Origin: a phage | Length of the DNA: 64,000 bases | Assembly (NCBI GenBank): GCA_020241125.1 | Contig: GCA_020241125.1_4708.1 | Direction: 5' to 3' (one strand) | Part shown: positions 1 through 64,000 of the stretch, one piece after another | How the letters are laid out: every line of letters begins with the position of its first letter | Position numbering within the stretch: position 1 is the first letter of the stretch | Program-made: the position numbers and the translations under genes | Notes under the pieces: model-generated | What the model was told of the DNA's origin: nothing | Seen by the model: the letters and a program-made list of their open reading frames with translations, nothing else | Database searches by the model: none

Positions 1-69
1 GAGCAGTGCGAGTTCGAATGCGTTTTTATTGACGTTATCAAAAAGAGAGATGCGGGCCATGTTAGTTCC

Positions 70-1410
70 TTAACCTTTGGTATAAGCTTTAACGAGAGTG
101 TTGATAAATGAGGTCAATGCACGAAGATATTGGTAAGCGAATTGGTTTTCAATACGGTTCTCTTTACCGCAAAGCAGAATCGCGCGCTTAACGAGCTTAG
201 GATAGATCTCAACGTACGGTTGGTAGCTCGCATCAAAATTCTGCTCGTTGAAGCGTTTCATGGTAACGTATTGGATGCGTTCCATGGTACGGATTTTATT
301 ACGAGAGAATATCTCAGAGAAAGCACGCCCACGTTTTGTTACCATCAACAGATCTTTCGCGAACGTCAGTTGTCGAACGCTACGCAAATCGTCAGGTGTC
401 GGCAGGACGTACGTTTCCGGGTCACTATCCCATTCAACATCTTCAACGACAATATCCAAATCGAGGTAACGTTTAACCGCATCGATGATATTGTCTTTTG
501 ACGCATCGAATTCTTTCAAGAAGACTGCACCGTTGACGTAGCGGATGCGTTTTCCGGAAACCGTTGGGGTGATAACGTCAGTACCTTCCACGGAACCGCG
601 ATTTTCCAGTGTCGATTTGACAGCGTTCAAGAAAGTCAGATAATCAACGGGAAGTTTTTCAACTTTATCTAAATGGAAGTCGATGATGTTTAATCCTAAC
701 CCATCAATAACTGAATAACCGTCCGATTTAAGGAACATCTGATTGAAGGTATCGATGTTGCTTTTCAGCGCGTCTACACCACCAACGTTGTTACGGTTAG
801 GGAAAAGTGTCCGCCACTCCGCTTTAAACGCAACTTCTTTATTTTCCTCGTATTTGCCTTTAGGCATTTGTTCGAGGTCTGCAACGGCTTTCTGAAAATT
901 GCGCGTCTCGTCGTAAACAAGACGGGTAAGCTTCTCGAAGGCTGCTGCCAGAGTCAGGGCAATATCAACGATGATATCCCAGATCTTTTTCATGGCTTTT
1001 ACAACGGTGTCCTTAAACCCTTCAACAACCAAAGCTTCTCCAACCTCAACACGATCGGTTGGGGTCAGCAATGCTTCGGAGGGTAGACCCAGAGCAATCG
1101 ATGCGGATTCTTGAACGTTACGAACTAATGCAACGTCACTGTAGTTAGCCGATTCGATAGTCGGAGCAACATCAAAACTGATTTCCCGCAGTGCAGCAAC
1201 AGCAGGGAAAGCACGATCAAGTGCATCTTCATGTTCGTCGATTGTCGCTAAACGTAATTCAACACCATCGGCGTCGATGACTTCAGTGGTAGGCTCCACG
1301 GCAAGCGCCTCAGCAACAATAGGATCTTTTTCAAACGCCTCAAGGCTGATATCGCCCTGGGTCGCAAATAGCGGTATGTGTACCATGTGTTGTCTCCAGT
1401 AATGATTCAA
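70..1410 (-). CDS. Hypothetical large acidic protein; candidate virion internal protein (LVxEGF family member)
   Basis: 446-aa ORF; probable true start at internal Met (ATG at 1386) preceded by GGAG; acidic N-terminal ~120 aa followed by LVVEGF and an amphipathic KKIWDII helix shared with the 9751 and 12603 proteins. Confidence 0.55.
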   Translation of the reverse strand: MNHYWRQHMVHIPLFATQGDISLEAFEKDPIVAEALAVEPTTEVIDADGVELRLATIDEHEDALDRAFPAVAALREISFDVAPTIESANYSDVALVRNVQESASIALGLPSEALLTPTDRVEVGEALVVEGFKDTVVKAMKKIWDIIVDIALTLAAAFEKLTRLVYDETRNFQKAVADLEQMPKGKYEENKEVAFKAEWRTLFPNRNNVGGVDALKSNIDTFNQMFLKSDGYSVIDGLGLNIIDFHLDKVEKLPVDYLTFLNAVKSTLENRGSVEGTDVITPTVSGKRIRYVNGAVFLKEFDASKDNIIDAVKRYLDLDIVVEDVEWDSDPETYVLPTPDDLRSVRQLTFAKDLLMVTKRGRAFSEIFSRNKIRTMERIQYVTMKRFNEQNFDASYQPYVEIYPKLVKRAILLCGKENRIENQFAYQYLRALTSFINTLVKAYTKG

Positions 1411-1434
1411 AAGATAAACCTGAGCGGCATAGAA

Positions 1435-1466
1435 CCCTCTCCCAACCCGTAAGGGAAGGGAGAGGG
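1435..1466 (-). terminator. Conserved GC-rich palindromic hairpin (family member 1)
   Basis: CCCTCTCCC-aaCCCgtaaGGGaa-GGGAGAGGG with CATAGAA/ATATG flanks, between two minus-strand genes. Confidence 0.6.
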
Positions 1467-1488
1467 GATATGTCAGTTTATTAACTGA

Positions 1489-2811
1489 TTACTGCTGTGC
1501 TGCGTCAGCCGGTTTCTCAGCCGCCTGGCCGCCGTACTCTTTCAGCATTTTAGCAACGCCATCCAGGACAGCGTTACCTGCCTGAACACCGTATTTCATC
1601 AGACCGGTCTGCGGGTTCACGTAGCAGGAACGTGCGTCTTTCAGTGCAGACAGTACAGCTTGAACACGCTGTTTTTCCTGAGCGGAAACTTCGCCTTTCT
1701 TAGACAGATCGGCTTCCATATCGTCACCGAATTTAACAGCGTCTTTGAAGCCCTGGGATTTCTTACCGATGTTGCCTTTCAGCGCCAGCAGTTTGTCGGC
1801 CAGTGCTTCAACACCGCTAACCGCAGCAGCCAGCTGATTCAGGGACAGGACGGTAGCTTCAACTTCTTTTGCTTCGCCAGAGCGTTCCCAGGTTACTTTA
1901 CCATCATTGGCTTTGAAACCCCAACCTGCCGGGCCAGCAACGTCAGCAATCGCCGGAGCGTTCAGTTTATCAGCGTACTCGGTGTGAGATTTAGCAACAA
2001 CGGTACCAACGAATTTATCAGCACGATCGTCAGCAGCCTTCATTGCTTTCTCGAAGGTGTCAGCGATTTTGGTCGCGCCGGTAACCAGATCATCACCACC
2101 GATGTAACCAGAAACGCCGCTACCCAGTTTAACTTTGGTATTTTTAGCAGCGCCTTTACGCTTGGCGATCATTTCTTTCAGTTTAGCAGCACGTGCTTTC
2201 AGTTTGGTCGCGCCGTCGAAGATGCGATCCATGAACTTCACGAAGGTTTCCCAGGAAGTCTTCAGGAAGTTCTTGATGGTTGCCCACAGTTTCTGCCACC
2301 ATTTTTGTTCTTCCAGGAAGATCATGTTGGTTGCATCGTAGCGGGAAGCGGAACCACCGAAGCTTTCGAAGGAAGGCATGGTTTCCGGCAGTTTGAAACC
2401 GATAGTACCACACAGACGTTTCAGATTACGCATGTGTTCTTGCGCGGTCTGTGCAGACATACCACCGTCTTTCAGGTAGCTTTCGGTTGCAACAACGGTT
2501 TCCGTCAGTTCATCCATGGCTTCGTCCATGGCTTCTGCGGTTTCGTCGTCTTTTGCAATTTCGATAACAACAGCATCAACCTGCTCGATATCACCACGAA
2601 CTTCGATAGCCAGTTCGGTTTCAGCTGCGGTATCTTCAGCGATTTCAGCACGTTCGGTCAGTTCAGCCACAACGGTTTCATCCGCTGGTGCAGCATCAGC
2701 TGCCGGTTCTGCTTCAACGGTTGCCGCTGCATCCGGGTCGATCTCAGCAGCCAGTTGAACCAGCTGTGCGTTAGATGGATTTGCGACAAGACGATCAAAA
2801 ATAGAAGGCAT
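1489..2811 (-). CDS. Hypothetical acidic/coiled-coil protein (scaffold-like or internal virion protein)
   Basis: 440-aa ORF; AAGGA Shine-Dalgarno about 10 nt upstream of ATG at 2811; strongly acidic Ala/Glu-rich N-terminus; WQKLWATIKNF helix resembles motif in neighbouring large proteins. Confidence 0.55.
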   Translation of the reverse strand: MPSIFDRLVANPSNAQLVQLAAEIDPDAAATVEAEPAADAAPADETVVAELTERAEIAEDTAAETELAIEVRGDIEQVDAVVIEIAKDDETAEAMDEAMDELTETVVATESYLKDGGMSAQTAQEHMRNLKRLCGTIGFKLPETMPSFESFGGSASRYDATNMIFLEEQKWWQKLWATIKNFLKTSWETFVKFMDRIFDGATKLKARAAKLKEMIAKRKGAAKNTKVKLGSGVSGYIGGDDLVTGATKIADTFEKAMKAADDRADKFVGTVVAKSHTEYADKLNAPAIADVAGPAGWGFKANDGKVTWERSGEAKEVEATVLSLNQLAAAVSGVEALADKLLALKGNIGKKSQGFKDAVKFGDDMEADLSKKGEVSAQEKQRVQAVLSALKDARSCYVNPQTGLMKYGVQAGNAVLDGVAKMLKEYGGQAAEKPADAAQQ

Positions 2812-2854
2812 AATTTGTTTCCTTTACAATAAATTGCACATTAGCTAATGCGGC

Positions 2855-2879
2855 TTAAGTGAACCGTCAGCTCACTTAA
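2855..2879 (-). terminator. Hairpin at end of gene 2876..3406
   Basis: TTAAGTGA-accgtcagc-TCACTTAA, 8-bp stem overlapping the stop codon; no clear U-tract. Confidence 0.3.
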
Positions 2880-3406
2880 AAGCCCTTAAAACCCGGTGCC
2901 ATAGGTTGCCCAAACACCGCATTCAAAGTACATATGATGTCCTGGATGCCATTGTCCCAATGGAGCCAAGTACGCACCATCTCTTCGTCTGACAACGTGA
3001 TATAACTCATAAGTTTACCGCTGCTTTCCAGGCGTTGGTGTGAACTTAACGACTGACGATCTGACCAGTTATCAATCAATTGACCAGCAATCTGAACGTT
3101 CGTGTCTCGTCTACCCGTGTGAATGAACCGTAGCGTATCACGGATAAACTCCAGACTGGTGAAGTTCAGATTTGGGTTATGGCTGTTCATTTCCACCCAA
3201 TCGGTGATGGGGTACATCAAACGATAAAGGGTAGAAAGAACCTGGCGTTCATATTTCCAGTCATCGAGAGGAGTACCGTCGACCAGACGCTGATACAAAC
3301 TAACAACGTCACGATCGTAGTTCTCCTGGCGTTTTACACCGTTAACCGGAAATCCGAAGAACCCGGTACCGTATAACGTTAAAGGGACGTCACGAAGTGC
3401 ATTCAT
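2876..3406 (-). CDS. Hypothetical protein
   Basis: 176-aa ORF; 4-nt overlap with upstream gene (3403..4305), consistent with translational coupling. Confidence 0.5.
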   Translation of the reverse strand: MNALRDVPLTLYGTGFFGFPVNGVKRQENYDRDVVSLYQRLVDGTPLDDWKYERQVLSTLYRLMYPITDWVEMNSHNPNLNFTSLEFIRDTLRFIHTGRRDTNVQIAGQLIDNWSDRQSLSSHQRLESSGKLMSYITLSDEEMVRTWLHWDNGIQDIICTLNAVFGQPMAPGFKGF

Positions 3407-4305
3407 ACAGCCGCCTCTTCTTTTCGTTTAATATCATAACGAAGTTTCTTCAGTCGCTCTTCGTGATATTCGATCTGCTGCTGGATTTTTGGATCGTTGC
3501 CCGCATTCTGCTGTTTTTGCTTCAGTGACAAAATCCAATACTCCAACGCTTGGGCTTCTTCTTTGGCTGCTTGTAACGACGCTTCTTCACGTTCGCTGCG
3601 CCAGATGCGATAACGGTAAATAAGCGTGTTGGTCATTTGAGTGTCGGACCATGAGCCCATACGCATCGGGTCAGTATTACCCGCGTTGTACAATCCATTA
3701 CCAACACCGTCTTCATCAGAAACCACAACATCCGGGATTTTATCCAACCCAGCAAGGATCTGTTGTTTCTGTCCACACAGCACCTCGGTGGCGATGGCGA
3801 AACCGTACATGTTGGCGGTCAGGTAAGCAATCTCGTTTTTGGTGAAGAACTCACCAAGTGCTTTATCACCACCTGGCATGCTTTCGCAGATGACCGTCGC
3901 ACGAAGCAGCGTACGAGCGTAGCTAACGTAGAAGCCCAGGGACTCAACAAGACGTACCAGAGCGGCTTCTTTGAAACTCAGACCGTCAGCAGCAACATCG
4001 ATTTCCAGGTTTTTGTTAACACGTTTAACAATTTCTGGAATCAGATCAACAGCATTACGTAGCGCTAAGTGAACGTTTTCTACCCAGCTTCCAGAGCGAA
4101 CGCGGGTTAAACGCTGGTGCAGATCCTTATCAGCAAGTTTCCATAAGGCGCTTTCTCCCTTTTGGAGAAGCGAAGCGGATGTCTCGTAGTAAGGAATCGC
4201 GGTGTTGTTGATTTCGTCACGGATTGATTCAAGTGCGTCAGCAACACCGGTGCGTTTAAAAAGCGGCTTCAAACCGCGAATGAATTCTTTAAAATCGATT
4301 GCCAT
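3403..4305 (-). CDS. Hypothetical protein
   Basis: 300-aa ORF in same-strand operon; no recognisable motif. Confidence 0.5.
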   Translation of the reverse strand: MAIDFKEFIRGLKPLFKRTGVADALESIRDEINNTAIPYYETSASLLQKGESALWKLADKDLHQRLTRVRSGSWVENVHLALRNAVDLIPEIVKRVNKNLEIDVAADGLSFKEAALVRLVESLGFYVSYARTLLRATVICESMPGGDKALGEFFTKNEIAYLTANMYGFAIATEVLCGQKQQILAGLDKIPDVVVSDEDGVGNGLYNAGNTDPMRMGSWSDTQMTNTLIYRYRIWRSEREEASLQAAKEEAQALEYWILSLKQKQQNAGNDPKIQQQIEYHEERLKKLRYDIKRKEEAAV

Positions 4306-4344
4306 GAGTGAGCACCTATGCTATTTCGAAACAGGTTGCGTATA

Positions 4345-5451
4345 TTAACGAATCTGTGGGACGTTTCCGGTACGGAGCGCCTGGAGGATCGTCAGGAGAT
4401 CGGAACCCGAGGTTGACGAACTGTTGGATTTTTCCAGCTGCTTGAAGCTTACGGTGGTCCCTTGATCCAAGCTGTGGAAATAGAAGGTCACCATCTCTTC
4501 AGCTTCGTCGATGATGATCAACTGCATTGCGAGGGCTTCAGCCATGACTTTCTGACGTGTGGTATAATCAGATAAACGACGTCCGATCTTACGCTCGATG
4601 GCTTCCTGGTTAGCCTTAGAGATGATATAGGTGGAGGCGATGGCTCCAGAAGAAGGGATCTTTGTGCTCGCTGCAGCTTTTGCGGCATTGATGCGCGCAG
4701 CATTAACAGCCTTACGGATACCCTCTTTATCCATGCGTGAGATTCGTTTGTGTTCGCGAACCAGATCGCTAAGCAGGATCATATCGCTCCAGAAAGACAG
4801 CTCACCGGCCATCATGCGATGCCAACGTGCTCGCCAGGTGTTCTGTGGGCCGCCAATCGCTAAAATCGACGCAAGCACTTCCGCTGGAGAGCTTGCAATA
4901 CGCATGCTGATGTTCAACGGCATTTTCATCGTTGCCTGACCATCGGTCAGCGTCACGGTTAAGAACTTGCCGGTGACCGCGTTTGCATCTTTGTTCAGCA
5001 ATTCGATCGCCGCGTCGCTGGCTCCAACATCGAGGCTATTTTTTTGTTTCCCCTGTAGGTTGAATCCTTTGTCATCAAGGAAAACAAGGCTTTTGCTATC
5101 CGCACTTTCCAGCGCTAATTTAACGGCCTTATCCATCAGGTTAGCGTTACGGTTTGGGTTCACACGACCCAGCGTTTTATCGACACTGATGTTACCCACC
5201 TGCATGATGGTATTCAACGCCAGTAAATAGAACCCGGTATACATGTTTTCAGCGGTGCGCATGCAGTTGCCTAACGCATTGCGTGCGTCGCTATAATACA
5301 ACTCACGTTCAAAGATCAACGGCGCGATAACGCGTGAAGGTTGTGAGAGTTCAACCAGCGAACCTGGCTGGATAAGTTTATTAACTTCGTAGACTTTAGC
5401 GATACCTGACGCAACAACATTAACAGCGTCGGCAATTTCTGATGCTACCAT
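4345..5451 (-). CDS. Hypothetical protein (possibly structural)
   Basis: 368-aa ORF; head of minus-strand block diverging from plus-strand gene at 5453. Confidence 0.5.
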   Translation of the reverse strand: MVASEIADAVNVVASGIAKVYEVNKLIQPGSLVELSQPSRVIAPLIFERELYYSDARNALGNCMRTAENMYTGFYLLALNTIMQVGNISVDKTLGRVNPNRNANLMDKAVKLALESADSKSLVFLDDKGFNLQGKQKNSLDVGASDAAIELLNKDANAVTGKFLTVTLTDGQATMKMPLNISMRIASSPAEVLASILAIGGPQNTWRARWHRMMAGELSFWSDMILLSDLVREHKRISRMDKEGIRKAVNAARINAAKAAASTKIPSSGAIASTYIISKANQEAIERKIGRRLSDYTTRQKVMAEALAMQLIIIDEAEEMVTFYFHSLDQGTTVSFKQLEKSNSSSTSGSDLLTILQALRTGNVPQIR

Positions 5452-5452
5452 A

Positions 5453-6691
5453 TTGAAATCCTTATTTACAAATAAAGGAAAGAAAATGTCTAATTACTAC
5501 GACCAAGCTATTCAAACCATTCAGGAGAATAATGCGTCGTTAACACCCGAAGCTGTGGAGGCAGCGGGCAATGCGGTGTTATTCACTGATTCGGATTGGG
5601 CAATAGCGCGGAAGAATATTCGTACCAGTGTCGGTCAAGGGACATACGAGGACAGTATCGCCAGACGGTATCGGAATGTGTCGCCTATTCCTGGTAACAG
5701 CCCGATCCCGATTAACCGCGATCATGCCGGTATTACCTTCTTCACACGACCTAATTTACATCTTACCGACGCGAACTTAAAACGAGATCGACGTTTGTGG
5801 TCGTTACGTACGGATAACCCTAACAGTATTCAGGCTGTTGTCCGTGACTACTTGGACCCTGTGGGTGCCAGAAAGCGGAACCATCGAGGACGTGCCATCG
5901 TCGATGAGCGCAATCCATTCATAAGTATACTGACGGACAACCTGACGGATATCAGCGGTTTCAATGACATGGAAATGCAGGTCTATCAGGGTAAACCGGG
6001 ATTACGCCAAGAAACCGTTGTGATGGCTGACGGTTCAGTGGATATGTTCCAGCCTTATAACCTGAACGCGACGTTCAAGAACATCATGGGTAACCCCATC
6101 ATGTTCCTTCATTATATTTGGTTGATTTACATCGCAGGCGTGCATAATGGTGAACTGACGCCAAGCCCTCAGGCCATCATCGACAATGAAATGGATTACT
6201 GGACAAGATGCTATCGTATCATCCTGGATCCGACTGGGATGTATGTTCGTTATATCTTCGCACCGACCGCGATGTTTCCTGTCGGGTTACCGATTGGTAA
6301 TATGGCTAACTACAGCATCGATAAACCCTTCACGCAAGATAACGAACGTATCACTATTCCATATCAGGCGGTTGGTAACAACGCGTTCGATGAGATTCTG
6401 AAGGATGAATTCAATCGACTTGTCCTGATGTTCTATTACGGTGAGAACGATACCCGTACGTTCCTTGAAGATGAGGAGCTGGTACCTATCTCACCCTACG
6501 AGCGTCGAATCATGTCGTATCGTGTCGATATGTATCCATTTATTCATCCGTTGACCTCAGAGCTTCTTTGGTTCGTACCCGCTGATGATTACAACGAATT
6601 CTATCTGGATCTTGAGCCGTCGGCGTTACCACCGGATACGTTCAGTCGCGATCTTGTCCGTACCACCATTCCGCAAAATTACGAGGGATAA
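5453..6691 (+). CDS. Hypothetical protein
   Basis: 412-aa ORF; likely true start at ATG 5486 (MSNYYDQ) preceded by AAAGGAAAG; followed 4 nt later by next gene. Confidence 0.55.
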   Translation: MKSLFTNKGKKMSNYYDQAIQTIQENNASLTPEAVEAAGNAVLFTDSDWAIARKNIRTSVGQGTYEDSIARRYRNVSPIPGNSPIPINRDHAGITFFTRPNLHLTDANLKRDRRLWSLRTDNPNSIQAVVRDYLDPVGARKRNHRGRAIVDERNPFISILTDNLTDISGFNDMEMQVYQGKPGLRQETVVMADGSVDMFQPYNLNATFKNIMGNPIMFLHYIWLIYIAGVHNGELTPSPQAIIDNEMDYWTRCYRIILDPTGMYVRYIFAPTAMFPVGLPIGNMANYSIDKPFTQDNERITIPYQAVGNNAFDEILKDEFNRLVLMFYYGENDTRTFLEDEELVPISPYERRIMSYRVDMYPFIHPLTSELLWFVPADDYNEFYLDLEPSALPPDTFSRDLVRTTIPQNYEG

Positions 6692-6694
6692 TAA

Positions 6695-9688
6695 ATGAGC
6701 GTAACCAACAAAGATCTTGCTGAACAGCTCAATCGCTATATGCTTTCACCTATTGAAATGCAGGCTGTTGCAAGCGATATGATCCGTTTGGCCTCTGATG
6801 GCGAGTTAACCCTGGTTGACCCCAGCTGTCCGTTTGTTTATCTGCTGGAGGTTGCAACGGCAACGGCTGCGAACCAGAACGCACGAGATGAGTCCCGTGT
6901 TCGCGAACTGTATCCGAAGCTTGCAACCAACTGGAGCCAGCTCTATCGTTGGATGTATGATGAGTCGTACGTCGGACGTTTCGCAATGCCGGGTAAAACG
7001 GAAATCATTTATTCGTTAGGGTATCAGGAAATCCTCGATCGCGCTGTAGAGATTCCCAACACCATCGCCTCCGATGATTTGAGCCGTTCTTACAGCCGTA
7101 AGTTAGTGATACCACGTACGACAGCGTTTACGGTAGCCGGAATGGATTTCGGGTTACATTATCCCATCGAAATCCAAGTACAAGCGCACGACCAGATCCG
7201 CGTCGTTTATAACACCGATAACATCAGCCCATTGCAAACCTTGGAGAGTAACCAAGTTGAGTACGGGGTCGTTCGTGTAAAAGCGGGTAAAGTGTTGGTG
7301 ATGCGTATCCCGCTGTTCCAGTTTAAAACGCTGGTAAAAGATGTGCCGTTTAACAGCGTTCACGGGATGAACAGCAGTATTACCTTCGAAGATCAGTTTT
7401 ACCATTGTCGTGCGTATATGTCGTCGGATAACGATACCTGGACGGAGATAGCGACAACGCACAGTCAACAGATCTACGATCCGTTAACACCAACCATCGC
7501 GTTACAAGTAGAAGGGAACAAACTTAACTGGCGTGTTCCTGAAATTTATTTGTCTCAAGGTACGATGGATAAAAGCACCATTCGACTTGAGGTGTTGACG
7601 ACGAAAGGGAAAATCAGCGTCGACCCGTCTGATTACGACGTGACCGACTGGAAAGATAATTACATCGATTTGTCACCAAAAGCCGAACAGAAATACAGTG
7701 CGCCGCTAAGTGCATTCAACATTAAAGGGATTTATAGCGAGGGGGCGTTGTCTGGTGGGCGATCCGCGTTAACGTTCGAGGAACAACGTGAACGCGTTAT
7801 GGCGGGAGTGAACAAAACCAAGGTACCAATCACAGGAACGCAGGTCGAGCTGGTGCTTCAAGATGCGGGTTATGGGATGGTGACCACCATCGACAACGTA
7901 ACCAATCGTTCGTTCCTGGCAACCCGAGATTTACCGCAATTGAGCGACAGCGTGCCGCAAGCCGGTTCGTTGATGGGGTCTTTCTATACGTCAGCTGCAG
8001 CATTGGTGAAAAGTAAGTTTGTCGCTGATAACGGCGACAGTATTACGATTAAACCTGATTGCTTGTATCGTGACAGTAACGGAAGTATCACGCTGTTGTC
8101 AGACGATGAAATTGACCGTATTAATGCAGGTGACTCTGATGCGAAGTTGAACGCGGTAAACAACGCCATGTTGTTCTACAGTCCGTTTCATTACGTATTA
8201 GATGCGACAAGCGATTTCGACATCCATGCTTATTACCTGGATGCCCCTAAGATCGGCACACAAGCCTTCCTCGACGCGAACGAGACAATCCCGTTAACCG
8301 CTATGGTGACCGGATACCGTCTGGATCGTATCGCCGAAGGATATCGTCTAAGCCTCATTGTAGAAGGTAACGACGCATGGAAAGCGCTCGACGATAAAAA
8401 CGTGCACATCCAGCTGGGGTTCAATCCGCGTGGTGAGGGTGATTACGCAACGATGTTAGCATCGCCTACAACCGATGAACAAGGTCGTCGTTTGTTCACT
8501 TTCGATATCACCACGAATTATGATTTTACGCGAATCCTGGCCGATGATTCCACGGCGTATGAACCATATATCGCATTGACTTCGTTCTCGATGTATGAAT
8601 CGACACCGCGGGATTATTGGGCATCACTGCAGCAGTATTTGGAAATATTCCATGTGGTGACGGATTACGCACCGGAAGATGTCGACGGTATTTTACACAG
8701 CGCTTCCGATAATTACCTGGTTAAGAAACTCACGCTTCAAAATGGGTATTGTTTCTACCGTGAACGTCTCACCGCAACCTTTGGTTATGATCTGGATGGT
8801 CTTTGGATGCGTTCTCGTACGGTAGCCTCGGAGATCACGTATAAACGTTACACCGAGAACATTCCGTGGGTGTATGATGAAGATATCCCAGCGACGGATG
8901 AGACCGGTTCTGTTATCATTGAGCAAGGCGATGATGGTACGTTGTCGGTTAAATATCTGCATCGTAAAGGAGATCCGAAATTAAACAGTGATGGAAGCCA
9001 AGCCTATCGTTACCTGAAAGGCGACATCATGAAAGATAATTACGGTAATCCGATCCCCGTCGATGAACGTGAGGTTCTGCGTAACCTGGACATGTTCTTT
9101 ATTGATGCGTCGTATCTGTTAGCGAACGATACAGACGTGATTGAGTACCGTAATGCGATTCCTACGCAGCTTATCGAATGGATCCAGAACGATATCGACA
9201 CGTTCAGGAATTTCTGTTATGAAGAAACAGAGATTTCACTGTATCCTAAGCAATCGCTGGGGTATGTGGATGTTATTGTGGAAAACGGATTGGAAACGAC
9301 GCTTCCTGCTGCCTTATCGTTCAACGTGACACTGTACTTACCAGCTAAGCAATACGCCGACCTGGATTTACGTCAAGTCCTTCAAGCGATGGTGTCGAAA
9401 GTCATCAATGAATGCTTGACATCCCGTACGGTGGCTAAAGCAGAAATGATCGCGATGATTCGTGAGGAGGGCGGTGACGACATCCTTAACGTTGAAATCG
9501 ATGATTTTGGACCAGGTAAGAACCTCAGTGTTTATACCGCGAAGAACGACGGTGTTCGTTGTGCGGTGAAGAAAGAGCTTTATGTGAAAGCGGATGGTAT
9601 CTTGTCCGTACGTGAAGCGATCGATGTAAGTTTTGTGAAACACGCACAAAGCAACAGTTCAGCGCTAGCGCAAGGCCTTCGTGTCTAA
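6695..9688 (+). CDS. Hypothetical large protein (997 aa)
   Basis: Long uninterrupted ORF; ends at convergent junction carrying palindromic hairpin 9710..9741. Confidence 0.6.
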   Translation: MSVTNKDLAEQLNRYMLSPIEMQAVASDMIRLASDGELTLVDPSCPFVYLLEVATATAANQNARDESRVRELYPKLATNWSQLYRWMYDESYVGRFAMPGKTEIIYSLGYQEILDRAVEIPNTIASDDLSRSYSRKLVIPRTTAFTVAGMDFGLHYPIEIQVQAHDQIRVVYNTDNISPLQTLESNQVEYGVVRVKAGKVLVMRIPLFQFKTLVKDVPFNSVHGMNSSITFEDQFYHCRAYMSSDNDTWTEIATTHSQQIYDPLTPTIALQVEGNKLNWRVPEIYLSQGTMDKSTIRLEVLTTKGKISVDPSDYDVTDWKDNYIDLSPKAEQKYSAPLSAFNIKGIYSEGALSGGRSALTFEEQRERVMAGVNKTKVPITGTQVELVLQDAGYGMVTTIDNVTNRSFLATRDLPQLSDSVPQAGSLMGSFYTSAAALVKSKFVADNGDSITIKPDCLYRDSNGSITLLSDDEIDRINAGDSDAKLNAVNNAMLFYSPFHYVLDATSDFDIHAYYLDAPKIGTQAFLDANETIPLTAMVTGYRLDRIAEGYRLSLIVEGNDAWKALDDKNVHIQLGFNPRGEGDYATMLASPTTDEQGRRLFTFDITTNYDFTRILADDSTAYEPYIALTSFSMYESTPRDYWASLQQYLEIFHVVTDYAPEDVDGILHSASDNYLVKKLTLQNGYCFYRERLTATFGYDLDGLWMRSRTVASEITYKRYTENIPWVYDEDIPATDETGSVIIEQGDDGTLSVKYLHRKGDPKLNSDGSQAYRYLKGDIMKDNYGNPIPVDEREVLRNLDMFFIDASYLLANDTDVIEYRNAIPTQLIEWIQNDIDTFRNFCYEETEISLYPKQSLGYVDVIVENGLETTLPAALSFNVTLYLPAKQYADLDLRQVLQAMVSKVINECLTSRTVAKAEMIAMIREEGGDDILNVEIDDFGPGKNLSVYTAKNDGVRCAVKKELYVKADGILSVREAIDVSFVKHAQSNSSALAQGLRV

Positions 9689-9709
9689 AACAAAATAGCA
9701 TGAGCATAA

Positions 9710-9741
9710 CCCTCCTCCAACCCAACAGGGAAGGAGGAGGG
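9710..9741. terminator. Conserved palindromic hairpin (member 2) at convergent gene junction
   Basis: CCCTCCTCC-aaCCCaacaGGGaa-GGAGGAGGG flanked by GCATAA/ATATGC. Confidence 0.6.
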
Positions 9742-9750
9742 AATATGCTG

Positions 9751-12543
9751 TTATCTTACGTTAGTGTTATTCTGTTGTTCACTGAACCAACCATACACCT
9801 TGAGATCGGTACCGTATCTCAGTGCGATATACGCATTCAGCGCAGCACAGAACAAAGACGCGAATGCCCATATCAGCGAAGGATCAACATCTTCCGTTAC
9901 CACTGGGAGAGTATTATCCGGTTCCCATGATGGTGAACTGTCCATGAACGTTGCGTACCATCCCCGCCGTTGTTCTTCAGTGGTAAAGTCGCTATGAGGT
10001 TCCAACGCTTCTTTTGCCAGACGTCGATATTCGAACATATGCGTTGCTAAAGCCGATGAGTTACCAGATTCGCCTTCATAGTTCGGATCCACCGCATAAC
10101 AGAGTTCTGTTGAATCTAACAAAGCAACCGCCTGTGTGATGCTGTCGGCAGTACCTGCACCATAGAGCTCGATAGACCGCGAAAGCTTCTCACAGAACGC
10201 ATTTAACGCGGAAGGATTGGACACCTGAAGGTCAAGGCCTAATGTCCACGGATAGTTACTGAATACACCCGTAAACCGCGGCATAACACCCAACAGATGT
10301 TGTCCGATTACAGCACGGTTATAAACAGCCCTGTTATAGACTTGAAACGCAGCCTCCAGGGCTTGGTTATAATGACGACGAAGTTCGTCACGCGAGTTGC
10401 GGAATCTGTTTGCCGCAAGACTCGTGGCTGCGACGCTACAAACATCGTAATTGGTGGACGAGAGCACAACTTCGTTAAGATCGAACGCTTCCTGTTTCAA
10501 TGTTCCGCTAACAGCCGCTGCTTCGCTGTTCGCTTTATCGACAACTGTACTCAAAGCGTTAATATAACGTTTAGCTCGGACTTCCAACCATTGTGCGATA
10601 CCGAGAATATCCACCGCAGCTTTAGCAAGATCGCGTGCGTTCACGATTTCGTTCTTCAAAGCCCCTAAACCTTTATTTTCAGGCGATGAGGCTTGTTGAC
10701 GAATCATGCTGTTTAACATGGTAAGCAGATTATCCAGCTCATGTCCGCTGACCTTGTTGCGCGCATCGGTAATCGGCCCTTGCAGGAATTTACGGCAACC
10801 ATCGTTGTATCGAATCAGTTTATCCACATCGATAGATTCGTTCGTGGATTCCTTGAACTGATCCTTCAATTCTTCACGGTAGTCATGGATTTCACTTGCG
10901 AGATTATCGATAGTGATACCGTTATGTCCAAGAAGAACTTTATTGAAGTTACCTTTCTCGAATGCCAGAGCAAGACCTTCACGAATCTTAGCGAGTTTAT
11001 CCTGATCGAGTTCACGACCGTTCGATAGCTCTTTCACTTCCGAGCTGATTAATGCCGAAACGTTACCCAGATTGTCGGTAACCCCTTTGAACGCTCCCGA
11101 CCAGATCGTTCCTGCTTCAGCATATTTCGCAATGGTCTGAATACCGACGGTGTGCAGCGACGCTAAACGTTTCTTCGTGCCTTCGGTAAGCAGAGCGTCT
11201 TTAGCTCGCGTAAGCTGACTGTTATTAGCTTCCGCCTGCTGAATCGCTGCTTTCGCACTTCCATTACGCCAGCTCTTAACTAACCAATCAACCAAACGTT
11301 TTAGGATATTGACGGTGTATTCCATTGTCCGCCGTAACGTTTCCCACGCGCTTTCTGCGGTATAGATGCCGTACCCTTCCATCTTCGTTGGGTCAAAGAA
11401 ACCTTCCTGCACGAGATCGATACGTGTGTAGCCATCAGCAGCTTCTACTTCCGCCTGGGTTTTATCCCAGAAGTCGTCGCTCTTTGCAGCAATCGCTGTA
11501 TCTTTAACGTCCAGGATGATCTGACCAACCGTTTGTGCAAACAGCAAGGCCGCACGTACCGATTGTGCGAACATCCGCTGATATTTGATTCGAACGCATT
11601 GCATCTGGGTTAGCAGATTCAGTTGTGCGATCCCATCCAAGGTGCTATCCTGAGCAAGCCCTTCGGCTTTAGCGATAACCTGTTTTACACGTTCAGCGAC
11701 ATCACCGTACTGCTGGCAAACATCCCGCAGAATACGTGTTGCGAAGACCCCGGTACCGATATAGTTCAATAGGTCTTTTAACGACCATTCGGTCGGACAA
11801 TCGGTCGGCGCAATAGGGAGTAAGCAACCATCACCGTCCATGAATCTCTCTAATGCGCTAATATCCTGATTTTCTACGCTCATGGGGATATCGACATCAG
11901 CCGCTTGCAGATCCAGCATCTGTTGTAGGATGTTGGTATCGGCTTGTACAAGCGTCGCAAGCGCTTGGCTGTGTGCGATTATTGGTAACGCAGGCGACCA
12001 TACTGCAGCAAGCTTGTCGGCGTGACGTTGAATGGCATACCCCATATCCTCGATCACATCGGGATGCTCGATAACCCCCTGAAGCGTTTGATGTAGCTCA
12101 CCGAGTTGCTGAGACAGATCGACCATCATGGTGTTGAAGGTTTCGCCATCCTCTTTGTGGTTGTCCAGACGCTCGAGTTCATGTCGAAGCAATATGACGA
12201 GCTGTCCGTTGCCTTCTTGCTTCAGCTTGCTTTCCATTAACGTAATGGCTTTATCGACGATCTGGCACGCTTCACGAAAACCGGTTGTGGAAGGAAGCTC
12301 TGTCCATAACGCCAGCGGTTTACCGTCAAGGGCTTCCGGCATCGATAACGAAAGCATAGACAGTTGTTGACGTGATACTTGCTGTTCACAGTGTAATGTT
12401 TCTTTTAACGCCAGGAGATCGTCAAGAAACGCGCCGTTAAGGGTGGTCGTACGCGGTGTTGAATTAATACCGTCAGTTAACGATTCAAGCACCAGGAGAC
12501 CGTTATCAGCTGAAGAGAGTCCCGCGGCAAGATATTTGTTCAT
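9751..12543 (-). CDS. Hypothetical large helical protein; candidate internal/ejection protein (LVxEGF family)
   Basis: 930-aa ORF; contains LVQEGFFDP and a downstream LVDWLVKSW helix resembling motifs in the 70..1410 and 12603..15398 proteins; predicted highly alpha-helical. Confidence 0.55.
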   Translation of the reverse strand: MNKYLAAGLSSADNGLLVLESLTDGINSTPRTTTLNGAFLDDLLALKETLHCEQQVSRQQLSMLSLSMPEALDGKPLALWTELPSTTGFREACQIVDKAITLMESKLKQEGNGQLVILLRHELERLDNHKEDGETFNTMMVDLSQQLGELHQTLQGVIEHPDVIEDMGYAIQRHADKLAAVWSPALPIIAHSQALATLVQADTNILQQMLDLQAADVDIPMSVENQDISALERFMDGDGCLLPIAPTDCPTEWSLKDLLNYIGTGVFATRILRDVCQQYGDVAERVKQVIAKAEGLAQDSTLDGIAQLNLLTQMQCVRIKYQRMFAQSVRAALLFAQTVGQIILDVKDTAIAAKSDDFWDKTQAEVEAADGYTRIDLVQEGFFDPTKMEGYGIYTAESAWETLRRTMEYTVNILKRLVDWLVKSWRNGSAKAAIQQAEANNSQLTRAKDALLTEGTKKRLASLHTVGIQTIAKYAEAGTIWSGAFKGVTDNLGNVSALISSEVKELSNGRELDQDKLAKIREGLALAFEKGNFNKVLLGHNGITIDNLASEIHDYREELKDQFKESTNESIDVDKLIRYNDGCRKFLQGPITDARNKVSGHELDNLLTMLNSMIRQQASSPENKGLGALKNEIVNARDLAKAAVDILGIAQWLEVRAKRYINALSTVVDKANSEAAAVSGTLKQEAFDLNEVVLSSTNYDVCSVAATSLAANRFRNSRDELRRHYNQALEAAFQVYNRAVYNRAVIGQHLLGVMPRFTGVFSNYPWTLGLDLQVSNPSALNAFCEKLSRSIELYGAGTADSITQAVALLDSTELCYAVDPNYEGESGNSSALATHMFEYRRLAKEALEPHSDFTTEEQRRGWYATFMDSSPSWEPDNTLPVVTEDVDPSLIWAFASLFCAALNAYIALRYGTDLKVYGWFSEQQNNTNVR

Positions 12544-12557
12544 AAAACACTCCGTTG

Positions 12558-12590
12558 GCCTAGGGGAAGGTTTTCAGCCTTCCCCTAGGG
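12558..12590 (-). terminator. Palindromic hairpin (member 3)
   Basis: CCTAGGGGAAGG-ttttcag-CCTTCCCCTAGG perfect 12-bp stem with CATAAA flank. Confidence 0.55.
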
Positions 12591-12602
12591 TTATAAACAC
12601 AA

Positions 12603-15398
12603 TTAAGCTAATTTACCGAAACCGGCTTTCTGCAGTTTCTCGTTGATGATTTTCGCTTCAGCGAAGACGTAATCGCGGTAGGCGGTCACTAACGCATCCA
12701 CACGTGAACGCAAGGCTTCTTCGAAGCTATACCACGCTGCGATTTCACGAATCTGTGCGTTGATATAATCAACGGTTGAGCGAAGCTCGGTTGCGTTTTC
12801 TTGCGGAACGGCTTTCACCTGGCGAGCAACGTCATTTAAACGGCGGAACTGTGTTTCGATTTCTTTAAACTTACTGTCGGCAAGTTTGCTGAATTCGTCA
12901 CCAGAACGGGTAAATAACAGATAGCTGTTGCCGTCAAGTGCGGTCGCTAACTGCTGAAGTACGTTGGTGTCCGGATACACAGGAGTACCGCTTTGCAGTA
13001 CTTTCTCACCGAATTCCGCGAAGTCCTTCGGTGGTAAGTGTGCAGACGTTGTCAATTCGTTGAAACGGAAAGTCAGCGAATTATCATACAGCATCCGGTA
13101 CGCTTCCATACCCTGTTTCATGGTACCGGCCAGGTTAGCCAGACGCGGAGCAATCTCGCCTTCTTTAGCGCGTTTCTGGTCTTCTAACGCCCCTTCGAGT
13201 TCTTTACACTGGTCGTTCAGATACACGATACGATCAGGACGTAGACGACGCATCTCACGAAGAATAGTATCCAGCTTACCTTCCTGGAAATAACCCAACG
13301 TTAAAGACGTACACGCTTGCTGAAGACGATCGAACACCGGTAAGGTTACCATCTCCTTACGGATACCATCAACAATCGCAGAAACAGCCGAAAGTTTCTG
13401 TTCTGTAGTCAATGGAACATCAGAGGCCGACTTGCTGGGTGCACCAACAACGTTACGCATTGCGTCGGTATCCTCGGTTTTATCAACCTCTTTACGAACA
13501 TGCTCATCAGGAACATAAACGTTCGCGTTACGTTTCGCCTGCTTGATGGCGTCGTTGGCCGCTTTTTCGGTGGCCGCTACGCTATCGGCACGTTTCTTCA
13601 AGAGTTCAATAATCCAGAGCAACAGACGACGAATCGCAGTGTAGGCTGTCGTGATGATGACACCGATAACAGCCATCTTCATGATACCGAACGATTCCAT
13701 GGTCGGCTCTAACGCTTGGTCTGGCATATACCGTTCACGCAGCTCCAGATAGATCTGCTCATCTGGTTTGCTGACCTCACCACGATGCGAAGTCCGATAA
13801 ATGGCTTCGTCAATCTCAACAAGATCTTTGCGTGCCTGACGGTCAGATTCTGTTAGGTAAGCACAACCGGATACGTCGTCTTCGAAGCTTAAGAATTTGA
13901 AAAAGTCACTGACGTCGATCTTGATCTTCTTCGCTTCATTATCGACATCGATAACATCTTTTTTCTGTGCCTGATATTCCGCTTTGATGTCGTTCACCGG
14001 CTTCAACGCACGTTCTTTTAATACCTGCACGATCTGTTTCCAGTCGGCGTCACGCTCAAGAACAAGGAAGTAATTCTTGAGTTCAAAAGCACGGTAACGC
14101 GCAACGAGTTGTTCTACCTGAATATGAGCGAGTTGCACATCCATCAGCCAACGCGACATTGCTGAGATCAAACGGCTATAAGCAAGCAATGTCTGATATG
14201 TTAGCTTCATGTGCTTTTCGTACAGCTCAATATCGCCGTCTTGAATATCAGCCGTTGGGTTCATTTCCTTCGTTGCTTTGAAGATCTGTTCGGCCTCATT
14301 TAACGTTTGTTCGAATTTGACTTCATTAAACGTGTCAAACGGTTCAGCCAACTCCATCATTCGATCGTGAAGCTCACGAACCCAGGCTTCCTTATTGTTG
14401 CGAATAGCTGCGTCATCGTGAAGTTCAGTTTGATGTTTCTGTACCCATTCTTCGACGATATCAGCGGCGGCAACAATTCCTGTACCATCGGAAACTAACG
14501 GAACAACTCCAGCAAGTACGCCTACACACGCCGGGGTTTTCCAATAATCGTTCAAAGCGTTTCTGAATTCAACGATGGATTGTACGTTTGGTACCGTATC
14601 CAAAAACGTACTGCCGTTACGGCTCATTGTCGTTACGATATCAGCGAATTCCTTCTGCTTAGCGGTAACAAAAGGAACCAGGACCATAAGCCATTCAGCA
14701 ACCGACTTCGCTTTCTCTTTCAGATTTTTGTCAGCGATTTCCTTAAGGTTTATCGCACCACCGTAACCTGCAAGCTCTTTATATACGTCGCTAAGGGTCA
14801 TCTGTTTATCCAACATTTCTTTGAAACGTGGGTAATCAGCACCTAACGCATCGACAATATCGTTGATTACGTCATCAGTTGTTGCGATAAACTTCTTCGT
14901 ATCAACGTTTGAATATTTCCAGACGTATCGTACTGCTTTCTTGATTCCTGCAAAGATAAACGCCCAGATACGCTTGATGAGTTCCCAGACTTTCTTCGCG
15001 CCATCGACAAACAGTTTAGAGACCTTGGCAACGAATCCTTCCTGCACCAATTCAACGCCGTTACGTGATGGGATTTCCGTGAAGAAAGCATCCGGCAGTT
15101 GTTTCGGGAATGCGTCACCAAGACGCATACGCAGTTCCGGTACATCAGCACGAGAAATACCGCGTGTTACTAATTGTTCGTGAAGACGAACGTTTTCTTC
15201 ACCAGAGGTCACGAATTCGTCAACATCGAAGGAGACCATTGTTTCCTGATCTTCGGTGGTAACGACGCTTGAACCATCACTGGTTTGGATGTCTTCGTCA
15301 GGGAATGCCATGAGCATACCGTGACGCATTTCAACCACCCCGTAATCGGTTGCTAAACCGAATTCGTTGTGGTCTGGGGTAATAACTGGGATACTCAT
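12603..15398 (-). CDS. Hypothetical large helical protein with a hydrophobic segment; candidate internal/ejection protein (LVxEGF family)
   Basis: 931-aa ORF; acidic N-terminal ~110 aa then LVQEGF and KKVWELIKRIW helix; hydrophobic stretch IMKMAVIGVIITTAYTAIRRLLLWII. Confidence 0.55.
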   Translation of the reverse strand: MSIPVITPDHNEFGLATDYGVVEMRHGMLMAFPDEDIQTSDGSSVVTTEDQETMVSFDVDEFVTSGEENVRLHEQLVTRGISRADVPELRMRLGDAFPKQLPDAFFTEIPSRNGVELVQEGFVAKVSKLFVDGAKKVWELIKRIWAFIFAGIKKAVRYVWKYSNVDTKKFIATTDDVINDIVDALGADYPRFKEMLDKQMTLSDVYKELAGYGGAINLKEIADKNLKEKAKSVAEWLMVLVPFVTAKQKEFADIVTTMSRNGSTFLDTVPNVQSIVEFRNALNDYWKTPACVGVLAGVVPLVSDGTGIVAAADIVEEWVQKHQTELHDDAAIRNNKEAWVRELHDRMMELAEPFDTFNEVKFEQTLNEAEQIFKATKEMNPTADIQDGDIELYEKHMKLTYQTLLAYSRLISAMSRWLMDVQLAHIQVEQLVARYRAFELKNYFLVLERDADWKQIVQVLKERALKPVNDIKAEYQAQKKDVIDVDNEAKKIKIDVSDFFKFLSFEDDVSGCAYLTESDRQARKDLVEIDEAIYRTSHRGEVSKPDEQIYLELRERYMPDQALEPTMESFGIMKMAVIGVIITTAYTAIRRLLLWIIELLKKRADSVAATEKAANDAIKQAKRNANVYVPDEHVRKEVDKTEDTDAMRNVVGAPSKSASDVPLTTEQKLSAVSAIVDGIRKEMVTLPVFDRLQQACTSLTLGYFQEGKLDTILREMRRLRPDRIVYLNDQCKELEGALEDQKRAKEGEIAPRLANLAGTMKQGMEAYRMLYDNSLTFRFNELTTSAHLPPKDFAEFGEKVLQSGTPVYPDTNVLQQLATALDGNSYLLFTRSGDEFSKLADSKFKEIETQFRRLNDVARQVKAVPQENATELRSTVDYINAQIREIAAWYSFEEALRSRVDALVTAYRDYVFAEAKIINEKLQKAGFGKLA

Positions 15399-15835
15399 GC
15401 ATTCTCTCCTTGCAGTGCGTTAGCGAAAGCCGTTGCGAGTTGCGCAACCAGCTTAGGATCAACACCTTCGATAACGTCGGGCAGCCCTGCGGTTTCTTGG
15501 TCACGAACGGCGGAGGCTAATAACAGCATGGTTTCAGGTGCGGTCGGCTCATGCACCATGCGGTAACGCAGGCACCAGAAGTAGCGGGCAACGTCTAACG
15601 CATCGGCCAGCCCAATAACCAGTACCTTGTTCAGCTTATCCAGCCCTTCACGGATTTTAGGGAGATGTTCGCGAACGAAAATGCTATCTGCGGTCAGATC
15701 TTCTTTTTCAGCGAATACGGGCATGCTGTAACCAGCGATATAACCTGCGGCAATACTTAGCGCACGGGTCTGTTGTTCGGCTGGGAAATCACGTACCAGG
15801 TCTTTCAGCTGAACGGCGAAATCAGAAATATTCAT
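15395..15835 (-). CDS. Hypothetical protein
   Basis: 146-aa ORF; 4-nt overlap with downstream gene. Confidence 0.5.
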   Translation of the reverse strand: MNISDFAVQLKDLVRDFPAEQQTRALSIAAGYIAGYSMPVFAEKEDLTADSIFVREHLPKIREGLDKLNKVLVIGLADALDVARYFWCLRYRMVHEPTAPETMLLLASAVRDQETAGLPDVIEGVDPKLVAQLATAFANALQGENA

Positions 15836-15867
15836 GTTAAATTCCTTTATAGTAAAAATAGAAGAGA

Positions 15868-17178
15868 TTAGGCGATAATGGAGTCAAGAGTCGCTGCGGT
15901 TTTGAACAGATCGCTGTTCATTGTAGAAGAAAGGACTTGCTGAATTTCTTCCTGTTTAACCGCTTTACGAACCCCAGGACGAAGGATAAGCGTAACCATC
16001 TGTGAAAAGGTACGATTATTGTTCATCGCACTCAGCGTTTCATCGATTGTTTTGATGGCATCCAGCGTCATGGAACGAACATCGCTTGGGATATCACGAT
16101 CTTTCAAGCGTATAATTAAATCTTGTTTGATTTTACGGAATCGTTCCATGTCGTTATCGTAAATGCTGTATGTCGGATCTAACCAAACAGAAAGCGCGGT
16201 TACAGCGACAACAACCAACACGCCGATAGCACCAACAGAAGCTAAACCTATCGCCATCATAGAAGCTATAGTAGCATCCATGATGAAGGAGAGCCAGAAC
16301 ATCGTTTTGGACTTCACGGAGTCTTTGCTATAAAGCCGATACATTTTAGCAAGCCCGCTAACGAGATACTCCCCACCGCCATGACGCGTAGCGAACTGAT
16401 CAGCCATGAATTCGGAAGCAACGTCGGTATATCGTCCAGCGTTGTTTACGTTTCTTAACTGCATCGCTCTGTTAGACACGTAAACCGTGTACCAGACACT
16501 ACCGTCGTCTGAATCACTGATTTTGTCTACGTCGACGTTGGTATCCAACGTTTTGTTTAACGCTTTCGCCAGTTCGATACGTTTTACCTTATCGGTTGTC
16601 CCCAACAGTTCACGCTGTACGGTCATGATTGAGGCTTCGACACGAACCGTTTCCGACAATGTTTCAAGGAAGGTAAATGCGTGCCCGATTTCATGCAGCA
16701 TTATGGCTGCTTTTTCTTCCGGAAGAAAGGGTTCTGTCGCCGTTAGCAGTTCATACGTGATGGCAGAACGAATCTTCAATTCTTCAAAAATACCGTAAAC
16801 ACGACCTTTTTCTAAATCGACGTAACCGACAGGTGTATCTTTAATCTTCTTAAGGAGCGTAACACCATCAGCACCGCGCATCCATAACCGATGATAGTCT
16901 GCCAGGATTGTGTTGTTTGTCGAAATATCCGGCGGGTACACGTAGGCATTCATCCGGCCCATTTTCACGTCGACCGAGAATTCGATGTTCAACCCCGTAT
17001 AGCGTTTAACCATCTCGGTTAAACGACCGTCCTTGAAAACGTTTAAAACCTCTTTTTTATCCAGTCCCTGTTTGCTTCTGAAGAACTCGGTCATTTCCTT
17101 GAACAAGGAACCATCTTGAAACTTGATGGCCTCCATCGTTAATTCGTCATGACCATACACGCGTTGTAGTAATGACAT
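15868..17178 (-). CDS. M48-like zinc metallopeptidase with C-terminal hydrophobic segment
   Basis: HEIGH zincin motif (MLHEIGHAF) followed by EFMADQFA, matching the HExxH...ExxAD zinc-ligand arrangement of M48 (HtpX/Ste24-type) peptidases; long hydrophobic segment MFWLSFIMDATIASMMAIGLASVGAIGVLVVVAVTALSVWL. Confidence 0.6.
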   Translation of the reverse strand: MSLLQRVYGHDELTMEAIKFQDGSLFKEMTEFFRSKQGLDKKEVLNVFKDGRLTEMVKRYTGLNIEFSVDVKMGRMNAYVYPPDISTNNTILADYHRLWMRGADGVTLLKKIKDTPVGYVDLEKGRVYGIFEELKIRSAITYELLTATEPFLPEEKAAIMLHEIGHAFTFLETLSETVRVEASIMTVQRELLGTTDKVKRIELAKALNKTLDTNVDVDKISDSDDGSVWYTVYVSNRAMQLRNVNNAGRYTDVASEFMADQFATRHGGGEYLVSGLAKMYRLYSKDSVKSKTMFWLSFIMDATIASMMAIGLASVGAIGVLVVVAVTALSVWLDPTYSIYDNDMERFRKIKQDLIIRLKDRDIPSDVRSMTLDAIKTIDETLSAMNNNRTFSQMVTLILRPGVRKAVKQEEIQQVLSSTMNSDLFKTAATLDSIIA

Positions 17179-17190
17179 TGTACACTCTCT

Positions 17191-17206
17191 AAATTTACGT
17201 AAATTT
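17191..17206. promoter_or_regulatory. Perfect 16-bp palindrome AAATTTACGTAAATTT (candidate operator)
   Basis: Exact self-complementary 16-mer 12 nt upstream of the M48 peptidase start codon, in the divergent region shared with the PolB gene. Confidence 0.4.
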
Positions 17207-17399
17207 AAGGGTTCATGGATCGGCTGGCCGCACCAATCACAATGTGTCCGCTGCTATGCAACGGCATTCATAGAAATACCTTTTGACGGTAACATCACCG
17301 TTCATACCCCAAGCAATAAGAGTGGTCGGTTAAAAACAACAGAACGTGAGGATGATATAGAAAATCACCTTTTAACACTTATTACGAGTTTATCAAGCC

Positions 17400-19151
17400 A
17401 TGAGCGAACAAGAACGAAAACCTAAGAAGAAACTGCTCGGTATTCAATGTCGACACATCAGCTATAACGAAGCGAACGATGGCAGCAAGAACGACCTCAT
17501 GATCGCAAAAGAGATCATGTTCTTCGATGATAATACGCAAGCGACGAACCTTCGCTTCTTCGAGAATTACAAACGTCCGTTTTGGGTGACGGTAGAGAGT
17601 AAACGTAAGAACAAATATAAAAAGGAAAGCGAGAAGCTCTCGCATGTGCGTCGCTACGATGTCCGCCAAAGCGAACTGGTTGAAAAGATCAGCTCGGTAC
17701 TTTATAAAAGACGTGCTGACGATAACACCCGTTTACAGCAGCTTGCACGGAGTCCATACCTCTATGGAACGGACGTTAGCGCCAGCTGTTATTTAAAAAC
17801 CCAGTACAACACAAAATGGCCGGAATACGTCGATAAATTACCCGCTTCCATTGCCTGTTTCGATATCGAAACCGACGTTGTCCACGGACACGGTAAGATC
17901 GTTTGTATGTCTATTACAATGGGATACAATGCGATACTTTGCTATACCAAGGACTTCGTTGGTCATATTCCGAATGCCATTGAGAAAACCCATGAGAAGA
18001 TTCGATATTACCTGGCCGAACGTCTGAATACCAAAGAAGATCCCCACGCATTCGAAAAATATCAGTACGATGTTCGAATCGTAGAAAGCCCGGCACAAGC
18101 GGTCATCCAATGCATGCAGAAGGTTCACGAATGGCAGCCGGATTATCTCCTTGGCTGGAATATCGCGTTCGATATTCCGCGCATGCTCCAGGCACTGAAC
18201 GAGGAAGGGTATCGTCCCGAGGATGTTTTCTCCGATCCCCGTATACCACCTAAATATCGTATTGCTCGCTGGGTACCACCGAAGACCGACAAGGTATCTG
18301 CTTCAGGTCGTAAAACCAACCTTACCCTTGAGCAAACCTGGCCGATGTTTTATACGATGGCTACGTATCAGGTTATGGATGCGATGTGTGGCTATAAGTT
18401 CGTTCGTTTAGGAAGACCGGATGAAGGACGCTATTCACTCGATGCGGTGTTAGAGCGAAATAAATGCCATACGAAATTAAAAGCTATTCCTGGTACAGAG
18501 GGGTTCACGGAGCTTGCCTGGCACGAAGAGATGCAAACGAACCATCAAATCGACTACGGCGTATATAACCTTTGGGATAACCAGGGTATTGAGGCGTTGG
18601 ACCAGAAAACAAAAGACTATTCGATGACCATCCCTATCCGTTTAGCGGCGTCGGATTTGAAAGATTTCAGTTCTAACCCTAAACGTATCTGCGATAAACT
18701 TTTCTTCGTTTATCTTAACCGTGGGGAAGTCATGGGATGTACCGCTGACGACATGACCCAGGAAGAAGATAAGTGGGTTATCTCACGAGCTGGACATATC
18801 GTCACATTACCATGCGATCTCATGGCTGACAACGGCATTCATCTCTTCTGGGATATGCCGAACCTGAGAAGTTATATCCGTCTATTCGTTGCAGACCTTG
18901 ACATTAGCAGTTCATACCCGAATGGGCAGATCCTGTTGAATCTATCCAGAGCGTGTGTTTTTCGCGAGCTCTCACGCATTGAGGGCGTCTCTGACTATCA
19001 ATTCAGGAAGTTAGGTATCAACTTTATTACCGGAGGTAAAACGAACGCTGTAGACTTCTGTAGAATCGTTTATAAAGCACCATCGATGTTTGAACTTTTA
19101 GAACATTTCGATGCAACGCGTCCAAAAGAGGAAGCGCGGACCATCGAATGA
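17400..19151 (+). CDS. Family-B DNA polymerase, N-terminal part (3'-5' exonuclease domain plus motif A); appears split or truncated
   Basis: Exo I-like FDIETD, Exo II-like GWNIAFDIP, possible Exo III YSLDAV, and pol motif A DLDISSSYPNG (DxxSLYPS-like); no motif B (KxxxNSxYG) or motif C (DTDS) before the stop; flanked by opposite-strand genes. Confidence 0.55.
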   Translation: MSEQERKPKKKLLGIQCRHISYNEANDGSKNDLMIAKEIMFFDDNTQATNLRFFENYKRPFWVTVESKRKNKYKKESEKLSHVRRYDVRQSELVEKISSVLYKRRADDNTRLQQLARSPYLYGTDVSASCYLKTQYNTKWPEYVDKLPASIACFDIETDVVHGHGKIVCMSITMGYNAILCYTKDFVGHIPNAIEKTHEKIRYYLAERLNTKEDPHAFEKYQYDVRIVESPAQAVIQCMQKVHEWQPDYLLGWNIAFDIPRMLQALNEEGYRPEDVFSDPRIPPKYRIARWVPPKTDKVSASGRKTNLTLEQTWPMFYTMATYQVMDAMCGYKFVRLGRPDEGRYSLDAVLERNKCHTKLKAIPGTEGFTELAWHEEMQTNHQIDYGVYNLWDNQGIEALDQKTKDYSMTIPIRLAASDLKDFSSNPKRICDKLFFVYLNRGEVMGCTADDMTQEEDKWVISRAGHIVTLPCDLMADNGIHLFWDMPNLRSYIRLFVADLDISSSYPNGQILLNLSRACVFRELSRIEGVSDYQFRKLGINFITGGKTNAVDFCRIVYKAPSMFELLEHFDATRPKEEARTIE

Positions 19152-19199
19152 TTCAAGTAGGTTGATCCTCGCTTAACAAAAAAGAAAACACATGCGAAG

Positions 19200-19231
19200 C
19201 CCCTCCCCCTGGCGGAAGCCGGAGGGAGGGG
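19200..19231. terminator. Palindromic hairpin (member 4) at convergent junction after the PolB fragment
   Basis: CCCCTCCCCCTGGC...GCCGGAGGGAGGGG imperfect inverted repeat. Confidence 0.5.
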
Positions 19232-19237
19232 TGAGGT

Positions 19238-19723
19238 TTATGCGCGTTCGTTACCAACCGTTACTTTGTAGTCAGCGTCGGTTAAGAAAATAGACAGGAA
19301 TCCATGTTCTTTGCAAATCTTACTAAGGATGTCAGCAATGATTTCGTTGATCATCGGCTTGTTTGCAAGGGCATAGATGTACCCGGGTGTAAAAGAAAGT
19401 GCGTGATTGATCATAGGCTCATGAGAAGCCAAGATAAGGATCACATGATGCTTCCCATCGTCGGTAACGACCGCTTGCGTAGACACGAAGAAATCAGTGA
19501 AGCAGCAGCGATCACAGGCTTTAGGTATATACAAGTCACCCAGAGCTTCGTCACGTGCTTTTACGTGTGTTTCAGGGGTGATGCTGCTAAGTTGATCTTC
19601 AGCGAGATCCAAGACATCCTCAATCGTTTTAAGAATAGCGTTGCGGAAATCCTCACGGTAGAATGGGATGATATCACGATCGTTCATGTAATCGCCGGAT
19701 TCGATAGTAAAGTTGATGTTCAT
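19238..19723 (-). CDS. Hypothetical small protein
   Basis: 161-aa ORF, first gene of a long same-strand array of small genes; AGGAG upstream of start. Confidence 0.5.
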   Translation of the reverse strand: MNINFTIESGDYMNDRDIIPFYREDFRNAILKTIEDVLDLAEDQLSSITPETHVKARDEALGDLYIPKACDRCCFTDFFVSTQAVVTDDGKHHVILILASHEPMINHALSFTPGYIYALANKPMINEIIADILSKICKEHGFLSIFLTDADYKVTVGNERA

Positions 19724-19793
19724 TGAATGCTCCTAGTGGTTATGTCGATTGATCGATGTATTGATTTATGTTTGAAGGTGTTGTTCACCTTCG

Positions 19794-20258
19794 TTAGATA
19801 TCGTCATCCGTGGTGCCGTAGGACATATGCTGAATTAATTTTCTCGGCTCGATGAAAATACGACATGTGATAAACACATCGGGATCGTATTGCTCCACGC
19901 AACGTCCGAAGGTTTGTTTTGCGGCTTGGCGCATCGATGTTATTTCCTGATCGTTCATCGCATTATCGAATTCGATGTTGATCGCGATTTTATCGGGAAA
20001 TAAATAGATAAAGTAATCGCCGCTGATACCACCATCATCAAAGTGACGTTCATTGTAGCACTGGACGAGCTTACCTTCACGTTCTTTCTGATACCACCCA
20101 AGGATACTATTAAGACCTCTGTCCACGCATTCGAATGCTTGAGTAATAACATCCTCAACGACGGATGCAGGCGTGGGACCATTGAATAGACGATCTAAGC
20201 GCTTTTTCATCGATTTGGTTTTCTCGTTCATGATTTCTTTTCCTGTTATAATCGGCAT
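19794..20258 (-). CDS. Hypothetical small protein
   Basis: 154-aa ORF in small-gene array. Confidence 0.5.
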   Translation of the reverse strand: MPIITGKEIMNEKTKSMKKRLDRLFNGPTPASVVEDVITQAFECVDRGLNSILGWYQKEREGKLVQCYNERHFDDGGISGDYFIYLFPDKIAINIEFDNAMNDQEITSMRQAAKQTFGRCVEQYDPDVFITCRIFIEPRKLIQHMSYGTTDDDI

Positions 20259-20262
20259 ACAA

Positions 20263-20293
20263 CCCTTCCCCGGCCTGATGGCTAGGGAAGGGG
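20263..20293 (-). terminator. Conserved palindromic hairpin (member 5)
   Basis: GCATAcaa-CCCTTCCC-N14-GGGAAGGG-gcTATGC. Confidence 0.55.
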
Positions 20294-20306
20294 CTATGCT
20301 ACGTTG

Positions 20307-20705
20307 TTATGCTTCGCAATCAGCTGAAGGCGTCGCGCCTTTCTTACCAGCGATACGCCAAATCCGACACGCTGGGTAATGGTTAACCTCTAGAGAGCAA
20401 GGAATGTTATATTTCTCTTCCAGCGCATAAAGACATTTCGTTAGCTGCTCCAGCGCGTTCTCGTCGTGTCGTAACGCGTGGTGGCCTAATCGATGTTGGT
20501 CGTTCTTTATATACGCCTCGAAGAGAACATGTTGGCGATGTACGCTGACGTTTACAGCCTCGAGTATAGCTTGGTCGAGCATACGACTAAAGCACATCAA
20601 CGAGTCAGATACGTTTTCTCGCTTAACCAGATCGATCATGGCGGGAATATACGAATGGTCGATGTTATCGATGACCGCTTTAGCGACGGAATCAGCAACG
20701 TTCAT
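20307..20705 (-). CDS. Hypothetical small protein, paralog A of tandem pair
   Basis: 132 aa; clear similarity to adjacent 20743..21138 product (shared VKAV-DNIDH, MID, EEKYNIP-SLEVN motifs). Confidence 0.6.
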   Translation of the reverse strand: MNVADSVAKAVIDNIDHSYIPAMIDLVKRENVSDSLMCFSRMLDQAILEAVNVSVHRQHVLFEAYIKNDQHRLGHHALRHDENALEQLTKCLYALEEKYNIPCSLEVNHYPACRIWRIAGKKGATPSADCEA

Positions 20706-20742
20706 CTTTTTTAATCCCTAGTTTGTTATTGATCACGTATAT

Positions 20743-21138
20743 TTACTCTTTGACGTCAGTTGTCGTTTCGACATGCTTCTCACTACTGACGTACCAGAGC
20801 AGGTACGCTGGGAAAAGATTGACCTCTAAGCTAAATGGGATATTGTATTTCTCTTCCATTTTACAGAGATGTTCTTTAAGTAAATTTCTCGCGTCTCTGT
20901 CACCACGAACAGAGTGCCAGTCTAGTTCTTTGTTCTCCTTTACCAGGACCTCTACGATGATACGTTGCTCGTGAACCTCGGTTTTCACAGTGAAAAGTAA
21001 ATCGCTGCTATCCAAACGGGTAAAACGAATGTATGAACCAGGTGTTTTTTCTTGTTTAATAATATCGATCATGGTAGAAATGCGCGGATGATCGATGTTG
21101 TCGTTAACAGCTTTAACGATGGATTCTACAATGCTCAT
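20743..21138 (-). CDS. Hypothetical small protein, paralog B of tandem pair
   Basis: 131 aa; paralogous to 20307..20705 product. Confidence 0.6.
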   Translation of the reverse strand: MSIVESIVKAVNDNIDHPRISTMIDIIKQEKTPGSYIRFTRLDSSDLLFTVKTEVHEQRIIVEVLVKENKELDWHSVRGDRDARNLLKEHLCKMEEKYNIPFSLEVNLFPAYLLWYVSSEKHVETTTDVKE

Positions 21139-21170
21139 TTTTTATCCTTAATGTTATCGATTTGGAAATA

Positions 21171-21938
21171 TTACTTATTTTTGCTTTCTTTATAGACAGT
21201 TGTTACCCACGATGGGAAAGCCGGATGGAAACAGAGCGTGAACGTAACTGTCGTATCGTATTTAAACGCACAGTTCACTAACCGGGTATCTAACGTTTTC
21301 CTTAATCCGTCATCATCGTTATCGATGATGGTCATATCTCTTAATATCCCAAGCACGTTAACGCCATCGGGTGTCTGGGTTACGACAAGTCGTCGTAATG
21401 GCCCGCATGTATAGTCACGTACAAATCCTTTCTTCGGGTCCGATACCCTGTTTAACGCATCGTGATTTTTGATGAATTCATCGGCGATACAATAGGTTTG
21501 TTCCCTTGCTTTATCGGGATCGTATTCTGCTAATAGTTCCTTCGTGTCGAATGTTATCGCGTTATTAGCATTCGATTCAGAAGGGAAACATAAAACTAAA
21601 CGAACAGGGTATTCATATTGATCTGTTCTCGTTTCGAAAGCATTAGCTAAACACGGCTTGTATGCCTTTGCGTCGACATTGTCCAAACACGGATGCAATA
21701 ATGCGTGAATAACGGCACCATCGTCAGTTAAACCGAATTCCAGAAATTGTGTTTCATCGACATCCGTGACGGTTTTCTGAAGATACGCTTTACCGTTAAC
21801 GATATCGGTATCCCACATATCGTCGTTTAACGATTCTTCAAACTTATCGAATATATGGTTTACGAAATTGATGAGTTCATCAATACGACACTGTTGGTTG
21901 AATTCGATTAATCGTTGAACTTTATCTCTGATAGACAT
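21171..21938 (-). CDS. Hypothetical acidic protein
   Basis: 255-aa ORF, Asp/Glu-rich. Confidence 0.5.
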   Translation of the reverse strand: MSIRDKVQRLIEFNQQCRIDELINFVNHIFDKFEESLNDDMWDTDIVNGKAYLQKTVTDVDETQFLEFGLTDDGAVIHALLHPCLDNVDAKAYKPCLANAFETRTDQYEYPVRLVLCFPSESNANNAITFDTKELLAEYDPDKAREQTYCIADEFIKNHDALNRVSDPKKGFVRDYTCGPLRRLVVTQTPDGVNVLGILRDMTIIDNDDDGLRKTLDTRLVNCAFKYDTTVTFTLCFHPAFPSWVTTVYKESKNK

Positions 21939-21940
21939 GA

Positions 21941-22405
21941 TTACTCCTTAGTTCCTTCTTCGTTGGACGTATATTCCACATAGTGGAATTCACGGCCGTC
22001 GATAAACTTGAGTGCTACTGTAATAGGGAAATCACACGGCATAGCGGATTTCGTAAATGCGTTATCAGCAACATCAGATAACCGACGTATGGTATTCTCC
22101 CCTTTTGCTATGAATGGGAATTTAATGTTAATAAGGATACGGTGTTTGTAAATAGTAAAGACGACAGTGCTGTCGAAATGTACCCCAGTTAAAGTCATTG
22201 TTGGGATACGTTTTACAACGGAGAAATGTGTCCCGTCAATATCGCTACTTCCCACTGACCATTCATCGGAATTGCGTAGACTTTTCTTGAGGATATCAAC
22301 GCTTTGCGTGACCACCTCAGCAACTTGTACGACGTACGTGTCTTTATGCATGTCGAAAAGTTCGTTGACGTTAGATTTGAATGAATAAACCGTTGCCATT
22401 ATCAT
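21941..22405 (-). CDS. Hypothetical small protein
   Basis: 154-aa ORF; 4-nt overlap with upstream gene. Confidence 0.5.
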   Translation of the reverse strand: MIMATVYSFKSNVNELFDMHKDTYVVQVAEVVTQSVDILKKSLRNSDEWSVGSSDIDGTHFSVVKRIPTMTLTGVHFDSTVVFTIYKHRILINIKFPFIAKGENTIRRLSDVADNAFTKSAMPCDFPITVALKFIDGREFHYVEYTSNEEGTKE

Positions 22406-22860
22406 ACCTCTTTTTTCATCTTCATCGGAACAGCGAGTGCAGCACTCGCTGTTCCATTATCCGGCTCATATTCCAATGTAACGAGATTGCAGCCGTCCGA
22501 TAATTCATAATCGATCGCTAGGGGGAACGAGATACCGTGCGACTTTATGCATTTACCAAATGTCTCGTTGGCTGTATACATTAGAAGTTGCTTTGCGGCA
22601 AGCCCGTTTACGCTGAAAGGTAATTGTGCTGTCGCAGCGATACGATTATTGTAAACTCTGATATCGGTGATATCTACAATCGTAGCATTGCCGTGTTGTG
22701 TTGATGGAACGGATAGGTTGTAGAAGTAAGGTTCGGAGTCGGAATCGGGCTCGTTAAATAATTCCCAGCACCCGTCCTCCTGCAATCTTACTTCGAGTAT
22801 TTCAAAGCTTTTAATTATCGATTCTACCAGCTGCTCACCGTAAGAATCCCATGTCGTCAT
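22402..22860 (-). CDS. Hypothetical small protein
   Basis: 152-aa ORF. Confidence 0.5.
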   Translation of the reverse strand: MTTWDSYGEQLVESIIKSFEILEVRLQEDGCWELFNEPDSDSEPYFYNLSVPSTQHGNATIVDITDIRVYNNRIAATAQLPFSVNGLAAKQLLMYTANETFGKCIKSHGISFPLAIDYELSDGCNLVTLEYEPDNGTASAALAVPMKMKKEV

Positions 22861-22931
22861 TTTTTAACACCTTCGACACCTTTTAACCGATACGTGTCCC
22901 ATCTAACAAGGGACACGATATCGTTGATTAA

Positions 22932-23432
22932 TTACTCTTCTGTGTTTTCATTGTCAGGATCGTAGTGGAATTCGAACAGCCCTGAACCGTCGTGTCCGTT
23001 GATTGTTAGTATAACGGGCATATCGAATCCTCGGACACGCGAATGAAAACATTGTGCTAATTTTAGTTTGGCGTATGCCGCTACTTCATTGACAGCAATA
23101 CACGATTCACCTGTTATACTCAGTATAACGTCGATACTAACAATGTTGTCGTGCAACGCAAAACGCCAGCGATCGATACGATTATTATCTTTATCGGTTG
23201 TCTCGTTTACGAGATAGACTTTATCGTCAACCGACAAAGCGGGACTCCAGCAACGATCGTTTATTAAATTCGCCTGGAGTTTTAGTATCGTCTGATCGAT
23301 AATATCCCAACACGTAACCAGCGTGGTGTCAGGCACTGAGTAGAGAAGGGCGTGCACTTTATCCTTTATTTTAAGTGCTTCCGCAGGACGTCCGCAAATA
23401 CCATGCATTTCGACTTTCTTATTCATATTCAC
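22932..23432 (-). CDS. Hypothetical small protein
   Basis: 166-aa ORF. Confidence 0.5.
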   Translation of the reverse strand: MNMNKKVEMHGICGRPAEALKIKDKVHALLYSVPDTTLVTCWDIIDQTILKLQANLINDRCWSPALSVDDKVYLVNETTDKDNNRIDRWRFALHDNIVSIDVILSITGESCIAVNEVAAYAKLKLAQCFHSRVRGFDMPVILTINGHDGSGLFEFHYDPDNENTEE

Positions 23433-23470
23433 TTCTTTCTTAATCTAAATGTTAGTTGGGGGTGGGATGC

Positions 23471-24103
23471 TTACATGCTTTCTAGCATATTGACGATCAT
23501 GGAACCCATACCGAAACTCGGTCTCTCACCGATATACTCAGCAAGCTGGCGATGGACGTCTTTTGGATTTCCTTCTTCACCGTCAGCATCGATGTAGACT
23601 GAAAAAGAAACCGAATCGGAATCCACGCTGATAACCAGACGACGTTCATTGCGTTCCTTGAGCGTGTCGACGATAGATGCTTTCAGTACCGGGATCGCAT
23701 TCATCGCGTGCAAGATATCTCCATCGGGTTTCGGCAGATCGATCTTTTCTTTCAGGTCGATATTGATGTTGGTTACAATTGGGTTGAGGTCGACCTTGAC
23801 GTAATCGTTAGGGTACATGCGAATAATCGCACGATCGATATCTGAACCGTAAAAGTCAACACGTGGCTTTAACACTTCTTTGTTTGGATCCATGTTTTCA
23901 TCCATACCCGCCTGCAAGAAACGTTCTACGTTATCCAGTTCACGATAAACTAACGCTTCGATTTCTTTCAGATAGTTGGCTGCGGTTTCATGTTCTTTAC
24001 GCAGCTCGTCTTTAAGGAGCTGTACGGTGGTTTCACTGGAACGAATGCTGTTCGCGAATTGGGTAATTGACATATCGAATTCCTTAAATTCTCTTGAGTT
24101 CAA
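23471..24103 (-). CDS. Hypothetical protein
   Basis: 210-aa ORF; start may be the internal Met (MSITQ). Confidence 0.5.
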   Translation of the reverse strand: MNSREFKEFDMSITQFANSIRSSETTVQLLKDELRKEHETAANYLKEIEALVYRELDNVERFLQAGMDENMDPNKEVLKPRVDFYGSDIDRAIIRMYPNDYVKVDLNPIVTNINIDLKEKIDLPKPDGDILHAMNAIPVLKASIVDTLKERNERRLVISVDSDSVSFSVYIDADGEEGNPKDVHRQLAEYIGERPSFGMGSMIVNMLESM

Positions 24104-24120
24104 TTAATGATGAAAAGCTG

Positions 24121-24146
24121 TAAAAAAAGGTGGGGCGAACCCCACC
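24121..24146 (-). terminator. Intrinsic terminator
   Basis: GGTGGGG-cgaa-CCCCACC hairpin with plus-strand A7 run (U-tract on the minus transcript) immediately downstream of gene 24172..24597. Confidence 0.75.
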
Positions 24147-24171
24147 AAAACGTCAGACACACGCGGGAAAA

Positions 24172-24597
24172 TTAATTCAGTGATGCATATAAGGCATAAC
24201 GACTGTAGATCTCAACCGCCGGTCCGTTATGCGTTAACAGACCGTCTCGGCTGTAATACTGGAAAAATGAATAACGTTTGTCGAAGTGATAAACAAAAGC
24301 AATGTCTTTGCCGTCAAAACCTGTGATGCGTGGTCTGTTTTTATCTAGCAATGCTTTGACTTTTAACAGTGTTGCCGCACGTGCTTTAACGTTAGGGATC
24401 AAGCCATCACAATCGATATAAACAGTGTAACCTGTTTCAGATGTTGCGACGGTCGTATTGCGATTGACGCGGAAGATTTTTGTTTCGTATGTACTATCTT
24501 CAAGAATTGGGTTTTGTTTTTCGTATTTTCGTTTACGCAGAAATTCTACAACGGTGATATAGTTAGCGGTAATATGCCCGGTTATAGCTTGTAACAT
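24172..24597 (-). CDS. Hypothetical small protein
   Basis: 141-aa ORF; preceded by conserved promoter/leader element (copy A) and followed by canonical terminator. Confidence 0.55.
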   Translation of the reverse strand: MLQAITGHITANYITVVEFLRKRKYEKQNPILEDSTYETKIFRVNRNTTVATSETGYTVYIDCDGLIPNVKARAATLLKVKALLDKNRPRITGFDGKDIAFVYHFDKRYSFFQYYSRDGLLTHNGPAVEIYSRYALYASLN

Positions 24598-24690
24598 CTT
24601 GACATCCTTTTATATTGGATTGGTTGCAATTGTCTTAAATAGATGATAAGATATTTTGCTCTTATCACTAAGGTAATGTAGTCGCGAAAT
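24598..24690 (-). promoter_or_regulatory. Conserved promoter/5' leader element, copy A
   Basis: Two blocks shared with 52806..52895 at the same spacing from the ATG: proximal (minus orientation) CAATCCAATATAAAAGGATGTCAAG-ATG and distal TTTCGCGACTACATTACCTTAGTG about 69 nt upstream. Confidence 0.5.
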
Positions 24691-24725
24691 AAACTGCGTT
24701 AACACGAAATAAAAAACAGCATAGA

Positions 24726-24768
24726 ACCCTCCTCCCACATCCTTCAAGAGGACGGTGGGAAGAGGGAG
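24726..24768 (-). terminator. Conserved palindromic hairpin (member 6)
   Basis: CATAGAA-CCCTCCTCCCAC...GTGGGAAGAGGG, one mismatch. Confidence 0.5.
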
Positions 24769-24771
24769 AGA

Positions 24772-25173
24772 TTAAATGTCGTGGACGGCAATGCCGTTTA
24801 ACCAGCAATACAGCTTAACGCGACAGGAATACCGCTTCGTTGCGGCAACCATTTCATCGCGTAAACGCTGGTATATTTCATCCTGGTGTTCACGATCAAT
24901 GGGGTAATCAGCCCAACATTCGATCATGACGTCACCATTCGTCAGAATCGTCGTACGCATCCTGTCCTGGATACGGCGGTCTTTCCCGGCATTAGGGAAA
25001 TACATTCCTTCAGTACGAATAAGGTCGCCGCAAGGCATGACTAACCATTCGTTCGTTTTGCCGGTATTCTTATAATCCATTACAGCTTGCATTGCGGTGT
25101 CAACGCTAAAAGAAACATAATTCCAAACGGATGTCCAACGATAGATTGCGGGTTGTTCGAGTGTTTCGTTCAT
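24772..25173 (-). CDS. Hypothetical small protein
   Basis: 133-aa ORF. Confidence 0.5.
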   Translation of the reverse strand: MNETLEQPAIYRWTSVWNYVSFSVDTAMQAVMDYKNTGKTNEWLVMPCGDLIRTEGMYFPNAGKDRRIQDRMRTTILTNGDVMIECWADYPIDREHQDEIYQRLRDEMVAATKRYSCRVKLYCWLNGIAVHDI

Positions 25174-25226
25174 GGAGTGCTTTTCCTATTTTTATTTTCT
25201 GCACAGGATAAATTCAACGGCATAAA

Positions 25227-25260
25227 GCCCTTCCCTGCCCTTATATGGGGCGGGAAGAGT
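25227..25260 (-). terminator. Degenerate palindromic hairpin (member 7)
   Basis: CATAAAG-CCCTTCCCTGCCC-ttatat-GGGGCGGGAAGAG-TTTATG; imperfect stem. Confidence 0.4.
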
Positions 25261-25387
25261 TTATGACCGCAATGAGAATCTCTCACGACAAGCTCACGAC
25301 GATTATCGCATCACCCCGCGAGTGAGGGAGATCAGGATCACCTCCTACGTCGTAACGACAGTAATCCCGTTAACGTCGCCTTAGGCA

Positions 25388-26014
25388 TTATGCGAAGCGA
25401 CGCATGTAACCTGCCAGATAGTTACGTGTATCGAAGTAAGCAATTTCAGGAATTGCGATATTAAGGTCGATAGCACGGATTTCAACCTGGCGACGGCTTT
25501 CATCATAGATCGCATCCATCAGACGCAGTACTGTCAGGAAAGCCATGCGGGTATGGTAGTCCAGCGGCATGTTATCGATGCCACGATACAGATAACGGTT
25601 TGCATTAAATGCTCCTTCGCTGTTATCTTTCCAGATCTTCAGAATATCAGCAAAGGCGGTGCGGAAAACCTCAGGATTATCCACATCCAGTAACGCACGG
25701 AAGGCAGACATTAAAGACCGCTGATGGCGGATCAACGACTGCGGTGTTTGCGGCATGGTCGGACCCATTTCTTCCGCATATTTCTGGAACGGGGCAACCA
25801 GGGTTGCGGCACGAGAAGCCACGATAGAAACAGCAGGCGATTCTTTCACCGCTGGTTTCGCAGGCTTTTCTTCAACAACGGTTTCCTTCTTCTCAACAGC
25901 GACCGTTTCCGGCTGTGCTACAACATCACCAACCGGAGCATCTGCAACGGTGGTTTCTACCGCAGTAATCTCCTCGTCCATTTTTGCAGAACGTTGGTCT
26001 TTATTCTTGCTCAT
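25388..26014 (-). CDS. Hypothetical protein with acidic low-complexity N-terminus
   Basis: 208-aa ORF; AAGGAAATAAAC upstream of ATG. Confidence 0.5.
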   Translation of the reverse strand: MSKNKDQRSAKMDEEITAVETTVADAPVGDVVAQPETVAVEKKETVVEEKPAKPAVKESPAVSIVASRAATLVAPFQKYAEEMGPTMPQTPQSLIRHQRSLMSAFRALLDVDNPEVFRTAFADILKIWKDNSEGAFNANRYLYRGIDNMPLDYHTRMAFLTVLRLMDAIYDESRRQVEIRAIDLNIAIPEIAYFDTRNYLAGYMRRFA

Positions 26015-26039
26015 GTTTATTTCCTTTCATTTAACAAGG

Positions 26040-27341
26040 TTAACTAATATAAAGTTCGGGATCGTAAGGCGCTAACGATACACTGGCGTTATGCATTGCT
26101 TTCATCATAGTGTTCATGAAAACGTTGTTTACACCGGTGATCTCTGCCCCGATCGCGTCTGGGGTTGGAGCCATCGCGTTACCGCAACAGGTAGCACAGT
26201 ATTCCAGTGGGCCTGCTTTACAACGTTGAGGATCACGTAACTTGATGGTCTGTCCTTCCAAGGAAGCAAGTAATTCAGCATCAATAAGTTTAAGCGCTGC
26301 GCCGTCGATCATGTAACGGCCGACAAGCAGCTTATCTTTGATATGATCGCGGTTTACCGTGAACAGAATATGTTCGTGGGTACCACAGTCGTCCATCGTG
26401 ATTTTAAGGTTCTGTGTCGCACGTTGTGATTCTTTCGCCGTCTGTCCCGCTAAAGCGGTCAGTGCGCCACGTGAGAACGAACCTGCACGTGCGCTGTTGT
26501 TGTACTCCGCCCAATGGTCGACACGCATCCCTTCAGCCAGGCTGTGTGTGATAACGTTACGTTTACCAGGGTCAACGAAGTCGGCTTCAACCCCCATCAT
26601 GATGTGCGTTTTCTTTCGAGTATTACCGAAACTCTTACCGGGGTTAATATAGAACCCTTCCGATTCATCACCCTTAAAGGATTCCTTATCCATTTTGGTC
26701 AGCGTGGCTTCGAGTTTGATCAGTTCTTCAGGCGTGAACTTACCTTCCTCTTGTAAGCGTGCTAACTCTTTATCGCGATAGGCAATAATATCATCATCGA
26801 CCGTTAACGCTTTATCACTCATTGATGGAACAATTAAACGGTTGATAGCGGTTAACGCACTAATATTGTTGGTGAATTTCTTCACTTCGCTTGCGTACAA
26901 CGGACCAATTGGACGTTCGTTAGGATCGGGTATTCCCTCTTCAGGATCGTCAGCGACGCGTGGCGCAATCAGTGACTCCAGTGTACCGCTGGTCAACCGT
27001 CCTGCCTGGTATTCAATCTGAATACCGAAAGCATCATAAAGGACGTACATATTGAACAACGCTTCACCGAAGGTTGTGGTGGTTGTATTCTTAACCGACG
27101 GTAGATCACCAGGTGCAAGCTCCAATGGCTCCCAGAAACTCAACAGGGGTTTTGTTGGCTCGGTTTCCCATTGGTGTTCTTCACCGTCGATGGTAACCGT
27201 AACGACGTTACCTTGACGACGTAATTTAGGCTGATACTTCTCAGCGCCGCCTTCCGTAAAAGCAAATGCGTCGTTAATCCATTCAAGATAACGGTAGTGC
27301 CCTTCACGCATCGCGTAAAGGAAATATTCACGAGGTGTCAT
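26040..27341 (-). CDS. Hypothetical protein with C-terminal Cys cluster
   Basis: 433-aa ORF; Cys cluster CKAGPLEYCATCCG suggests metal binding; otherwise unrecognised. Confidence 0.5.
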   Translation of the reverse strand: MTPREYFLYAMREGHYRYLEWINDAFAFTEGGAEKYQPKLRRQGNVVTVTIDGEEHQWETEPTKPLLSFWEPLELAPGDLPSVKNTTTTTFGEALFNMYVLYDAFGIQIEYQAGRLTSGTLESLIAPRVADDPEEGIPDPNERPIGPLYASEVKKFTNNISALTAINRLIVPSMSDKALTVDDDIIAYRDKELARLQEEGKFTPEELIKLEATLTKMDKESFKGDESEGFYINPGKSFGNTRKKTHIMMGVEADFVDPGKRNVITHSLAEGMRVDHWAEYNNSARAGSFSRGALTALAGQTAKESQRATQNLKITMDDCGTHEHILFTVNRDHIKDKLLVGRYMIDGAALKLIDAELLASLEGQTIKLRDPQRCKAGPLEYCATCCGNAMAPTPDAIGAEITGVNNVFMNTMMKAMHNASVSLAPYDPELYIS

Positions 27342-27354
27342 GTAACAACTCCTT

Positions 27355-28233
27355 TTAAACCCGGGTCAGGTCACCGTGACATGAAACGAACTCTGATAAC
27401 GCTCGGGTTGCTTCTTTGGATTCTTCAGCCATCGGGAAGTTTGCGGTAATAAGTTCTCGTAAGACAGGGACGAGTTCATTATCTTCGAGATCGGAAGCTA
27501 AGGCGAATGCAATCAGTTCTTGGGTGTATGCATACGGTTGCTGACGTAATGCAGTAAGCTGATCCCGACACTGCGACATTAGCAGGTCCAGTGGAACCGC
27601 TATCGTACCCCCTTCATCAATATACTGGCTGAACACTGGTGGGAACGCATCGCTGATGACACGAATACGTCGACGAATATGATCCGGAATCTGGACGTTT
27701 TCTTCATCGACGACGTTTTCGCTATCTTTCTCCAGCTTCTTGGTCAGTACCTCTTGAATGCGTGGAAGTAAGCTTGAATGCACGAAACCGATTAATGGGG
27801 TTACGTTAACAGCATCAACGCCGTAAATATAATGCGCGCATTCCGCTAGCGCTTCAGCTGTGGTGTAGTCTTCATCTTCAACGATAGCGAGTAGAAAAGC
27901 GGTATCGTCGTGTGTTTCCAGGTCTAATAACGTAGACGCTAGCGCATGAAGATATTTCAGGCTATCCAGAGTTAGCTGCCCTTCGTTAATTCGGATCCCG
28001 AAGGCAAGCAATTGTTGTTTATAAAGTTCGATACATCCGTTTGTTAAAATGATGTCTAATTCGTTTAAATCGTATTGTTCCCCAGCACCTGACAACATCG
28101 TACTGCAGAACGTTTCCAGTTGTTCACATTTAAAATCTTGGTATAAACGATGTATGCAGTGCTGTAACAGCGTACGCCTTGTTTCAGGGATCTTACCTTC
28201 TAACAAAGCCAAGACGGAATCAATCATATCCAC
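27355..28233 (-). CDS. Hypothetical protein
   Basis: 292-aa ORF; ORF-track start is GTG, true start probably the ATG 6 nt downstream. Confidence 0.5.
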   Translation of the reverse strand: MDMIDSVLALLEGKIPETRRTLLQHCIHRLYQDFKCEQLETFCSTMLSGAGEQYDLNELDIILTNGCIELYKQQLLAFGIRINEGQLTLDSLKYLHALASTLLDLETHDDTAFLLAIVEDEDYTTAEALAECAHYIYGVDAVNVTPLIGFVHSSLLPRIQEVLTKKLEKDSENVVDEENVQIPDHIRRRIRVISDAFPPVFSQYIDEGGTIAVPLDLLMSQCRDQLTALRQQPYAYTQELIAFALASDLEDNELVPVLRELITANFPMAEESKEATRALSEFVSCHGDLTRV

Positions 28234-28323
28234 TCCGATGCGGTAAATGTCTACTAGCTCTCATAATCTATTGAAGAAACTACCAGCTTACGCCAACTTA
28301 GATTAATCAGGAGTAACCATCCC

Positions 28324-28797
28324 ATGCCAGTTTCATCCAAACCAAGAAAAAAATCCGTAGGAAACCCTAAAGCTCAGGAAACAACAGCAATTCGTTGGGA
28401 CGAGTTACGTGAACCTATCGAAAACTGCGAATTGTTATTAGGTACCCTGGGTGCAGCTATTTACCAAGCGACGCAACCCTGTCGTTTACGATTAACCCAA
28501 AACAAACGTGATGAGTTCGTTGCATTATCAACAAGCACGAATAAAGATCTGACCGAACTTCAAACCGAGTTGACGACGATCAAGAACTCCATCACGCCGA
28601 TGTACGGTAAAGAAGTTGATGAACAAAGTATTCTGTTACAGTACAACTACGGGATGTCGTTAATGAACATCCTGGAACGCGCATCCGATATTCTGCGTCC
28701 TGACGTTGCACGCCTAAGCCAGCTGCGTGTCGAAGGGATGGAGAACCAGATCCGATTCGCTAACAGTGTTAAATCTCAAGGAGCCACCGAAGCATGA
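28324..28797 (+). CDS. Hypothetical protein
   Basis: 157-aa ORF; AGGAG about 11 nt upstream; 4-nt overlap with next gene. Confidence 0.5.
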   Translation: MPVSSKPRKKSVGNPKAQETTAIRWDELREPIENCELLLGTLGAAIYQATQPCRLRLTQNKRDEFVALSTSTNKDLTELQTELTTIKNSITPMYGKEVDEQSILLQYNYGMSLMNILERASDILRPDVARLSQLRVEGMENQIRFANSVKSQGATEA

Positions 28798-30458
28798 GCG
28801 AACAAGAAAAAGAAGTCGTGACGAATCAGGAAGCCGTTGAGCGTTCAGAGTCGTCCGTTGAAACAACGATTCCGGCAAGTTCCGAGCCTGTTGGTTCCAC
28901 ACAGCAGGAAAGTAAAGACGAAGTAGTGGCTCCAGAAGCAACCCGTGAAGAAGAACCATCACATCCACCGCTGGTCGATTTCTCGAAGGCAACGATACGT
29001 TTCCAATGCGAAGACATTCGTCCTAAGAGTCCGAAGAAAACAAAACGTCAGCCGTTGGTGTTACCGCTGTATTCTCCACGTGTGCAGACAACGTATTACC
29101 GGGAATACATCAACGAAGCAATGGATACCGTGCAAGCCATTGTCGCTCAACGCGGTAAACCGACAGACGAACAATTTGATAAATTCAGTAAAGCGGTGGT
29201 GCAATCGGTTGCTGATGGACAATATCATCCGCGTGGCCCAGCTCACGATCGCGCCTTGGAACGTAAGGGCAGTCAGTGGACTAACGTACCCGTAGACTCA
29301 TCGGGTGTTGGTCGCGTTATTCCTGGCATTCCACAACCGAACCATATCCCTGATGATGTCGAAGCGCCGCTGACAGGAACCGATGCGATCTATTTTGCCA
29401 TCCGTAATACGAAATCAGGTGCGCCTGCGGTAATGCCGTTATGGCATAGCGGTATTAAGCTGCAGTTTAATCCGCCGTCAAATGAACGTGTTGCAATTAT
29501 GCACGAACGTATTGCACGCGATAAAATCCTGGGTGGACGTGATAGTACCGGTTTCCTGTTTTCAGCAACCTCGATTATCACCATGAAGCACGCTATCGAA
29601 TTAGCATTAGAATGCTGCTACATGGCCAACGTACCGAACCTGGATATCCAGCGTTTGAAAGACATTATTCCGGTTACCGATGTTCCAGCGTTATTGCTGA
29701 ACGTGCTGGTAACCATGTACCCGTACGGATATCCTTACGTACAGACCTGCTATCAGAATCCAGAAACCTGCGACTATCGTGTTGAAGATACCGTAAGCTT
29801 TGCGAAACTCTATCAAGTTGACAACAGCGCGATAACCAAACGTATGCGACAGATCATGACCGAAGGTCCGGTCATGACGGATGAACTTTTGCGTGAGTAT
29901 GCAAACGAACTGGGTGAAACAAACTCCCGTACGCTGGATCTGTCCGACAACGGTTCTGTTATCATTGAACTTGAAGTACCGAAGATTTCACGTCAGATCG
30001 CCATGGGCGAACGCTGGTTAAGCGATACCCTGGAAGATCTGCGTGATATTCTATCGCGTCCGTCAATGACCGAAGAAGAGCGTGATCGTGTTATTCGTGA
30101 ACGTCAGTTCTATAGCTGGATGCGTCAGTATGATGCGTGGATCAAATCGATGCACGTGTCAGTAAACGGTACCATGCGTCGTGTAAGCGATGCAGATACG
30201 GCAACGGTATTAGCACAGCTGTCACGAGACAGCGACCTTCGTGAACGTTATATTGACGGGTTGATGCAATTCATCGGTGATTCGACGATTGCGCTCGCAG
30301 CGATGCCTGCCTGGAAATGTCCGAAATGTAATGCCGATATTGCTGACAATCTGCGTGACCAGAAATACTACGATCTGATTGCTTTGGATGTACCCCAGCT
30401 TTTTTTTACCCTAAACTCCGTCCAATCTCTTCAGGAGGGGATGGACGCGGTATTCTAA
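28794..30458 (+). CDS. Hypothetical protein with C-terminal CxxC motif
   Basis: 554-aa ORF; acidic N-terminal tail; WKCPKCNADIADN near C-terminus. Confidence 0.55.
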   Translation: MSEQEKEVVTNQEAVERSESSVETTIPASSEPVGSTQQESKDEVVAPEATREEEPSHPPLVDFSKATIRFQCEDIRPKSPKKTKRQPLVLPLYSPRVQTTYYREYINEAMDTVQAIVAQRGKPTDEQFDKFSKAVVQSVADGQYHPRGPAHDRALERKGSQWTNVPVDSSGVGRVIPGIPQPNHIPDDVEAPLTGTDAIYFAIRNTKSGAPAVMPLWHSGIKLQFNPPSNERVAIMHERIARDKILGGRDSTGFLFSATSIITMKHAIELALECCYMANVPNLDIQRLKDIIPVTDVPALLLNVLVTMYPYGYPYVQTCYQNPETCDYRVEDTVSFAKLYQVDNSAITKRMRQIMTEGPVMTDELLREYANELGETNSRTLDLSDNGSVIIELEVPKISRQIAMGERWLSDTLEDLRDILSRPSMTEEERDRVIRERQFYSWMRQYDAWIKSMHVSVNGTMRRVSDADTATVLAQLSRDSDLRERYIDGLMQFIGDSTIALAAMPAWKCPKCNADIADNLRDQKYYDLIALDVPQLFFTLNSVQSLQEGMDAVF

Positions 30459-30520
30459 TCGATCCGCGATACGGGTTACATGACGGACAACTTGTTCGTA
30501 ATGATGAAAAAATCTGGGAA

Positions 30521-30880
30521 TTGCTATTAGCCCGTAAAGGCGACGGTGGCATGAAACTGAACATCGAAATGGGTATTGCGTACGATACCATGTTTGGCTT
30601 GTACGATCGTGTTAACGACTGGACGCCGTTGAAATGGGTTGCTCAGCATCCCGCTGAAGATCCCTGGGACAGATTGGGGATTAAACCCTTAATCGAAGAT
30701 TATGTCCGATTCGGTATTAAAGAGTTCATGACGCTGGATGCGTTTTTACAAGCACCGTATCCTTACGCGCAAACGGTACTCAAAATCGCACAAGACGAAC
30801 TGCGGAAACGTAGTGCGGTACTGGACGACGATGAGGACAAGTTACGACGAGAAGAAGAACGTTTACGAAACGGAAAATAA
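30521..30880 (+). CDS. Hypothetical small protein
   Basis: 119-aa ORF; start may be internal Met (MKLNIEMG). Confidence 0.45.
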   Translation: MLLARKGDGGMKLNIEMGIAYDTMFGLYDRVNDWTPLKWVAQHPAEDPWDRLGIKPLIEDYVRFGIKEFMTLDAFLQAPYPYAQTVLKIAQDELRKRSAVLDDDEDKLRREEERLRNGK

Positions 30881-30881
30881 A

Positions 30882-31391
30882 ATGGCGAGATTTACCAGTT
30901 TGATTGGGTTGGATATTTGGGAAACACCGGCTGACGTTCGGGTTATTCCTGTTAACACCGTCGGTGTGATGGGACGTGGTCTTGCCAAACAGGCAGCCGA
31001 TCGTGTACCCGGTCTTCTTGAAGCGTACCGTAAGCAATGTCAAGATGGGTTTAAGGTGGGCGAAGTCGTGTCGTATCAACACGGTGATAACGATCAACTC
31101 ACCTACGTGTTGTTTCCATCAAAATCGGATTGGCGTGAAAGAACACGACGCGAGTATATCGTTAACGGTTTACTGGCGTTAAAAGCATGGTTACTGGAGC
31201 TTCAGTTCGAAAGAGACGGCTTCTCATATCGGCGTCCGGCTGAACCGCTGATCGTTGCAATTCCTCCGGTTGGTTCTGGTTGCGGTAATATCGGTTACGG
31301 ACAATCCGAAACAATCCAGCCTCAGTGGGTACGCGCACAAATCAAACAGTATCTTGCCACCGTACCGAACGTTCATTTCTACTTGTTCTAA
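30882..31391 (+). CDS. Macrodomain protein (TARG1/DarG-like ADP-ribose processing fold)
   Basis: MARFTS... start immediately after stop of upstream gene; VIPVNTVGVMGRGLA, KVGEVV and IAIPPVGSGCGNIGY...W align by eye with TARG1 CISEDCRMGAGIA, KSGEVAV and MPRIGCGLDRLQW; the longer ORF-track start (30738) overlaps the upstream gene. Confidence 0.55.
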   Translation: MARFTSLIGLDIWETPADVRVIPVNTVGVMGRGLAKQAADRVPGLLEAYRKQCQDGFKVGEVVSYQHGDNDQLTYVLFPSKSDWRERTRREYIVNGLLALKAWLLELQFERDGFSYRRPAEPLIVAIPPVGSGCGNIGYGQSETIQPQWVRAQIKQYLATVPNVHFYLF

Positions 31392-31407
31392 CGCAACGGT
31401 AACATAA

Positions 31408-31439
31408 CCCTCTCCCTTCCCTGCTGGGTTGGGAGAGGG
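31408..31439. terminator. Conserved palindromic hairpin (member 8) at convergent junction
   Basis: CATAA-CCCTCTCCC-ttCCCtgctGGGtt-GGGAGAGGG-cTTATG. Confidence 0.6.
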
Positions 31440-31456
31440 CTTATGCTGTTATGCTA

Positions 31457-31831
31457 TTAATGTTCGTTCCAGATGGCATCTTCCGGTGGAACAATAGGAT
31501 CTTTCTTCGGCATTGATGGCACTTCATGGCGATGTTTACGGAACTGCCTATCAATAACCTCACGAAGCCGGTACGCATCAACCCATGTTGATTTATTGAA
31601 CAGCTCCAATGTCACAGTTAATCGTGTTCTTGACATTGAATAGCTTTTCTTTGCAATCAAATTGGGATAATTCAGTTGAGCGAACCACGCACGTATTTGT
31701 GCTTCGGTAAAAGCGATGCTGTAATAACTAAGTTTACCGTCATTAAAATCGTGCGCGTGGGTGTAACGTCCAGCGTAACGCCAGACAAGATGCACATTCA
31801 GATCGATCCATGGTGGGGTGGTATCAGCCAT
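31457..31831 (-). CDS. Hypothetical protein
   Basis: 124-aa ORF. Confidence 0.45.
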   Translation of the reverse strand: MADTTPPWIDLNVHLVWRYAGRYTHAHDFNDGKLSYYSIAFTEAQIRAWFAQLNYPNLIAKKSYSMSRTRLTVTLELFNKSTWVDAYRLREVIDRQFRKHRHEVPSMPKKDPIVPPEDAIWNEH

Positions 31832-31840
31832 GTGTTACCC

Positions 31841-32410
31841 TCAACGATTCTTCATCACTTTACCCAGGCTTTCGATATTATCCCAAAAGCGATTTTTACT
31901 TGGCGCATCGCCGACGATAACCGACATCAAATCACGACGTTCGCGACTGATGATGCCTTGTGATTTCCAGATCACCATCGTCCAGCAAGCGGCCAGAACG
32001 AACAGATGGTTAATGCTCGGTTTGGTTTGCGCGATGAACGCAAGCCATGCCCAGATACCGGTGTATACTAGCGTCACTAAAAAGAGCGAGATTGTTGCAA
32101 CGACAACAACGAAGTTTTGGACAGCGGGTTGATTAGCGTTATCATGAATAGCGGTAAGATCAGGAAGATTACCTTCAACTGAACTCGTTTCATCGATTTC
32201 CAATTCTTCGATTTCTTTTCGTGTGTCAGGAGCTAATCCAGCATCATCGAGATGCTTTTTTAACCGCTGTATGCTTAATCGTTGACCGACAGGAATGTTG
32301 ATGTTGTCGTAACTATTAAGCGCATCAACCAGGGAGCGTCCATCAACGAGAACCAAGCTCGCGGTACCCATCGTTTGCGGTTTTATTTTGTAAAGGTCTT
32401 TTACTTTCAT
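31841..32410 (-). CDS. Hypothetical protein with internal hydrophobic segments
   Basis: 189-aa ORF; hydrophobic stretch VVVATISLFLVTLVYTGIWAWLAFI. Confidence 0.5.
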   Translation of the reverse strand: MKVKDLYKIKPQTMGTASLVLVDGRSLVDALNSYDNINIPVGQRLSIQRLKKHLDDAGLAPDTRKEIEELEIDETSSVEGNLPDLTAIHDNANQPAVQNFVVVVATISLFLVTLVYTGIWAWLAFIAQTKPSINHLFVLAACWTMVIWKSQGIISRERRDLMSVIVGDAPSKNRFWDNIESLGKVMKNR

Positions 32411-32431
32411 GTAGACACCACCTCCAACGTG

Positions 32432-35044
32432 TTAAGCGTCCGGCGTAAAATCAAAAGGAATGTCCGTACGAATGATATCATAACGTTTTCCGAGGAAATA
32501 AAACTCTTCGGGAACCTGACCGGGAATAATGCTATCACCGATGAACTGCGGATACGCCCAGATGTACTGAGTGAGTCCTTCGAACATATCCAGGTTATTT
32601 GCGTGGTTACCCATGATACGTTTCCAGAGTTCGCGTTTATACGGCGTTTTAACATCGAAACCATAAAGCGGTGCAAGATCTTCACCAGGAACAAATCCCA
32701 GGTAATAGTGAATCTGACTAACCGGGAAACCAAGCGTATCTCGCGGAATGGTGATCGCTTGCTCAGCTTTGGTGACATGCGTTTCAATAATCCAGTCGTA
32801 ACACTCTGAATAGAACCGATCGAATTTCTCTGGATTATACCACGCTTTGGGAAGATTCAGTTTCTCCGTGAACGCATTCGACATGATCGTCGGTAAGAAC
32901 GGAAGAACACCGGTTTTGATCTGCGTGTATTTCGATTTTACCCGGTTAACCAAATTCCAGCAACTGTATCCTAACTGTTCGTTACAAAACTCAACGTAGA
33001 GATCGTAATCACCGCCGGATAATGGGTTGTTGATATCACCAATGTCTGCAGCGTATTTGTTGGGATATCGGTTATTGAAAGCCAGTTTGGTTTGGTAATC
33101 GTAGATACACGGTTTGTTGTTCGCTGTATTGATCCACCACCAGGGTTCACCCACCTGTACACAAATGTCCTGGACATGAGGGTAAATAATATCGGCAAAC
33201 GCGGTTAACACATCCCCTAACCACGCCATCGCCTGTTGGTTACATGGAGACAGCAACCAGGACGGTGGTGTATATCCGGTTGCTGCGATGTTTCCTTCCC
33301 AATCCTGCTGCGCCCACTCGAACGGGCAGGCTGTACTCATCAATTCGTAACTTAAACTGATGGTGACAGAGAAATGGTGTTTTGCAGCATATGCGGCGAA
33401 AGCTTCATGCCACGCGATACAGGGTGGATTTAATACATCCGTGGTGTTCACCAGTAACTTACCCGCACTTGGCGTCCAGACAGTATCGTAGAAATGCGAC
33501 ATTCCAACATAATGCACTAATTCATCTTGATACCCCGCATAAACCAGGTTCTCAAATACACGCTCTGGCGTGATGTTGTAATGGTCATCGTAAGCGGTTA
33601 TCGCACGAAGTTCGTGTGGTGTACAGTGGTGACGATTAACCGTCATTTCCTGATACACCCCATCGATAGGAAGAATCTCGAGGGTTAAACCGAGGTCGAT
33701 TGGCGTTTCCAGATAGGTCGTTTCAGTCGCACCTTCCTTATAATGTCGAGAACTCATGCTGAACATCAACGATGCTACCGATTCGAGTTCGATAGGCTCG
33801 TCAGCATAGAACCCCGCCATTGCGTCATTGAAATCGATCGTTACGATTGCGCTTCTACCGTCTTCAGAGACATCGGTGGCGTATCGGGTTAATGAGATAT
33901 ACTGACGGCTATCGTCTTTGTGTACGACGGTTAAAACCGGCGGGTTTTCGGTATCTGCAAAGTTACGCTGATCGCCAGTAAACGTGATCTTCGCTTTAAA
34001 GATCAAACCGAATAACGACGTCATGGGATCATACGCAATACAACCGTGATCCAGCGTATCCGTTGTCCGCCATTCTATCCCGACCAACCCGTTAGCGGTA
34101 TGGCATCGCATATACGCATTAAGGACCATGTCTTCACTGACAACCGCGAAGTTCTCTGTTGACTGACCGTTGATAATCCAATACATCGGTTGCCAGAGGT
34201 TACGCGTACCTTTTGCGTAGCGGTAGGTTGGTGCGCCTTTAGGGTTGCCGTTATTGAGATGGAATACGGCAGTACCTTGATAATGGTCGTTCGTATTAAT
34301 CGGAACACTGTAAGCGTCACCGAGGTCCGTACGTTCCACCTTCGTGACCGTTGCGTTTTCAAATAACCCACGCAACGCTGGTAAACCGATATCTTCAGGC
34401 GCGTTTTCTCGACGAATCGCATCCGCGATGCGATGGGCTAAGGCGGGGTAAATAGCTTCACCCTGTTGTAGGTTTGCAAGACCTACAAAGCGATCAGGGT
34501 CGATACCAGCAATCAATAACTCAACATCACCCTTCGTTCTATCGTCGTTAAGATATTTCAGTCCGGTAAGGTCAAGATGCTGAATAAGCGACAACAGGTT
34601 GTATTTACGGTTTTCAACAGTTAGTACAAGATCGCCTGCCCAAACCAAACTTCCCTCATCCGCTGTTACTTTAACGGATTGTCGGCCTGTGGTAGACGTT
34701 GTTGTCGTTTTATTTAATTGTCCTTGTAGGAAGTCGGTTGCGAGGTCAAAGGCAATACCGTAACGGTCAGCGACCGCTTGCATGATTTCACGTAACTGGG
34801 TATCTTCTTCAATGATAATCTTGACAGGTATTCCCAGGAACGCTTTAGCGAGGTCTCGTTTAACCAACGAGACGAATACGGATTTGTAGTATCGGCTTCC
34901 ATCTTTCCCTTTAAAAAGAATGGAGGTTGTTTCGGGTGCCGATAGAACACGTGCAAATTCAACATCGTCGAAAGTAAGAGAAAGTCCGTTTTTCTCGTTG
35001 GTCAATCTTAGTATTTCATTTTGCGCGGTTTCATGTAACTTCAT
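32432..35044 (-). CDS. Receptor-binding protein (tail spike/fibre) with shared N-terminal anchor domain
   Basis: 870 aa; N-terminal ~110 aa (Y..VKRDLAKAFLGIP..I....YGIAFDLATDF) homologous to N-termini of the 40698, 41384 and 46786 products. Confidence 0.55.
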   Translation of the reverse strand: MKLHETAQNEILRLTNEKNGLSLTFDDVEFARVLSAPETTSILFKGKDGSRYYKSVFVSLVKRDLAKAFLGIPVKIIIEEDTQLREIMQAVADRYGIAFDLATDFLQGQLNKTTTTSTTGRQSVKVTADEGSLVWAGDLVLTVENRKYNLLSLIQHLDLTGLKYLNDDRTKGDVELLIAGIDPDRFVGLANLQQGEAIYPALAHRIADAIRRENAPEDIGLPALRGLFENATVTKVERTDLGDAYSVPINTNDHYQGTAVFHLNNGNPKGAPTYRYAKGTRNLWQPMYWIINGQSTENFAVVSEDMVLNAYMRCHTANGLVGIEWRTTDTLDHGCIAYDPMTSLFGLIFKAKITFTGDQRNFADTENPPVLTVVHKDDSRQYISLTRYATDVSEDGRSAIVTIDFNDAMAGFYADEPIELESVASLMFSMSSRHYKEGATETTYLETPIDLGLTLEILPIDGVYQEMTVNRHHCTPHELRAITAYDDHYNITPERVFENLVYAGYQDELVHYVGMSHFYDTVWTPSAGKLLVNTTDVLNPPCIAWHEAFAAYAAKHHFSVTISLSYELMSTACPFEWAQQDWEGNIAATGYTPPSWLLSPCNQQAMAWLGDVLTAFADIIYPHVQDICVQVGEPWWWINTANNKPCIYDYQTKLAFNNRYPNKYAADIGDINNPLSGGDYDLYVEFCNEQLGYSCWNLVNRVKSKYTQIKTGVLPFLPTIMSNAFTEKLNLPKAWYNPEKFDRFYSECYDWIIETHVTKAEQAITIPRDTLGFPVSQIHYYLGFVPGEDLAPLYGFDVKTPYKRELWKRIMGNHANNLDMFEGLTQYIWAYPQFIGDSIIPGQVPEEFYFLGKRYDIIRTDIPFDFTPDA

Positions 35045-35066
35045 TAAAAACCTCAGCCCTTTAGAA

Positions 35067-35708
35067 TTAAATGTACTGCTTACCGCCCACGAAGGAAGTT
35101 AACCAGTTCCCGCTGACGAGTTGTGATACCCAGCCTGGAACGGCTCTACCATTCTGGCTCATGATGTTACCACACCAACCAGGGAATCCGGGACGGATGT
35201 AATAGAAAGTTAAATTGTAGAGATGGCAATTCCATACCGCAACGTTATGTTTACCAGAAACCGCTTTAAAGACAAACGCGACAGGTAACGGAGACGATAA
35301 CAATTCGGTCACAGGGACGGCTGACCAGTTCGCATTCGCGTTCCATGGTTGCCAGGTATGGCTGCGCGAGTCGCAATATACGTTACCGTTGTTACCGCGC
35401 CCACCCGCATTCCACCACAGCGACGGACTCATGTTCTTAAGTGAGGTAAATTGCTGCGGTGGAATATTAGGAATAATAACAGGGTTGGTACCTTGCCCAT
35501 GTTTCTTTTCTTTTGCGTTCACATACCCGCTTATCGATTCGAGGTATTTGACACCAGGATAATTATTCTGGACTTGTGTCGCAATATCACGAACATCGAA
35601 CGTCCAGCAGATCATGGTGTTGTAGTAAGCATCGGTGTTGTCGTACCATGCGTTACCATCTTGTAAACGTGCGCCACTATTCGGTGTTTTATCTGTGTTT
35701 ATAGCCAT
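35067..35708 (-). CDS. Hypothetical Trp/Asn/Gly-rich protein, paralog 1 (conserved C-terminal module)
   Basis: 213 aa; C-terminal ~45 aa (RPGFPGWCGNIMSQNGRAVPGWVSQLVSGNWLTSFVGGKQYI) nearly identical to C-terminus of 35820..36572 product. Confidence 0.55.
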   Translation of the reverse strand: MAINTDKTPNSGARLQDGNAWYDNTDAYYNTMICWTFDVRDIATQVQNNYPGVKYLESISGYVNAKEKKHGQGTNPVIIPNIPPQQFTSLKNMSPSLWWNAGGRGNNGNVYCDSRSHTWQPWNANANWSAVPVTELLSSPLPVAFVFKAVSGKHNVAVWNCHLYNLTFYYIRPGFPGWCGNIMSQNGRAVPGWVSQLVSGNWLTSFVGGKQYI

Positions 35709-35819
35709 AGTGTTGTCCTATACTGCGATGATTGAGATATCGGATGCCGGATGTGTGTTGCCATCAGGTGGTACGTACAGAAACACCCACAGATAAAACA
35801 GTAGCTTCTCTAACTTCAA

Positions 35820-36572
35820 TTAAATTGAAGTTAGATATTGTTTACCTCCAACAAACGACGTTAACCAATTACCTGAAACAAGTTGCGATGCCCAGCCAGG
35901 CACTGCCCTACCGTTCTGGCTCATCACGTTACCTGCCCATCCCGGAAAACCAGGTCGGAAAATATATACTTGAATATGTGTTAAAGCGTTATCATTACCA
36001 CCGCCAACAGCAACGTTACGACTCCCAGATGACGGGAAATATTCTTTTAAGAACAGAGGATCGGTTGCTAATAAAGATGCGGGCCAAGGGTTCGCGGATG
36101 CATCAACATCGAATTCGGTCCATCGCCATTTACGTCCCGTGTCGAACCATGTCGATGTACCACCACCCCTCACGGCAAGATTGCGCGCATCACGGACATT
36201 ATAAATTGATTCGATGTTACGCCATCCACCTTTTGCAGCGTTTGCTGCATAGCAAACCGCATTACCACCATTCTTCTTCTCGTAAACGGTTCGTTTGATA
36301 TGAACACGGTCGATGAACGCTTCACCGTATTTGTTGACGAGCGTTTGTGCGATATCACGAAGATCGTGCATGTGAAAAGCGATGTCTTCGTTATGGAACC
36401 ATGTTGTCTGGTTCCAGACGGTACCGTTTGGTTCGGCACACATCGATCGGATATTGTTGCGTTGATTAATCGCGATAAAACCCATTGTATACCTCGTTCC
36501 TATTCTCAAAAAGGAAATTTCATACGATGACGCCATAGCAGCTCCTCCTTCCCTTACGGGTTGGAGGAGCAT
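35820..36572 (-). CDS. Hypothetical Trp/Asn/Gly-rich protein, paralog 2 (conserved C-terminal module)
   Basis: 250 aa; shares C-terminal module and DVRDIAxxVxN-Y motif with 35067..35708 product. Confidence 0.55.
   Translation of the reverse strand: MLLQPVREGGAAMASSYEISFLRIGTRYTMGFIAINQRNNIRSMCAEPNGTVWNQTTWFHNEDIAFHMHDLRDIAQTLVNKYGEAFIDRVHIKRTVYEKKNGGNAVCYAANAAKGGWRNIESIYNVRDARNLAVRGGGTSTWFDTGRKWRWTEFDVDASANPWPASLLATDPLFLKEYFPSSGSRNVAVGGGNDNALTHIQVYIFRPGFPGWAGNVMSQNGRAVPGWASQLVSGNWLTSFVGGKQYLTSI
36541..36570 (-). terminator. Conserved palindromic hairpin (member 9)
   Basis: CATAGCA-GCTCCTCC-ttCCCttacGGGtt-GGAGGAGC-ATAC. Confidence 0.55.
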
Positions 36573-36578
36573 ACTTAA

Positions 36579-37085
36579 TTACTCGCTGATAACCTCAACG
36601 GAATTGGGATCAGCGATCATCGCACGGTCAGTAGAACAATTGAAGAAGACCATGCCGACACCATCGCCGTTCGAGTTCAGGGTTGAACTTACGTAAGACA
36701 GGGTTGGTTTATTCATGCGGTAGAAGCGTTCGCTGGTTGCGGTATTGAACCCCAGGTCAACGTAGTCTTTCACCGTGGTGTACAACTGTGTGGACTCGAA
36801 AACGGTTACCGGAGAGTCGACGGTAAATTGACTACCTTCGTCTACAACCAGAACTTTATCGTTCCAGATTTCAGTGGTTGAGAACTTCGGTTTCCAATGT
36901 TCGAATTCCTGGGTTGCACCCCAGCAAGAATACACAGCGAGATTGCTGTTCTTCTCAACAGGTTTCAACCCCACCAGTTGTGTCAGGTCTTTATCCAGGT
37001 TCGGTAAGCCTTCCAGCGTAGCACACCCACCCAGAGAAAGTACCATCAACATACCAAGAACGATCGCACAAAGTTTCTTCATCAT
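36579..37085 (-). CDS. Putative lipoprotein
   Basis: 168 aa; N-terminus MMKKLCAIVLGMLMVLSLGGC is a classic signal peptide with lipobox (LGGC). Confidence 0.6.
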   Translation of the reverse strand: MMKKLCAIVLGMLMVLSLGGCATLEGLPNLDKDLTQLVGLKPVEKNSNLAVYSCWGATQEFEHWKPKFSTTEIWNDKVLVVDEGSQFTVDSPVTVFESTQLYTTVKDYVDLGFNTATSERFYRMNKPTLSYVSSTLNSNGDGVGMVFFNCSTDRAMIADPNSVEVISE

Positions 37086-37133
37086 TAGATTTCCTTATGT
37101 GTTAACGGAAGTGACTTCCATAAGGATTGATGA

Positions 37134-40100
37134 TTACTTTTTGAGCGCTTTAAGTTCTTCTTCCATCGCTTCCACTTTTGCCGTAAGCTTCTGTACTTGT
37201 TTGATTAATGGAACCACCAAACGTTCGTACATAACACCTTCGGCGACGAGTCCGTTAGAAGAAACGATAGCGGGGTCATCTTCTTCGGTTGCATCACGCC
37301 AATGCACGTATTGTGGTGCGATCTCACCAACCTCTTCGGCAATCAACCCATACCAACCCCAATCCTTGTTGTCGGCTTCGCAGGTAGAACGATACCAGAC
37401 AGGACGCATCTCCAATACTTTATCCGCTTGTTCATCCGTGATATTCTCGATATCTTTCTTATAGCGCCGCGACGACGTTGAACGAAACACATTGTTGATC
37501 CCAGCAGTAGGACTGATATACATATTAGCCCCGCTGGTTGTAGTGCTAATGTCCCATACCGCAAATCCGCCGTTACTCCCATTTCTCACGACCAACGTAT
37601 TGGCAATAATATCCAGGTTATTGTTGTAACCGGTTAACTGGTTTTCGGTGACAAAATCGGATAAGTTAACGGAGTAGTTCTTGCTGTTATAACAACGACG
37701 CCATCCTGGGCTGTTGGTGCTGCCATTATAGTTGTCGTAGCTATAAATGAACTCGGAGTTGGTTTTCGCACCACTGACGGAAGACGTGGTTGCGGTGGTA
37801 ACACGGATAGTGTAGTTCGTCATCCCGAAGCTAACGACCTCGATAACCGCACCAGCCAGAGGAATAATACCACATTTGGTTTCACTGTCTGGGATGTATG
37901 CGCTATCGGCAGCAGCGAAGGAGCAACGTGCGACCCAGGCACGGGTATTGAATGCACCTTGGTTCTGTAATAACGTAATAAACGATGAGGTCGTAATCGA
38001 GCTGTTATTATCACCTGTGATCAACCAGCCGGTTGGACATGCGGTAGCACCAACGTTTTTCGCTGTTAGCGTGATGTTCTTCGATCCGTCGAAGGCTACG
38101 CCGCTGATGGTACGTGCAGTCTGTAGCTTCGTCGCCGTTGCCGCGTTCCCTGATGTGTTCTGGTTGCCTGTTGTATTCACACCCGGGATACTATCCTTAG
38201 ATGTGTAGATCTGTGCCCATTCCGACCATTTCGCATCGGTTGAATCACGACGTGAACGTAGGTAAGCTGGAGCGTGTGCACCCGAGGTACCTGACCATCC
38301 AATGAGGATTTCACCTTCGCCGACCGATGAAGCGCCTTTAAGATGAACAACGTTACCGTAGGCTGTAGGGTATCCGTTATTGTACGCTTCATACATCTGG
38401 ATACCCGTATTGCTGCCCTGGGTCGCATTAGCTAAAGCGGTAACCCGTCCCTTGGAAGCGAGCACGTTAATGCTAAAGCTAATATCGGTTGTACCGTCAA
38501 AGGCGACCCCATTAATCCTCCGCGCTGTTTGGAGTTTCGTGGCAGTAGCCGCATTACCAGAGGTACTCTGATTGCCTGCTTTGTTCACACCTGGTAAATC
38601 AATGTTGGCGGTTCCATCAAAGGACACGCCCCCTATGGTTCTCGCCGTCTGAAGTTTTGTTGCTGAACCAGCGTTTCCGGAAGTGCTTTGATTACCCGTC
38701 GCGTTGACACCTGGTAGGTTAATGCTAGCAGAACCATCAAAAGAAACTCCACCGATCGTAATAGCTGTTCGCAACTTCGTGGCTGTCGCAGCGTTACCCG
38801 TCGTATTCTGATTACCAGCTGCATTGACGCCAGGTAATGCGATATCAGCTGTGCCATCGAACGCGACACCTCCGATTTTACGGGCGGTTTGTAGCTTGGT
38901 TGCTGTAGCAGCATTACCGCTGGTATTTTGCGTACCGGCTTTATTTACACCAGGAAGATCGATGTTAGCAGAACCATCGAAGCTGACGCCACCTATCGTT
39001 CTTGCAGTAGCAAGTTTAGCGGCTGTAGCAGCGACGTTACCGACTTTTAACCATTCTCCCCATGGACCATCCACACCGTTCCATGATGCCGTTAAACTGC
39101 GCACGTATATGTTTCCTGTACGTACTGTGTAACGTTGTGTTCCACCGAATTGACCGGCTGGGAGCACTTCGATGTAACCTACAGCATTTGCTTCAGGGAA
39201 ATTGTGGGCAGCATCGGCATTCGTTGATGTTTGTTTGGACCAAATACCCACAGACGCTTCAACCGGACCGTAGGTATCCAGATTTGCATCGGTGGGGAGC
39301 TGTCCTCGAAAACGTCGGAATAATGAAGCCGATAACCCCAACGTTGTTTGCATCCCTTCAATGCTTGACTGCGATAGAAGCGCCCGAGCTGTCGACGTGA
39401 TGGCCGCTAAAGCAACCTTATCCGTACCGGTAAAAAACGGGAATTTGTTTGCTGATGTTGCTAAACCTGAAAGGGCGGTCAGTAATGCGTTAAGGGGTTG
39501 TTTCCCGGCTAGCGCGTTAGTCACAGTCGTTGCAAAGTTTGGATCATTACCTAACGCTTGAGCTAACTCGTTAAGCGTATTTAGCGCTTCTGGAGACGAG
39601 TCGATCAGCGACGCGATAGCACGCATCACAAATTCCGTGTTGGCGATCTGTTGACTGCTATCGTTCTCTGCAGCCGTAGGTGCTGCTGGGATACCGGTGA
39701 ACACAGGGTTATTAAGATCCGCCTTAAGGGCGATGAGACGTCTAAGTGCTTCAACATCGACTTTCAGGTTTTCCCATCCGACGAGATAACCATCACCGGT
39801 TGTGTGATAACGGTTGTACCAAAAATCGCCATTAACGCCAAAATAAAATATTCCCTTCTCTTCGTATTGTGGGCCAGAACTGTTCCGTGATGAGCTAATG
39901 TATTTTATTTCGATAAGGCCGTTGAATACCACTCCTGGGATAATTTTGTCGTTTCCAGACGATTGCGATACCTGGTAAGCCCCCGGTGTTGTGGCTCTAA
40001 CCCAAGTCAAGAATTCTGATGTTCCAGCGTTACCGCTAAAACGCTTGACGTCGGTAAGTATCGCACCAAAACCGAACATACCGGGTAAAGCAACTCGCCC

Positions 40101-40691
40101 ATCGGTACGGTCACGAATATCTGTTGCAACAACAGGCAACTGCTTACGAACATCATTAACTGCTTTAGGTGTCGCTGATTTTGTCTCATCGTCGCTATCG
40201 ATATCACTGCTCAGGATGGTCAGTCCTCGAGTATCTGTGGTTGCATCAGGAAGAAACGCGTTATCTAACACCTTAAGCTGTATCGCATCCGTGTTATTAA
40301 CAACAACATACACTTGACAGTTAAGAACGCTGGTTGCGCCTTCGGTAGGCACAGGCTTGTATCTTTCTGGTGCACTGCATACGGCGACCAGAACACCTTG
40401 ATTGTCATACAGACCGATCTCACGTACCCAGAACCCACCTTGACTGGCAGGAATAATACCCTCAACAATAATCCTGGTTGTGTCGTCAACATCAATACGG
40501 ATGTTGGAAACTTCCCCACGATAAACTTCGTGTACAAGTGCTGTTTGGCTAGCATCGGGGGTTGGTGTAGAACCGTTGCCATCACCAACGGCAAAATGCG
40601 TAATTCTTAGTTTCTCACCGTCAGGAAGTAATGCTGCGGTGATACGTTCAGCGCCTTTATCGGTAATGACCGTTTTATAAGTTGTACTCAT
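37134..40691 (-). CDS. Long tail fibre protein with C-terminal intramolecular chaperone (peptidase S74-like) domain
   Basis: 1185 aa; N-terminal region resembles phage tail-fibre N-termini (P2 gpH-like; LIDSSPEALNTLNELAQALGNDPNFATTVTNALAGKQP); about 6 tandem ~38-aa repeats (GGVSFDGSANIDLPGVN...ATATKLQTAR); C-terminus SSRRYKKDIENI...WYGLIAEEVGEIAPQYV...LVVPLIKQVQKL matches S74 chaperone domain pattern. Confidence 0.75.
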   Translation of the reverse strand: MSTTYKTVITDKGAERITAALLPDGEKLRITHFAVGDGNGSTPTPDASQTALVHEVYRGEVSNIRIDVDDTTRIIVEGIIPASQGGFWVREIGLYDNQGVLVAVCSAPERYKPVPTEGATSVLNCQVYVVVNNTDAIQLKVLDNAFLPDATTDTRGLTILSSDIDSDDETKSATPKAVNDVRKQLPVVATDIRDRTDGRVALPGMFGFGAILTDVKRFSGNAGTSEFLTWVRATTPGAYQVSQSSGNDKIIPGVVFNGLIEIKYISSSRNSSGPQYEEKGIFYFGVNGDFWYNRYHTTGDGYLVGWENLKVDVEALRRLIALKADLNNPVFTGIPAAPTAAENDSSQQIANTEFVMRAIASLIDSSPEALNTLNELAQALGNDPNFATTVTNALAGKQPLNALLTALSGLATSANKFPFFTGTDKVALAAITSTARALLSQSSIEGMQTTLGLSASLFRRFRGQLPTDANLDTYGPVEASVGIWSKQTSTNADAAHNFPEANAVGYIEVLPAGQFGGTQRYTVRTGNIYVRSLTASWNGVDGPWGEWLKVGNVAATAAKLATARTIGGVSFDGSANIDLPGVNKAGTQNTSGNAATATKLQTARKIGGVAFDGTADIALPGVNAAGNQNTTGNAATATKLRTAITIGGVSFDGSASINLPGVNATGNQSTSGNAGSATKLQTARTIGGVSFDGTANIDLPGVNKAGNQSTSGNAATATKLQTARRINGVAFDGTTDISFSINVLASKGRVTALANATQGSNTGIQMYEAYNNGYPTAYGNVVHLKGASSVGEGEILIGWSGTSGAHAPAYLRSRRDSTDAKWSEWAQIYTSKDSIPGVNTTGNQNTSGNAATATKLQTARTISGVAFDGSKNITLTAKNVGATACPTGWLITGDNNSSITTSSFITLLQNQGAFNTRAWVARCSFAAADSAYIPDSETKCGIIPLAGAVIEVVSFGMTNYTIRVTTATTSSVSGAKTNSEFIYSYDNYNGSTNSPGWRRCYNSKNYSVNLSDFVTENQLTGYNNNLDIIANTLVVRNGSNGGFAVWDISTTTSGANMYISPTAGINNVFRSTSSRRYKKDIENITDEQADKVLEMRPVWYRSTCEADNKDWGWYGLIAEEVGEIAPQYVHWRDATEEDDPAIVSSNGLVAEGVMYERLVVPLIKQVQKLTAKVEAMEEELKALKK
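38080..39060 (-). repeat. Intragenic tandem coding repeats (~114 bp units) within the tail fibre gene
   Basis: Repeated peptide unit visible in translation; DNA units diverged but periodic. Confidence 0.6.
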
Positions 40692-40697
40692 GGCGTT

Positions 40698-41225
40698 TTA
40701 TCCCGGGTAAATAGTGATGACATCACCGATGACAGTTGCCGCACCGGCGCAAAGATACGCTGGTGATGTATCACGCTGGTTTGTCACGATAAGATCCAAT
40801 TGCCCACGCCAAACCATGGAGGTATTCGCGATGGGAATCGAGATCTTCTTGGAAGTATCGTCACGAAAATTAATGGCGGTAGCAAGGGTAGCTGAATCAA
40901 AATCAACGTCGGGTTCAAAGTTGAAACCGTATTGATCCGAAATAGCTTGAATAACCGCTCTTATGGTTGTTGTTTCAACCGACTCCAAAACGATTTTTAT
41001 CGGTATTCCTAGAAATGCTTTCGCTATATCACGCCGTGTGTAAGTGATAAAACTTTCACCACACCACCTTGTTCCTTCATTTGCTGTGACGATCACTTTT
41101 GCCCTGTTAACACCAGAACTCCCATCCAGGGTTAAAGTGAGATCGGAGTTGCTGAATACACTACTGTTACGTTGGTTTATCAACGTAATAAGTTCGTCTT
41201 TCCATGGTGGGTAAAGTGAACGCAT
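40698..41225 (-). CDS. Short protein carrying only the shared receptor-binding-protein N-terminal anchor domain
   Basis: Start set at ATG 41225 (MRSLYPPWKDE) preceded by GGAGGAGGG; ORF-track start at 41408 would run through the upstream hairpin; product shares RRDIAKAFLGIPIKI...YGFNFEPDVDF with other RBP N-termini. Confidence 0.5.
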   Translation of the reverse strand: MRSLYPPWKDELITLINQRNSSVFSNSDLTLTLDGSSGVNRAKVIVTANEGTRWCGESFITYTRRDIAKAFLGIPIKIVLESVETTTIRAVIQAISDQYGFNFEPDVDFDSATLATAINFRDDTSKKISIPIANTSMVWRGQLDLIVTNQRDTSPAYLCAGAATVIGDVITIYPG

Positions 41226-41338
41226 AAGCGCACCCTCCTCCAACAATCGAATTAATATGCAAAAACGCCTCGAAACAGGAGTGCGATTCGAGGCTAACGT
41301 AAACAGTCTTAACGACCGCATAAAATTCCGCGCATATT

Positions 41339-41371
41339 GCCCCTCTATCCCGACAAAGCGAGATAGAGGGG
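41339..41371 (-). terminator. Palindromic hairpin (member 10)
   Basis: CATATTG-CCCCTCTATC-ccgacaaagcga-GATAGAGGGG. Confidence 0.5.
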
Positions 41372-41383
41372 AGGATAATACGA

Positions 41384-43153
41384 TTATGCTGCTACATATC
41401 CAGGCCAACGTTCTCTTGGCCAGTTTGTTGCGCCCTGTCCAACGTTGTCCTTACCAGAAATTACATTACTTACGTCCCAACCACTAAGATCCTGGTTAAA
41501 TGCGGTGTTGTTACGCATCATGAGGTCGATATTACGTAATGATTGGGTATTCCAGCCGGAAATGTCTTGGTTGAATGCCGTGTTGTAAGCAAACATGTTA
41601 ACAACGTTTTGTAATTTTGAAGTGTTCCAGCCGCTAATATCGCCATTGAACTGCATGCTCGAGAACATACTGCTAGCATCGATAAGACTATCTGTTTTCC
41701 AGTTAACCAGCTTGTTTTCATCAAGTGCGTTGCAACTACTGAACATGTAACTCATGTTGTTAACTTTGGATACATCCCATTTATCTAACCCGTTACCAAC
41801 GAACTCGTAACAAGCTTGGAACATCCAGCTCATGTCGGTAACCTGGCTCACATTCCATTTGCTAAAGTCGAGGTTGAGTTTTGCGCATCCGGAGAAAGTT
41901 TTATACATACTGGTGATACGACTAACATCCCATTCTTGAATGTTAGGATCATTAAGTATAGATAAGAATTGGAACAATCCGTCTAACGACGTCCATTTCT
42001 CTGGAATACGGTTTGGTACTGTACGGAGCGATGAAAGGTTATTGGTTGACGGAGAGCGGAACATACCGTTATCCCAATTTACGATTTCCGTAATGTTGTA
42101 CCCACGGATCGTTTGGCGTCCATTACCATTATACACAGACCCTGTTGCAGTTATTGTATATTCGTTTGTATCAGCATACGTATGTTCAGCCTGTGTAGGC
42201 CACTCACCTATTACATCCCTATTCCCATCACCCCAATCGATGGAAATATTTGTCCAACCATCAAGATCTAGGGTAACGGTCCCGCCATTGGTCTTCAGGA
42301 TGTATTTACCTGCATTGTCGGTATAATAACAAACGATCATCGCACCGTATAGGTTACCAATTTGCCAATCATCCTTTTCTGTTACCGCTATTTGCGCTGT
42401 ACCACGTTGTAAGAAAAGCACCGTACGGTTGTCGTCAGTCTGTAACGCGGTTAATGCTTGAGCTTTGTCGTCGCCGGTAATTTCACCAGCTTCCACTAAA
42501 GCATTTAACATTCTTTCAAAGTATTCGATGGGTAATTGGTGTCCTACAGACATGTCAACTGATGGAAGAATGAGATCATCTAATGCTGCGGCAGTTGCAA
42601 GGACTAATGATCCCTTGGTGGGGTCTGTTTCTTGGAGGTAACGTAGTCCCGTAATCTGGTATGCTTGAATGATTGTAATCAGATCCAGCGTATCGTTAAT
42701 GACCTGTATCTGTAAATGCCCAGACCAAACATAGCTGCTTTCAGCAATTGGTAATTCGACCGCCTGAATACCTGACGTTTCAAAGCTGATCTTTTTATTA
42801 AGATCGGTTTCCAGGAAATCAACCGCGAGATCGAAATTTATACCGTACTTTTCAGCGATGGAATCTACGATGTTTCTGAAAGCAACATCGGTACTTACGA
42901 TAAAACGTAACGGGATTCCTGCAAATGCATTAGAGATATCTCGACGAACATATGTGAGTGACTGCTCGAAGAAATACGGGCTGTTATCTCCAGGCTTGAT
43001 GGTTATCTGGCACACCTCAGGGTGTTCAGCTGGGATGAACGATTCGAATTTAACATCGGATTCTTTCAACGAAAGCTTGTTCTTCCGGTTTACCAACGCC
43101 AGAAGATCGGCTTTCCATCCAGGATAAACTGTAGACATAAGCACTCCAATCAT
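41384..43153 (-). CDS. Receptor-binding protein with DUF285/BspA-like repeats and shared N-terminal anchor
   Basis: 589 aa (start possibly at internal Met MSTVYPGW); N-terminal anchor homologous to other RBPs; C-terminal repeated units FxxxxAFNQDISGWNTxxLxNxxxMF typical of DUF285/BspA-type repeats. Confidence 0.6.
   Translation of the reverse strand: MIGVLMSTVYPGWKADLLALVNRKNKLSLKESDVKFESFIPAEHPEVCQITIKPGDNSPYFFEQSLTYVRRDISNAFAGIPLRFIVSTDVAFRNIVDSIAEKYGINFDLAVDFLETDLNKKISFETSGIQAVELPIAESSYVWSGHLQIQVINDTLDLITIIQAYQITGLRYLQETDPTKGSLVLATAAALDDLILPSVDMSVGHQLPIEYFERMLNALVEAGEITGDDKAQALTALQTDDNRTVLFLQRGTAQIAVTEKDDWQIGNLYGAMIVCYYTDNAGKYILKTNGGTVTLDLDGWTNISIDWGDGNRDVIGEWPTQAEHTYADTNEYTITATGSVYNGNGRQTIRGYNITEIVNWDNGMFRSPSTNNLSSLRTVPNRIPEKWTSLDGLFQFLSILNDPNIQEWDVSRITSMYKTFSGCAKLNLDFSKWNVSQVTDMSWMFQACYEFVGNGLDKWDVSKVNNMSYMFSSCNALDENKLVNWKTDSLIDASSMFSSMQFNGDISGWNTSKLQNVVNMFAYNTAFNQDISGWNTQSLRNIDLMMRNNTAFNQDLSGWDVSNVISGKDNVGQGATNWPRERWPGYVAA
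41416..41956 (-). repeat. DUF285/BspA-like coding repeats (~69 bp period)
   Basis: Repeated SGWN(T/V)S...N...MF units in translation; periodic DNA similarity. Confidence 0.5.
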
Positions 43154-43175
43154 GGGGCGGTAACCGCCCCATCGG

Positions 43176-46100
43176 TTAAATTGTTGGTTTCACGTCGCGT
43201 AATAGGGCAATATAATAGCCTAATCCTCGGAGGATCTCCCCACTCCAGAAACCAAAATACATTCCGTCTCTGCCGAGATTAGTACTATCTGGCGCAGGAC
43301 TCCACCCACCATTCATTACATCGTCAACGGTGTAACGGTTGATGTAGTTCTCAACAATCTCGTTATAAACGTTAACAGCAACAGGATAGCCTTTATCGTT
43401 GGGATGTCCGTACAACATCGCTAACGACGCGCCCGCCAACCATAATCCTGCCATGTGACCAGTAAAGTCATTAGGGATAAAAGCTGGAGGTTTATCCATC
43501 GGAAAATCCGTAGGAGATTGATAAGCGTTTTCCTGTTGATACGTGAACAAGAAATCAATCCAATGACTGATGTAAGTGGTTAACTTCTCGGGGACAGCTA
43601 AACCATGATCGAGCAGTCCAGCATAAAGCCTCACCGCTGAGAAGAAAGCCCTCGGCTGATAACCAGACCATGCTGTCTGATCGCCGAAGTGGTACATCGT
43701 AAAATCGTTGACTTTCGATCCGCTTGGCGCATCCCAACGATCCCACACGTACGCACTTGCACCCGGCCCTAAAACACCGAATTTCTGATGATACCACTGT
43801 TGTGAGTCATACCAGAAATTCACAACATTCTGGATCATGAGGTCACGTCGTTCAGCCGTTACATCCATATCCAGGAAGACCCATGGATGCTGGTAGCCAG
43901 GATAAGGCTGACCACGCCAACTGTCGAACGTCGGTGCGTTAGGGATATAGTTGTTTGAGAACGGAATAATACCTGGAGTATAAGGCAATGGATCTAGACG
44001 CTGGTTAACAATCGTGCAGTCACCAACACGTAACGTACCCTCCGCCTCAAAGGTTGCTTTTAACGTAAACAACATGGTATATCCGTCATCCGTGGCGTAA
44101 GTTGATGGTGGATTGTTGATAGCGTAGAGCTTAAATACCCCTTCAGCGATATCGCCGTCATCAGGCAAGAACAGAATTTCAGTTGAACCATCGCCCCACA
44201 CAGGTGCGGAAGGTTTAGGGTCAGTGCCAGCATGGTTAGGTTGATACCCTGAGAGCGTCCACCCATTCGCCGAAAGTGTCAATGTATTTCTTGCTGTGGT
44301 GGCTGGTAACATCTGCCACCATCGCCAACCATTTGCATCTTCTACACGAACGTTGTAGTCAATCGACGCGAAATAACTGACCTGCCTTACGATCTGTTTT
44401 GCGGTTGGATTGAATTCAAATTGTCCGCCTGCCGCAGTAAGCTGCGCTTTTAAGAACAACCCATCCCAGGAATCTTCCACTGCTTCGCTGAATTCTGTTG
44501 TGATGGCGACATCATCTTTCCAGCCGACTTTATCGGCCGATATCAACACAGAACCTGTAACAGCATCACCGGTTGACGCTGAAGCTTCATCAACCGCATC
44601 AGCAGGAATCAACGAGCCTATTTTGAAATCCCATTCTTTCGGTTCAGCGCTGGAAGGTAATACCAGCTTGTACGTTTTGGCTTTCGCTTCGGTTTTGTCC
44701 AAAGAAAGCGATAATGAGATCTCAACTGGAATTGCAACGCCTGCTGTATCTTTACCTCCGCAGGTTACACGAAGAATTGAATCACGATTGACGCGGAACG
44801 GAATGGCCTGCTGTTCAAGGTAAATTTGTGCTGAAGATGCTTGAATCACGATCCAACCATCGGTATCACGTGTGATTGTGAACGGCGCTTTCGACGGGTA
44901 TGTATACGTGTAAGCGATACCGTCGGTGTCGTAACGATCGGTTCCTTTTACTTGACGGAAGAACTTATCGTTAGCGTCAATACGGGTATATTCTTCAATC
45001 GTAAACAAAGACGCCTTGTACGCTTTCTGATAACGCTCCTGCTGCGTTAAACGGTATAAGGTGTAGGCTGCTTCACAAAACCACTGTTCAGCGTCTGACG
45101 CGTTTCCCATGTAGTCTCTGGTGACCGGCACCTGGATCGGTCGGTTATGCTGACACTCGTTCGTTTTGATAAGGTATCCGCCATATTCAACAGGAACACG
45201 CGGTGCCCATGCAACCAAGTAAGAACCGCTGACGGATTTATTTTTGAGTACGATAGTACCTACTTCATCGTCAGTACACGCTTCAAGATCGTCCCCGTCA
45301 GCACTTACGTAACGTTTTGTGCGTAACGCAACTTTCTCGATAGGGAACACCGTACCCTTTGTATCCCAGTCAATCGTCCCATCATCATTGGTTTTGAACA
45401 CATCGGCGTTCAAATTCTGCCAGCCGAGTTTACCTTCATAGACCTGAACAACAAGATCCATGTATTCCCCGAACGTTGGTGCCCCATGTGTTATTTTCCC
45501 GATACCGTTGGTGAATGTAACCGCTGTGTCATGGAAACCCCCGTGTGTTGGGTAATCGTCTTTTGCAAGAGGATAATGAGCCAACACCGGTTGCTTACCA
45601 TTAACGATCCAGTTAGCGATCCAGCGTGTCGGTGTATCCGGTGGTTCAAGGCCTGCGTAGAACGCTTTTATATACGCATCGAACGATGCCTCTGCTAATG
45701 TGAGATAATGCGCTTTAAGCTTGGTGTTGTCCGTTGTATGACTGAATATACCCGCACCCAGAATTAACAACGACTGTCCTTCTGTTGTTGCGTCACCATC
45801 CGGTTGTGCTTCTTGTCGTGTTGCTGCAATGAAATGACGGTTGTTTACCATGACCCCGCTTTCATTTAACACGTAATGATCGGTTTCTGGGTCGGTAAAC
45901 GTTCCTGTGTTTCGGGTTAAGAATCTTGCATGGCCATAACCAACGAAATTAACCGGCGACGCTGTAATCATCCATTTACCGATAAGTTGAGCAACATCAT
46001 TATAACGCTCGGATGCGGTGATTTGTTTCACGTACCAGTCTTTATGGTTAAATGTCCAAAGCAGGAAGTAATAAGTTGTATCGATTTCCATCACTGGGAA

Positions 46101-46772
46101 CGTCGGCGTTAACGGCTCCAGCGTTAAGTAGTTGCTCCAGTCAATCTGTCCGCCAACCACCGATGGGGTAATCTCTAATAACTGACACCATTCATAACGG
46201 TCCGGTACACTACTGGACGTTGTTGGTAAAGGTAACTTGTATACGCCAGTACGATTCAGATCGAACGCTTTTCTAGCCGATCCTAAATCAACATAAATAC
46301 TCGATGATGCGCTTGCACTATATGCCCCCAAAGCACCTAGCGTTGACCGATACATTGAGATGAACAACGTATCTTTCCAGTAAGGGTTATCCTTGGTTGG
46401 TTCTAAAGCGATTTGTGCGGAGATGCTGTTCCATGTCCCTAACTGGTATGTCGCATTTAAAGATTCTTCTGTGAAATAACTTTCTGCAATCGTCAGATGG
46501 AACTGCTCGTTCAATAACGCGAGTGCGGCGCGGCCAGTAACATCCTCGTTACCGGTTTCTTTTTTCACGATCGCGCCGAACGGAAACAGTGTCGCGAATG
46601 ACCGTTTTGGTTTATTAACCGTAACCGTCCCTGTGTAATTTCCAACACCGTCAAGTTTTTGACTATCGCCAACAGCAGTGACTGCGATACCATCAGCCGG
46701 GATATTTGTTTTATTTAGTACATTGAGTTGGTCAACCAGATCCTGCTTATCGTCAGGTAAGAATGTCGCCAT
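43176..46772 (-). CDS. Hypothetical very large protein (1198 aa), probable tail/baseplate-associated protein
   Basis: Long ORF embedded in the tail-fibre cluster; no recognisable motif; lacks the shared N-terminal anchor. Confidence 0.5.
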   Translation of the reverse strand: MATFLPDDKQDLVDQLNVLNKTNIPADGIAVTAVGDSQKLDGVGNYTGTVTVNKPKRSFATLFPFGAIVKKETGNEDVTGRAALALLNEQFHLTIAESYFTEESLNATYQLGTWNSISAQIALEPTKDNPYWKDTLFISMYRSTLGALGAYSASASSSIYVDLGSARKAFDLNRTGVYKLPLPTTSSSVPDRYEWCQLLEITPSVVGGQIDWSNYLTLEPLTPTFPVMEIDTTYYFLLWTFNHKDWYVKQITASERYNDVAQLIGKWMITASPVNFVGYGHARFLTRNTGTFTDPETDHYVLNESGVMVNNRHFIAATRQEAQPDGDATTEGQSLLILGAGIFSHTTDNTKLKAHYLTLAEASFDAYIKAFYAGLEPPDTPTRWIANWIVNGKQPVLAHYPLAKDDYPTHGGFHDTAVTFTNGIGKITHGAPTFGEYMDLVVQVYEGKLGWQNLNADVFKTNDDGTIDWDTKGTVFPIEKVALRTKRYVSADGDDLEACTDDEVGTIVLKNKSVSGSYLVAWAPRVPVEYGGYLIKTNECQHNRPIQVPVTRDYMGNASDAEQWFCEAAYTLYRLTQQERYQKAYKASLFTIEEYTRIDANDKFFRQVKGTDRYDTDGIAYTYTYPSKAPFTITRDTDGWIVIQASSAQIYLEQQAIPFRVNRDSILRVTCGGKDTAGVAIPVEISLSLSLDKTEAKAKTYKLVLPSSAEPKEWDFKIGSLIPADAVDEASASTGDAVTGSVLISADKVGWKDDVAITTEFSEAVEDSWDGLFLKAQLTAAGGQFEFNPTAKQIVRQVSYFASIDYNVRVEDANGWRWWQMLPATTARNTLTLSANGWTLSGYQPNHAGTDPKPSAPVWGDGSTEILFLPDDGDIAEGVFKLYAINNPPSTYATDDGYTMLFTLKATFEAEGTLRVGDCTIVNQRLDPLPYTPGIIPFSNNYIPNAPTFDSWRGQPYPGYQHPWVFLDMDVTAERRDLMIQNVVNFWYDSQQWYHQKFGVLGPGASAYVWDRWDAPSGSKVNDFTMYHFGDQTAWSGYQPRAFFSAVRLYAGLLDHGLAVPEKLTTYISHWIDFLFTYQQENAYQSPTDFPMDKPPAFIPNDFTGHMAGLWLAGASLAMLYGHPNDKGYPVAVNVYNEIVENYINRYTVDDVMNGGWSPAPDSTNLGRDGMYFGFWSGEILRGLGYYIALLRDVKPTI

Positions 46773-46785
46773 TATTTACTCCACC

Positions 46786-47616
46786 TTAATCGTAACTAAA
46801 ATAAAGTTTGCTGCTGACGCCGCTATCGGAATGAGGTTTTAACACCAGAACAGAGCTTCCGAACGACGGAAGTATTGGAACATCTAAATCGTTCGCATCG
46901 GCAACTTTTCCATTATAAACGACATTGGCTGTTGTGATGAGTTCCCAGGCTAAGGTATAACTCATTGAAATCAGCGACGAGGCTAAACGGAATGCATTGT
47001 ATCCTTCTGGAGTATCTCCAACCGACATCGTACGTATCGCATCTTGCGGCGGTAAATTTAGCTTGATGCCGTAGGTGCTGAATGTGTGGAAATCCCCTTG
47101 TTTACTATCTTCTGGATAATACGAGGTTAGCGGTTCTCGCACCGTAATCAGTTCGCTAATATCGGTACTTACCGCTTTTCGGGCGAGGAATTGAAACGTA
47201 CCGTACCACGATGCTGATGTATCAGAATGAACGGGAACAGCTATGGTTTTCTCGTCGCTTTCAAATTTAACCTGCGACACTAACGCTGAAGAATCAAAGA
47301 TCGTTAAATCGATCTTCAACCCATACTTCTTAAACAGCTGCGTTAAGCAGTCTGCTATCGTCGTCTTATCAGCAACGACAATAAAAGGTTGGTGTTTGAT
47401 AAAGAGCTTATTAATGTCTCGACGTTGAAGATAAACCTGTACGGGGTCTTCGATATAGTAAGCCGATTGTGGTGCGGGGACTATAGAAAGGCGTAACCGA
47501 CCTGATGCACCATACCAGGCTGGCGTTAACGTAACGTCTGACAGAGACAACGGGTGCTGGAGATAGGCGTTTATTTTAGATAACACTTCCTCCTGCCATG
47601 ATGCTTCAGGATACAT
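46786..47616 (-). CDS. Receptor-binding-protein family member with shared N-terminal anchor domain
   Basis: 276 aa; N-terminus YLQRRDINKLFIKHQPFIVV...YGLKIDLTIFD aligns with other RBP N-termini. Confidence 0.5.
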   Translation of the reverse strand: MYPEASWQEEVLSKINAYLQHPLSLSDVTLTPAWYGASGRLRLSIVPAPQSAYYIEDPVQVYLQRRDINKLFIKHQPFIVVADKTTIADCLTQLFKKYGLKIDLTIFDSSALVSQVKFESDEKTIAVPVHSDTSASWYGTFQFLARKAVSTDISELITVREPLTSYYPEDSKQGDFHTFSTYGIKLNLPPQDAIRTMSVGDTPEGYNAFRLASSLISMSYTLAWELITTANVVYNGKVADANDLDVPILPSFGSSVLVLKPHSDSGVSSKLYFSYD

Positions 47617-47665
47617 GCTGACCTCATAGATGATCGTTGATAGGAAAGAAACCTAATTCATACCA

Positions 47666-47733
47666 TGGGAGCCTCAAAAAAAAAAAACGAAAAAATAGGA
47701 AAACGGTGTTCATCCTTTTTAGGGATGAACACC
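47666..47733 (-). terminator. Intrinsic (rho-independent) terminator
   Basis: Perfect 11-bp stem GGTGTTCATCC/GGATGAACACC (47705..47733) followed on the minus-strand transcript by a long U-tract (plus-strand A-run 47666..47700); lies just downstream of gene 47755..48330. Confidence 0.8.
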
Positions 47734-47754
47734 GCGTACCGTTATATCGAACGA

Positions 47755-48330
47755 TTAATGAGGAATCAGATCGTTAAGCTTTTCTTCTTCAATGACAAAG
47801 AAGTTGTTCTGGTCGTCTAAATCTGTTAACAGGACTTGTCCGACAGTAAAGCACGTACCGCCCTTCTTAGGCACCCATACCGGCTCATTCGTTACCTTAT
47901 CGGGATACCATTTGAAACGATTGGTATCCAAGAAGAACGCTGCTTTGTTTGCTTTATCGGTTGAACGATAGCTAACCAATGCAGGCCACTCAATCCAGGT
48001 GTTTGTGCATGGTACATGTAAAGGATACCATGCGCGCCAGCGTTTGCCCGGACTGTTAGGATCAACCCAATACTCGGCAGTCAATACAGCATCTTTATAA
48101 TGTTTCTGCATTAACATTTCGAGCACAAGCTCATTGCCTTTTGATGCGTCTAAAGTCACTTCCGTCATATAAAGAGATTTAGGTAATTCAGACTGTTTTG
48201 CGGGTGTTACAACACCGGTAACCAACGGTCTGCTCGGTTTACGTTTCTGTTCTTTCCGACGTGTGTAAAAGAATAGTCCGATAGATACAGCAACAAGTAT
48301 AATAAACAACACTACCTTAATCCAATTCAT
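47755..48330 (-). CDS. Hypothetical membrane-anchored protein
   Basis: 191 aa; N-terminal hydrophobic segment MNWIKVVLFIILVAVSIGLFFY followed by a basic stretch. Confidence 0.5.
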   Translation of the reverse strand: MNWIKVVLFIILVAVSIGLFFYTRRKEQKRKPSRPLVTGVVTPAKQSELPKSLYMTEVTLDASKGNELVLEMLMQKHYKDAVLTAEYWVDPNSPGKRWRAWYPLHVPCTNTWIEWPALVSYRSTDKANKAAFFLDTNRFKWYPDKVTNEPVWVPKKGGTCFTVGQVLLTDLDDQNNFFVIEEEKLNDLIPH

Positions 48331-49076
48331 TCGTCAATATCTCCTTCCACAAACAGAGTCAATTTGATTTCAGGATCATAGAACATGGTAATCACATCAT
48401 CTTGCTCTACTGAACGCTGTGCTGTCCATATTAACTGTTCATCCCGAATATCAAATTTATGTCGTTCGTCACTCACCACAGCTTCCGCATCAACGTAATG
48501 GTAAACATCACCGAGAGGATTCTCAATCCAGCCGCGTACCATCAAACGTTCTTTTTGTTTACGTGTAAAGAAGCGATAGGGATCTTCGCACGTGCGCCAT
48601 ACGTCCCCCTTCTCGCTAACCAGTTCATCATAAACTTTAGAGAGTTCGTCAGGCACCGGAATCAAAATGTTATCTTGATAGTTCGACCAGAAACGACGTA
48701 CGTCTTGGATCAACTCATCGTCTGGGAGTTTAGTCGCTATGTTACTATAATCGATTTCAACAGTATCGATATCAAGACGGGTAAACGGAAGAGCGTCTAG
48801 GTTTCCCACCATGACCTCGATCTGATCATGATGGACACGAATCCATCCATCGAACCATCTGTACCCATCAGCTTGATATAACGTTGTGTGATAAGTGACG
48901 ACGTTAATATCCTCGAACGATTCTAATAAGGCTTTAGCGGCTAAAAGCGGTGAAAAGTTCTTCGATTGTCCTGGTTTACGTATTTCTTCTTTGATAAACA
49001 ATTTACCGAGCAGTGGGTGTTCGATAACAAAACCACAGGAAAGCATGATGCTTCCTTGATAACGTGCTTCTTGCAT
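48327..49076 (-). CDS. Hypothetical protein
   Basis: 249-aa ORF; 4-nt overlap with downstream gene. Confidence 0.5.
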   Translation of the reverse strand: MQEARYQGSIMLSCGFVIEHPLLGKLFIKEEIRKPGQSKNFSPLLAAKALLESFEDINVVTYHTTLYQADGYRWFDGWIRVHHDQIEVMVGNLDALPFTRLDIDTVEIDYSNIATKLPDDELIQDVRRFWSNYQDNILIPVPDELSKVYDELVSEKGDVWRTCEDPYRFFTRKQKERLMVRGWIENPLGDVYHYVDAEAVVSDERHKFDIRDEQLIWTAQRSVEQDDVITMFYDPEIKLTLFVEGDIDE

Positions 49077-49194
49077 TTTTTATTCCTTAAACAAAAGATT
49101 GTCTTTTACGCGACATGATTACAAGTACACAGGTTACTGAATTTCTGTAAAAGTTAATTTTCGTAAACTAAAAGAAAATGTATCCGTGTTTCCT

Positions 49195-49231
49195 GGTTCT
49201 TCCCCTCCACAGCCTCAGGAAGAGAAGAACC
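49195..49231 (-). terminator. Hairpin downstream of gene 49252..49500
   Basis: GGTTCTTC...GAAGAACC outer stem with alternative inner pairings (TTCTTCC/GGAAGAG). Confidence 0.4.
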
Positions 49232-49251
49232 GTTTGCTAAGTTGTTATGTA

Positions 49252-49500
49252 TTAAAATGCATTGATTGGACTGTTCAACGCTTTATCACGGATTTGAATC
49301 GCCGCCAGCATTGCTTTCTGGTACGAATCGTAGGCATCGACAGAAACAGTCGTATCAACCAATTCCTTTAATGCGGATTCAGCCGCTTTTACACGGACGC
49401 GGAACTTGGTGATTGCGTTATCTTTGTTACGATAAACCGTGATGTGGTGCAGCGGTTGAACTTTGGTTTTAACGGATTTAGTTGCTTTGATCGTTTTCAT
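49252..49500 (-). CDS. Hypothetical small basic protein
   Basis: 82-aa ORF bounded by hairpins on both sides. Confidence 0.45.
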   Translation of the reverse strand: MKTIKATKSVKTKVQPLHHITVYRNKDNAITKFRVRVKAAESALKELVDTTVSVDAYDSYQKAMLAAIQIRDKALNSPINAF

Positions 49501-49552
49501 GATGATTTCCTTCTTTATTAGGATGATTACATTTAGTCAGTTTAACAGCATA

Positions 49553-49580
49553 AGCCCTTCCCACCTTACGCAGGAAGGGC
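49553..49580 (-). terminator. Conserved palindromic hairpin (member 11)
   Basis: CATAA-GCCCTTCC-caccttacgca-GGAAGGGC-ATAC. Confidence 0.55.
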
Positions 49581-49593
49581 ATACGGATTTGTT

Positions 49594-50091
49594 TTACGTG
49601 TGTCGTCGTTTACCAAAGAAAATGTGGCTATCTACCACGGTGATATTGGTAGCATGTTTTCTGAAATGTTTAGGGCGAAGATGTTTCGCGTTAAAGAATA
49701 CGGCTCCTCGTGTTGGGTCGGCTTTATGGTAAGCCGCAATGTCAGTATAACGTAATGTTGCGACCTCTCGTGCTATTGCTCTTGCTCGCTCAAAAGCAGC
49801 ATGATCGCGTATGACAATACGCCTTTGTTTTGTCCAGGGGAATTGACCTCTTTGCAGTACGACGTCTCTGACGTTCGTAGGGAATCGGTAGTCCATAGAT
49901 CGATTATGTATTAAAAACGCCACGGAGTATTGCCCTTTTACAGATTCGCCTCTGGCTTCCATATACACAGCGCATGCGACGATCTCTTTCCGGCAATCGA
50001 TTCTAGGTCCTGCGTTCACCGATGCTTGACTGAACGGTGTGATAAGCAACATAACAAGCCCTAAAATCAACGTGTGTAAAATACCTTGCAT
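49594..50091 (-). CDS. Secreted SleB-like cell-wall hydrolase (candidate endolysin)
   Basis: N-terminal signal peptide (MQGILHTLILGLVMLLITPFSQASVNA); CAVYMEARGES matches the hallmark YxEARGE motif of SleB/CwlJ-type hydrolases. Confidence 0.6.
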   Translation of the reverse strand: MQGILHTLILGLVMLLITPFSQASVNAGPRIDCRKEIVACAVYMEARGESVKGQYSVAFLIHNRSMDYRFPTNVRDVVLQRGQFPWTKQRRIVIRDHAAFERARAIAREVATLRYTDIAAYHKADPTRGAVFFNAKHLRPKHFRKHATNITVVDSHIFFGKRRHT

Positions 50092-50344
50092 CTTAATAAC
50101 CTCACGATAAGGTGCTGTCCACTGGCGTCTTGATAACGCATCCCGTCTATCGGGTTGTTCTATTCAGCGGGCAGCAGGTTAGCGTCAGATGTTTGCCCGA
50201 CATCCACGACAGAAATAAACGGTACTGAAAATACGGTCTCCTCTGGTTTGGCAATAAACATAACGTTGGATAACAGAACCCATTTCCCGCATCCAACGCG
50301 GTAAAGGTGTACATCGTTTGAAGTCATATAGTTTCTCAAAGATG

Positions 50345-50749
50345 TTAACCTCTACCGTCGAGCCATAGGTTGTATTTATCCCGAACATACGGCTCACGAT
50401 AAATACGTCGATAGACTTGATGCGGTATAAACTTGCAATGTACGAGTTCGTCGCTTAATTTATGCCGTCGCTCCATACCGTTGTGAATACGACGTATCTC
50501 CCGGATATTAAAGGTTGTTTTATTCAAGAGAATAGACATAATGGCGGATCGATGATCCAGATTAAAGATCGCCATCACGCTTCGTATCTCGCGTAAAACA
50601 ACTTCTCTATCGACAAGGATGCGATTAGTTAACTTAAGATTCTCCGTGATACCCATAACCTTCATCCTCGACACGTCGACACATCGGTAAAAATAAACAC
50701 CAGCTTGTTGCACTGAGGACCGCCGTTGCGACGATATTTGCGATATCAC
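50345..50749 (-). CDS. Hypothetical protein (uncertain)
   Basis: 134-aa ORF overlapping neighbouring ORFs in other frames; start uncertain. Confidence 0.3.
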   Translation of the reverse strand: MISQISSQRRSSVQQAGVYFYRCVDVSRMKVMGITENLKLTNRILVDREVVLREIRSVMAIFNLDHRSAIMSILLNKTTFNIREIRRIHNGMERRHKLSDELVHCKFIPHQVYRRIYREPYVRDKYNLWLDGRG

Positions 50750-51005
50750 TCAATCGAGCATCGGCTTGCCACATAACAAGCATGAAAAGAACGTACGCGA
50801 ACCCATACACGACAAACCGTTTTATGTTACGCGTCGACCATGTACAAATATACAAAAGGGGAAGCTGCCCTATAACACAAACGATGGTTCGGATAACGTA
50901 ATAAACGCGTTCCGTCGTTGTTTCAAAATCGATATTCGTTGCAGAAATCCCAATCATTATAAAAGTGAAAATGAAATAGATTTTTGCGTATGTCTTTAAA
51001 CTCAT
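50634..51005 (-). CDS. Small multi-pass membrane protein (holin-like candidate)
   Basis: 123 aa with several hydrophobic segments (IYFIFTFIMIGISA, VIRTIVCVIGQLPLLYI, VVYGFAYVLFMLVMW). Confidence 0.45.
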   Translation of the reverse strand: MSLKTYAKIYFIFTFIMIGISATNIDFETTTERVYYVIRTIVCVIGQLPLLYICTWSTRNIKRFVVYGFAYVLFMLVMWQADARLSDIANIVATAVLSATSWCLFLPMCRRVEDEGYGYHGES

Positions 51006-51021
51006 GGCTTTTCCCGATCGT

Positions 51022-51255
51022 TTATTTGTGTTTTCCTACATTCCTCAACAAGGTAACGATAACGAATACCGCTATCATCAAGAAGACGAACCATAACCCT
51101 ACGTTAATTCGGGCAGCAGGTTCATCGACCATGAAGAACATCATCCCACAAAACCCAATGACCATCCATGCTAGAACCATCCCCGTTAATCCCCGTAGTA
51201 GCATATGTCCCATCATGAACTCCTTCTTACTTTTTCTGATAAAGCGATGATTCAA
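51022..51255 (-). CDS. Small two-TM membrane protein
   Basis: 77 aa; hydrophobic segments LTGMVLAWMVIGFCGMMFFMV and LWFVFLMIAVFVIVTLL. Confidence 0.45.
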   Translation of the reverse strand: MNHRFIRKSKKEFMMGHMLLRGLTGMVLAWMVIGFCGMMFFMVDEPAARINVGLWFVFLMIAVFVIVTLLRNVGKHK

Positions 51256-51389
51256 ATTTTAGAAACATCACTAACGCGAATGCGAGTAATAACGCACGTA
51301 CCCACATACCTCCTTGACAACTGTTGTACAACATAAAGACCAGAGCGATGCCGCCCATATGCAGGCGGCACTTATCGAACAGTGTTGGT

Positions 51390-51617
51390 TTATACATAAG
51401 AGATCAATCGTTGAATGATTTTTACTTTGCCTTTGCCTGGACCTTTCTTGCGGCGATTCAACAGACGGATACTGTTTCCAGTTACGGTGTCGCCATCATA
51501 ATCAGCCCGGAACTGTGATAAAAAAGCAGGTTGTATCTGATCGACACCAGGATTGCTGTGGAAAGGATTGAGACTTAAAAGAGGGTTAGCTGGAATCATC
51601 GTATTGTCCTTACTCAA
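51390..51617 (-). CDS. Hypothetical small protein
   Basis: 75-aa ORF. Confidence 0.35.
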   Translation of the reverse strand: MSKDNTMIPANPLLSLNPFHSNPGVDQIQPAFLSQFRADYDGDTVTGNSIRLLNRRKKGPGKGKVKIIQRLISYV

Positions 51618-51968
51618 TTATTTACCCAGATAGAGATATTCAGCGCCCTGAACAACGCCGGTTGTTGGATCAACCAGTACGCGAACCCGTGCGTAGGTCT
51701 TGAAAGAGGGATTGAAAACTTCGAAGTCGGCCACTTTCAATTTCACGCTGGGATTGATAGGGTTCTTAACTCCTGGAAGTTCTTTCGGTAATCCGAAGTC
51801 GACTCCATATTCTTCAAGGTCTGCTGGCGTCATGCTCTCCATGGCCATGTAGACCGCTTTTGCTTTATCGTAAACTTCCGGGCTATCCAACAATCCAGCC
51901 TGCGCTGAACCGACAACACTACCGAACAGAATAGCAACAGCAACAAACAATTTAGTTAACGTTTTCAT
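51618..51968 (-). CDS. Small secreted protein
   Basis: 116 aa; signal peptide MKTLTKLFVAVAILFGSVVGSAQA. Confidence 0.5.
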   Translation of the reverse strand: MKTLTKLFVAVAILFGSVVGSAQAGLLDSPEVYDKAKAVYMAMESMTPADLEEYGVDFGLPKELPGVKNPINPSVKLKVADFEVFNPSFKTYARVRVLVDPTTGVVQGAEYLYLGK

Positions 51969-52006
51969 GATCGTTTCCTTAATAACTTAAATAAACCAAT
52001 TTAGTA

Positions 52007-52429
52007 TTAACGTACGGCCGCTACACTGTTAGCGCATGCCTGAATATCATCGGTATTTACGATGATGGTTTCGTTAAACGCACGAATACGCGCACGACGT
52101 GCTTCTTTAAGGCTGGCGATTGCGTTAGCAGCTTGATCTGTATTCGCAAGGCTAATAACTGGGATCAAGCGCATGTCCGGACTGCAGATATTCAATGCCT
52201 GGTATACACGTCCATTGATTCCTACGGTATCAGACATCGGATAGTGCGCACGGCATTGAAATTGACCCATGACAACAAGCGAACGATCTGAGATACCAAT
52301 CTGATAACGACCATCTTCACTGTAGGCGTAGCAGTTATTCCCACGAGCCATCCAGTTAGCCTGTGCTTGCGTGCTAACAAAAGCCAGGGTGGTGACGATA
52401 GCGAATACGATATTTTTGAACAGTTTCAT
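52007..52429 (-). CDS. Small secreted protein
   Basis: Start set at internal Met (MKLFKNIVFAIVTTLAFVSTQAQA signal peptide) because the ORF-track start at 52498 runs through a terminator hairpin. Confidence 0.5.
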   Translation of the reverse strand: MKLFKNIVFAIVTTLAFVSTQAQANWMARGNNCYAYSEDGRYQIGISDRSLVVMGQFQCRAHYPMSDTVGINGRVYQALNICSPDMRLIPVISLANTDQAANAIASLKEARRARIRAFNETIIVNTDDIQACANSVAAVR

Positions 52430-52465
52430 GATAAAGATCCTTATTGAAATAAAATCGGTATAAAG

Positions 52466-52482
52466 GCCCCCATTTAGGGGGA
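52466..52482 (-). terminator. Short GC hairpin, putative terminator
   Basis: CCCCC-ATTTA-GGGGG hairpin immediately downstream of gene 52488..52805, followed by U-rich sequence on the minus transcript. Confidence 0.45.
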
Positions 52483-52487
52483 CCTGA

Positions 52488-52805
52488 TTAGTTTGCACGT
52501 AAGAAATGACCTAGAACCGTTACAATTGGAAACAGTCCTGTAACCGTATTATCACCCGAAAACATCATCTTTGAGTCGTTAACGGTGATGAAACGGATGT
52601 CGGTTGCGGATCCGTCGATAGCGACAAAACGCATTGAGTTCGGTGGAAGATCCTCAACAACTTCCACGAGGTGTTCACGATTTTCAAAGGCTTCTTTAAC
52701 ACGACGCATGAAACGAATCAATGTTCCTTCAGCGTCGGCTTCCAAATGACCTAAGATATCGCGATTATTGCGAATAGCGAATACAGACATTTTAAACATA
52801 CACAT
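52488..52805 (-). CDS. Hypothetical small protein
   Basis: 105-aa ORF; preceded by conserved promoter/leader element (copy B). Confidence 0.5.
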   Translation of the reverse strand: MCMFKMSVFAIRNNRDILGHLEADAEGTLIRFMRRVKEAFENREHLVEVVEDLPPNSMRFVAIDGSATDIRFITVNDSKMMFSGDNTVTGLFPIVTVLGHFLRAN

Positions 52806-52895
52806 CTTGACATCCTCTTATATTGGATTGATTGCTAATAATTCAAGGTGAAGCTGATTACTGCATTGCTTCACCTAGGTAATATAGCCGTGAAA
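52806..52895 (-). promoter_or_regulatory. Conserved promoter/5' leader element, copy B
   Basis: Proximal CAATCCAATATAAGAGGATGTCAAG-ATG and distal TTTCACGGCTATATTACCTAGGTG about 67 nt upstream; near-identical to copy A. Confidence 0.5.
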
Positions 52896-52910
52896 ATTAA
52901 TGCATTAATT
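52895..52910. promoter_or_regulatory. Perfect 16-bp palindrome AATTAATGCATTAATT (candidate operator)
   Basis: Exact self-complementary 16-mer between the stop of gene 52914..53939 and promoter element copy B. Confidence 0.4.
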
Positions 52911-52913
52911 TAT

Positions 52914-53939
52914 TCACGACTTCGCCATGTAGGGTTGAATCGCATGGAAGCGTTTAACCACAACTTCAGGAAAAAGTTTGATGATTTCATCAGGCGGTGC
53001 TGCACCTTCTGTCCAACGATAGCGTTCAACCTTCTCGATGCGTGGACTCCCTCCGACGTCAGCGATACGAAAGATACAGGCGATGCCTAAATCAAAACAC
53101 ACGCTGTAAATATCTTCCGTGCCTCCTTTATCAGCAAGTATTTTCGCAAAATGCTCGTTATCAGGAAGAATGGCTAAATTACGTATACGCCAAACATTAT
53201 TACCCATTTCTTCAAGGATTGGGTATGTTAAAGTGTGTCCGTGTCGTGTTAACCATCGATGATTTTCGAGGTAGAAGTCCTTATCCCCTGGCCGGTAACC
53301 CATAATCACTCCCGTGTAGAAGAGATTGGGCATATCGAGCAGTTCTTGAATCGTTGGGCCGGTATACTCCCAGAGACAGATTTGTTTGCGGTCTATATCG
53401 TAATCTGTAACGTTACTCACCTCCCAACTTATCGTAAGTTCGTCGATAACATGCCAACCTAAAGTGTGTTCGCAACAAAATAGATTAACAATGGCTGATA
53501 TCTCATACTTGTCAAATACCCCCAAATTACACGGTGGTTGCATCGTACGTAACGGCTCCCATAACGCACTGTAATCATAGAGCAAGTGCCGACACAAACT
53601 TTTTGTTAGTGGTGTCTGTTCAGTAAACAGTGGAAGAATCACCTTATCCAATAACAGACGTAACGGATGGTCGTCTGGTGGTAGAGGAGCAACTAGACGA
53701 CCTCCTTCTTTAGGGTAATCAGGGCCAAACCCGTAACGCTCCGAAATGAGTGCAATCAACACTTTTGCTACGCGATTACGTAGCATGCGATGGATATCAT
53801 CACTGTAACTGAATTTCGGTTTATTTCCGCAAACGAAGGTGAAGTATCTAGGTGATAGCTTAACCATAATCTTTTCCTTAATCCAAATAGTACGTGATGG
53901 ATAGGTCTTTTCCATTGAATACAATATCCGTACAGTCAT
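52914..53939 (-). CDS. Hypothetical protein
   Basis: 341-aa ORF; no recognisable motif. Confidence 0.5.
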   Translation of the reverse strand: MTVRILYSMEKTYPSRTIWIKEKIMVKLSPRYFTFVCGNKPKFSYSDDIHRMLRNRVAKVLIALISERYGFGPDYPKEGGRLVAPLPPDDHPLRLLLDKVILPLFTEQTPLTKSLCRHLLYDYSALWEPLRTMQPPCNLGVFDKYEISAIVNLFCCEHTLGWHVIDELTISWEVSNVTDYDIDRKQICLWEYTGPTIQELLDMPNLFYTGVIMGYRPGDKDFYLENHRWLTRHGHTLTYPILEEMGNNVWRIRNLAILPDNEHFAKILADKGGTEDIYSVCFDLGIACIFRIADVGGSPRIEKVERYRWTEGAAPPDEIIKLFPEVVVKRFHAIQPYMAKS

Positions 53940-54324
53940 GGATCGTCGGTAATACCATTTTGGCGGCTATCGGAACATACGCCTGCAACTCCATGAAGTT
54001 ATCCATACGGAATGCACGACGCACCATCAACGGTGTTAGTGTAAACGTTACGCTGACGTTACCGCCCGGAGTCAAGTGCATTATCGCATGCCCATGATCG
54101 CACCAACAATGGTTTTCGATCCATCCAGTGTAAATCAGAATATTTTTATCCTCATCGTAATAAGCAATGCCAGTCTGCTTTAAACGGCTGGTAAATCGAG
54201 AGGCCTGCTCATAGCCCGCACGCAACATTCGAGCAACCAGGCGAGTGTTGTTAGCGATTCGATTCTGTTCGTTGGTTTTTGTGGTTTTGAAAAGTTCGAT
54301 ACGTTCTGCTTTTGTAATTTGCAT
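53878..54324 (-). CDS. Hypothetical protein
   Basis: 148-aa ORF; overlaps downstream gene by ~60 nt so the boundary is uncertain. Confidence 0.4.
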   Translation of the reverse strand: MQITKAERIELFKTTKTNEQNRIANNTRLVARMLRAGYEQASRFTSRLKQTGIAYYDEDKNILIYTGWIENHCWCDHGHAIMHLTPGGNVSVTFTLTPLMVRRAFRMDNFMELQAYVPIAAKMVLPTIHDCTDIVFNGKDLSITYYLD

Positions 54325-54329
54325 GATTA

Positions 54330-54743
54330 CTAACCTAATGAATTGCGTTTAAATAATTGGATGTATGGGGTACCAAATAAAGGACTGTATGAATGTATTC
54401 GGTTCTCCTCTGATTCGTAATACTCGATAGGCCACGATATTGGTTTAGGTAAACGATCTAACGCTTGCAACACGGCGAGTTTAACGCTATTACTTTCGAT
54501 CGGATACGGAAGTACCGTTGACGAACAGAACACACGTGTTCGATGTAAATAAATGAGATGCTGCTGTAGCTTAGACGAACGCCTACGCTTGATTAAGAAA
54601 CCAGTTACGCGGCAATCGGAGTGATCGTAGTGATAACGTGCGCTATCGAAATAAACCTGTTCTCCTCTAACAATGAGATACTTTATCGCTTGCATGAAAG
54701 AGTAACGGCGTAATTCTCCATTAGCCAACATGACACGAATCAT
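54330..54743 (-). CDS. Hypothetical protein
   Basis: 137-aa ORF. Confidence 0.45.
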   Translation of the reverse strand: MIRVMLANGELRRYSFMQAIKYLIVRGEQVYFDSARYHYDHSDCRVTGFLIKRRRSSKLQQHLIYLHRTRVFCSSTVLPYPIESNSVKLAVLQALDRLPKPISWPIEYYESEENRIHSYSPLFGTPYIQLFKRNSLG

Positions 54744-55342
54744 TACTTATGTTCCAGTGTTGGTCCAAACAACCAGAATGTCAGGCGCTGATAGACCTGT
54801 TCGCTGACCGCGGCTTCTGTTTGCTCTTCTAGTGATTTCCCTTTTTTATGCTGTATTTCTGGCGGGATGTCGCCCGTGTAAACATACCCTGTTGAGAAGT
54901 CCCACGCCAGCCGTTTACCGAATGTGGGTAAGAACACCTCTTCGAATCGGAACGCTTTCGAATTCCAATGAAGCAGCTGATCGGATTCAACACGTAATGC
55001 TTTATTACGTTTGCTTGGCATGTTTCCGAAGTACTGAACGATGGCTGACTTCATAACCCGATCAGCGAAGTCTTTGGCTTCGGTCTCATCGAGGGGAGGC
55101 AGGCGATGCGATAGATTCAGCTTGCGTTGTTCAACATCAATCTTACGCATCGCTTTAATCAAATCACTAGGGACGATTTTACCCTTATGTCCTTCCTGTC
55201 GGTGTATGAAACACCCCTGGAATAACACGCAAAGTTCTTGAGGTGCGGTACTTTCCATTCGTCCGTAAGCAACGATCACCGAACGGCGACGGTCGATAAC
55301 TTCGCGGATAAACCGCGGCTCAGTAATACTCACCACTGTCAT
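54743..55342 (-). CDS. Hypothetical protein
   Basis: 199-aa ORF. Confidence 0.45.
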   Translation of the reverse strand: MTVVSITEPRFIREVIDRRRSVIVAYGRMESTAPQELCVLFQGCFIHRQEGHKGKIVPSDLIKAMRKIDVEQRKLNLSHRLPPLDETEAKDFADRVMKSAIVQYFGNMPSKRNKALRVESDQLLHWNSKAFRFEEVFLPTFGKRLAWDFSTGYVYTGDIPPEIQHKKGKSLEEQTEAAVSEQVYQRLTFWLFGPTLEHK

Positions 55343-55386
55343 TTAAAGCCCTCTTTATCTTTTTCCATTTCTCTTTACATAACCAC

Positions 55387-56112
55387 TTAAGACGTTGCCA
55401 TCTTATCTTCCAGAGACTTCTTCGGTAAACCATGGATAACTCCTTCCGGGGTTAAGAACACACAGTCTGGATTCTGCGTTCGCGAACGGTCGTCTGGAGT
55501 GTTCAACGAGAACAACAACGCAGAAATACCTTTCGTCCGGTTTAACGTCGCTACGATCACGTCAAGCTGCCGTAGTGCATCCGATACCGTTCGATGAGGA
55601 ACGATACGTGACTGTTTGAAGCTGGCTAACCGCCAAGTCTCGAACAAACAACGCAGTTTAAACACGTCAGACGGAACAGCAGTAGATCCCTGTTCGATAA
55701 CCTCAACCCGATCAGCTTCAGGATAACCTACGGCAACCGCACTAAAGTGTCTTACCCCATTATGAAAATCATCGATAGATGCTTCAGCGTATTTACATAC
55801 CGTGCCAGAAACGACCATCACTTTTGCTAAACCGCGATAATTGATCGTCAACGGAATACGAAATACACGTAAAGCATGTTCCGGATTTAATGAGACGTCG
55901 TTAACCTTCGTTGCGGTCAGCTTACCACGCTCGTAACGTGCGGTGAACGGCAGCCCGTCATAAACGGGATTGATTACAACGCCCCCTGGGGAGGCGTTAG
56001 CGTTAAGATGGACATTAAGCCAATCGGATACTTCCTGTCTACTAGTTACGATTAACATAAAACGGTCCTCCATTTCTTTTCCTTTATTCATGACGAGTAT
56101 CTTCCAAATCAT
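55387..56112 (-). CDS. LigA-like nucleotidyltransferase-domain protein lacking the catalytic lysine (candidate pseudo-ligase)
   Basis: NPVYDGLPFTARYERGKLTATKV and RVFRIPLTI align with [23 protein letters not shown] and the downstream region of the full-length LigA in this window, but the KxDG lysine is replaced by Val. Confidence 0.4.
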   Translation of the reverse strand: MIWKILVMNKGKEMEDRFMLIVTSRQEVSDWLNVHLNANASPGGVVINPVYDGLPFTARYERGKLTATKVNDVSLNPEHALRVFRIPLTINYRGLAKVMVVSGTVCKYAEASIDDFHNGVRHFSAVAVGYPEADRVEVIEQGSTAVPSDVFKLRCLFETWRLASFKQSRIVPHRTVSDALRQLDVIVATLNRTKGISALLFSLNTPDDRSRTQNPDCVFLTPEGVIHGLPKKSLEDKMATS

Positions 56113-56734
56113 CCCTTTGTTTTGTAAATTCTGATTGCTTGCGATAAACCGTCCACGAATCGTATATGCCGTGAAAGTTCAAATGACGTGCATTTAAGTT
56201 AACGGTGAATTCTTCCACAGAGGAGAAATCCGAACGAAGCATCGAATGGAAGGCGTCATCTCCGGTGCAGCCCCCGTATCCCTCACCCTGATAGATCAAA
56301 AGCTGATGTGGTTGAATACGCGCGGCAACCAGCGCAGCTTGTGGTTCGCAGTAAGGCGGCCACGACAGTAAAATAACATCGTACTGTGAAAGATCGATGT
56401 TCGTGTAGTCGACCTGCTGAATGTCCTCGATAAACGGGTGGGGATGTAATTCCGTATCGTAGGCGGTAACGTCCTCAACACCAAGTTTACGTAGTACATA
56501 AGTCAGGTAACCTGTCCCACAACCCAAATCAGCGACACGTCGCCCGTAACAGATATTCGCTAACTGGAGCGCGGTATCCATGGTTAACAACGACCATCCA
56601 ATGTGCTGGGTACATTCTTCACGCACACTCCATTGTTGATGGTACGTCATGGGTTCTATGATACTAGCAAGCTGCTGGTACGGCAATGGCATTCTGGTTT
56701 CGCCTTGCGTGAGTAATGCAATAACGTTGTTCAT
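56084..56734 (-). CDS. Class I SAM-dependent methyltransferase
   Basis: Motif I VADLGCGTGYL, acidic residue after beta-2 (AYDTE), and YDVILLSWPPY. Confidence 0.6.
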   Translation of the reverse strand: MNNVIALLTQGETRMPLPYQQLASIIEPMTYHQQWSVREECTQHIGWSLLTMDTALQLANICYGRRVADLGCGTGYLTYVLRKLGVEDVTAYDTELHPHPFIEDIQQVDYTNIDLSQYDVILLSWPPYCEPQAALVAARIQPHQLLIYQGEGYGGCTGDDAFHSMLRSDFSSVEEFTVNLNARHLNFHGIYDSWTVYRKQSEFTKQRDDLEDTRHE

Positions 56735-56760
56735 TTTGTTTCCTTTTTTATCAGCATAAA

Positions 56761-56779
56761 CCCTCCCGTGCCGGGAGGG
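56761..56779 (-). terminator. Short palindromic hairpin (member 12)
   Basis: CATAAA-CCCTCCCG-tgc-CGGGAGGG. Confidence 0.5.
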
Positions 56780-56784
56780 TACGA

Positions 56785-57213
56785 TTATTCATTTTCAATA
56801 ACTTTAAGATTCGGCGTACCGAGTGTTTTCTTGACCAACGCCTCAGCAACGCGTTTCTCGATGAAATCGGTCGCATTGCTTCCGTCTATCGTGCGCATGT
56901 CACCACGGAAGTTATTGAAGACCATAAACAAGTCGCAACCGTCGATAGGTATCGCAAGATCATAACTGACTTGTGATGCCGTGAAATGGACACCGACGAC
57001 AACGGCGGGAACGAATTTAACCGCTGTGTTATCTCCTTCTTCTCCGGTTCCGAACGGAAGCTCAACCCGATCACCGATAGAAAATTGCGCAACATCACCA
57101 ATGATGCGAGTTAATGCTGCTCGTTGCATGTCGGCGATATTTTCCTTATTCGCGTCGCAAGGTAGGTCTAAGACTTCTTCCAACGTGAAGAATTTACGAT
57201 CGAACCAGCTCAT
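56785..57213 (-). CDS. Hypothetical protein
   Basis: 142-aa ORF. Confidence 0.45.
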   Translation of the reverse strand: MSWFDRKFFTLEEVLDLPCDANKENIADMQRAALTRIIGDVAQFSIGDRVELPFGTGEEGDNTAVKFVPAVVVGVHFTASQVSYDLAIPIDGCDLFMVFNNFRGDMRTIDGSNATDFIEKRVAEALVKKTLGTPNLKVIENE

Positions 57214-57214
57214 G

Positions 57215-57748
57215 TTAAGCTCCTTTCTGTTTGATTGATGATGTTAACCACGATGATCTTACCGTGAAACCCTCGGACTCGTAGAACGCCTGGGCTTCGT
57301 CGTTATCAGCACGAACATCCAGGCCGATAGAATGCCCGCCGCATCGGTAAGCGATGTTACGTGCTTCGTTCATCAAGGCGTGGCCGATCCCGCGTCCACG
57401 GTATTCCGGTTTTACAACAATCGATGTAACATCATGAATGCCCATATGGCTCTCTGTATTCACTTCCAAGAGGCCTACCGGTATCGAAGCGATGGTGTCG
57501 ATCATAACGACCAACTTTGCGGTGTCCGGTAAACGCTTCTCTAATTCTAAGGCATCGTACTCGCGTTTTAAATCGGGGATATTCTCAAACATAAACGTGG
57601 TTGCCCATGCCTCTGATTCTACATCATCGAGAATACGGTACAGCTCACGAATCTGTCGTTTATGTGGGTAAAGGTGTGGATCGGCAGCCGTTGAGGCGAT
57701 AACGCAATAGAACGGCCGTTCATTAATAACTACTGTTTTGATGCTCAT
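57215..57748 (-). CDS. GNAT-family N-acetyltransferase
   Basis: Acetyl-CoA binding motif RGRGIGHALMNEA followed by AQAFYESEGF. Confidence 0.65.
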   Translation of the reverse strand: MSIKTVVINERPFYCVIASTAADPHLYPHKRQIRELYRILDDVESEAWATTFMFENIPDLKREYDALELEKRLPDTAKLVVMIDTIASIPVGLLEVNTESHMGIHDVTSIVVKPEYRGRGIGHALMNEARNIAYRCGGHSIGLDVRADNDEAQAFYESEGFTVRSSWLTSSIKQKGA

Positions 57749-58251
57749 GCTAAAATTCCCTCATTACCTAACAGTCGATTACGGTGACGTCGGTACATTT
57801 GACAAAGTGTTGTGATTTGATAAAGTTTGTTATAACGTAATTCGATACGTTTTTGCACCTCTTTCCATGAAAGTTTATCATATTGCCGATAACGATGGAT
57901 TTCATTCAACATCCGAAGACGCGTAGGATCGGTATTCTTTATTGTTACGAGCTTCACGCGTTGGTATCCGCGCTGCAACCCCGATTCAGAATACGTAATG
58001 CCGAACTCATCCTGAATGATAGTAATGATCTCCCGCCATCGGCGCTTCTCGCCGTCACGTAAATGGACAACCCGCGATAAGATATCGTTCCGATTACGAT
58101 GACTCAGTTTAATGTTAAGCATTGAAGCAATCGCGCTAATTGCTCTCTGACTCCGCCCTAACGCCTCACCGATCTCTTTCGATGTCATGACGCCAGCGTT
58201 TCGACGTATGAATGCGATTTCGGTTGTTGTGTATTCTTTACCTGCCGCCAT
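57745..58251 (-). CDS. HTH-repeat DNA-binding protein, paralog 1 of 6 (Myb/SANT-like)
   Basis: 168 aa; YTTTEIAFIRRNAGVMTSKEIGEALGRSQRAISAI HTH unit plus basic C-terminal unit; homologous to five upstream neighbours. Confidence 0.55.
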   Translation of the reverse strand: MAAGKEYTTTEIAFIRRNAGVMTSKEIGEALGRSQRAISAIASMLNIKLSHRNRNDILSRVVHLRDGEKRRWREIITIIQDEFGITYSESGLQRGYQRVKLVTIKNTDPTRLRMLNEIHRYRQYDKLSWKEVQKRIELRYNKLYQITTLCQMYRRHRNRLLGNEGILA

Positions 58252-58715
58252 TTCTTACCACGCGTGTTATAATAGTAACGTTGACAAAGATGTGTGTGAT
58301 GGTACTCCCGTTTGAACTCGACATTGATAATGCGAGCAACTTCTCTCCAGCTAACCCCTTCATGTCGAAGTGTCGTGATACGGTCTGAAATTTTGCACCA
58401 TTCACCAGGATCGTATCGTCGCAGTTTATGACGTCGTATTACGGAGGCGACGCTCGCTTTCGAGCGACCAAGATGATTCGACATTCGTTTAATCGAGTAT
58501 CTATGGATATTATCGCGAATATAGGAAAGCTCGTTGTCTGTATACGTCGCGTTGGTTCTCGGCGAAGGGAACAATACGTATAACTTATTCTTAATCGCGC
58601 TTTCTGTGCGTTGAAACACGGTAACCAGTTCACTAATCGATGGTCTAGGTATTTGATACGCGTAATTCTCGAGGCGTGAGAGTTCCTCATCTGTCCAGCG
58701 GCGGTATTTGCGCAT
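58185..58715 (-). CDS. HTH-repeat DNA-binding protein, paralog 2 of 6
   Basis: Start set at internal Met (MRKYRRWTDEEL) to avoid overlap with upstream gene; three units, e.g. WTDEELSRL...ISELVTVFQRTESAIKNKL. Confidence 0.55.
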   Translation of the reverse strand: MRKYRRWTDEELSRLENYAYQIPRPSISELVTVFQRTESAIKNKLYVLFPSPRTNATYTDNELSYIRDNIHRYSIKRMSNHLGRSKASVASVIRRHKLRRYDPGEWCKISDRITTLRHEGVSWREVARIINVEFKREYHHTHLCQRYYYNTRGKKWRQVKNTQQPKSHSYVETLAS

Positions 58716-59190
58716 GGGCAACTCCTTTGTTTTTCGTGTAATAACACCAACGTTGATACAACGCATGTTTATTCGTTGTAATCCCAAATTTAACAACAAC
58801 GTCGTATGTGATAATATTCCAATTTTGGGTGACGTTAAGTCGTTCCGCGATAAACGCGATAATCGCTTCCCGTTCTTGCTTGGTTAACGCACGACGAATT
58901 CCATTAAGCCGTATAAACTGACGAACCGAGTCATACGAACGGTTTAAATCATACGCAATCTCCCTCAGCGATTTTTGTTTGATTACGGACTTGATGTACG
59001 CACGTTCTTCTTCCGTATACGGTCGATGCTTCTGGCGTTGACGTATTCCCAAACGCCCCAGACACGCGTCGATGCTGGCGTATGTTCGTCCTGTCCGTTG
59101 TGCGATTTCATCAATCGTCAGCGGCGTGTTCAAGTACATGTGTGTAACATCTTTTAACTCATCGTTACGCCACGGCCGAGGTCGTCCCAT
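58687..59190 (-). CDS. HTH-repeat DNA-binding protein, paralog 3 of 6
   Basis: 167 aa; WRNDELKDV...IDEIAQRTGRTYASIDACLGRL and two further units. Confidence 0.6.
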   Translation of the reverse strand: MGRPRPWRNDELKDVTHMYLNTPLTIDEIAQRTGRTYASIDACLGRLGIRQRQKHRPYTEEERAYIKSVIKQKSLREIAYDLNRSYDSVRQFIRLNGIRRALTKQEREAIIAFIAERLNVTQNWNIITYDVVVKFGITTNKHALYQRWCYYTKNKGVAHAQIPPLDR

Positions 59191-59668
59191 CTTGTATCCC
59201 TCTTTTCTTTCTATGATGCCACCAACGCTGATAAACAGCTTGCTTCGTCCGTGTTATGCCAAAATGCGCATTAACCCGTTCAGCAATGTGGTACCAATCC
59301 TGCGTTTCTTCTAACAATGCATCAACGAAGGCTATGAAGATCTTAGTATCATCCTCGCTTAACCGCTTGAAGCCATGGCGGTGTGCTATTGTTCGAATAC
59401 TGTTTGGATCTCTGTTTAAATCGCGTGCGAGCTGTTTGTAACTTTTGTGCTTACAGTGTAGTCTGATATGTTCTAATTCATCGACGCTGAAACGTTTATG
59501 CGGTTTACGGCGTTCGACGTTTAAGTACCTCAACCTTGATTCGATTGCACCGTACGTCGTTTCCATGATTTCCGCGATTTCACGGATTTTTAATTTCGGG
59601 CGACGATCGTATAGTTTCAGCAACTGCTCATCGTACTTACGATTCCATCGTCGTACTGGGGGTTTCAC
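59165..59668 (-). CDS. HTH-repeat DNA-binding protein, paralog 4 of 6
   Basis: 167 aa; same three-unit architecture, C-terminal ...HFGITRTKQAVYQRW conserved with paralog 3. Confidence 0.6.
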   Translation of the reverse strand: MKPPVRRWNRKYDEQLLKLYDRRPKLKIREIAEIMETTYGAIESRLRYLNVERRKPHKRFSVDELEHIRLHCKHKSYKQLARDLNRDPNSIRTIAHRHGFKRLSEDDTKIFIAFVDALLEETQDWYHIAERVNAHFGITRTKQAVYQRWWHHRKKRGIQDGTTSAVA

Positions 59669-59670
59669 AA

Positions 59671-60150
59671 CTAGATTTCTCCTGTTCTACGCGTTTTTAA
59701 TGCTTGAGTGTAGTAAAGGGTATGAACACCGCTTAACGTGTAATGGGTGTTAAATTCGTTATTGATGATATTCTGTATTCTCTCCCAGGTTTTCTTCTCT
59801 TTTCTAAGAGTATGTATTCGGTGATAGATCATCTCTCGACGTTGCGCTTTGCACGCGATAATACCGTAGCGGTAGCAGAGTTTAGCGATCGCATCCACGC
59901 TACGATTGAACATTACCGCGGCTTCTTTCACGCTGTGCGTCTTGAGATAATCGGCTAACATCACGCGTTCTTCGAAACAACAATAGCGGTGACGCGACGT
60001 GAGTTTCCAGCGCTTGCGATTACGGTTAATTCGACCTTGAACCGAACCTTCCGTTCGGCCAAGTCGTACCGCAATCTCTTGCATCGGTATACCGTTTCGG
60101 TACAGGGTAATCAACATCGCATCTTCTTCGGGTGTCCAGTCCTTGACCAT
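59671..60150 (-). CDS. HTH-repeat DNA-binding protein, paralog 5 of 6
   Basis: 159 aa; WTPEEDAMLITLYRNGIPMQEIAVRLGRTEGSVQGRINR fits Myb/SANT consensus W-T-x-EED-x-L...IA..L.GRT. Confidence 0.6.
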   Translation of the reverse strand: MVKDWTPEEDAMLITLYRNGIPMQEIAVRLGRTEGSVQGRINRNRKRWKLTSRHRYCCFEERVMLADYLKTHSVKEAAVMFNRSVDAIAKLCYRYGIIACKAQRREMIYHRIHTLRKEKKTWERIQNIINNEFNTHYTLSGVHTLYYTQALKTRRTGEI

Positions 60151-60162
60151 AATGCCACCCCA

Positions 60163-62853
<2,691 letters not shown>

Positions 62854-62933
62854 AAAATTGTCAAAATGTACATCGGCATAACGCCCGTGCCCGCCCGTGA
62901 TGGGAGGGACACAGGCAATACGCTTTTATTTCA

Positions 62934-63566
62934 TCAAGACTTCACAACGCATTCGACTTCGTCGTTCATATAGGCTTCGTATAAAGACAGTACTTCCTTC
63001 ATTTTAATTTCAGGTAACGCAACAGAACGAATCGCTTTCAGGATATTCCGTGTCTGATGATGTTTAACCTTCGCTTCACGTAGTTTACAGAATTGACGGA
63101 TGCAGGTATTAACTTTACCACCTTCCGCACGTTCGAGGGCGACGTGCAGTTTCAGATCCAGTAATACTTCCGTGAGTTCCTGGGTGGCAGGATCGTTACG
63201 AATAAGTCGCACCGTCCGTTCATCCGGATTCAACATCGTGAGGAACTGAAGCTTGATCTGTTCAGGTACGGGTTTCGTGTTCATCATGATGGCGTCAAAC
63301 TGTTCCTTAACATCCAACTCATTGAACACATAACGTTCGATGTGTACGACGTGTGCTTTTCCCGACTCACCGTAAATCGCCATCGCACGATAGTCATCGA
63401 ACAACACGACATACATCAGATCTTGTTCCGGTCCGATGGTACCATCCATGAGCTTCGGGGCGTGTTTCCTAAAGAAGCCGTAGCGAACCGCTTCATCCGG
63501 CATGAGCGTCCACGCATTAACGGGCTGTTTTACGAGTTCCATGTAACACCTCATCAAGATTATCAC
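62934..63566 (-). CDS. Hypothetical protein
   Basis: 210-aa ORF. Confidence 0.45.
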   Translation of the reverse strand: MIILMRCYMELVKQPVNAWTLMPDEAVRYGFFRKHAPKLMDGTIGPEQDLMYVVLFDDYRAMAIYGESGKAHVVHIERYVFNELDVKEQFDAIMMNTKPVPEQIKLQFLTMLNPDERTVRLIRNDPATQELTEVLLDLKLHVALERAEGGKVNTCIRQFCKLREAKVKHHQTRNILKAIRSVALPEIKMKEVLSLYEAYMNDEVECVVKS

Positions 63567-63825
63567 TTACGCCAGGCGGTACCACAATACCGGTACGAAT
63601 CACAGCAGCAACTTCCTGCATGCCCTTACCCTTCAACGCATAGGTTTCATGTACCACATTACGTCGAGTCGTTAATCCAACAAATTTACATACAACCATG
63701 TTGTTTTCTGAAAGATAAGCGGTGTCGAGTTCACCGTGCAACAATTCTTTTTCTTTGGTATCAATACCTAATAACGCAATTTGATAAGCAGAAAGTTTCC
63801 AATAACGCATAATCGTCCTATTCAT
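63517..63825 (-). CDS. Hypothetical protein
   Basis: 102-aa ORF; start uncertain (overlaps downstream ORF). Confidence 0.4.
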   Translation of the reverse strand: MNRTIMRYWKLSAYQIALLGIDTKEKELLHGELDTAYLSENNMVVCKFVGLTTRRNVVHETYALKGKGMQEVAAVIRTGIVVPPGVSDNLDEVLHGTRKTAR

Positions 63826-64000
63826 AAACTATCAAATATTCTGAAACCAAGTTTCTTGTTTCTACTTTTGCCGAAATCGTTCTTCGTACAGTTACAGGGT
63901 ACAATTTTGTCGCCGAACTATAAATCTCTTCAGTCAACGCACAAGCACTGTTGCTAATGATTGTAGGAATTCCCCGCGAGCGCAAGTTGTCAGCCTTTTC

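What the first reader, a model, noticed from the sequence alone, without database searches (positions are those of the whole stretch)
30882..31391. Phage-encoded TARG1/DarG-like macrodomain at the end of a plus-strand operon
The 169-aa product aligns by eye with the TARG1-type macrodomain (VNTVGVMGRGLA versus CISEDCRMGAGIA; IPPVGSGCGNIGY...W versus MPRIGCGLDRLQW). This is the fold of the DarG antitoxin that removes ADP-ribose from DNA. A phage copy is a plausible counter-defence enzyme against ADP-ribosylating host systems such as DarT-like toxins. The co-transcribed 157-, 554- and 119-aa proteins upstream are uncharacterised and may act with it.
Basis: partly seen in the sequence, partly recalled or inferred. 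Interest (0 to 1): 0.6.

Follow-up and report, generated by a model that had tools for sequence, protein, structure and literature searches.

The report
Jumbo-phage AdfM anti-DarT macrodomain (known)
The gene is real and encodes a stand-alone DarG-type macrodomain, but it is the near-identical ortholog of Goslar gp83, a member of the published AdfM family that nucleus-forming jumbo phages use to strip DarT2-added ADP-ribose from their DNA, so it is correct but not new.

Summary
The ORF at 30882-31391 (+) exists and encodes 169 aa. It is a macrodomain: it passes the Pfam Macro gathering score, and its only PADLOC and NCBIfam hits are DarG. The AlphaFold2 model (pLDDT 86.6) matches DarG macrodomain structures best (5m31, 5m3e, 5m3i, 7omu), with TARG1 next. 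The DarG catalytic Asn and Lys (N25, K81) and both glycine-rich loops are conserved. The protein has no DarT-binding C-terminal domain and no darT neighbour.

The window is a Goslar-like E. coli jumbo phage (a chimallivirus). The protein is 164/169 identical to Goslar gp83, which RefSeq already annotates as a macro domain protein. Morgan et al. 2026 (Cell Rep, PMC13309987) list gp83 as a homolog of AdfM. They showed experimentally that PhiKZ AdfM (gp104) is imported into the phage nucleus, removes DarT2 ADP-ribose from DNA and protects against DarTG2.

The suggestion that the upstream 157-, 554- and 119-aa proteins act with the macrodomain is not supported. They belong to a chimallivirus block next to a virion RNA polymerase gene. 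In PhiKZ and PhiPA3 their homologs lie 35-42 kb from AdfM.

Small addition: homology supports the 169-aa start, not the 186-aa RefSeq start of gp83.

The parts
30882..31391 (+). adfM-like gene: stand-alone DarG-type macrodomain, 169 aa plus stop. Ortholog of Goslar gp83 and homolog of PhiKZ gp104.
   Evidence: ORF and translation. Pfam Macro. PADLOC DarG 4.1e-22. 164/169 identical to Goslar gp83. 32% identical to PhiKZ gp104, E 7e-21. AlphaFold2 pLDDT 86.6, with DarG as top Foldseek hit.
30951..30986 (+). First ADP-ribose-binding loop, VNTVGVMGRGLA (residues 24-35). It includes N25 (codon 30954-30956), the equivalent of T. aquaticus DarG N22 and PhiKZ AdfM N23.
   Evidence: N25, G28, M30, G31, G33, L34 and A35 are invariant in alignment A1. 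Aligned to DarG and PhiKZ. The N23A mutant of PhiKZ AdfM has reduced activity (PMC13309987).
31113..31136 (+). FPSKSDWR motif (residues 78-85). It contains the catalytic-type lysine K81 (codon 31122-31124), the equivalent of T. aquaticus DarG K80, PhiKZ K78 and the TARG1 lysine.
   Evidence: K81 and W84 are invariant in A1. Alignments. [quoted passage not shown] 1 legend.
31263..31298 (+). Second glycine-rich loop, PPVGSGCGNIGY (residues 128-139).
   Evidence: P128, G131, G133 and G135 are invariant in A1. Aligned to DarG PPLGAGNGGL and TARG1 MPRIGCGLDRLQW.
31393..31454 (.). Strong hairpin between the convergent genes (core stem 31408-31416 / 31431-31439). Probably a bidirectional transcript end.
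   Evidence: RNA fold dG -35.3 kcal/mol, z -6.87, 0 of 200 shuffles as stable. Goslar annotates a putative terminator here. No T-tract terminator was found by the simple scan.
30551..30880 (+). Upstream gene, homolog of Goslar gp082 (109 aa from the ATG; 119 aa if the TTG at 30521 is used). It stops 1 nt before the macrodomain start. It is a neighbour, not a demonstrated partner.
   Evidence: ORF. PHROG 12109. Homolog PhiPA3 gp073 lies 42 kb from PhiPA3 AdfM gp108. Adjacency is conserved in the distant Goslar-like contig L007.
28794..30458 (+). 554-aa gene, homolog of PhiKZ gp077. Widespread chimallivirus gene of unknown function, not linked to AdfM outside the Goslar lineage.
   Evidence: PHROG 4585, 6e-67. 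tblastn to PhiKZ gp077 at 71.9-73.3 kb on the minus strand, against gp104 at 107.5 kb.
28324..28797 (+). 157-aa gene, first of the co-directional block. It overlaps the next gene by 4 nt and is the positional counterpart of PhiKZ gp078.
   Evidence: ORF. No family hits. The position relative to the gp077 and gp080 homologs matches PhiKZ.
28250..28272 (+). Conserved 23-nt element, TCTACTAGCTCTCATAATCTATT, in the divergent intergenic region upstream of the block. Candidate phage promoter or regulatory site.
   Evidence: 22/23 nt identical in L007, where the flanking proteins are only about 45% identical. Unique in the window.

Best explanation
The gene encodes an AdfM-family enzyme: a stand-alone, DarG2-like macrodomain ADP-ribosylglycohydrolase of a nucleus-forming E. 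coli jumbo phage related to Goslar.

Inferred mechanism:
1. When the host carries a DarTG2 toxin-antitoxin defence, infection frees DarT2, which ADP-ribosylates thymidines in single-stranded phage DNA.
2. The phage protein binds the ADP-ribose through its two glycine-rich loops and cleaves the thymidine-ADP-ribose bond using the DarG-type Asn25/Lys81 site. This restores DNA that can be replicated and packaged.
3. It acts purely as an enzyme. It has no DarT-binding domain.
4. By analogy with PhiKZ, PhiPA3 and Asesino AdfM, it is probably imported into the phage nucleus by the PicA pathway.

Shown here: the gene, its fold, family placement, conserved catalytic residues, orthology to Goslar gp83 and homology to PhiKZ gp104. 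Inferred from the literature on the family: enzymatic activity, DarTG2 protection and nuclear localisation for this particular protein.
For: **Family.** Pfam Macro is above the gathering score. The only PADLOC hit is DarG (4.1e-22, profile positions 8-143 of 329). The only NCBIfam hit is antitoxin_DarG.

**PDB comparisons.**
- phmmer: T. aquaticus DarG macrodomain 5.4e-15, M. tuberculosis DarG 3.9e-11.
- Profile: DarG 6e-42, TARG1 4e-14, Poa1p 6e-5.

**Structure.** AlphaFold2 pLDDT 86.6, pTM 0.85. Foldseek ranks 1-4 are DarG structures (E 1e-14 to 9e-12; TM normalised to target 0.86-0.87 for the three macrodomain-only chains). Ranks 5-11 are TARG1.

**Catalytic residues.** N25 and K81 are invariant among homologs. 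They align with T. aquaticus N22/K80 and PhiKZ N23/K78.

**Genome.** The window is collinear with Goslar at about 91-96% nucleotide identity in most blocks. The protein is 164/169 identical to gp83.

**Literature.**
- PMC13309987 lists Goslar gp83 among the AdfM homologs. It shows that PhiKZ AdfM de-ADP-ribosylates DarT2-modified DNA (N23A reduced), neutralises DarT2 toxicity and is needed for growth on DarTG2 hosts. PhiKZ, PhiPA3 and Asesino AdfM all localise to the nucleus.
- Goslar has the PicA importer, gp174 (PMC11087766).
- An E. coli K-12 host expressing DarTG2 restricts coliphage T5 and T4 lacking its macrodomain gene (bioRxiv 10.1101/2025.11.20.689424).
Against: - No experiment exists for Goslar gp83 or this protein. 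In the AdfM paper it appears only in an alignment.
- It is only 32% identical to the tested PhiKZ protein.
- It has two lineage-specific, low-confidence segments: residues about 108-122 (pLDDT about 52) and about 131-146, which includes part of the second Gly-rich loop (pLDDT about 59).
- TARG1-type macrodomains can also remove protein-linked ADP-ribose, so DNA specificity is inferred rather than shown.
- Nuclear import is known to be phage-specific, so it cannot be transferred by homology (PMC11087766).
Confidence: 0.85

Rival explanations
1. The macrodomain reverses ADP-ribosylation of protein or RNA rather than DNA. Candidate substrates are host or phage proteins modified by ADP-ribosyltransferases, or mRNA modified by CmdT-like toxins. 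TARG1 acts on Glu/Asp-linked protein ADP-ribose in this way.
For: TARG1 is the second-best structural and profile match. The catalytic lysine is shared with TARG1. Some phage homologs carry annotations such as 'protein-ADP-ribosylation protein'.
Against: All sequence and structure comparisons put DarG far ahead of TARG1 (6e-42 against 4e-14; 29% against 18-20% identity). The DarG-type Asn is present where TARG1 has Ser. The tested family member, PhiKZ AdfM, acts on DarT2-modified DNA, and its loss gives a DarTG2-specific phenotype. No ADP-ribosyltransferase gene lies next to it.
Confidence: 0.07
2. It is a metabolic 'phosphatase' or deacetylase: a Poa1p-like ADP-ribose-1''-phosphate phosphatase or an O-acetyl-ADP-ribose deacetylase. 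This is what the inherited labels suggest (PHROG 335 'phosphatase', CDD Macro_Poa1p_like, 'Appr-1-p processing').
For: PHROG 335 is labelled 'phosphatase'. The Goslar note cites cd02901 Macro_Poa1p_like. Poa1p structures are found at Foldseek E about 5e-8. Metagenome homologs are named O-acetyl-ADP-ribose deacetylase.
Against: Poa1p is a much weaker match than DarG (6e-5 against 6e-42). The labels are generic names inherited for the macro superfamily, not tested functions. The tested family member has a defence-specific DNA de-ADP-ribosylation role.
Confidence: 0.04
3. It works as part of a multi-protein module with the co-directional upstream 157-, 554- and 119-aa proteins.
For: The four genes are co-directional and tightly spaced: a 4-nt overlap and a 1-nt gap. 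The same order, ending in the macrodomain gene, is kept in a distant Goslar-like contig where the macrodomain is only 47% identical.
Against: The 554-aa homolog PhiKZ gp077 is 35 kb from gp104 and on the other strand. The 119-aa homolog PhiPA3 gp073 is 42 kb from AdfM gp108. The block is syntenic with the virion RNA polymerase gene (the gp080 homolog), not with AdfM. The distributions across phages differ: the 554-aa family includes Ralstonia, Vibrio and Xanthomonas phages and only 2 Escherichia records, while macrodomain hits include 45 Escherichia records such as phiEco32-like podophages. PhiKZ AdfM alone is sufficient to neutralise DarT2 in E. coli.
Confidence: 0.04

Closest known systems
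AdfM (anti-DarT factor macro) of chimalliviruses: PhiKZ gp104, PhiPA3 gp108, Asesino gp217, Goslar gp83 (Morgan et al. 2026, Cell Rep, PMC13309987)
   Same: A stand-alone macrodomain of about 160-170 aa encoded by a nucleus-forming jumbo phage. It is 97% identical to Goslar gp83 and 32% identical to PhiKZ gp104 over the full length. The N-terminus matches (MARF / MAEF), as do the catalytic Asn and Lys and the Gly-rich loops.
   Different: The source is a different Goslar-like isolate with 5 amino-acid substitutions relative to gp83. Compared with PhiKZ AdfM, the Goslar lineage has an insertion of about 13 residues after the long helix and a longer loop after the second Gly-rich motif. The gene sits at the end of a block adjacent to the virion RNA polymerase gene, rather than in the PhiKZ gp103-gp105 neighbourhood. 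Activity and localisation are untested for the Goslar lineage.
DarG antitoxin of DarTG2 toxin-antitoxin systems (T. aquaticus and M. tuberculosis DarG; PDB 5m31, 5m3e, 5m3i, 7omu)
   Same: Best sequence and structure match, about 26-29% identity. Same macro fold, with catalytic N22/K80 equivalents and ADP-ribose-binding loops.
   Different: It has no C-terminal DarT-binding domain: only profile positions 8-143 of 329 are matched, and the NCBIfam score is 81 against a cut-off of 250. There is no adjacent darT. It is phage-encoded and used against the host system rather than as its antitoxin.
Human TARG1 / C6orf130 (PDB 4j5q, 4j5r, 4j5s)
   Same: Same macrodomain subclade. The lysine-containing TK motif and the GCG loop are shared. 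Foldseek E about 3e-10, TM normalised to target about 0.8.
   Different: Only 17-20% identity. It is not detected by single-sequence phmmer. TARG1 has Ser where DarG and AdfM have the Asn. TARG1 is mainly a protein Glu/Asp-ADP-ribose hydrolase.
T4 Tk.4, also named AdfM (HIDEN-SEQ preprint, bioRxiv 10.1101/2025.11.20.689424)
   Same: A stand-alone phage macrodomain that protects an E. coli phage from DarTG2.
   Different: Only 25% identity over 114 residues (pairwise E 2e-5). It lacks the FP(T/S)K..W lysine motif. It is a separate macrodomain lineage in a phage that does not form a nucleus.
AdfN (T4 30.3, NADAR-domain orphan antitoxin against DarTG1; PMC11825919)
   Same: The same strategy: a phage carries an orphan antitoxin-like ADP-ribosylglycohydrolase to erase DarT marks from its DNA.
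   Different: Unrelated fold (NADAR). It acts on guanine-linked ADP-ribose from DarT1, not thymidine-linked ADP-ribose from DarT2.

Membership tests
Macrodomain superfamily (Pfam PF01661) | Score at or above the Pfam gathering threshold | tested here: met
   25.9 bits against a cut-off of 22; residues 23-141 match profile positions 3-113 of 118.
Macrodomain superfamily (Pfam PF01661) | Macro fold with mixed beta-sheet and flanking helices | tested here: met
   AlphaFold2 pLDDT 86.6, pTM 0.85. 210 PDB hits at E <= 0.001; those listed are macrodomains or proteins designed on a macrodomain scaffold.
DarG/TARG1-type macrodomain clade | Closest relatives by sequence and structure are DarG and TARG1 | tested here: met
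   Foldseek ranks 1-11 are DarG, then TARG1. Profile: DarG 6e-42, TARG1 4e-14, the next family 5e-8.
DarG/TARG1-type macrodomain clade | Catalytic lysine (T. aquaticus DarG K80 / TARG1 lysine) in the (F/I)(P/T)(T/S)K motif | tested here: met
   K81 in FPSKSDWR is invariant in 13 homologs and aligned to the DarG and TARG1 lysine.
DarG/TARG1-type macrodomain clade | DarG active-site asparagine (T. aquaticus N22) and two glycine-rich ADP-ribose-binding loops | tested here: met
   N25, G28, G31, G33, P128, G131, G133 and G135 are invariant and aligned to DarG.
DarG/TARG1-type macrodomain clade | Hydrolysis of thymidine-linked ADP-ribose on ssDNA | not testable with these tools
   Shown only for PhiKZ AdfM and bacterial DarG in the literature.
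DarG antitoxin of DarTG2 (NCBIfam NF048014, PADLOC DarG) | Full-length architecture with a C-terminal DarT-binding domain; score at or above the curated cut-off | tested here: not met
   The protein is 169 aa. It matches only profile positions 8-143 of 329 and 7-146 of 338, with 81.1 bits against a cut-off of 250.
DarG antitoxin of DarTG2 (NCBIfam NF048014, PADLOC DarG) | Encoded next to a darT toxin gene | tested here: not met
   The neighbours are chimallivirus genes with no DarT-family hit. Goslar annotates no darT in the surrounding 16 kb.
AdfM (chimallivirus anti-DarT factor macro) | Encoded by a chimallivirus (nucleus-forming jumbo phage) | tested here: met
   The window is collinear with Goslar 62281-125430 at about 91-96% identity in most blocks. 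Goslar is a nucleus-forming phage with PicA gp174.
AdfM (chimallivirus anti-DarT factor macro) | Stand-alone DarG2-like macrodomain homologous to PhiKZ gp104 and orthologous to a listed member | tested here: met
   164/169 identical to Goslar gp83, which is listed in Fig. 1B of PMC13309987. PhiKZ gp104 hits only this ORF in the window, E 7e-21.
AdfM (chimallivirus anti-DarT factor macro) | Protects the phage from DarTG2 and is imported into the phage nucleus | not testable with these tools
   Shown for PhiKZ and PhiPA3 (protection) and for PhiKZ, PhiPA3 and Asesino (localisation), but not for Goslar gp83.
T4 Tk.4-type AdfM | Close sequence relationship to T4 Tk.4 | tested here: not met
   25% identity over 114 aa, pairwise E 2e-5. 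Tk.4 lacks the FPxK..W motif and gives no significant tblastn hit on the window.
Poa1p-like ADP-ribose-1''-phosphate phosphatase | Closest relationship to Poa1p rather than to other macrodomain clades | tested here: not met
   Poa1p scores 6e-5 by profile and Foldseek E about 5e-8, far behind DarG and TARG1.

The most novel reading that the evidence does not exclude
The Goslar-lineage AdfM may differ in function from the PhiKZ prototype. Three features set it apart:
- It has two lineage-specific surface segments (residues about 108-122 and 136-146).
- It sits at the end of a block adjacent to the virion RNA polymerase gene.
- It is placed so as to be translationally coupled to a conserved 109-119-aa protein.

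This could reflect a different import signal or expression programme, or packaging or partnering that protects the genome before the nucleus is built. It could also reflect a broadened substrate range. Nothing here tests any of this.
Probability: 0.07. Interest if true: 0.45.

Novelty: already known. Interest (0 to 1): 0.12.

Why it matters
The biology is of real interest. It shows that the protein shell of the phage nucleus does not fully exclude a DNA-modifying host toxin, and that jumbo phages add an imported eraser enzyme as a second layer of counter-defence. That point was made and tested in 2026 for this protein family, and the Goslar ortholog is named there.

What this window adds is minor:
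- Another Goslar-like isolate carries an intact gene with all catalytic residues.
- The 169-aa start is better supported than the 186-aa RefSeq start of gp83.
- In the Goslar lineage the gene has a fixed position at the end of a conserved block, unlike in PhiKZ-like phages.

It would be a convenient E. coli model for testing AdfM against E. coli DarTG2.

Tried and rejected
1. **Functional linkage with the upstream 157-, 554- and 119-aa genes.** Rejected. The homologs are 35-42 kb from AdfM in PhiKZ and PhiPA3, and their distributions across phages differ.
2. **Full DarG antitoxin membership.** Rejected. There is no C-terminal domain, the score is below the NCBIfam cut-off, and there is no darT.
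3. **Close kinship with T4 Tk.4.** Rejected.
4. **Sigma-70 promoter and T-tract terminator scan of 28000-31900.** Uninformative: 2 promoter-like sites against 6 expected and 0 terminators. These phages use their own RNA polymerases.
5. **The conserved 23-nt intergenic motif as a repeated promoter consensus.** It occurs only once in the window.
6. **Pfam, NCBIfam and PHROG searches of the neighbouring genes.** These gave no functional assignments beyond 'unknown function' families.
7. **A second macrodomain in the window.** None was found.

Full report
**Observation.** The ORF is real. ATG 30882 to TAA 31391 on the + strand encodes 169 aa (MARFTSLIGLDIWETPADVRVIPVNTVGVMGRGLAKQ...). It begins one nucleotide after the stop codon of the preceding gene (30878-30880). 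It is the last of four co-directional genes: 28324-28797, 28794-30458, 30521/30551-30880 and 30882-31391. Downstream, between it and a convergent gene that ends at 31457, lies a very stable hairpin (31393-31454; dG -35.3 kcal/mol, z = -6.9, 0 of 200 shuffles as stable). The simple scan found no T-tract terminator.

**What the protein is.**
- Pfam Macro (PF01661) scores 25.9 bits against a gathering score of 22.
- The only PADLOC hit is DarG (4.1e-22), but it covers only profile positions 8-143 of 329.
- The only NCBIfam hit is the antitoxin_DarG equivalog, at 81 bits against a cut-off of 250. Again only the N-terminal macrodomain part matches.
- phmmer against PDB sequences finds the T. aquaticus DarG macrodomain (5m31/5m3e, 5.4e-15), the M. 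tuberculosis DarG macrodomain (5m3i, 3.9e-11) and the Thermosipho DarTG fusion (7omu, 1e-4).
- A profile of 13 homologs (alignment A1) gives DarG 6e-42, 9e-42 and 3e-35, TARG1 about 5e-14 and Poa1p 6e-5.
- An AlphaFold2 model from A1 is confident (mean pLDDT 86.6, pTM 0.85). Foldseek against the PDB ranks the four DarG structures first (E 1.4e-14 to 8.8e-12). For the three macrodomain-only chains the target-normalised TM is 0.86-0.87 and rmsd is 1.8-2.3 A. TARG1 entries follow (E about 3e-10).

The protein is nonetheless closer to DarG. It keeps the DarG asparagine in VN25TVG, where TARG1 has Ser. It also keeps the lysine in FPSK81SDWR. These correspond to T. aquaticus DarG N22/K80 and PhiKZ N23/K78. 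Those are the residues named as the active site in PMC13309987.

**Whose gene it is.** The 4.5 kb around the gene is 97.0% identical to Escherichia phage vB_EcoM_Goslar. The whole window is collinear with Goslar 62281-125430, at 91-96% identity in most blocks. The protein is 164/169 identical to the C-terminal 169 residues of Goslar gp083 (YP_009820768.1). RefSeq already annotates gp083 as 'macro domain-containing protein, weakly similar to phiKZ ORF104'. PhiKZ gp104 matches this ORF, and no other place in the window, at 32% identity and E 7e-21.

**What is already published.** Morgan et al. [quoted passage not shown] Their findings:
- PhiKZ gp104 is a DarG2-like macrodomain.
- It removes DarT2-added ADP-ribose from a DNA oligonucleotide, and the N23A mutant is impaired.
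- It neutralises DarT2 toxicity in E. coli.
- It is required for PhiKZ and PhiPA3 to grow on DarTG2-carrying hosts.
- PhiKZ, PhiPA3 and Asesino AdfM all concentrate in the phage nucleus.
- Goslar gp83 is one of the sequences in their Figure 1B alignment.

Related work fills in the picture:
- PhiKZ gp104 was earlier used as a cargo of the PicA import pathway, and Goslar encodes PicA as gp174 (PMC11087766).
- Independently, T4 Tk.4, a different macrodomain, was shown to protect T4 from DarTG2 expressed in E. coli K-12 and was also called AdfM (bioRxiv 10.1101/2025.11.20.689424).
- The NADAR-type orphan antitoxin AdfN does the same job against DarTG1 (PMC11825919).

For the Goslar lineage itself, activity and localisation remain inferred.

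**Mechanism, with its basis.**
- Shown here: a stand-alone macrodomain with intact DarG-type active-site residues and ADP-ribose-binding loops, no DarT-binding domain and no darT neighbour.
- Inferred from the tested PhiKZ and PhiPA3 orthologs and from DarG biochemistry: it hydrolyses thymidine-linked ADP-ribose placed on single-stranded phage DNA by DarT2, and so keeps the genome fit for replication and packaging.
- Inferred by analogy only: PicA-dependent import into the Goslar-type nucleus. Import signals are phage-specific.

**The neighbours.**
- The 554-aa protein is a homolog of PhiKZ gp077 (24.5% identity over 485 aa, E 3e-33). gp077 lies at 71.9-73.5 kb on the opposite strand, 35 kb from gp104 at 107.5 kb.
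- The 433-aa gene on the other side of the divergent intergenic region is the homolog of PhiKZ gp080, a virion RNA polymerase beta-type subunit.
- The layout is therefore [RNAP subunit - 292 aa] <-> [157 aa - 554 aa], which mirrors PhiKZ gp080-gp079 <-> gp078-gp077.
- The 119-aa protein has a homolog in PhiPA3, gp073 at 61.5 kb. That is 42 kb from PhiPA3 AdfM, gp108 at 104.2 kb.
- The distributions across phages differ. The 554-aa family is found in Ralstonia, Vibrio, Xanthomonas and Serratia jumbo phages and in only two Escherichia records. DarG-like macrodomain hits include 45 Escherichia records, such as phiEco32-like podophages.
- Within the Goslar lineage the arrangement is stable. A metagenomic contig, L007, whose macrodomain is only 47% identical, has the same six-gene order ending in the macrodomain.

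The upstream genes are best read as a conserved chimallivirus block onto whose end the Goslar lineage has placed adfM, not as a functional module. PhiKZ AdfM alone suffices to neutralise DarT2.

**Start codon.** RefSeq starts Goslar gp83 17 codons upstream, at the equivalent of window 30831. That gives 186 aa and overlaps gp082 by 50 nt.
- The 169-aa form begins MARF, matching PhiKZ MAEF and the MANF of more distant homologs.
- Independent gene calls for homologs are 168-169 aa.
- In L007 an in-frame TAG lies three codons upstream of the ATG, which excludes an extension there.

**Differences from the prototype.** Relative to DarG and PhiKZ AdfM, the Goslar lineage carries an insertion of about 13 residues after the long helix (about 108-122; block pLDDT about 52, below 50 at residues 115-118). 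It also has a longer loop after the second Gly-rich motif (about 136-146); the 131-140 block has pLDDT about 59. Their significance is unknown. They are surface candidates for phage-specific import recognition, but this is speculation.

**Verdict.** Interest is low.

Noticed in passing
window 17400-19151 (+); junction at 18895-18915; Goslar NC_048170 81186-82966 (L004 21187-22967): The DNA polymerase gene is one uninterrupted 583-aa ORF here. In Goslar it is cut short at 499 aa by a 1.78-kb insertion. That insertion carries the NUMOD1/HNH homing endonuclease gp069 and a group I intron-like RNA (Rfam RF00028, 44.7 bits, E 1.5e-9, below the gathering score of 50). This phage therefore has the intron-less allele.
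   Followed up: partly
window 28250-28272 (+): A 23-nt element, TCTACTAGCTCTCATAATCTATT, lies in the divergent intergenic region between the gene beside the RNA polymerase gene and the 157-aa gene. It is 22/23 identical in a distant Goslar-like contig (L007) whose flanking proteins are only about 45% identical. It is unique in the window. It is a candidate phage promoter or regulatory site.
   Followed up: partly
window 41384-43153 (-), and 40698-41408 (-): A 589-aa ORF with DUF7941 and DUF285 repeats sits in a roughly 1.75-kb segment absent from Goslar (junction at Goslar 103564/103565). The adjacent 236-aa ORF also has DUF7941. This is probably an extra tail-fibre or receptor-binding module.
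   Followed up: partly
window 37122-39421 (within ORF 37134-40691, -): The long tail-fibre gene (Goslar gp090 homolog, P1 gpS-like) is much more divergent from Goslar than the rest of the window: 65-87% identity, with internally repeated matches. This suggests a different host range.
   Followed up: no
window 20315-22954 (-): About 2.6 kb holding five small ORFs (132, 131, 255, 154 and 152 aa, no Pfam hits) replaces about 0.55 kb of Goslar (84419-84974). Only 456 bp is shared, at 77% identity. This is a variable accessory-gene spot.
   Followed up: partly
window 35760-36482; window 60486: The window has about 0.7 kb extra at 35760-36482, which includes a 130-bp, 81%-identical copy of Goslar 97104-97234 and a 250-aa ORF with no Pfam hit. 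Goslar gp120 (121394-122106) is missing from the window at position 60486.
   Followed up: no
protein P0001: A 99%-identical copy of the macrodomain ORF, called as 217 aa from the upstream ATG, is deposited as a hypothetical protein of Salmonella enterica serovar Muenchen on an 809-bp contig. A 98%-identical 169-aa cluster has 232 member sequences in Logan assemblies. Goslar-like phage DNA is therefore common in public sequencing runs and is sometimes filed as bacterial.
   Followed up: no
phage database hits H137-H149: DarG-like stand-alone macrodomains at 28-31% identity also occur in phiEco32-like E. coli and Shigella podophages and in SPN3US-like Salmonella jumbo phages. They are mostly labelled 'Appr-1-p processing' or 'phosphatase'. 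These may be untested anti-DarT2 factors in phages that do not form a nucleus.
   Followed up: no

Follow-up and report, generated by a model that had tools for sequence, protein, structure and literature searches.

All nine genes of the module lie on the minus strand of the window (the whole 64-kb stretch that was analysed), with the 870-aa, "anchor-only", 589-aa and 276-aa reading frames placed within 32432–47616 as the earlier note had them (Table 1). The window is 99.99% identical to NCBI contig ABDDKD010000007.1, and a 238-kb contig of NCBI assembly GCA_020395325.1 also matches it almost perfectly. Over 75% of the region its nucleotide identity to phage Goslar is 93%, and apart from defined indels the two are collinear. 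The module is a near-copy of that of the E. coli phage Goslar, with one additional member of the protein family described below. The upstream transcription unit ends at the hairpin at 47703–47735, which is also where the module is bounded on its upstream side. A poly-T tract at 47676 differs in length by one base from the public contig.

Table 1. Features of the module and its upstream edge (window coordinates).
Feature	Position	Strand	Content	Basis or comparison
870-aa protein, Goslar gp86 orthologue	32432..35044	-	full DUF7941 (residues 2-277), then NCTSP_N and TIM barrel	
213-aa Trp/Gly-rich protein, Goslar gp87 orthologue	35067..35708	-		95.8% identity to Goslar
250-aa Trp/Gly-rich protein	35820..36572	-	extra paralogue of the 213-aa protein	BLASTP
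168-aa protein, Goslar gp88 orthologue	36579..37085	-	lipoprotein-type signal peptide (…LSLGG|C)	sequence; PHROG 9559 (category unknown function)
1185-aa long tail fibre	37134..40691	-	P2/P1-type N-terminal domain, repeat shaft, mosaic tip, C-terminal S74 intramolecular chaperone	
175-aa "anchor-only" protein, Goslar gp91 orthologue	40698..41225	-	DUF7941 N-domain and 25-aa non-canonical tail (...SPAYLCAGAATVIGDVITIYPG)	
584-aa protein	41384..43138 (ORF extends to 43153)	-	DUF7941 N-domain with linker, followed by BspA-type DUF285/PARCEL repeats	
GC-rich hairpin GGGGCGG-TTA-CCGCCCC	43154..43170	-	follows the 1198-aa gene	sequence; kept in Goslar and L004
1198-aa protein, Goslar gp92 orthologue	43176..46772	-	divergent DUF7941 N-domain, then tail-protein module	
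276-aa DUF7941-only protein, Goslar gp93 orthologue	46786..47616	-	N-domain, linker, C-domain	first gene of module
Terminator-like hairpin	47703..47735	-	13-bp stem, then T run	terminator scan

Four of the products had been proposed to share a homologous N-terminus of ~110 aa ahead of unrelated C-terminal regions. The similarity survives formal alignment, in which the motif Y..RRDI..AF.GIP ... YG..FD...DF is visible, and all-against-all BLASTP of the annotated ORFs lies far above chance (589 versus 870, E 5e-34 over 204 aa; 176 versus 589, E 1e-24; 176 versus 870, E 2e-21; 176 versus 276, E 6e-12; 276 versus 589, E 1e-7), the only weak pair being 276 versus 870 (E 0.033). All four products exceed the gathering score of 27 bits for Pfam DUF7941 (PF25613, a model of 276 positions), with 149.6, 62.0, 72.4 and 38.3 bits for the 870-, 176-, 589- and 276-aa ORFs, respectively (E 1e-9 to 2e-43). 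This N-terminus is DUF7941, an attachment domain that was described recently from nucleus-forming jumbo phages. Its extent is larger than first given, the globular domain comprising ~150 aa and the similarity between the 870-, 589- and 276-aa products 205–215 aa. An unrelated C-terminal domain is not present in the 276-aa protein, which the Pfam model covers end to end (profile positions 63–274 of 276).

A search of 1.84 billion proteins returned 336 representative DUF7941 clusters, in which the domain nearly always begins at residue 1. Complete entries listed range from 146 to 1537 aa, the commonest length class among the best 150 representatives is 120–200 aa (44/150), and most members are N-domain-only or DUF7941-only. 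A linker motif follows in 144 of 158 members (91%) and is missing from the 175-aa lineage and the 1198-aa protein. Named BFVD matches all belong to phiKZ-like jumbo phages. A family profile built from 154 representatives matched no ORF in the 64 kb beyond the five members described here. N-domains diverge by 60–80% between these paralogues. Relative to Goslar, the first 150 residues show at least as much divergence as the rest (identity 98.7 versus 99.2%, 94.7 versus 97.3% and, for the 276-aa protein and gp93, 92.7 versus 98.4%), so a pattern of conserved anchor and variable tip is absent between the two phages.

The 870-aa protein is 99% identical to Goslar gp86 and matches PF25613 (1.6e-43), PF23844 (1.3e-10) and PF23845 (3.4e-85), as well as the PDB chains 9lc0_M (Gp64, E 4.4e-30) and 9lc0_I (sheath, E 5e-7). 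Its TIM barrel is homologous to gp64 and gp65, the sheath subunits of N4, of which gp65 is the receptor-binding protein (PMC13434306). The gp64–gp65 non-contractile sheath heterodimer (PDB 9LC0, 9YF4; PMC13434306) has the same TIM-barrel and NCTSP_N domains, whereas here the domain is fused behind DUF7941 in a contractile-tailed jumbo phage, where a podovirus-tail sheath is impossible. The 276-aa protein consists of DUF7941 and nothing else, and belongs to PHROG 1037 ("virion structural protein"). BLASTP detected no similarity between its residues 151–276 and residues 151–285 of the 870-aa protein.

For the 589-aa ORF, the second ATG (43138) is the most likely start, with a product of 584 aa: the first ATG abuts the hairpin after the upstream gene, the second is preceded by GGAG at a distance of 6 nt, and public calls also have 584 aa; the product called on the public contigs is identical. 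In addition to PF25613 (72.4 bits), the protein matches PF03382 (151 bits) and the NCBIfam PARCEL repeat. It is 46% identical to Goslar gp161 (tblastn). The gene, situated between the gp92 and gp91 orthologues, is not at this position in Goslar or L004, and relative to Goslar it is a clean 1745-bp presence/absence difference.

The 1198-aa protein had been listed apart from the anchor family; it is indeed present in the module, yet it appears to be a fifth, divergent DUF7941 member. Residues 7–143 match the custom family HMM (154 representatives) with E 3.5e-8, and a second profile search gave E 1.7e-9; the N-domain spans residues ~6–143 and lacks the canonical linker motif. In two relatives (P0169 and P0170) the same C-module follows a DUF7941 that Pfam does recognise, and the Goslar orthologue gp92 has already been named a member (Basu et al., bioRxiv 2026, 10.64898/2026.04.21.720040). 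The AF2 model (pLDDT 81.7) has low confidence over the N-terminal 280 residues, so the N-domain is assigned from profile scores and, transitively, by way of relatives. Residues 280–1196 match tail proteins in 534 phage records, rV5-like tail proteins among them (PHROG 2871). From residue 280 onwards the model suggests carbohydrate-binding sandwiches and a C-terminal (α/α)6 barrel, with Foldseek matches to CBM11, GH88, GH105 and Cel48F at probability 1.0.

The "anchor-only" product comprises 175 rather than 176 aa, since its ATG lies at 41225 and the codon before it is CTT. It scores 62 bits against Pfam DUF7941. Structure prediction of the N-domain, which the earlier note had called for, gave an AF2 model (pLDDT 88.4) that is confident over residues 1–150 and low in the tail. 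Its single significant Foldseek match in the PDB is 9xqd chain 0 (150 aligned columns over 150 residues, E 3e-7, probability 1.0), a chain of the phiKZ outer peripheral baseplate (PMC13250141). Intact orthologues of 173–175 aa occur in Goslar (86% identity) and in a distant relative, L007 (42%). The gene is immediately followed by that of the long fibre, and adjacency to a P2-type fibre is kept in L007. Together with the fibre N-terminus it forms one block of 85% identity to Goslar, the flanks having 95–99%. The 1185-aa fibre matches PF12571 (8.7e-42), PF03406 and PF13884; its tip is similar to P1 fibres and to the chaperone regions of Drexlerviridae lateral fibres. This tip is an S74 chaperone tip, whereas Goslar has a 1324-aa fibre and a separate assembly protein; within the fibre region, 37123–38084 has no counterpart in Goslar.

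The long fibre, the two Trp/Gly-rich paralogues and the lipobox protein are as the earlier note described them. The 250- and 213-aa paralogues are 38% identical (BLASTP E 6e-35), and over the last 41 aligned residues they agree at 39. The 213-aa protein has no match in Pfam, NCBIfam or PHROG, and its family consists of four clusters only, all close relatives; Goslar gp87 is estimated at ~19 copies per virion. The 250-aa gene is missing from Goslar and L004, and 35761–36481 has no Goslar counterpart. In near-identical public contigs its stop is read through, giving a 284-aa ORF. The 168-aa protein is 97.6% identical to Goslar gp88, for which mass spectrometry gives an estimate of ~740 copies per virion.

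That these proteins are virion components is supported by detection of the Goslar orthologues in purified virions, where gp86, gp91, gp92 and gp93 are DUF7941 proteins (Basu et al., 2026). Estimated copies per virion are 4.5 for gp86, 4.9 for gp92, 4.8 for gp93, 111 for gp161 and 2144 for gp23; gp91 is the least abundant member at ~1.2, an estimate from two peptides (Basu et al., 2026). The same preprint reports that gp22 forms filaments in negative-stain EM, that AlphaFold 3 predicts head-to-tail docking, and that DUF7941 density is not resolved in the Goslar baseplate map. Its model has head-to-tail DUF7941 filaments anchored on the peripheral baseplate, the linker of one subunit entering the next N-domain. 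In phiKZ a single gp127 caps each gp139 spoke, so that every star lobe has one where the gp139 band ends (PMC13250141).

We therefore favour, with a probability of roughly 0.65, the reading that the locus is the peripheral-baseplate module for host recognition in a chimallivirus (nucleus-forming jumbo phage) of E. coli that resembles Goslar, in which five of the nine genes encode DUF7941-family virion proteins that would be chained through N-domain sockets and linkers. The receptor-binding character that had been proposed is supported for three proteins by the domain comparison: the C-terminal parts of the 870-, 584- and 1198-aa proteins (N4 gp64/gp65 TIM barrel, PARCEL/BspA repeats, and carbohydrate-binding sandwiches with an (α/α)6 barrel) resemble, by sequence homology or in structure, components that in other phages serve carbohydrate-directed receptor binding or degradation. 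Following Basu et al. (2026), the N-domain would be a socket, held either by the end of a baseplate spoke or by a "plug" that a second DUF7941 protein forms from its linker and C-domain, so that several recognition proteins could be displayed together on chains radiating from the baseplate instead of vying for a single position. The 870-, 584- and 276-aa proteins, with socket and linker motif, could extend a chain; judging by the missing motif, the 1198- and 175-aa proteins would have a socket only and would end one. Chaining is proposed in one preprint from AlphaFold 3 and negative-stain EM of gp22 alone, and at ~1–5 copies per virion of the module orthologues, six fixed baseplate positions fit at least as well as filaments.

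The earlier note had the shared N-terminus dock alternative receptor-binding proteins at the same baseplate site (six per virion), as mixtures or by switching. [quoted passage not shown] We regard docking at one such site as unlikely, even though the N-domain fold equals that of the domain found once per sextant at the phiKZ gp139 spoke end and gp86, gp92 and gp93 at ~5 copies each come close to six. These three together already exceed six sites, other members reach 100–2000 copies, the linker motif kept across the family and the gp22 filaments point to N-domain-to-linker chaining, and the divergence between paralogous N-domains is hard to reconcile with one docking surface. Nor were "interchangeable" or "switchable" supported: all orthologues are co-detected in Goslar virions, and neither inverted or direct repeats of at least 24 nt in 31800–47800 nor other switching machinery were found. 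Still less probable is that the DUF7941 proteins are purely architectural in a large peripheral baseplate, with the appended domains as structural decoration and the long fibre alone recognising the host. The 276- and 175-aa proteins do lack an effector domain, like most of the family, many homologues are annotated just "virion structural protein", and in Moabite the DUF7941 genes adjoin baseplate genes; against this, the appended domains are homologues of N4 sheath subunits and of tail proteins of many unrelated phages, and the 1198-aa C-module is horizontally shared across >500 phage records, as is typical of host-range modules.

The 175-aa gene had been suspected to be a truncated remnant or an adaptor. 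We consider it very improbable that the gene is what is left of a longer, decaying receptor-binding gene, or that its product is made only fused to the fibre by read-through. The low abundance of gp91, a chimeric version on one metagenomic contig, and the arrangement in the window and Goslar (TAA stop, 6 nt, then the fibre ATG in the same frame) would suit such readings. TAA, however, is the least leaky stop codon, and in L007 68 nt separate the two genes, with the fibre in another frame, so in-frame fusion is not conserved; moreover, intact ORFs persist in both orthologues, the fold is confident and short members are the commonest class. As for an adaptor role, within the favoured module the 175-aa protein would be the best candidate to link the P2/P1-type long fibre to the DUF7941 network because of its own conserved tail and its staying beside that type of fibre gene. 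The ~1.2 copies of gp91 (two peptides) set against ~43 fibre chains speak against a stoichiometric adaptor.

Compared with known systems, four of the five DUF7941 proteins have direct Goslar orthologues (86–99% amino-acid identity, same gene order), and the Goslar set (gp86, gp91, gp92, gp93, gp161) has the same Pfam family and appended-domain classes. New relative to Goslar are the 584-aa DUF7941-repeat gene, the second gp87 paralogue and the swapped fibre tip, as well as the recognition of a gp91-like protein without the family's linker motif that keeps its place beside a P2-type fibre; Goslar gp096 is missing here. Host range would diversify through whole-gene gain and loss and fibre-tip exchange rather than switching. 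The phiKZ proteins gp127/gp126 (PDB 9XQD; Nat Commun 2026, PMC13250141) have the same N-domain fold, likewise in a chimallivirus genome, but sequence identity is only 13% and there is no hit in the PDB at the sequence level; phiKZ, whose fibres are of the gp131 type, has some three members of the family, which carry no large appended domains.

Branched multi-tailspike systems with N-terminal adaptor domains and several receptor-binding proteins at once are found in CBA120/Kuttervirus, G7C (gp63.1–gp66) and rV5-like phages. DUF7941 is an unrelated, chimallivirus-restricted fold with no indication of trimeric architecture, and those systems form a fixed branched complex of trimers, whereas DUF7941 joining is proposed as head-to-tail polymerisation capable of reaching thousands of subunits. 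What the two share is the display of several receptor-binding proteins of different specificity on one virion through N-terminal attachment modules and, with rV5-like tail proteins, the C-module of the 1198-aa protein.

The module at 32432–47616 is composed of nine consecutive genes on the minus strand, and gene order in the region is collinear with gp093 to gp086 of the chimallivirus Escherichia phage vB_EcoM_Goslar (hereafter Goslar). The two phages share 93% nucleotide identity across 75% of the length of this region, and the flanks of the module contain the gene for the vRNAP beta subunit and other Goslar genes. The window is therefore that of a chimallivirus (a phiKZ-like nucleus-forming jumbo phage), consistent with the known distribution of the DUF7941 proteins described here. 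The window lacks Goslar gp096, a 501-bp gene for a hypothetical protein; at the corresponding site (49160–49189) the flanks are 95% identical. Over 21.7 kb, the window and the 238,282-bp contig of NCBI assembly GCA_020395325.1 differ at two points, a single substitution and the length of a poly-T. This tract (47676) comes after the terminator hairpin that precedes the 276-aa gene and is 12 T long in the window, against 11 T in the contig.

Features of the module in the window, genes in order of transcription
Feature	Position	Strand	Goslar orthologue	Remark
Strong terminator-like hairpin	47703–47735			closes the unit preceding the module
276 aa	46786–47616	-	gp93	first in transcription order
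1198 aa	43176–46772	-	gp92	second
589-aa ORF (584-aa product)	41384–43153	-		third
175 aa	40698–41225	-	gp91	fourth
1185-aa fibre	37134–40691	-		fifth
168 aa	36579–37085	-	gp88	sixth
250 aa	35820–36572	-		seventh
213 aa	35067–35708	-	gp87	eighth
870 aa	32432–35044	-	gp86	last

The similarity noticed earlier between the N-termini of the 870-, 584-, 276- and 175-aa proteins is real and statistically solid. Pairwise BLASTP comparisons gave E-values of 1e-7 to 5e-34, with the 276- and 870-aa proteins as the sole weak pair (E 0.033). All four score above the Pfam gathering score of 27 bits for DUF7941 (PF25613), with 149.6 (870 aa), 72.4 (589/584 aa), 62.0 (175 aa) and 38.3 bits (276 aa), and also match PHROGs 1037 and 2935, annotated as “virion structural protein”. 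These proteins are members of the DUF7941 N-domain family. The conserved core corresponds to ~150 aa, extending up to 215 aa among the 870-, 589- and 276-aa products, rather than to the ~110 aa of the earlier note, and two protein lengths given there are revised as well. The “anchor-only” protein has 175 and not 176 residues (start ATG at 41225), whereas for the 589-aa ORF the second ATG (43138) is almost certainly the start codon, for a product of 584 aa. The hairpin GGGGCGG-TTA-CCGCCCC lies immediately against the first ATG, the second is preceded at 6 nt by a GGAG, and independent gene calls also give 584 aa. When 1.84 billion representative proteins were searched exhaustively, 336 clusters were identified at E ≤ 0.001; a word-indexed search for homologues of the N-domain alignment retrieved 14 close relatives only.

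We independently confirmed the 1198-aa protein as a fifth DUF7941 member. Residues 7–143 match a profile built from 154 family representatives with an E-value of 3.5e-8 (1.7e-9 in a second profile search), whereas a four-sequence profile did not detect this N-terminus. The protein falls below the PF25613 threshold and is matched by the custom family profile only; no other ORF in the 64-kb window matches the 154-sequence profile. Its relatives P0166 and P0167, with N-termini 33% identical to that of the 1198-aa protein, match the custom profile at E 5e-14 and 9e-8, respectively, and a further relative, P0170, does so at E 6e-19. P0170 and P0169 carry the same C-terminal module as the 1198-aa protein behind a Pfam-recognised DUF7941. 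In the AF2 model of the 1198-aa protein the N-terminus is of low confidence; its secondary-structure elements follow the same order as in the N-domain fold.

The AF2 model of the 175-aa protein (pLDDT 88.4) is confident for residues 1–150 and of low confidence for the tail formed by residues 151–175. At E ≤ 0.001 a single PDB chain matches this model, chain 0 (150 residues) of 9XQD, a structure of the phiKZ outer peripheral baseplate (E 3e-7, probability 1.0, TM 0.64 normalised to the target), whereas a narrow-profile PDB search based on sequence only returned nothing meaningful. The N-terminal globular domain adopts the fold of the N-domain of phiKZ gp127, the only solved relative of this fold; the modelled part of the phiKZ structure comprises gp127 residues 1–150 (10.64898/2026.04.21.720040, where the PDB code is written 9QXD). 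One gp127 molecule is located in each star lobe of the phiKZ baseplate, at the end of the band of gp139 dimers (PMC13250141). Among predicted viral structures the 175-aa model has 78 matches at E ≤ 0.001, and the named ones among the best 50 of these all belong to phiKZ-like jumbo phages (Goslar, Eowyn, PhiEaH1, RisingSun, EarlPhillipIV, RAY, PhiPA3, EL and Moabite). Some DUF7941 proteins (P0167, of 1512 aa, P0013 and P0014) are filed under bacterial assemblies, i.e., Scandinavium sp. (1.26-Mb contig), Salmonella Panama (180-kb contig) and E. coli. The window, too, derives from a 238-kb contig of a bacterial assembly. Most such cases are probably co-assembled phage genomes; the 1.26-Mb Scandinavium sp. 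contig, if real, would conflict with an exclusively chimallivirus distribution.

The domains appended to the shared N-domain show homology or structural similarity to known domains. In the 870-aa protein a full DUF7941 is followed by NCTSP_N and a TIM barrel (Pfam E 3.4e-85 for the barrel), with PF23845/PF23844 at 286.6 and 41.3 bits, above the Pfam gathering scores. The barrel is of the N4 sheath type, matching the solved sheath subunits gp64 (9lc0_M, E 4.4e-30) and gp65 (9lc0_I, E 5e-7), the latter being the receptor-binding protein of N4. The 584-aa protein contains DUF285/PARCEL (BspA-type) repeats and is 46% identical to Goslar gp161. The module formed by residues 280–1196 of the 1198-aa protein recurs in “tail proteins” across 534 phage records, among them those of rV5-like, SPN3US-like and Erwinia phages. 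A sequence search of this protein against the PDB found nothing, and its AF2 model (pLDDT 81.7) matches CBM11-type sandwiches and the (α/α)6 barrels of GH88, GH105 and Cel48F, all with a Foldseek probability of 1.0; the global TM-scores are low because the protein is multidomain. The 276-aa protein had been credited with an unrelated C-terminal region, but the DUF7941 Pfam model covers it end to end and it therefore has no separate effector domain. This model coverage suggests a C-domain common to the 870- and 276-aa proteins; BLASTP of residues 151–285 of the former against residues 151–276 of the latter found nothing. Taken with the 9XQD match, these homologies bear out the part of the earlier interpretation in which an attachment module is joined to recognition domains, whereas the ideas of interchangeable proteins, a single shared site and a remnant gene are not supported.

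Goslar encodes ten DUF7941 proteins (gp22, 23, 31, 33, 34, 86, 91, 92, 93 and 161), all of which were detected in purified virions (10.64898/2026.04.21.720040, bioRxiv April 2026). The estimated copy numbers per virion are ~4.5 for gp86, ~4.9 for gp92, ~4.8 for gp93, ~1.2 for gp91 (from two peptides), ~8.5 for gp31, ~27 for gp34, ~111 for gp161, ~112 for gp33, ~577 for gp22 and ~2144 for gp23 (Table S4, 10.64898/2026.04.21.720040). The model first proposed, in which each protein docks directly on one common baseplate site and the proteins are interchangeable, may still apply to the low-copy members, which are each present at close to six copies. This model is nevertheless weakened because the copy numbers add up to more than six, N-domain identity between paralogues in the window is just 19–39%, repeats that could mediate switching are absent and, between the window and Goslar, the first 150 aa of the DUF7941 proteins show no higher conservation than the remainder. 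The conserved anchor with a replaced or divergent C-terminal part that typifies modular receptor-binding proteins was thus not observed for these proteins; within the module only the P2-type fibre has a replaced tip, and a wide variety of C-termini behind the N-domain is seen at the scale of the family. Invertible-segment switching was rejected since 31800–47800 contains no inverted or direct repeats of at least 24 nt. Pfam and PHROG scans of the nine products detected no invertase or reverse-transcriptase domain, and the hallmarks of a switchable host range, P1/Mu-type invertible fibre segments or diversity-generating retroelements, were not found.

A different arrangement is suggested by Goslar gp22, which assembles into filaments visible in negative stain. 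According to AlphaFold 3 predictions, the linker (and C-domain) of one protomer docks head-to-tail onto the N-domain of the next, and the preprint puts forward a “DUF7941 fibre cloud” with its anchor on the peripheral baseplate (10.64898/2026.04.21.720040). The cloud is so far a preprint-level proposal, in which virion presence refers to the Goslar orthologues (mass spectrometry) and oligomerisation to gp22 (negative-stain EM, AlphaFold 3). The linker motif, the proposed “plug”, is located past the N-domain in 144 of 158 family members (consensus a-l-d-L-s-d-i-i-t-n-t-d-l-d-g-l-n-y-p). The family HMM runs through positions 150–170 in the 870-, 584- and 276-aa proteins and ends at position 147–149 in the 175-aa protein, its orthologues P0008 and P0035, and the 1198-aa protein. 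We infer that the N-domain would serve as a socket, held either by the spoke end or by the linker of another member. The 870-, 584- and 276-aa proteins, with socket and linker, would extend the chain, the 1198- and 175-aa proteins, with the socket only, would end it, and all five would be on display together.

The 175-aa protein consists of the N-domain and a 25-residue tail, and had been viewed as a remnant or an adaptor. A remnant is contradicted by its conservation (86% in Goslar, 42% in a distant relative) and by the short proteins being the commonest: 44 of the best 150 family representatives are 120–200 aa long, the largest size class. In place of the linker motif the gp91 lineage has its own conserved tail (...SPA.L.AGA.T.......I.PG). 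The 175-aa gene lies directly upstream of a P2/P1-type fibre gene in the window, in Goslar and in two loci of related uncultured phages, L004 and L007 (42% identical in the latter), and together with the fibre N-terminus it forms one block 85% identical to Goslar between flanks of 95–99%. Judged from sequence, this block-wise divergence and the fibre adjacency are compatible with a role as adaptor as well as with joint inheritance of the block. At 40689–40700 (minus strand) the TAA stop of the 175-aa gene, the 6 nt AACGCC and the fibre ATG are in one frame, as they are in Goslar. A read-through fusion of the two products was rejected because in L007 the two genes are separated by 68 nt and differ in frame; the in-frame arrangement probably reflects translational coupling instead.

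We assign a probability of about one in five to the joint reading in which the 175-aa protein is a dedicated adaptor, the linker motif a wiring rule and recombination at the N-domain motif a means of rewiring. Through its DUF7941 socket the 175-aa protein would connect to the baseplate or filament network specific to chimalliviruses, and its non-canonical C-terminal tail would hold a horizontally acquired P2/P1-type long fibre. Presence of the linker motif would mark a chain extender and its absence a chain end, and recombination between paralogues at the RRDI..AF.GIP motif, as in the contig L003, would rewire the placement of recognition domains. If true, the adaptor would explain how a foreign fibre is mounted on a jumbo phage with an unrelated baseplate. 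Against a stoichiometric adaptor stand the ~1.2 copies of gp91 (two peptides) versus ~43 fibre chains in Goslar. As for the genomic context of other short members, P0035 was not found in IMG/VR, P0020 had no record, and P0038 adjoins a DUF7941-DUF285 gene and not a fibre gene. In another related locus (L008, 3954–6124), near helicase and HD-domain genes, a 146-aa N-domain-only gene abuts a 576-aa DUF7941-DUF285 gene, with the start overlapping the stop; pairs of a short and an effector-bearing member therefore recur outside the fibre context.

The 584-aa gene is present in the window and not in Goslar, a clean 1745-bp difference at Goslar locus positions 15096/15097, and its junctions have a common microhomology (TGGAGTG / TGGATATG). 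Because Goslar retains the GGAG and a 12-nt stretch matching 11/12 bases of the last three codons plus stop, the sequence favours loss by deletion in Goslar. L004 also does not contain the gene and has a different spacer, so that the change may have gone in either direction; L003 retains the 5' part. L003 (IMGVR_UViG_3300045988_173921, 2449–4435), a Goslar-like metagenomic contig, encodes a 182-aa chimera with residues 1–78 of the 584 type and the rest of the gp91 type, the crossover being located at the RRDI..AF.GIP motif. In the same contig a 2.8-kb deletion joins the 276- and 1198-aa genes, and the fibre gene is missing while the assembly-protein gene is still present. The chimera and deletions may represent an assembly artefact, or L003 may be a real deletion variant; an exact 12-nt seed search identified no common repeat of at least 24 nt between the 584-type and gp91-type paralogues, and a simple repeat collapse is therefore unlikely for the chimera.

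The family and the orthologues of four of the five members are already described, and no new principle emerges from the locus. It adds the independently confirmed fifth member and an extra DUF7941-repeat gene, and the linker-motif split and the conserved pairing of gp91-type and fibre genes provide concrete testable hypotheses. As a near-isogenic relative of Goslar that differs in its fibre tip and has one additional DUF7941-repeat protein and one additional gp87 paralogue, this phage forms with Goslar a natural comparison set, directly usable for host-range and virion-composition contrasts.

The 1185-aa fibre is a P2/P1-type fibre with an intramolecular chaperone, comprising Phage_tail_fib, repeats and a C-terminal Peptidase_S74 (PF12571 143 bits, PF03406 31 bits, PF13884 34 bits). 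Compared with Goslar, the tip (37123–38084) is replaced by a P1-like segment and a Drexlerviridae-like chaperone region ending in S74, whereas the Goslar fibre is longer and has a separate assembly protein. The tip is a mosaic (residues 861–1185; 37137–38111, minus strand), in which residues 861–1005 are 63–65% identical to P1 and Cyrano fibres and residues ~1016–1169 are 55–67% identical to lateral tail fibre/chaperone regions of T1-like Drexlerviridae.

For the 213-, 250- and 168-aa proteins, Pfam, NCBIfam and PHROG searches were empty even at E ≤ 5, save for a match of the 168-aa protein to PHROG 9559, a PHROG of unknown function. A lipoprotein-type signal (…LSLGG|C) is present in the 168-aa protein, yet its orthologue gp88 ranks with the most abundant proteins of the Goslar virion preparation (~740 copies, mass spectrometry). 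The 168-aa protein could be either a genuine part of the virion or a receptor-masking lipoprotein that is co-purified along with membranes.

The 250-aa protein is a gp87 paralogue extra to the window relative to Goslar (35761–36481). The two Trp/Gly-rich paralogues (213 and 250 aa) are 38% identical overall, yet 39 of the last 41 aligned residues are common (RPGFPGW.GN.MSQNGRAVPGW.SQLVSGNWLTSFVGGKQY), and this conserved tail suggests a common binding partner. Their family comprises four clusters, all in Goslar-like phages, with no match to a known family. The stop of the 250-aa gene, ATT TAA (35822), reads ATT AAA in two near-identical public contigs, where the ORF extends by 34 hydrophobic residues to a 284-aa product. 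This change, the only substitution in the 21.7 kb, is located at the centre of a perfect palindrome (35809–35835, 12-bp stem).

Follow-up and report, generated by a model that had tools for sequence, protein, structure and literature searches.

Paired gp87-family genes of a Goslar-like jumbo phage: candidate accessory adhesins with carbohydrate-binding-module-like bodies and a conserved C-terminal module

Two adjacent phage genes, here called A and B, encode paralogous proteins in which a diverged N-terminal body, with the predicted fold of a carbohydrate-binding module (CBM), is followed by a nearly identical C-terminal module. The genes lie in a stretch of DNA of 64,000 nucleotides, the whole of which was analysed (the window). 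We consider the chances about even that the two proteins are interchangeable accessory adhesins—that is, CBM-like heads on a common docking tail. Sequence comparison identifies A as the orthologue of phage Goslar gp87, a protein annotated as hypothetical (QBO63880.1 / YP_009820772.1), with 96% identity and the same neighbours, gp88 and gp86, and identifies B as a second family member that is missing from the sequenced Goslar, being a 38%-identical paralogue of gp87. Goslar has one copy together with a 35-nt remnant of a deleted paralogue of a third type, C, whereas the window has an intact second copy, of type B.

Positions 30000-48000 of the window were found to match Escherichia phage vB_EcoM_Goslar with 94% nucleotide identity over 79% of the region length, and matched no other phage record. 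Goslar is a 237-kb nucleus-forming chimallivirus that infects E. coli, and the source of the window is, by this comparison, a Goslar-like nucleus-forming jumbo phage. A and B are located on the minus strand, inside a run of late structural genes. Across relatives, family genes occupy two positions: slot 1, after the lipoprotein gene and its leader, and slot 2, before gp86. The features of the locus are as follows.

32432..35044, minus strand: 870-aa protein with DUF7941, NCTSP_N and TIM-barrel_NCTSP domains, orthologue of Goslar gp86; downstream neighbour of A
35067..35708, minus strand: gene A, 213 aa, orthologue of Goslar gp87 (Goslar_00087 / YP_009820772.1), assigned from the open reading frame and identity
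35070..35195, minus strand: conserved C-terminal module of A, residues 172-213, RPGFPGWCGNIMSQNGRAVPGWVSQLVSGNWLTSFVGGKQYI, from the translation
35196..35708, minus strand: body of A, residues 1-171, predicted beta-sandwich resembling a type-B carbohydrate-binding module
35709..35819, minus strand: spacer between B and A, with a palindrome at its B end
35820..36485, minus strand: gene B, 221 aa when read from MGFIAINQ, the probable start; the maximal open reading frame extends to 36572 (250 aa)
35823..35957, minus strand: conserved C-terminal module of B, RPGFPGWAGNVMSQNGRAVPGWASQLVSGNWLTSFVGGKQYLTSI, from the translation
35958..36485, minus strand: body of B, residues 1-176, predicted beta-sandwich with the fold seen in A
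36486..36578, minus strand: leader between the lipoprotein gene and slot 1; conserved, in frame with B, probably non-coding
36579..37085, minus strand: predicted lipoprotein, 168 aa, orthologue of Goslar gp88, with a phrog_9559 match; upstream neighbour of B
37134..40691, minus strand: tail fibre, 1185 aa, upstream of the lipoprotein gene, with Pfam Phage_tail_fib (N-terminus), Phage_fiber_2 and Peptidase_S74

The 870-aa neighbour (Pfam E-values of 1.6e-43 for DUF7941, 1.3e-10 for NCTSP_N and 3.4e-85 for TIM-barrel_NCTSP) is 99% identical to Goslar gp86, described as a filament protein of the DUF7941 type that contains carbohydrate-binding or hydrolase domains (preprint 10.64898/2026.04.21.720040). 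DUF7941 (PF25613) was matched at 32432-35044, 40698-41408, 41384-43153 and 46786-47616 in the window, with the further DUF7941 proteins of the same gene run located beyond the fibre. The fibre carries an S74 intramolecular chaperone at its C-terminus, and the lipoprotein shows, from its sequence, a signal peptide and LSLGG|C; its gene precedes the gp87-family gene in Goslar-like loci where this region is present. The setting of A and B is among fibre and DUF7941 host-recognition genes.

An earlier note on this DNA had described two genes of 213 and 250 aa; both open reading frames were recovered at their coordinates on the minus strand, and the length of 213 aa stands, but 250 aa is that of the maximal open reading frame, the probable product being 221 aa. 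A is 95.8% identical to Goslar gp87 and 97.7% identical to the copy in the related locus L008. A and B were aligned by BLASTP over their full length with 38% identity (E 6e-35), as paralogues. The segment 35761-36481 of the window, which spans nearly all of B, is missing from Goslar.

The B product probably starts at the ATG at 36485, as indicated by hairpin swaps, a closed frame in Goslar and the starts of relatives. Codons 1-29 of the 250-aa frame were judged non-coding on comparative grounds, the leader being non-coding in Goslar and in L004: window positions 36482-36578 are 95% identical to an intergenic, non-coding spacer of Goslar, and the reading frame of the leader is broken in both. 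Furthermore, the first 12 codons overlap a stable 30-nt hairpin at 36541-36570 (GCTCCTCC AA CCC GTAA GGG AA GGAGGAGC; dG -25.4 kcal/mol, z -4.85), the interior of which is reverse-complemented in L006, with a different hairpin at the same place in L004. In the relatives P0004, P0005 and L006, the gene is called from MGF (MGFIAINQ). A further ATG upstream, at 36536 and with a strong Shine-Dalgarno sequence, may give rise to a 238-aa isoform. At the other end of the gene, a palindrome with 13-bp arms (35809-35835) is centred on the stop codon of B; in L006 and P0004 the T at its centre reads A, so that the codon is AAA instead of the stop TAA and the protein gains a 34-aa read-through extension. 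The leader was also considered as a repeated promoter motif, and this was rejected, the TATG-containing motif (CATCGTATGAAAT) showing 19 matches in the window versus 28 expected; sigma-70 and terminator scans were uninformative.

The module common to A and B comprises 42 aligned residues, RPGFPGW(C/A)GN(I/V)MSQNGRAVPGW(V/A)SQLVSGNWLTSFVGGKQY(I/L). The near-identity of this module on diverged DNA, the central observation of the earlier note, is borne out: 38 of the 42 residues are identical, compared with 41 of 168 (24%) in the bodies, while the module DNA is identical at 91 of 126 nucleotides (about 72-73%) and at only 14 of the 42 third codon positions. Nei-Gojobori counts gave a pS of 0.93 and a pN of 0.08 for the module, with a pN of 0.56 for the body. 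Since synonymous sites are saturated and the protein sequence is nonetheless kept, the identity of the module is held by long-term purifying selection and not by recent gene conversion in this genome, so that the selective conservation claimed at first agrees with these counts. Among orthologues, dN/dS was 0.02-0.09 for the module and 0.04-0.17 for the body; body values gave no sign of diversifying selection, which counts against an adhesin.

The module is the best-conserved stretch even in family members that are 21-26% identical overall. The family pattern reads FPGW...NG..VPGW.SQL..GNWL...G.K.YL, with F-P-G, P-G, S-Q and G.WL invariant or near-invariant in distant members, and from the sequence the module can be divided into two PGW-containing half-repeats of 14 residues, GFPGWAGNVMSQNG and AVPGWASQLVSGNW, followed by a final beta-strand. 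The richness in Trp, Asn and Gly that first drew attention to the pair was confirmed, the contents in A/B being 5.2/4.5% W, 11.3/9.0% N and 8.9/10.4% G, each above those of neighbouring proteins (2.1/5.4/6.6% for W/N/G). Long members of the family (316-370 aa) have one of two unrelated extra domains after the module; thus, the module is a C-terminal tail in the short forms and lies between domains in the long forms. A hidden Markov model of the module found family members only, among all open reading frames of the window and of the Goslar, PCH45, SPLA10, L004 and L007 loci. The idea that the module mimics a DUF7941 linker was dropped, as, beyond family members, the model found nothing in the window, in Goslar gp20-39 and gp78-92, or in PCH45, SPLA10, L004 and L007.

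With respect to the bodies, the earlier note held that the N-terminal halves of A and B differ, and at 24% identity they do; they are not unrelated heads, being diverged homologues for which the same fold is predicted, a beta-sandwich of CBM type. The closest solved structures are 7VBO (CBM96) and 8WAB, on both of which the sandwich can be superposed, followed by CBM15, CBM35, CBM36 and CBM6 modules. These structural alignments show 6-10% sequence identity, and sequence-profile membership of the CBM96/DNRLRE type was not seen with any Pfam family at E<=0.1 or NCBIfam at E<=1. The CBM likeness is a resemblance in predicted fold that fits a carbohydrate-binding role, rather than family membership, and the beta-sandwich is a common fold, which counts against a reading built on CBMs. 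In both models, the module is largely of low confidence (pLDDT < 50 at residues 176-207 of A and 194-208 of B), but the last strand (209-212 in A) is confident.

Searches of Pfam, PHROGs, NCBIfam and PDB sequences gave no match for A, B or the long forms, and each of A and B is made up of one CBM-like domain and the module only. No catalytic domain was found in either by Pfam, PHROGs or NCBIfam, and the best fold matches are non-catalytic modules; the hydrolysing role entertained in the earlier note is therefore not upheld. Nor did A or B match the Pfam domains Caudo_TAP (PF02413), which occurs in a separate Goslar-type gene, gp89, or GP38, or DUF7941 (PF25613).

The family is small. From 1.84 billion representative proteins, a profile built on eight members recovered 11 clusters, all of the gp87 family, and six clusters were found by word-indexed searches. 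Among 50,697 phage records, the only carriers were Goslar, Serratia phage PCH45 and Salmonella phage SPLA10, and three Goslar-like contigs were added from IMG/VR. A and B belong to the family by full-length homology and by their combination of sandwich body and module. All isolated phages with a family member infect Enterobacterales (E. coli, Salmonella or Serratia). In PCH45, SPLA10 and L013, whose members are distant ones, an S74-type fibre gene immediately precedes the family gene, and in L007 the family gene adjoins gp24-, gp23- and gp22-like genes. Synteny with tail genes is not universal: P0007 adjoins thymidylate synthase and small non-structural genes, a setting that counts against an adhesin.

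Comparison of the two slots across relatives showed which family member is present to vary, with at least one intact member in every locus examined. Slot 1 is occupied by B and slot 2 by A in the window and in L006. In L005, slot 1 contains the third type C (P0003; 46% identical to A and 40% to B) and slot 2 a disrupted A—a pseudogene that begins with GTG, is interrupted by a stop at codon 98 and carries a Gly-to-Arg change in its module. In L004, a B-like copy occupies slot 1 and slot 2 is empty, with A, gp86 and the fibre all missing. In Goslar and ten further Goslar-like contigs, slot 2 contains an intact A and slot 1 a remnant of C, which is identical in all of these single-copy loci and consists of the first 35 nt of the C gene and the distal spacer (ATGGCGATAGCGCGAACTATAGGGTTCACGTCCAG followed by CACGCATCC). 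This identity indicates that the single-copy state arose from one ancestral deletion in a two-copy phage. Slot 1 is, on these comparisons, an exchangeable and dispensable cassette, holding B, C or a deletion remnant.

Exchange has also occurred within genes. Between A of the window and A of L006, dS is 2.0 in the body and 0.04 in the module, a difference that places a breakpoint at the body/module junction. In Goslar and L008, stretches of some 50 nt within the module of A are of B/C type and represent conversion patches. Ties between family genes and particular neighbours were considered and dropped. Pairing of B with a DUF7941-DUF285 protein was perfect in the first six loci, but L014-L016 have the DUF285 protein without B. 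An obligate link between A and gp86 is made less likely by L005, which has an intact gp86 and a disrupted A. A tie between B and the S74 fibre type fails in L018, which lacks B, and in L004, which has a B-like copy without the fibre; in L018 the fibre is directly followed by the lipoprotein gene, without a separate assembly-protein gene, its S74 type being inferred with no S74 match on record.

Goslar gp87 was detected by mass spectrometry in CsCl-purified virions (Table S4), with 4 peptides, 28.6% coverage and low, mid and high estimates of 12.7, 19 and 30 copies per virion, and its N-terminal peptide AISTDKTPNSGAR was among those found (preprint 10.64898/2026.04.21.720040). This peptide of the orthologue confirms the start codon of A. 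Non-expression, which the earlier note had named as a possible refutation, is likewise rejected for A by the virion data for its orthologue. Neighbouring products were estimated at about 737 (gp88), 52 (gp89, Tfa) and 43 (gp90, fibre) copies per virion, and gp86, gp85, gp92 and gp93 at about 4.5-5 copies each; the same dataset contains thymidylate synthase at about 20 copies, and E. coli proteins (preprint 10.64898/2026.04.21.720040). Given a copy level like that of thymidylate synthase and the presence of host proteins, gp87 may have co-purified. The protein is absent from the cryo-EM model and from the text of the preprint, appearing in the mass spectrometry table only, and the peripheral baseplate of Goslar is largely unmodelled (10.64898/2026.04.21.720040), so that a virion-attached gp87 could sit in the unmodelled region. 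The protein gp87 may be a component of the virion: it was detected in virion preparations, and it is absent from the atomic model.

In the reading that we favour at about even confidence, the body of some 170 residues would be the part that bears specificity, diverging and being swapped by recombination, and the module would become ordered only on binding, fastening the head to a virion component that is itself conserved. The anchor could be the unmodelled peripheral baseplate, the fibres or the DUF7941 filament apparatus. Two copies would then provide two glycan specificities on one docking system. A more far-reaching version can be put forward tentatively, and we regard it as possible but doubtful: the module would be an undescribed, chimallivirus-specific plug that orders on binding and clips free-standing CBM heads to the peripheral baseplate or DUF7941 "fibre cloud", its DNA would double as a recombination joint for the exchange of heads between phages, and the two-slot cassette would tune host range. 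Classical receptor-binding proteins have an N-terminal anchor. The conserved part of the gp87 family is instead C-terminal or between domains, which counts against an adhesin.

The main rival, which we consider unlikely, places ligand binding in the module itself. The module would be a Trp/Asn/Gln-rich loop recognizing a target that Enterobacterales have kept in common, for instance the inner core of LPS, enterobacterial common antigen or peptidoglycan, and the sandwich would be a drifting scaffold. The residues in which the module is rich (Trp, Asn, Gln, Ser and Gly) are typical of sugar-binding sites; its final strand returns to the sandwich, so that it may be a long loop out of the domain and not a free end, and it is internal in the long forms; the host range of the carriers isolated so far also agrees with such a target. 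However, in phage adhesins the parts that contact the receptor usually vary the most, and here the body is swapped while the module stays with the downstream genes, the pattern expected of an anchor. The bodies, moreover, are themselves under purifying selection (dN/dS 0.04-0.17) and hence are not mere scaffolds.

Still less probable, in our estimate, is that A and B serve as Tfa-like assembly factors or chaperones for the neighbouring fibre or DUF7941 proteins and co-purify in small amounts. Their position just downstream of fibre genes is the usual place for genes of the Tfa or gp38 type, the estimated copy number of gp87 is comparable to that of obvious contaminants, and its absence from the cryo-EM model would agree with such a role. 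Against this, neither Caudo_TAP nor any other chaperone signature was found in A or B, and chaperones do not typically have a CBM-like fold. A Tfa protein (gp89) is already encoded by Goslar, and the fibre of the window has its own S74 chaperone; furthermore, the family persists in L004 without the fibre or gp86, and in L005 it persists beside gp86 when A is disrupted.

Recent, unconstrained gene conversion as the source of the C-terminal identity, or the death of one copy, is very improbable, and unconstrained conversion is rejected for this genome: the B/C-type tracts in the A genes of Goslar and L008, the A pseudogene of L005 and the deletion of C in the Goslar clade show that conversion and loss do occur in relatives, but the modules of the window are 73% identical in nucleotide sequence and saturated at synonymous sites (pS 0.93, pN 0.08), the module is kept even where overall identity falls to 21-26%, neither window gene is disrupted and the A orthologue was detected as a protein.

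The adhesin reading can be set beside several known systems. The CBM96 family was established with 7VBO, a type-B module that binds alginate and has an extended groove (PMC9971899). The module in 8WAB carries a DNRLRE annotation and has chondroitin sulfate as its ligand; both it and CBM96 bind acidic polysaccharides and come from polysaccharide lyases. A and B, in contrast, are free-standing rather than appended to an enzyme and have the additional Gly/Pro/Trp module, and for them ligand binding is only predicted. The DUF7941 filament proteins of the same locus (Goslar gp22, gp23, gp86 and gp92) follow the same logic of a conserved assembly element combined with variable parts—carbohydrate-binding, hydrolase or LRR—and a disordered segment has been proposed to dock onto another protomer (10.64898/2026.04.21.720040). 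Unlike these proteins, A and B lack DUF7941, no DUF7941 protein of the loci searched shows detectable similarity to their module, and their conserved element is C-terminal or internal.

The gp38 adhesins of T2/S16-type phages and the Tfa proteins of P2, Mu and lambda are small proteins whose genes lie downstream of a fibre gene; each pairs a conserved part with a variable one and remains on the virion. A and B differ from them in a predicted fold of the CBM-type sandwich and in the placement of the conserved element, which is at the other end. Small accessory proteins of phage host recognition that show a fold of the carbohydrate-binding type and modular exchange are already familiar, whereas the family itself, its candidate docking motif and the C-terminal or internal position of that motif have not been described before.

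For E. coli, Goslar serves as the model of a nucleus-forming jumbo phage, and the host-recognition apparatus—the peripheral baseplate, fibres and DUF7941 filaments—is the least resolved part of its particle. The family being small and its function still inferred, the result is a useful lead rather than a surprise. The hypothetical protein gp87 and its paralogues become candidates for a glycan-binding accessory component, with a well-defined domain boundary and a candidate docking motif, and the combinations found in nature (B with A, C beside a disrupted A, A beside a C remnant, and B alone) offer variants with which adsorption and host range may be compared.

All of the single-copy Goslar-type genomes share one identical 35-nt remnant left by the deletion of a C-type paralogue, the third type besides A (the 213-aa gp87 orthologue) and B (the paralogue in ORF 35820-36572). 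The 23-codon mini-ORF upstream of gp87 is what this remnant leaves, and a ~50-nt patch of C/B type lies within the Goslar gp87 module, the conserved 42-residue C-terminal part common to A and B. The A copy of L005, a related contig that also carries an intact C-type paralogue, starts with GTG, is interrupted by an in-frame stop at codon 98, and encodes Arg in place of a Gly within the conserved module; it is an apparent pseudogene on the basis of these lesions, which could possibly also be sequencing errors.

L001 (Goslar) 8759-8800, corresponding to Goslar 97798-97839: remnant of the C-type paralogue, found also in L008, L010, and L014-L021
L005 2441-3082: A copy with lesions

In the related contig L012, the 218-aa family member P0007 (10001-10657) adjoins the thymidylate synthase gene and many small genes, outside any tail module, with a gp92-like 1518-aa protein encoded 7 kb upstream.

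Further features were located in the window, as follows.

35809-35835: perfect palindrome with 13-bp arms, centered on the B stop codon
36541-36570, minus strand: stable hairpin (dG -25 kcal/mol, z -4.9) located 3′ of the lipoprotein gene
36579-37085, minus strand: gp88 orthologue, a predicted lipoprotein of 168 aa
37134-40691, minus strand: tail fibre gene
41384-43153, minus strand: 589-aa DUF7941 + DUF285 (BspA-type LRR) gene

The central base of the palindrome is T (TAA) in the window versus A (AAA) in L006 and the P0004 protein cluster, in which B is extended by read-through for 34 residues that include a hydrophobic stretch (KLKLEKLLFYLWVFLYVPP...). The hairpin interior, AACCCGTAAGGGAA, is found as its exact reverse complement in L006 (9131-9180), and L004 (6215-6270) carries another, stronger hairpin at the same site; judged from these sequences, the hairpin sequence flips while the predicted structure is maintained.

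The gp88 orthologue contains a signal peptide and lipobox (MMKKLCAIVLGMLMVLSLGG|C). In Goslar, gp88 (~737 copies) is among the most abundant "virion-associated" proteins, without an assigned function (Goslar preprint, 10.64898/2026.04.21.720040). By analogy, a lipoprotein gene of this type amid receptor-binding genes recalls superinfection exclusion of the T5 Llp type, although the presence of gp88 in virion preparations might instead reflect co-purification on membrane vesicles.

In the Goslar-like IMG/VR contig L010 (3865-5388), the tail-fibre gene is apparently missing between the gp91-like and lipoprotein genes, and this fibre-less arrangement could be either a deletion variant or a misassembly. 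The window fibre has an S74 intramolecular chaperone at its C-terminus, whereas its Goslar counterpart has a P1 S-like tip and a separate tail fibre assembly (Tfa) gene; the DUF7941 + DUF285 gene is additional relative to Goslar. Overall, the window locus is mosaic throughout, made up of receptor-binding modules.

Follow-up and report, generated by a model that had tools for sequence, protein, structure and literature searches.

A conserved lipoprotein with a predicted tethered beta-barrel in the host-recognition cluster of Goslar-like jumbo phages

The Lipoprotein Gene and Its Immediate Surroundings

The window analyzed here is a stretch of 64,000 nucleotides from a close relative of the Escherichia coli jumbo phage Goslar. 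On its minus strand, a gene coding for a protein of 168 amino acids lies between a long tail-fibre gene and a gene for a 250-residue protein. The features of this region are the following:

37134..40691, minus strand: long tail-fibre gene, 1185 aa, the 5' neighbour, with Phage_tail_fib, Phage_fiber_2 and Peptidase_S74 domains
37092..37096, minus strand: Shine-Dalgarno sequence AAGGA, 6 nt 5' of the first ATG (from the sequence)
36579..37085, minus strand: lipoprotein gene, 168 aa (from the ORF list and the sequence)
37026..37085, minus strand: signal peptide, residues 1-20, with n-region MMKK, h-region LCAIVLGMLMVLSL and lipobox LGG (from the sequence; an equivalent exists in every homologue)
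37023..37025, minus strand: codon of Cys21, the predicted lipid-attachment site
36951..37022, minus strand: predicted flexible tether, about residues 22-45 (AlphaFold2 model; site of an indel between clades)
36621..36950, minus strand: predicted 8-stranded beta-barrel, about residues 46-155, with Cys54 and Cys150 (AlphaFold2)
35820..36572, minus strand: gene for a 250-aa protein starting 6 nt past the lipoprotein stop, a gp87 paralogue absent from Goslar (from the ORF list)

The lipoprotein gene starts with the ATG at 37085 and ends with a TAA stop at 36579-36581. Its product has the N-terminus MMKKLCAIVLGMLMVLSLGGC followed by ATLEG, and the signal reads MMKKLCAIVLGMLMVLSLGG followed by C, with an alanine at position +2. 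We used as criterion a positive n-region, an h-region and a lipobox [LVI][ASTVI][GAS]C located about 15 to 35 residues from the start, and the protein presents all of them: two lysines, a hydrophobic core of 14 residues and the lipobox L-G-G-C ending at Cys21. The initial annotation had described, with no strand given, a lipoprotein gene at 36579-37085 with an LGGC lipobox, immediately downstream of the long tail-fibre gene. All this is borne out, as the reading frame occupies exactly this interval and follows the fibre-gene stop on the same strand after 48 nt.

The lipoprotein assignment rests on this sequence pattern and on its conservation, the lipobox cysteine being invariant in all homologues at 25-97% identity (alignments A1, A2 and A3). 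Scanned in six frames for lipoboxes, the window yielded no further credible lipoprotein among its real genes, and gp88, the Goslar orthologue, is likewise the sole credible one in the whole 237-kb Goslar genome. Because the signal is the only credible one in both and its cysteine is kept down to 25% identity, it is more than a chance occurrence. A short lipobox reading frame embedded within Goslar_00152 was rejected as spurious, its mature peptide having just 23 amino acids. The alanine at +2 means that the aspartate signal for inner-membrane retention is absent, and it predicts sorting to the outer membrane in enterobacteria.

The interval from the fibre gene to the lipoprotein gene showed no terminator-like site, nor did any promoter of sigma-70 type or any terminator stand out around the latter, in a scan that is uninformative for phage RNA polymerases. 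The 48-nt spacer (37086-37133, minus strand) can fold as a modest hairpin (-12.9 kcal/mol, z-score -2.1), in which the Shine-Dalgarno sequence and the two start codons of the lipoprotein gene are paired; translational damping or coupling of the gene is possible.

Distribution and Conservation of the Family

The protein of the window is the orthologue of Goslar gp88 (Goslar_00088, YP_009820773.1), with 95.4% nucleotide and 97.6% amino acid identity. An identical protein is recorded in assemblies of E. coli O157 isolates, on contigs of about 238 kb, and its 90%-identity cluster holds 258 members, which come from isolates of E. coli, Salmonella and Shigella; no copy of the gene was found in complete E. 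coli RefSeq genomes. These isolate records agree with a study in which Goslar-like phages nearly always came from bacterial assemblies, as 'persistent' phages (10.1101/2024.12.31.630880). In view of the identical protein in O157 assemblies, the window itself probably derives from such a persistent Goslar-like phage in a bacterial isolate, and not from an isolated phage.

Farther away, tblastn traced the family, at an identity of about 30%, to 55 phage records, which all belong to enterobacterial jumbo phages: SPN3US-like phages of Salmonella and E. coli, Erwinia phages and one Proteus phage. Word-indexed searches retrieved 6, then 14 proteins, and an exhaustive profile search of 1.84 billion representatives gave 15 matches. 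Three of the proteins matched in the homologue searches (P0007, P0012 and P0017) were discarded as spurious repeat proteins. Judged from these searches, the family appears to be tiny and confined to the nucleus-forming jumbo phages of enterobacteria, where it is carried by both Goslar-like and Seoul-like phages; its member in SPN3US is gp159. The lipoprotein has no match in Pfam, NCBIfam, PADLOC or the PDB sequences, and its sole PHROG match is phrog_9559, of unknown function. One Erwinia homologue carries the label 'DUF2846', which Pfam scans of 15 members failed to reproduce.

Besides the lipobox cysteine, two further cysteines, C54 (36924-36926) and C150 (36636-36638), are invariant in every family member, as are D82/G84, S98, R120-x-Y122-R123 and G140-x-G142. 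The conservation of the export and lipidation signal together with that of the cysteine pair argues strongly for a periplasmic, oxidized protein.

A Rebuilt Host-Recognition Locus

The gene order of the window (fibre, lipoprotein, gp87 paralogues, gp86) was compared with that of Goslar. The backbone proteins of the two phages are 95-99% identical, and the lipoprotein follows them with its 97.6%. The fibre protein, which carries Phage_tail_fib at the N-terminal (E 9e-42) and Peptidase_S74 at the C-terminal, matches Goslar gp90 over residues 1-888, while its final 297 residues or so, the presumed receptor-binding end, are replaced. The new end (about 37134-38030, minus strand), with its Peptidase_S74 self-chaperone, has no Goslar counterpart; Goslar has instead a longer fibre and a separate Caudo_TAP tail-fibre assembly gene, missing from the window, which intervenes there between the fibre and lipoprotein genes. 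The sequences present a clean example of a swap of fibre tip and chaperone module between near-identical jumbo phages. Since the lipoprotein remained 97.6% identical despite this replacement, its evolution is, as judged from this sequence comparison, not coupled to that of the fibre tip next to it; it may be linked to the conserved gp86 or gp92.

The window has also gained two genes of host-recognition type with respect to Goslar. The first (41384-43153, minus strand) codes for a protein of 589 residues, which begins with a DUF7941 module and ends with DUF285 (BspA-like repeat) domains; Goslar lacks it at this position. It resembles proteins of the distant Goslar-like contigs L008 and L009, and is probably an extra host-recognition protein. 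The second is the 250-aa gene following the lipoprotein gene, whose product is 36% identical to Goslar gp87 and has no match in Pfam or PHROG. With the next gene (35067-35708, minus strand; 213 aa) it forms a pair of paralogues, 36% identical overall, which share a near-identical C-terminal of about 45 residues, PGFPGW..GN.MSQNGRAVPGW.SQLVSGNWLTSFVGGKQY. Goslar has the 213-aa gene alone (gp87), present at about 19 copies per virion (10.64898/2026.04.21.720040). These two paralogues, devoid of family match, have the appearance of interchangeable adhesin tips mounted on one shared attachment domain. Another reading frame of the locus (40698-41408, minus strand; 236 aa) has a TTG start and overlaps the gene upstream. 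Because the alignment of Goslar gp91 begins only at its residue 62 (MRSLYPPWK...), translation probably begins at the internal ATG near 41225, and the product would then be a DUF7941 protein of 175 residues.

In more distant relatives, the neighbours of the lipoprotein gene are different again. It comes after a 1024-aa fibre and a DUF4376 protein in L009, is flanked on both sides by DUF7941 proteins in L008, and has a 1375-aa protein upstream in L007, a third distant Goslar-like contig. In SPN3US and in the Erwinia phage pEa_SNUABM_43 it stands alone, divergent from the gene of the small DUF7941 protein gp160 and 1.6-3 kb from an endolysin. What is conserved across relatives is therefore the location of the lipoprotein inside a host-recognition cassette, and not its position after a long fibre.

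Predicted Structure of the Mature Protein

After removal of the signal, the mature lipoprotein has 148 residues (about 16 kDa), of which 6 are prolines (4%). An earlier AlphaFold model, built from 7 close sequences, had a pLDDT of 34. With 15 diverse sequences, AlphaFold2 predicted for the mature protein an 8-stranded beta-barrel with a pLDDT of 79 and a pTM of 0.75. The pLDDT falls below 50 for mature residues 1-12, and the first strand begins near mature residue 30. In the tether region which precedes the barrel, an indel separates the Goslar-like from the SPN3US-like clade. No specific structural or sequence relative was found for the modelled mature protein.

Presence in Virion Preparations

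Goslar gp88 (YP_009820773.1) is listed in a recent preprint as a high-copy 'virion-associated' protein of unknown function (10.64898/2026.04.21.720040). LC-MS/MS of CsCl-purified Goslar detected it with 20 peptides and 77.8% coverage, and quantified it at about 737 copies per virion, with a range of 491-1158 (10.64898/2026.04.21.720040); the peptides ALIADPNSVEVISK and DLTQLVGLKPVEK confirm that the protein is indeed gp88. A coverage of 77.8% fits the loss of the N-terminal 31 residues, and equally fits another combination of peptides; the marker for an uncleaved signal is the peptide LCAIILGMLMVLSLGGCATLEGLPNLDK. A search of the preprint text for the terms 'signal peptide', 'lipoprotein', 'outer membrane' and 'receptor' found no mention of them (10.64898/2026.04.21.720040).

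The same preparation contained many host proteins. The portion of the supplementary table consulted holds at least some 1480 host and at least some 420 phage peptide entries, a ratio of about 3:1, and includes OmpA, OmpC, OmpF, Lpp and Pal (10.64898/2026.04.21.720040). Among the peptides listed there, the best areas are 879,000 for OmpA and 203,000 for OmpC, to be compared with 529,000 and 329,000 for the best two of gp88 (10.64898/2026.04.21.720040). The authors themselves note the carry-over of PhuZ and chimallin, and report the secreted gp104 and thymidylate synthase at tens of copies per virion (10.64898/2026.04.21.720040). In SPN3US, gp159 is absent among the 86 virion proteins, while its neighbour gp160 is abundant; the CsCl preparation of this phage was without known non-virion proteins.

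Given the lipoprotein signal, the similar level of OmpA and the absence of gp159 from SPN3US virions, co-purification with outer membrane is the likelier explanation for the presence of gp88. The simplest reading is that of an abundant late outer-membrane lipoprotein carried along on outer-membrane fragments. The initial annotation considered that localization to virions would refute a role in receptor masking. Nominally gp88 does localize there, with about 740 copies per virion, but OmpA, OmpC and OmpF are comparable in the same sample and gp159 is missing from SPN3US particles, so that the observation is not decisive against receptor masking. More generally, we caution that the figure of about 740 copies should not be taken as evidence for a structural role, because the signal for export and lipidation of gp88 is conserved and the protein goes together with the outer-membrane proteins of the host in this preparation.

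Just upstream of the putative holins, the genes at 51618-51968 and 52007-52498 (both minus strand) code for small proteins that correspond to Goslar gp103 and gp104 and carry signal peptides of the cleavable type. The presence of gp104 at about 39 copies per virion (10.64898/2026.04.21.720040) is another sign of co-purification of envelope or periplasmic proteins with virions.

A Possible Role in Superinfection Exclusion

The protein is best described as a conserved, abundant lipoprotein, predicted to lie at the outer membrane and to form a tethered beta-barrel, specific to the jumbo phages of Enterobacterales and encoded in their host-recognition cluster. Concerning its function, our best guess, which we hold tentatively, is superinfection exclusion or prevention of readsorption, by analogy with the logic of T5 Llp, Rtp45 and Cor, without homology to them and without matching to the tip of the long fibre.

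T5 Llp and Rtp45 of phage Rtp are lipoproteins of the inner leaflet of the outer membrane whose genes stand beside receptor-binding genes; they act from the periplasm and prevent adsorption to infected cells and to debris (PMC9586334; PMC12685063). The gp88 protein resembles them in its predicted location and in its gene neighbourhood, and differs from them by a mature chain of 148 instead of about 60 residues, with a long tether and a beta-barrel. It also differs from Llp in an expression which is suggested to be late rather than early, and in its lack of co-variation with the neighbouring fibre tip. Phages of the phi80, N15 and T1 type encode Cor, a small outer-membrane exclusion protein, just downstream of their tail or host-specificity genes. 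Cor is much smaller than gp88 and linked to FhuA-dependent phages, and our searches found no homology between the two.

In the mechanism we propose, a tether of about 25 residues would hold a disulfide-closed 8-stranded barrel in the periplasm, on the inner side of the outer membrane. The gene is packed in a same-strand run of fibre and DUF7941 host-recognition genes. The protein would accumulate to a high level by the time of lysis and would act from the periplasmic face on a conserved component of the enterobacterial envelope. Infected cells, and possibly their debris, would thus resist adsorption or injection when they meet the same phage or its relatives.

Several observations support such a role. 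The invariance of the lipobox cysteine and of the two other cysteines points to an oxidizing, periplasmic location, and the gene always stays within the host-recognition cassette, in the window as in five related contexts, even though its neighbours vary. Locally, the lack of a terminator-like site after the fibre gene and the 6 nt separating the lipoprotein gene from the next one are in keeping with a presumed late co-transcription. The restriction of the family to phages of Enterobacterales is expected if the partner is part of the host envelope. The level of gp88, similar to that of OmpA in Goslar preparations, suggests a stoichiometric role at the outer membrane. In SPN3US, gp159 is absent from the 86 virion proteins. 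Moreover, lipoproteins that block the receptor and have their genes next to receptor-binding ones form an established class (PMC9586334; PMC12685063), and Goslar-like and Seoul-like phages, which carry the family, are the clusters that most often persist in bacterial isolates (10.1101/2024.12.31.630880).

Other observations argue against it. Our searches revealed no resemblance to Llp or Rtp45 in sequence or fold and no match by PADLOC, and the mature protein has 16 kDa versus about 6-7 kDa for the known exclusion lipoproteins. The lipoprotein is conserved like the phage backbone while the locus around it has a different fibre tip, lacks the assembly gene and has gained two genes of host-recognition type. 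Its position in the structural operon suggests late expression, whereas Llp acts early. Finally, efficient masking of the receptor should stop outer-membrane fragments from sticking to the particles, yet the peptide entries consulted show outer-membrane proteins to be abundant in the Goslar preparation. The comparison with Llp made in the initial annotation consequently holds in part: the lipoprotein nature, the position in a host-recognition cluster and the size larger than that of Llp are all confirmed, but the protein has no similarity to Llp or Rtp45 and does not seem to be tuned to the fibre tip.

If superinfection exclusion or prevention of readsorption is the true role, no factor of this kind would have been described before gp88 in a nucleus-forming jumbo phage. 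Among exclusion lipoproteins it would represent a new and larger structural type, with a beta-barrel on a tether in place of a peptide-like protein of 6 kDa. It could also account in part for the finding that, of all virulent phages, the Goslar-like and Seoul-like ones persist most often in bacterial isolates.

Other Possible Functions

An unlikely but conceivable function is that of a periplasmic inhibitor of peptidoglycan hydrolases, similar in function to MliC, PliC and PhiA or to T4 Spackle. Such an inhibitor would restrain the phage's own secreted cell-wall hydrolase until lysis, or else the tail lysozyme of superinfecting phages. However, gp88 matches no family HMM of the MliC, PliC and PhiA lysozyme inhibitors and its conserved residues differ from theirs, while the comparison with Spackle is functional only. 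We consider rather unlikely that the barrel serves to bind a ligand, in the way of lipocalin, Blc or YceI, without any role in exclusion. Its ligand would be a lipid, an LPS precursor or another small molecule, and its binding would condition or stabilize the outer membrane during the long cycle of a jumbo phage.

It is improbable that gp88 is genuinely virion-associated, either coating the virions or their cloud of DUF7941 fibres after lysis, or being packaged unexported, and acting at the next infection. Its high coverage and copy number in CsCl-purified Goslar, 4-6 times above the acknowledged contaminants PhuZ and chimallin, would be in keeping with this idea, as would the location of its gene among those of virion host-recognition proteins. 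But gp88 was not placed in the cryoEM atomic model of Goslar and is more than 17 times as abundant as the neighbouring fibre protein gp90, present at about 43 copies (10.64898/2026.04.21.720040). In addition, a conserved Sec/SPII signal and a cysteine pair are ill-suited to assembly in the cytoplasm, and both the abundance of host proteins in the Goslar sample, with a best OmpA peptide above those of gp88 and strong OmpC and OmpF among the entries consulted, and the absence of gp159 from the SPN3US list speak against it.

The alternative of the initial annotation, an o-spanin-like component of lysis, is disfavoured by our results. We consider it very unlikely that gp88 disrupts the outer membrane at lysis together with an unlinked inner-membrane partner. 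The arguments for this function come mostly from Goslar, where gp88 is the sole credible lipoprotein gene and where Goslar_00247 resembles an i-spanin: its transmembrane segment is combined with a long helical part in the periplasm and a pair of cysteines at the C-terminus, but it has neither an adjacent nor an embedded lipoprotein gene. In the window, the gene is on the same strand as a cluster of putative holin and hydrolase genes and about 12 kb downstream of it. The o-spanins such as lambda Rz1 and phiKZ gp141.1 are, as is predicted for gp88, phage outer-membrane lipoproteins with periplasmic cysteines. Spanin pairs are defined by i-spanin genes in adjacent, overlapping or embedded arrangement (PMC12894885), and no i-spanin gene in such an arrangement was found in the window, Goslar, SPN3US, pEa_SNUABM_43, L007, L008 or L009. 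The cognate i-spanin which the initial annotation proposed to look for is not next to the gene, whose flanking fibre gene and gp87 paralogue both code for proteins devoid of a transmembrane segment. In contrast to the short proline-rich o-spanins, the mature protein is a globular barrel of 148 residues with 4% proline. It shows no similarity to the spanins of phiKZ, of which gp141/gp141.1 is the experimentally defined pair (PMC12894885), and no homologues of the phiKZ lysis proteins were detectable in Goslar. Finally, SPN3US carries a separate spanin-like pair, gp204/gp205, in addition to gp159, which makes an o-spanin function improbable as the ancestral role of the family.

Least probable of all is that gp88 is a true lipoprotein of the infectious particle which helps to breach or remodel host membranes on arrival; it would then be a lipid-anchored protein working on a non-enveloped tailed phage. 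The particle would acquire it from the outer membrane at lysis, onto the cloud of DUF7941 fibres, or package it with its hydrophobic N-terminus intact, and it could contribute, for example, to the early infection vesicle, bound by a membrane, into which chimalliviruses inject.

Lysis Genes and Other Observations

The spanin-like pair of SPN3US (JN641803, 180017-180976) is unannotated and lies beside an RNase H gene. It has the look of a canonical i-spanin/o-spanin pair: gp204 presents a transmembrane segment and a helical domain, and gp205 a lipobox LLTGC followed by a proline-rich mature start. Goslar_00247 (MK327938, 234664-235215), which is located outside the window, is syntenic to gp204.

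A putative lysis cluster, in which no spanin pair is evident, occupies positions 49594-51255 of the window (minus strand). It contains a SleB-like Hydrolase_2 protein (49594-50091), which starts with a signal or signal-anchor sequence, and, upstream of it, proteins of 123 aa (50634-51005) and 77 aa (51022-51255) that have three and two transmembrane segments, respectively. The product of 47755-48330, of 191 aa, has a transmembrane segment near its N-terminus. Just past the structural operon, and on the opposite strand, a Macro-domain protein (30738-31391, plus strand; Pfam E 2e-5; Goslar_00083) may reverse ADP-ribosylation as an anti-defence function.
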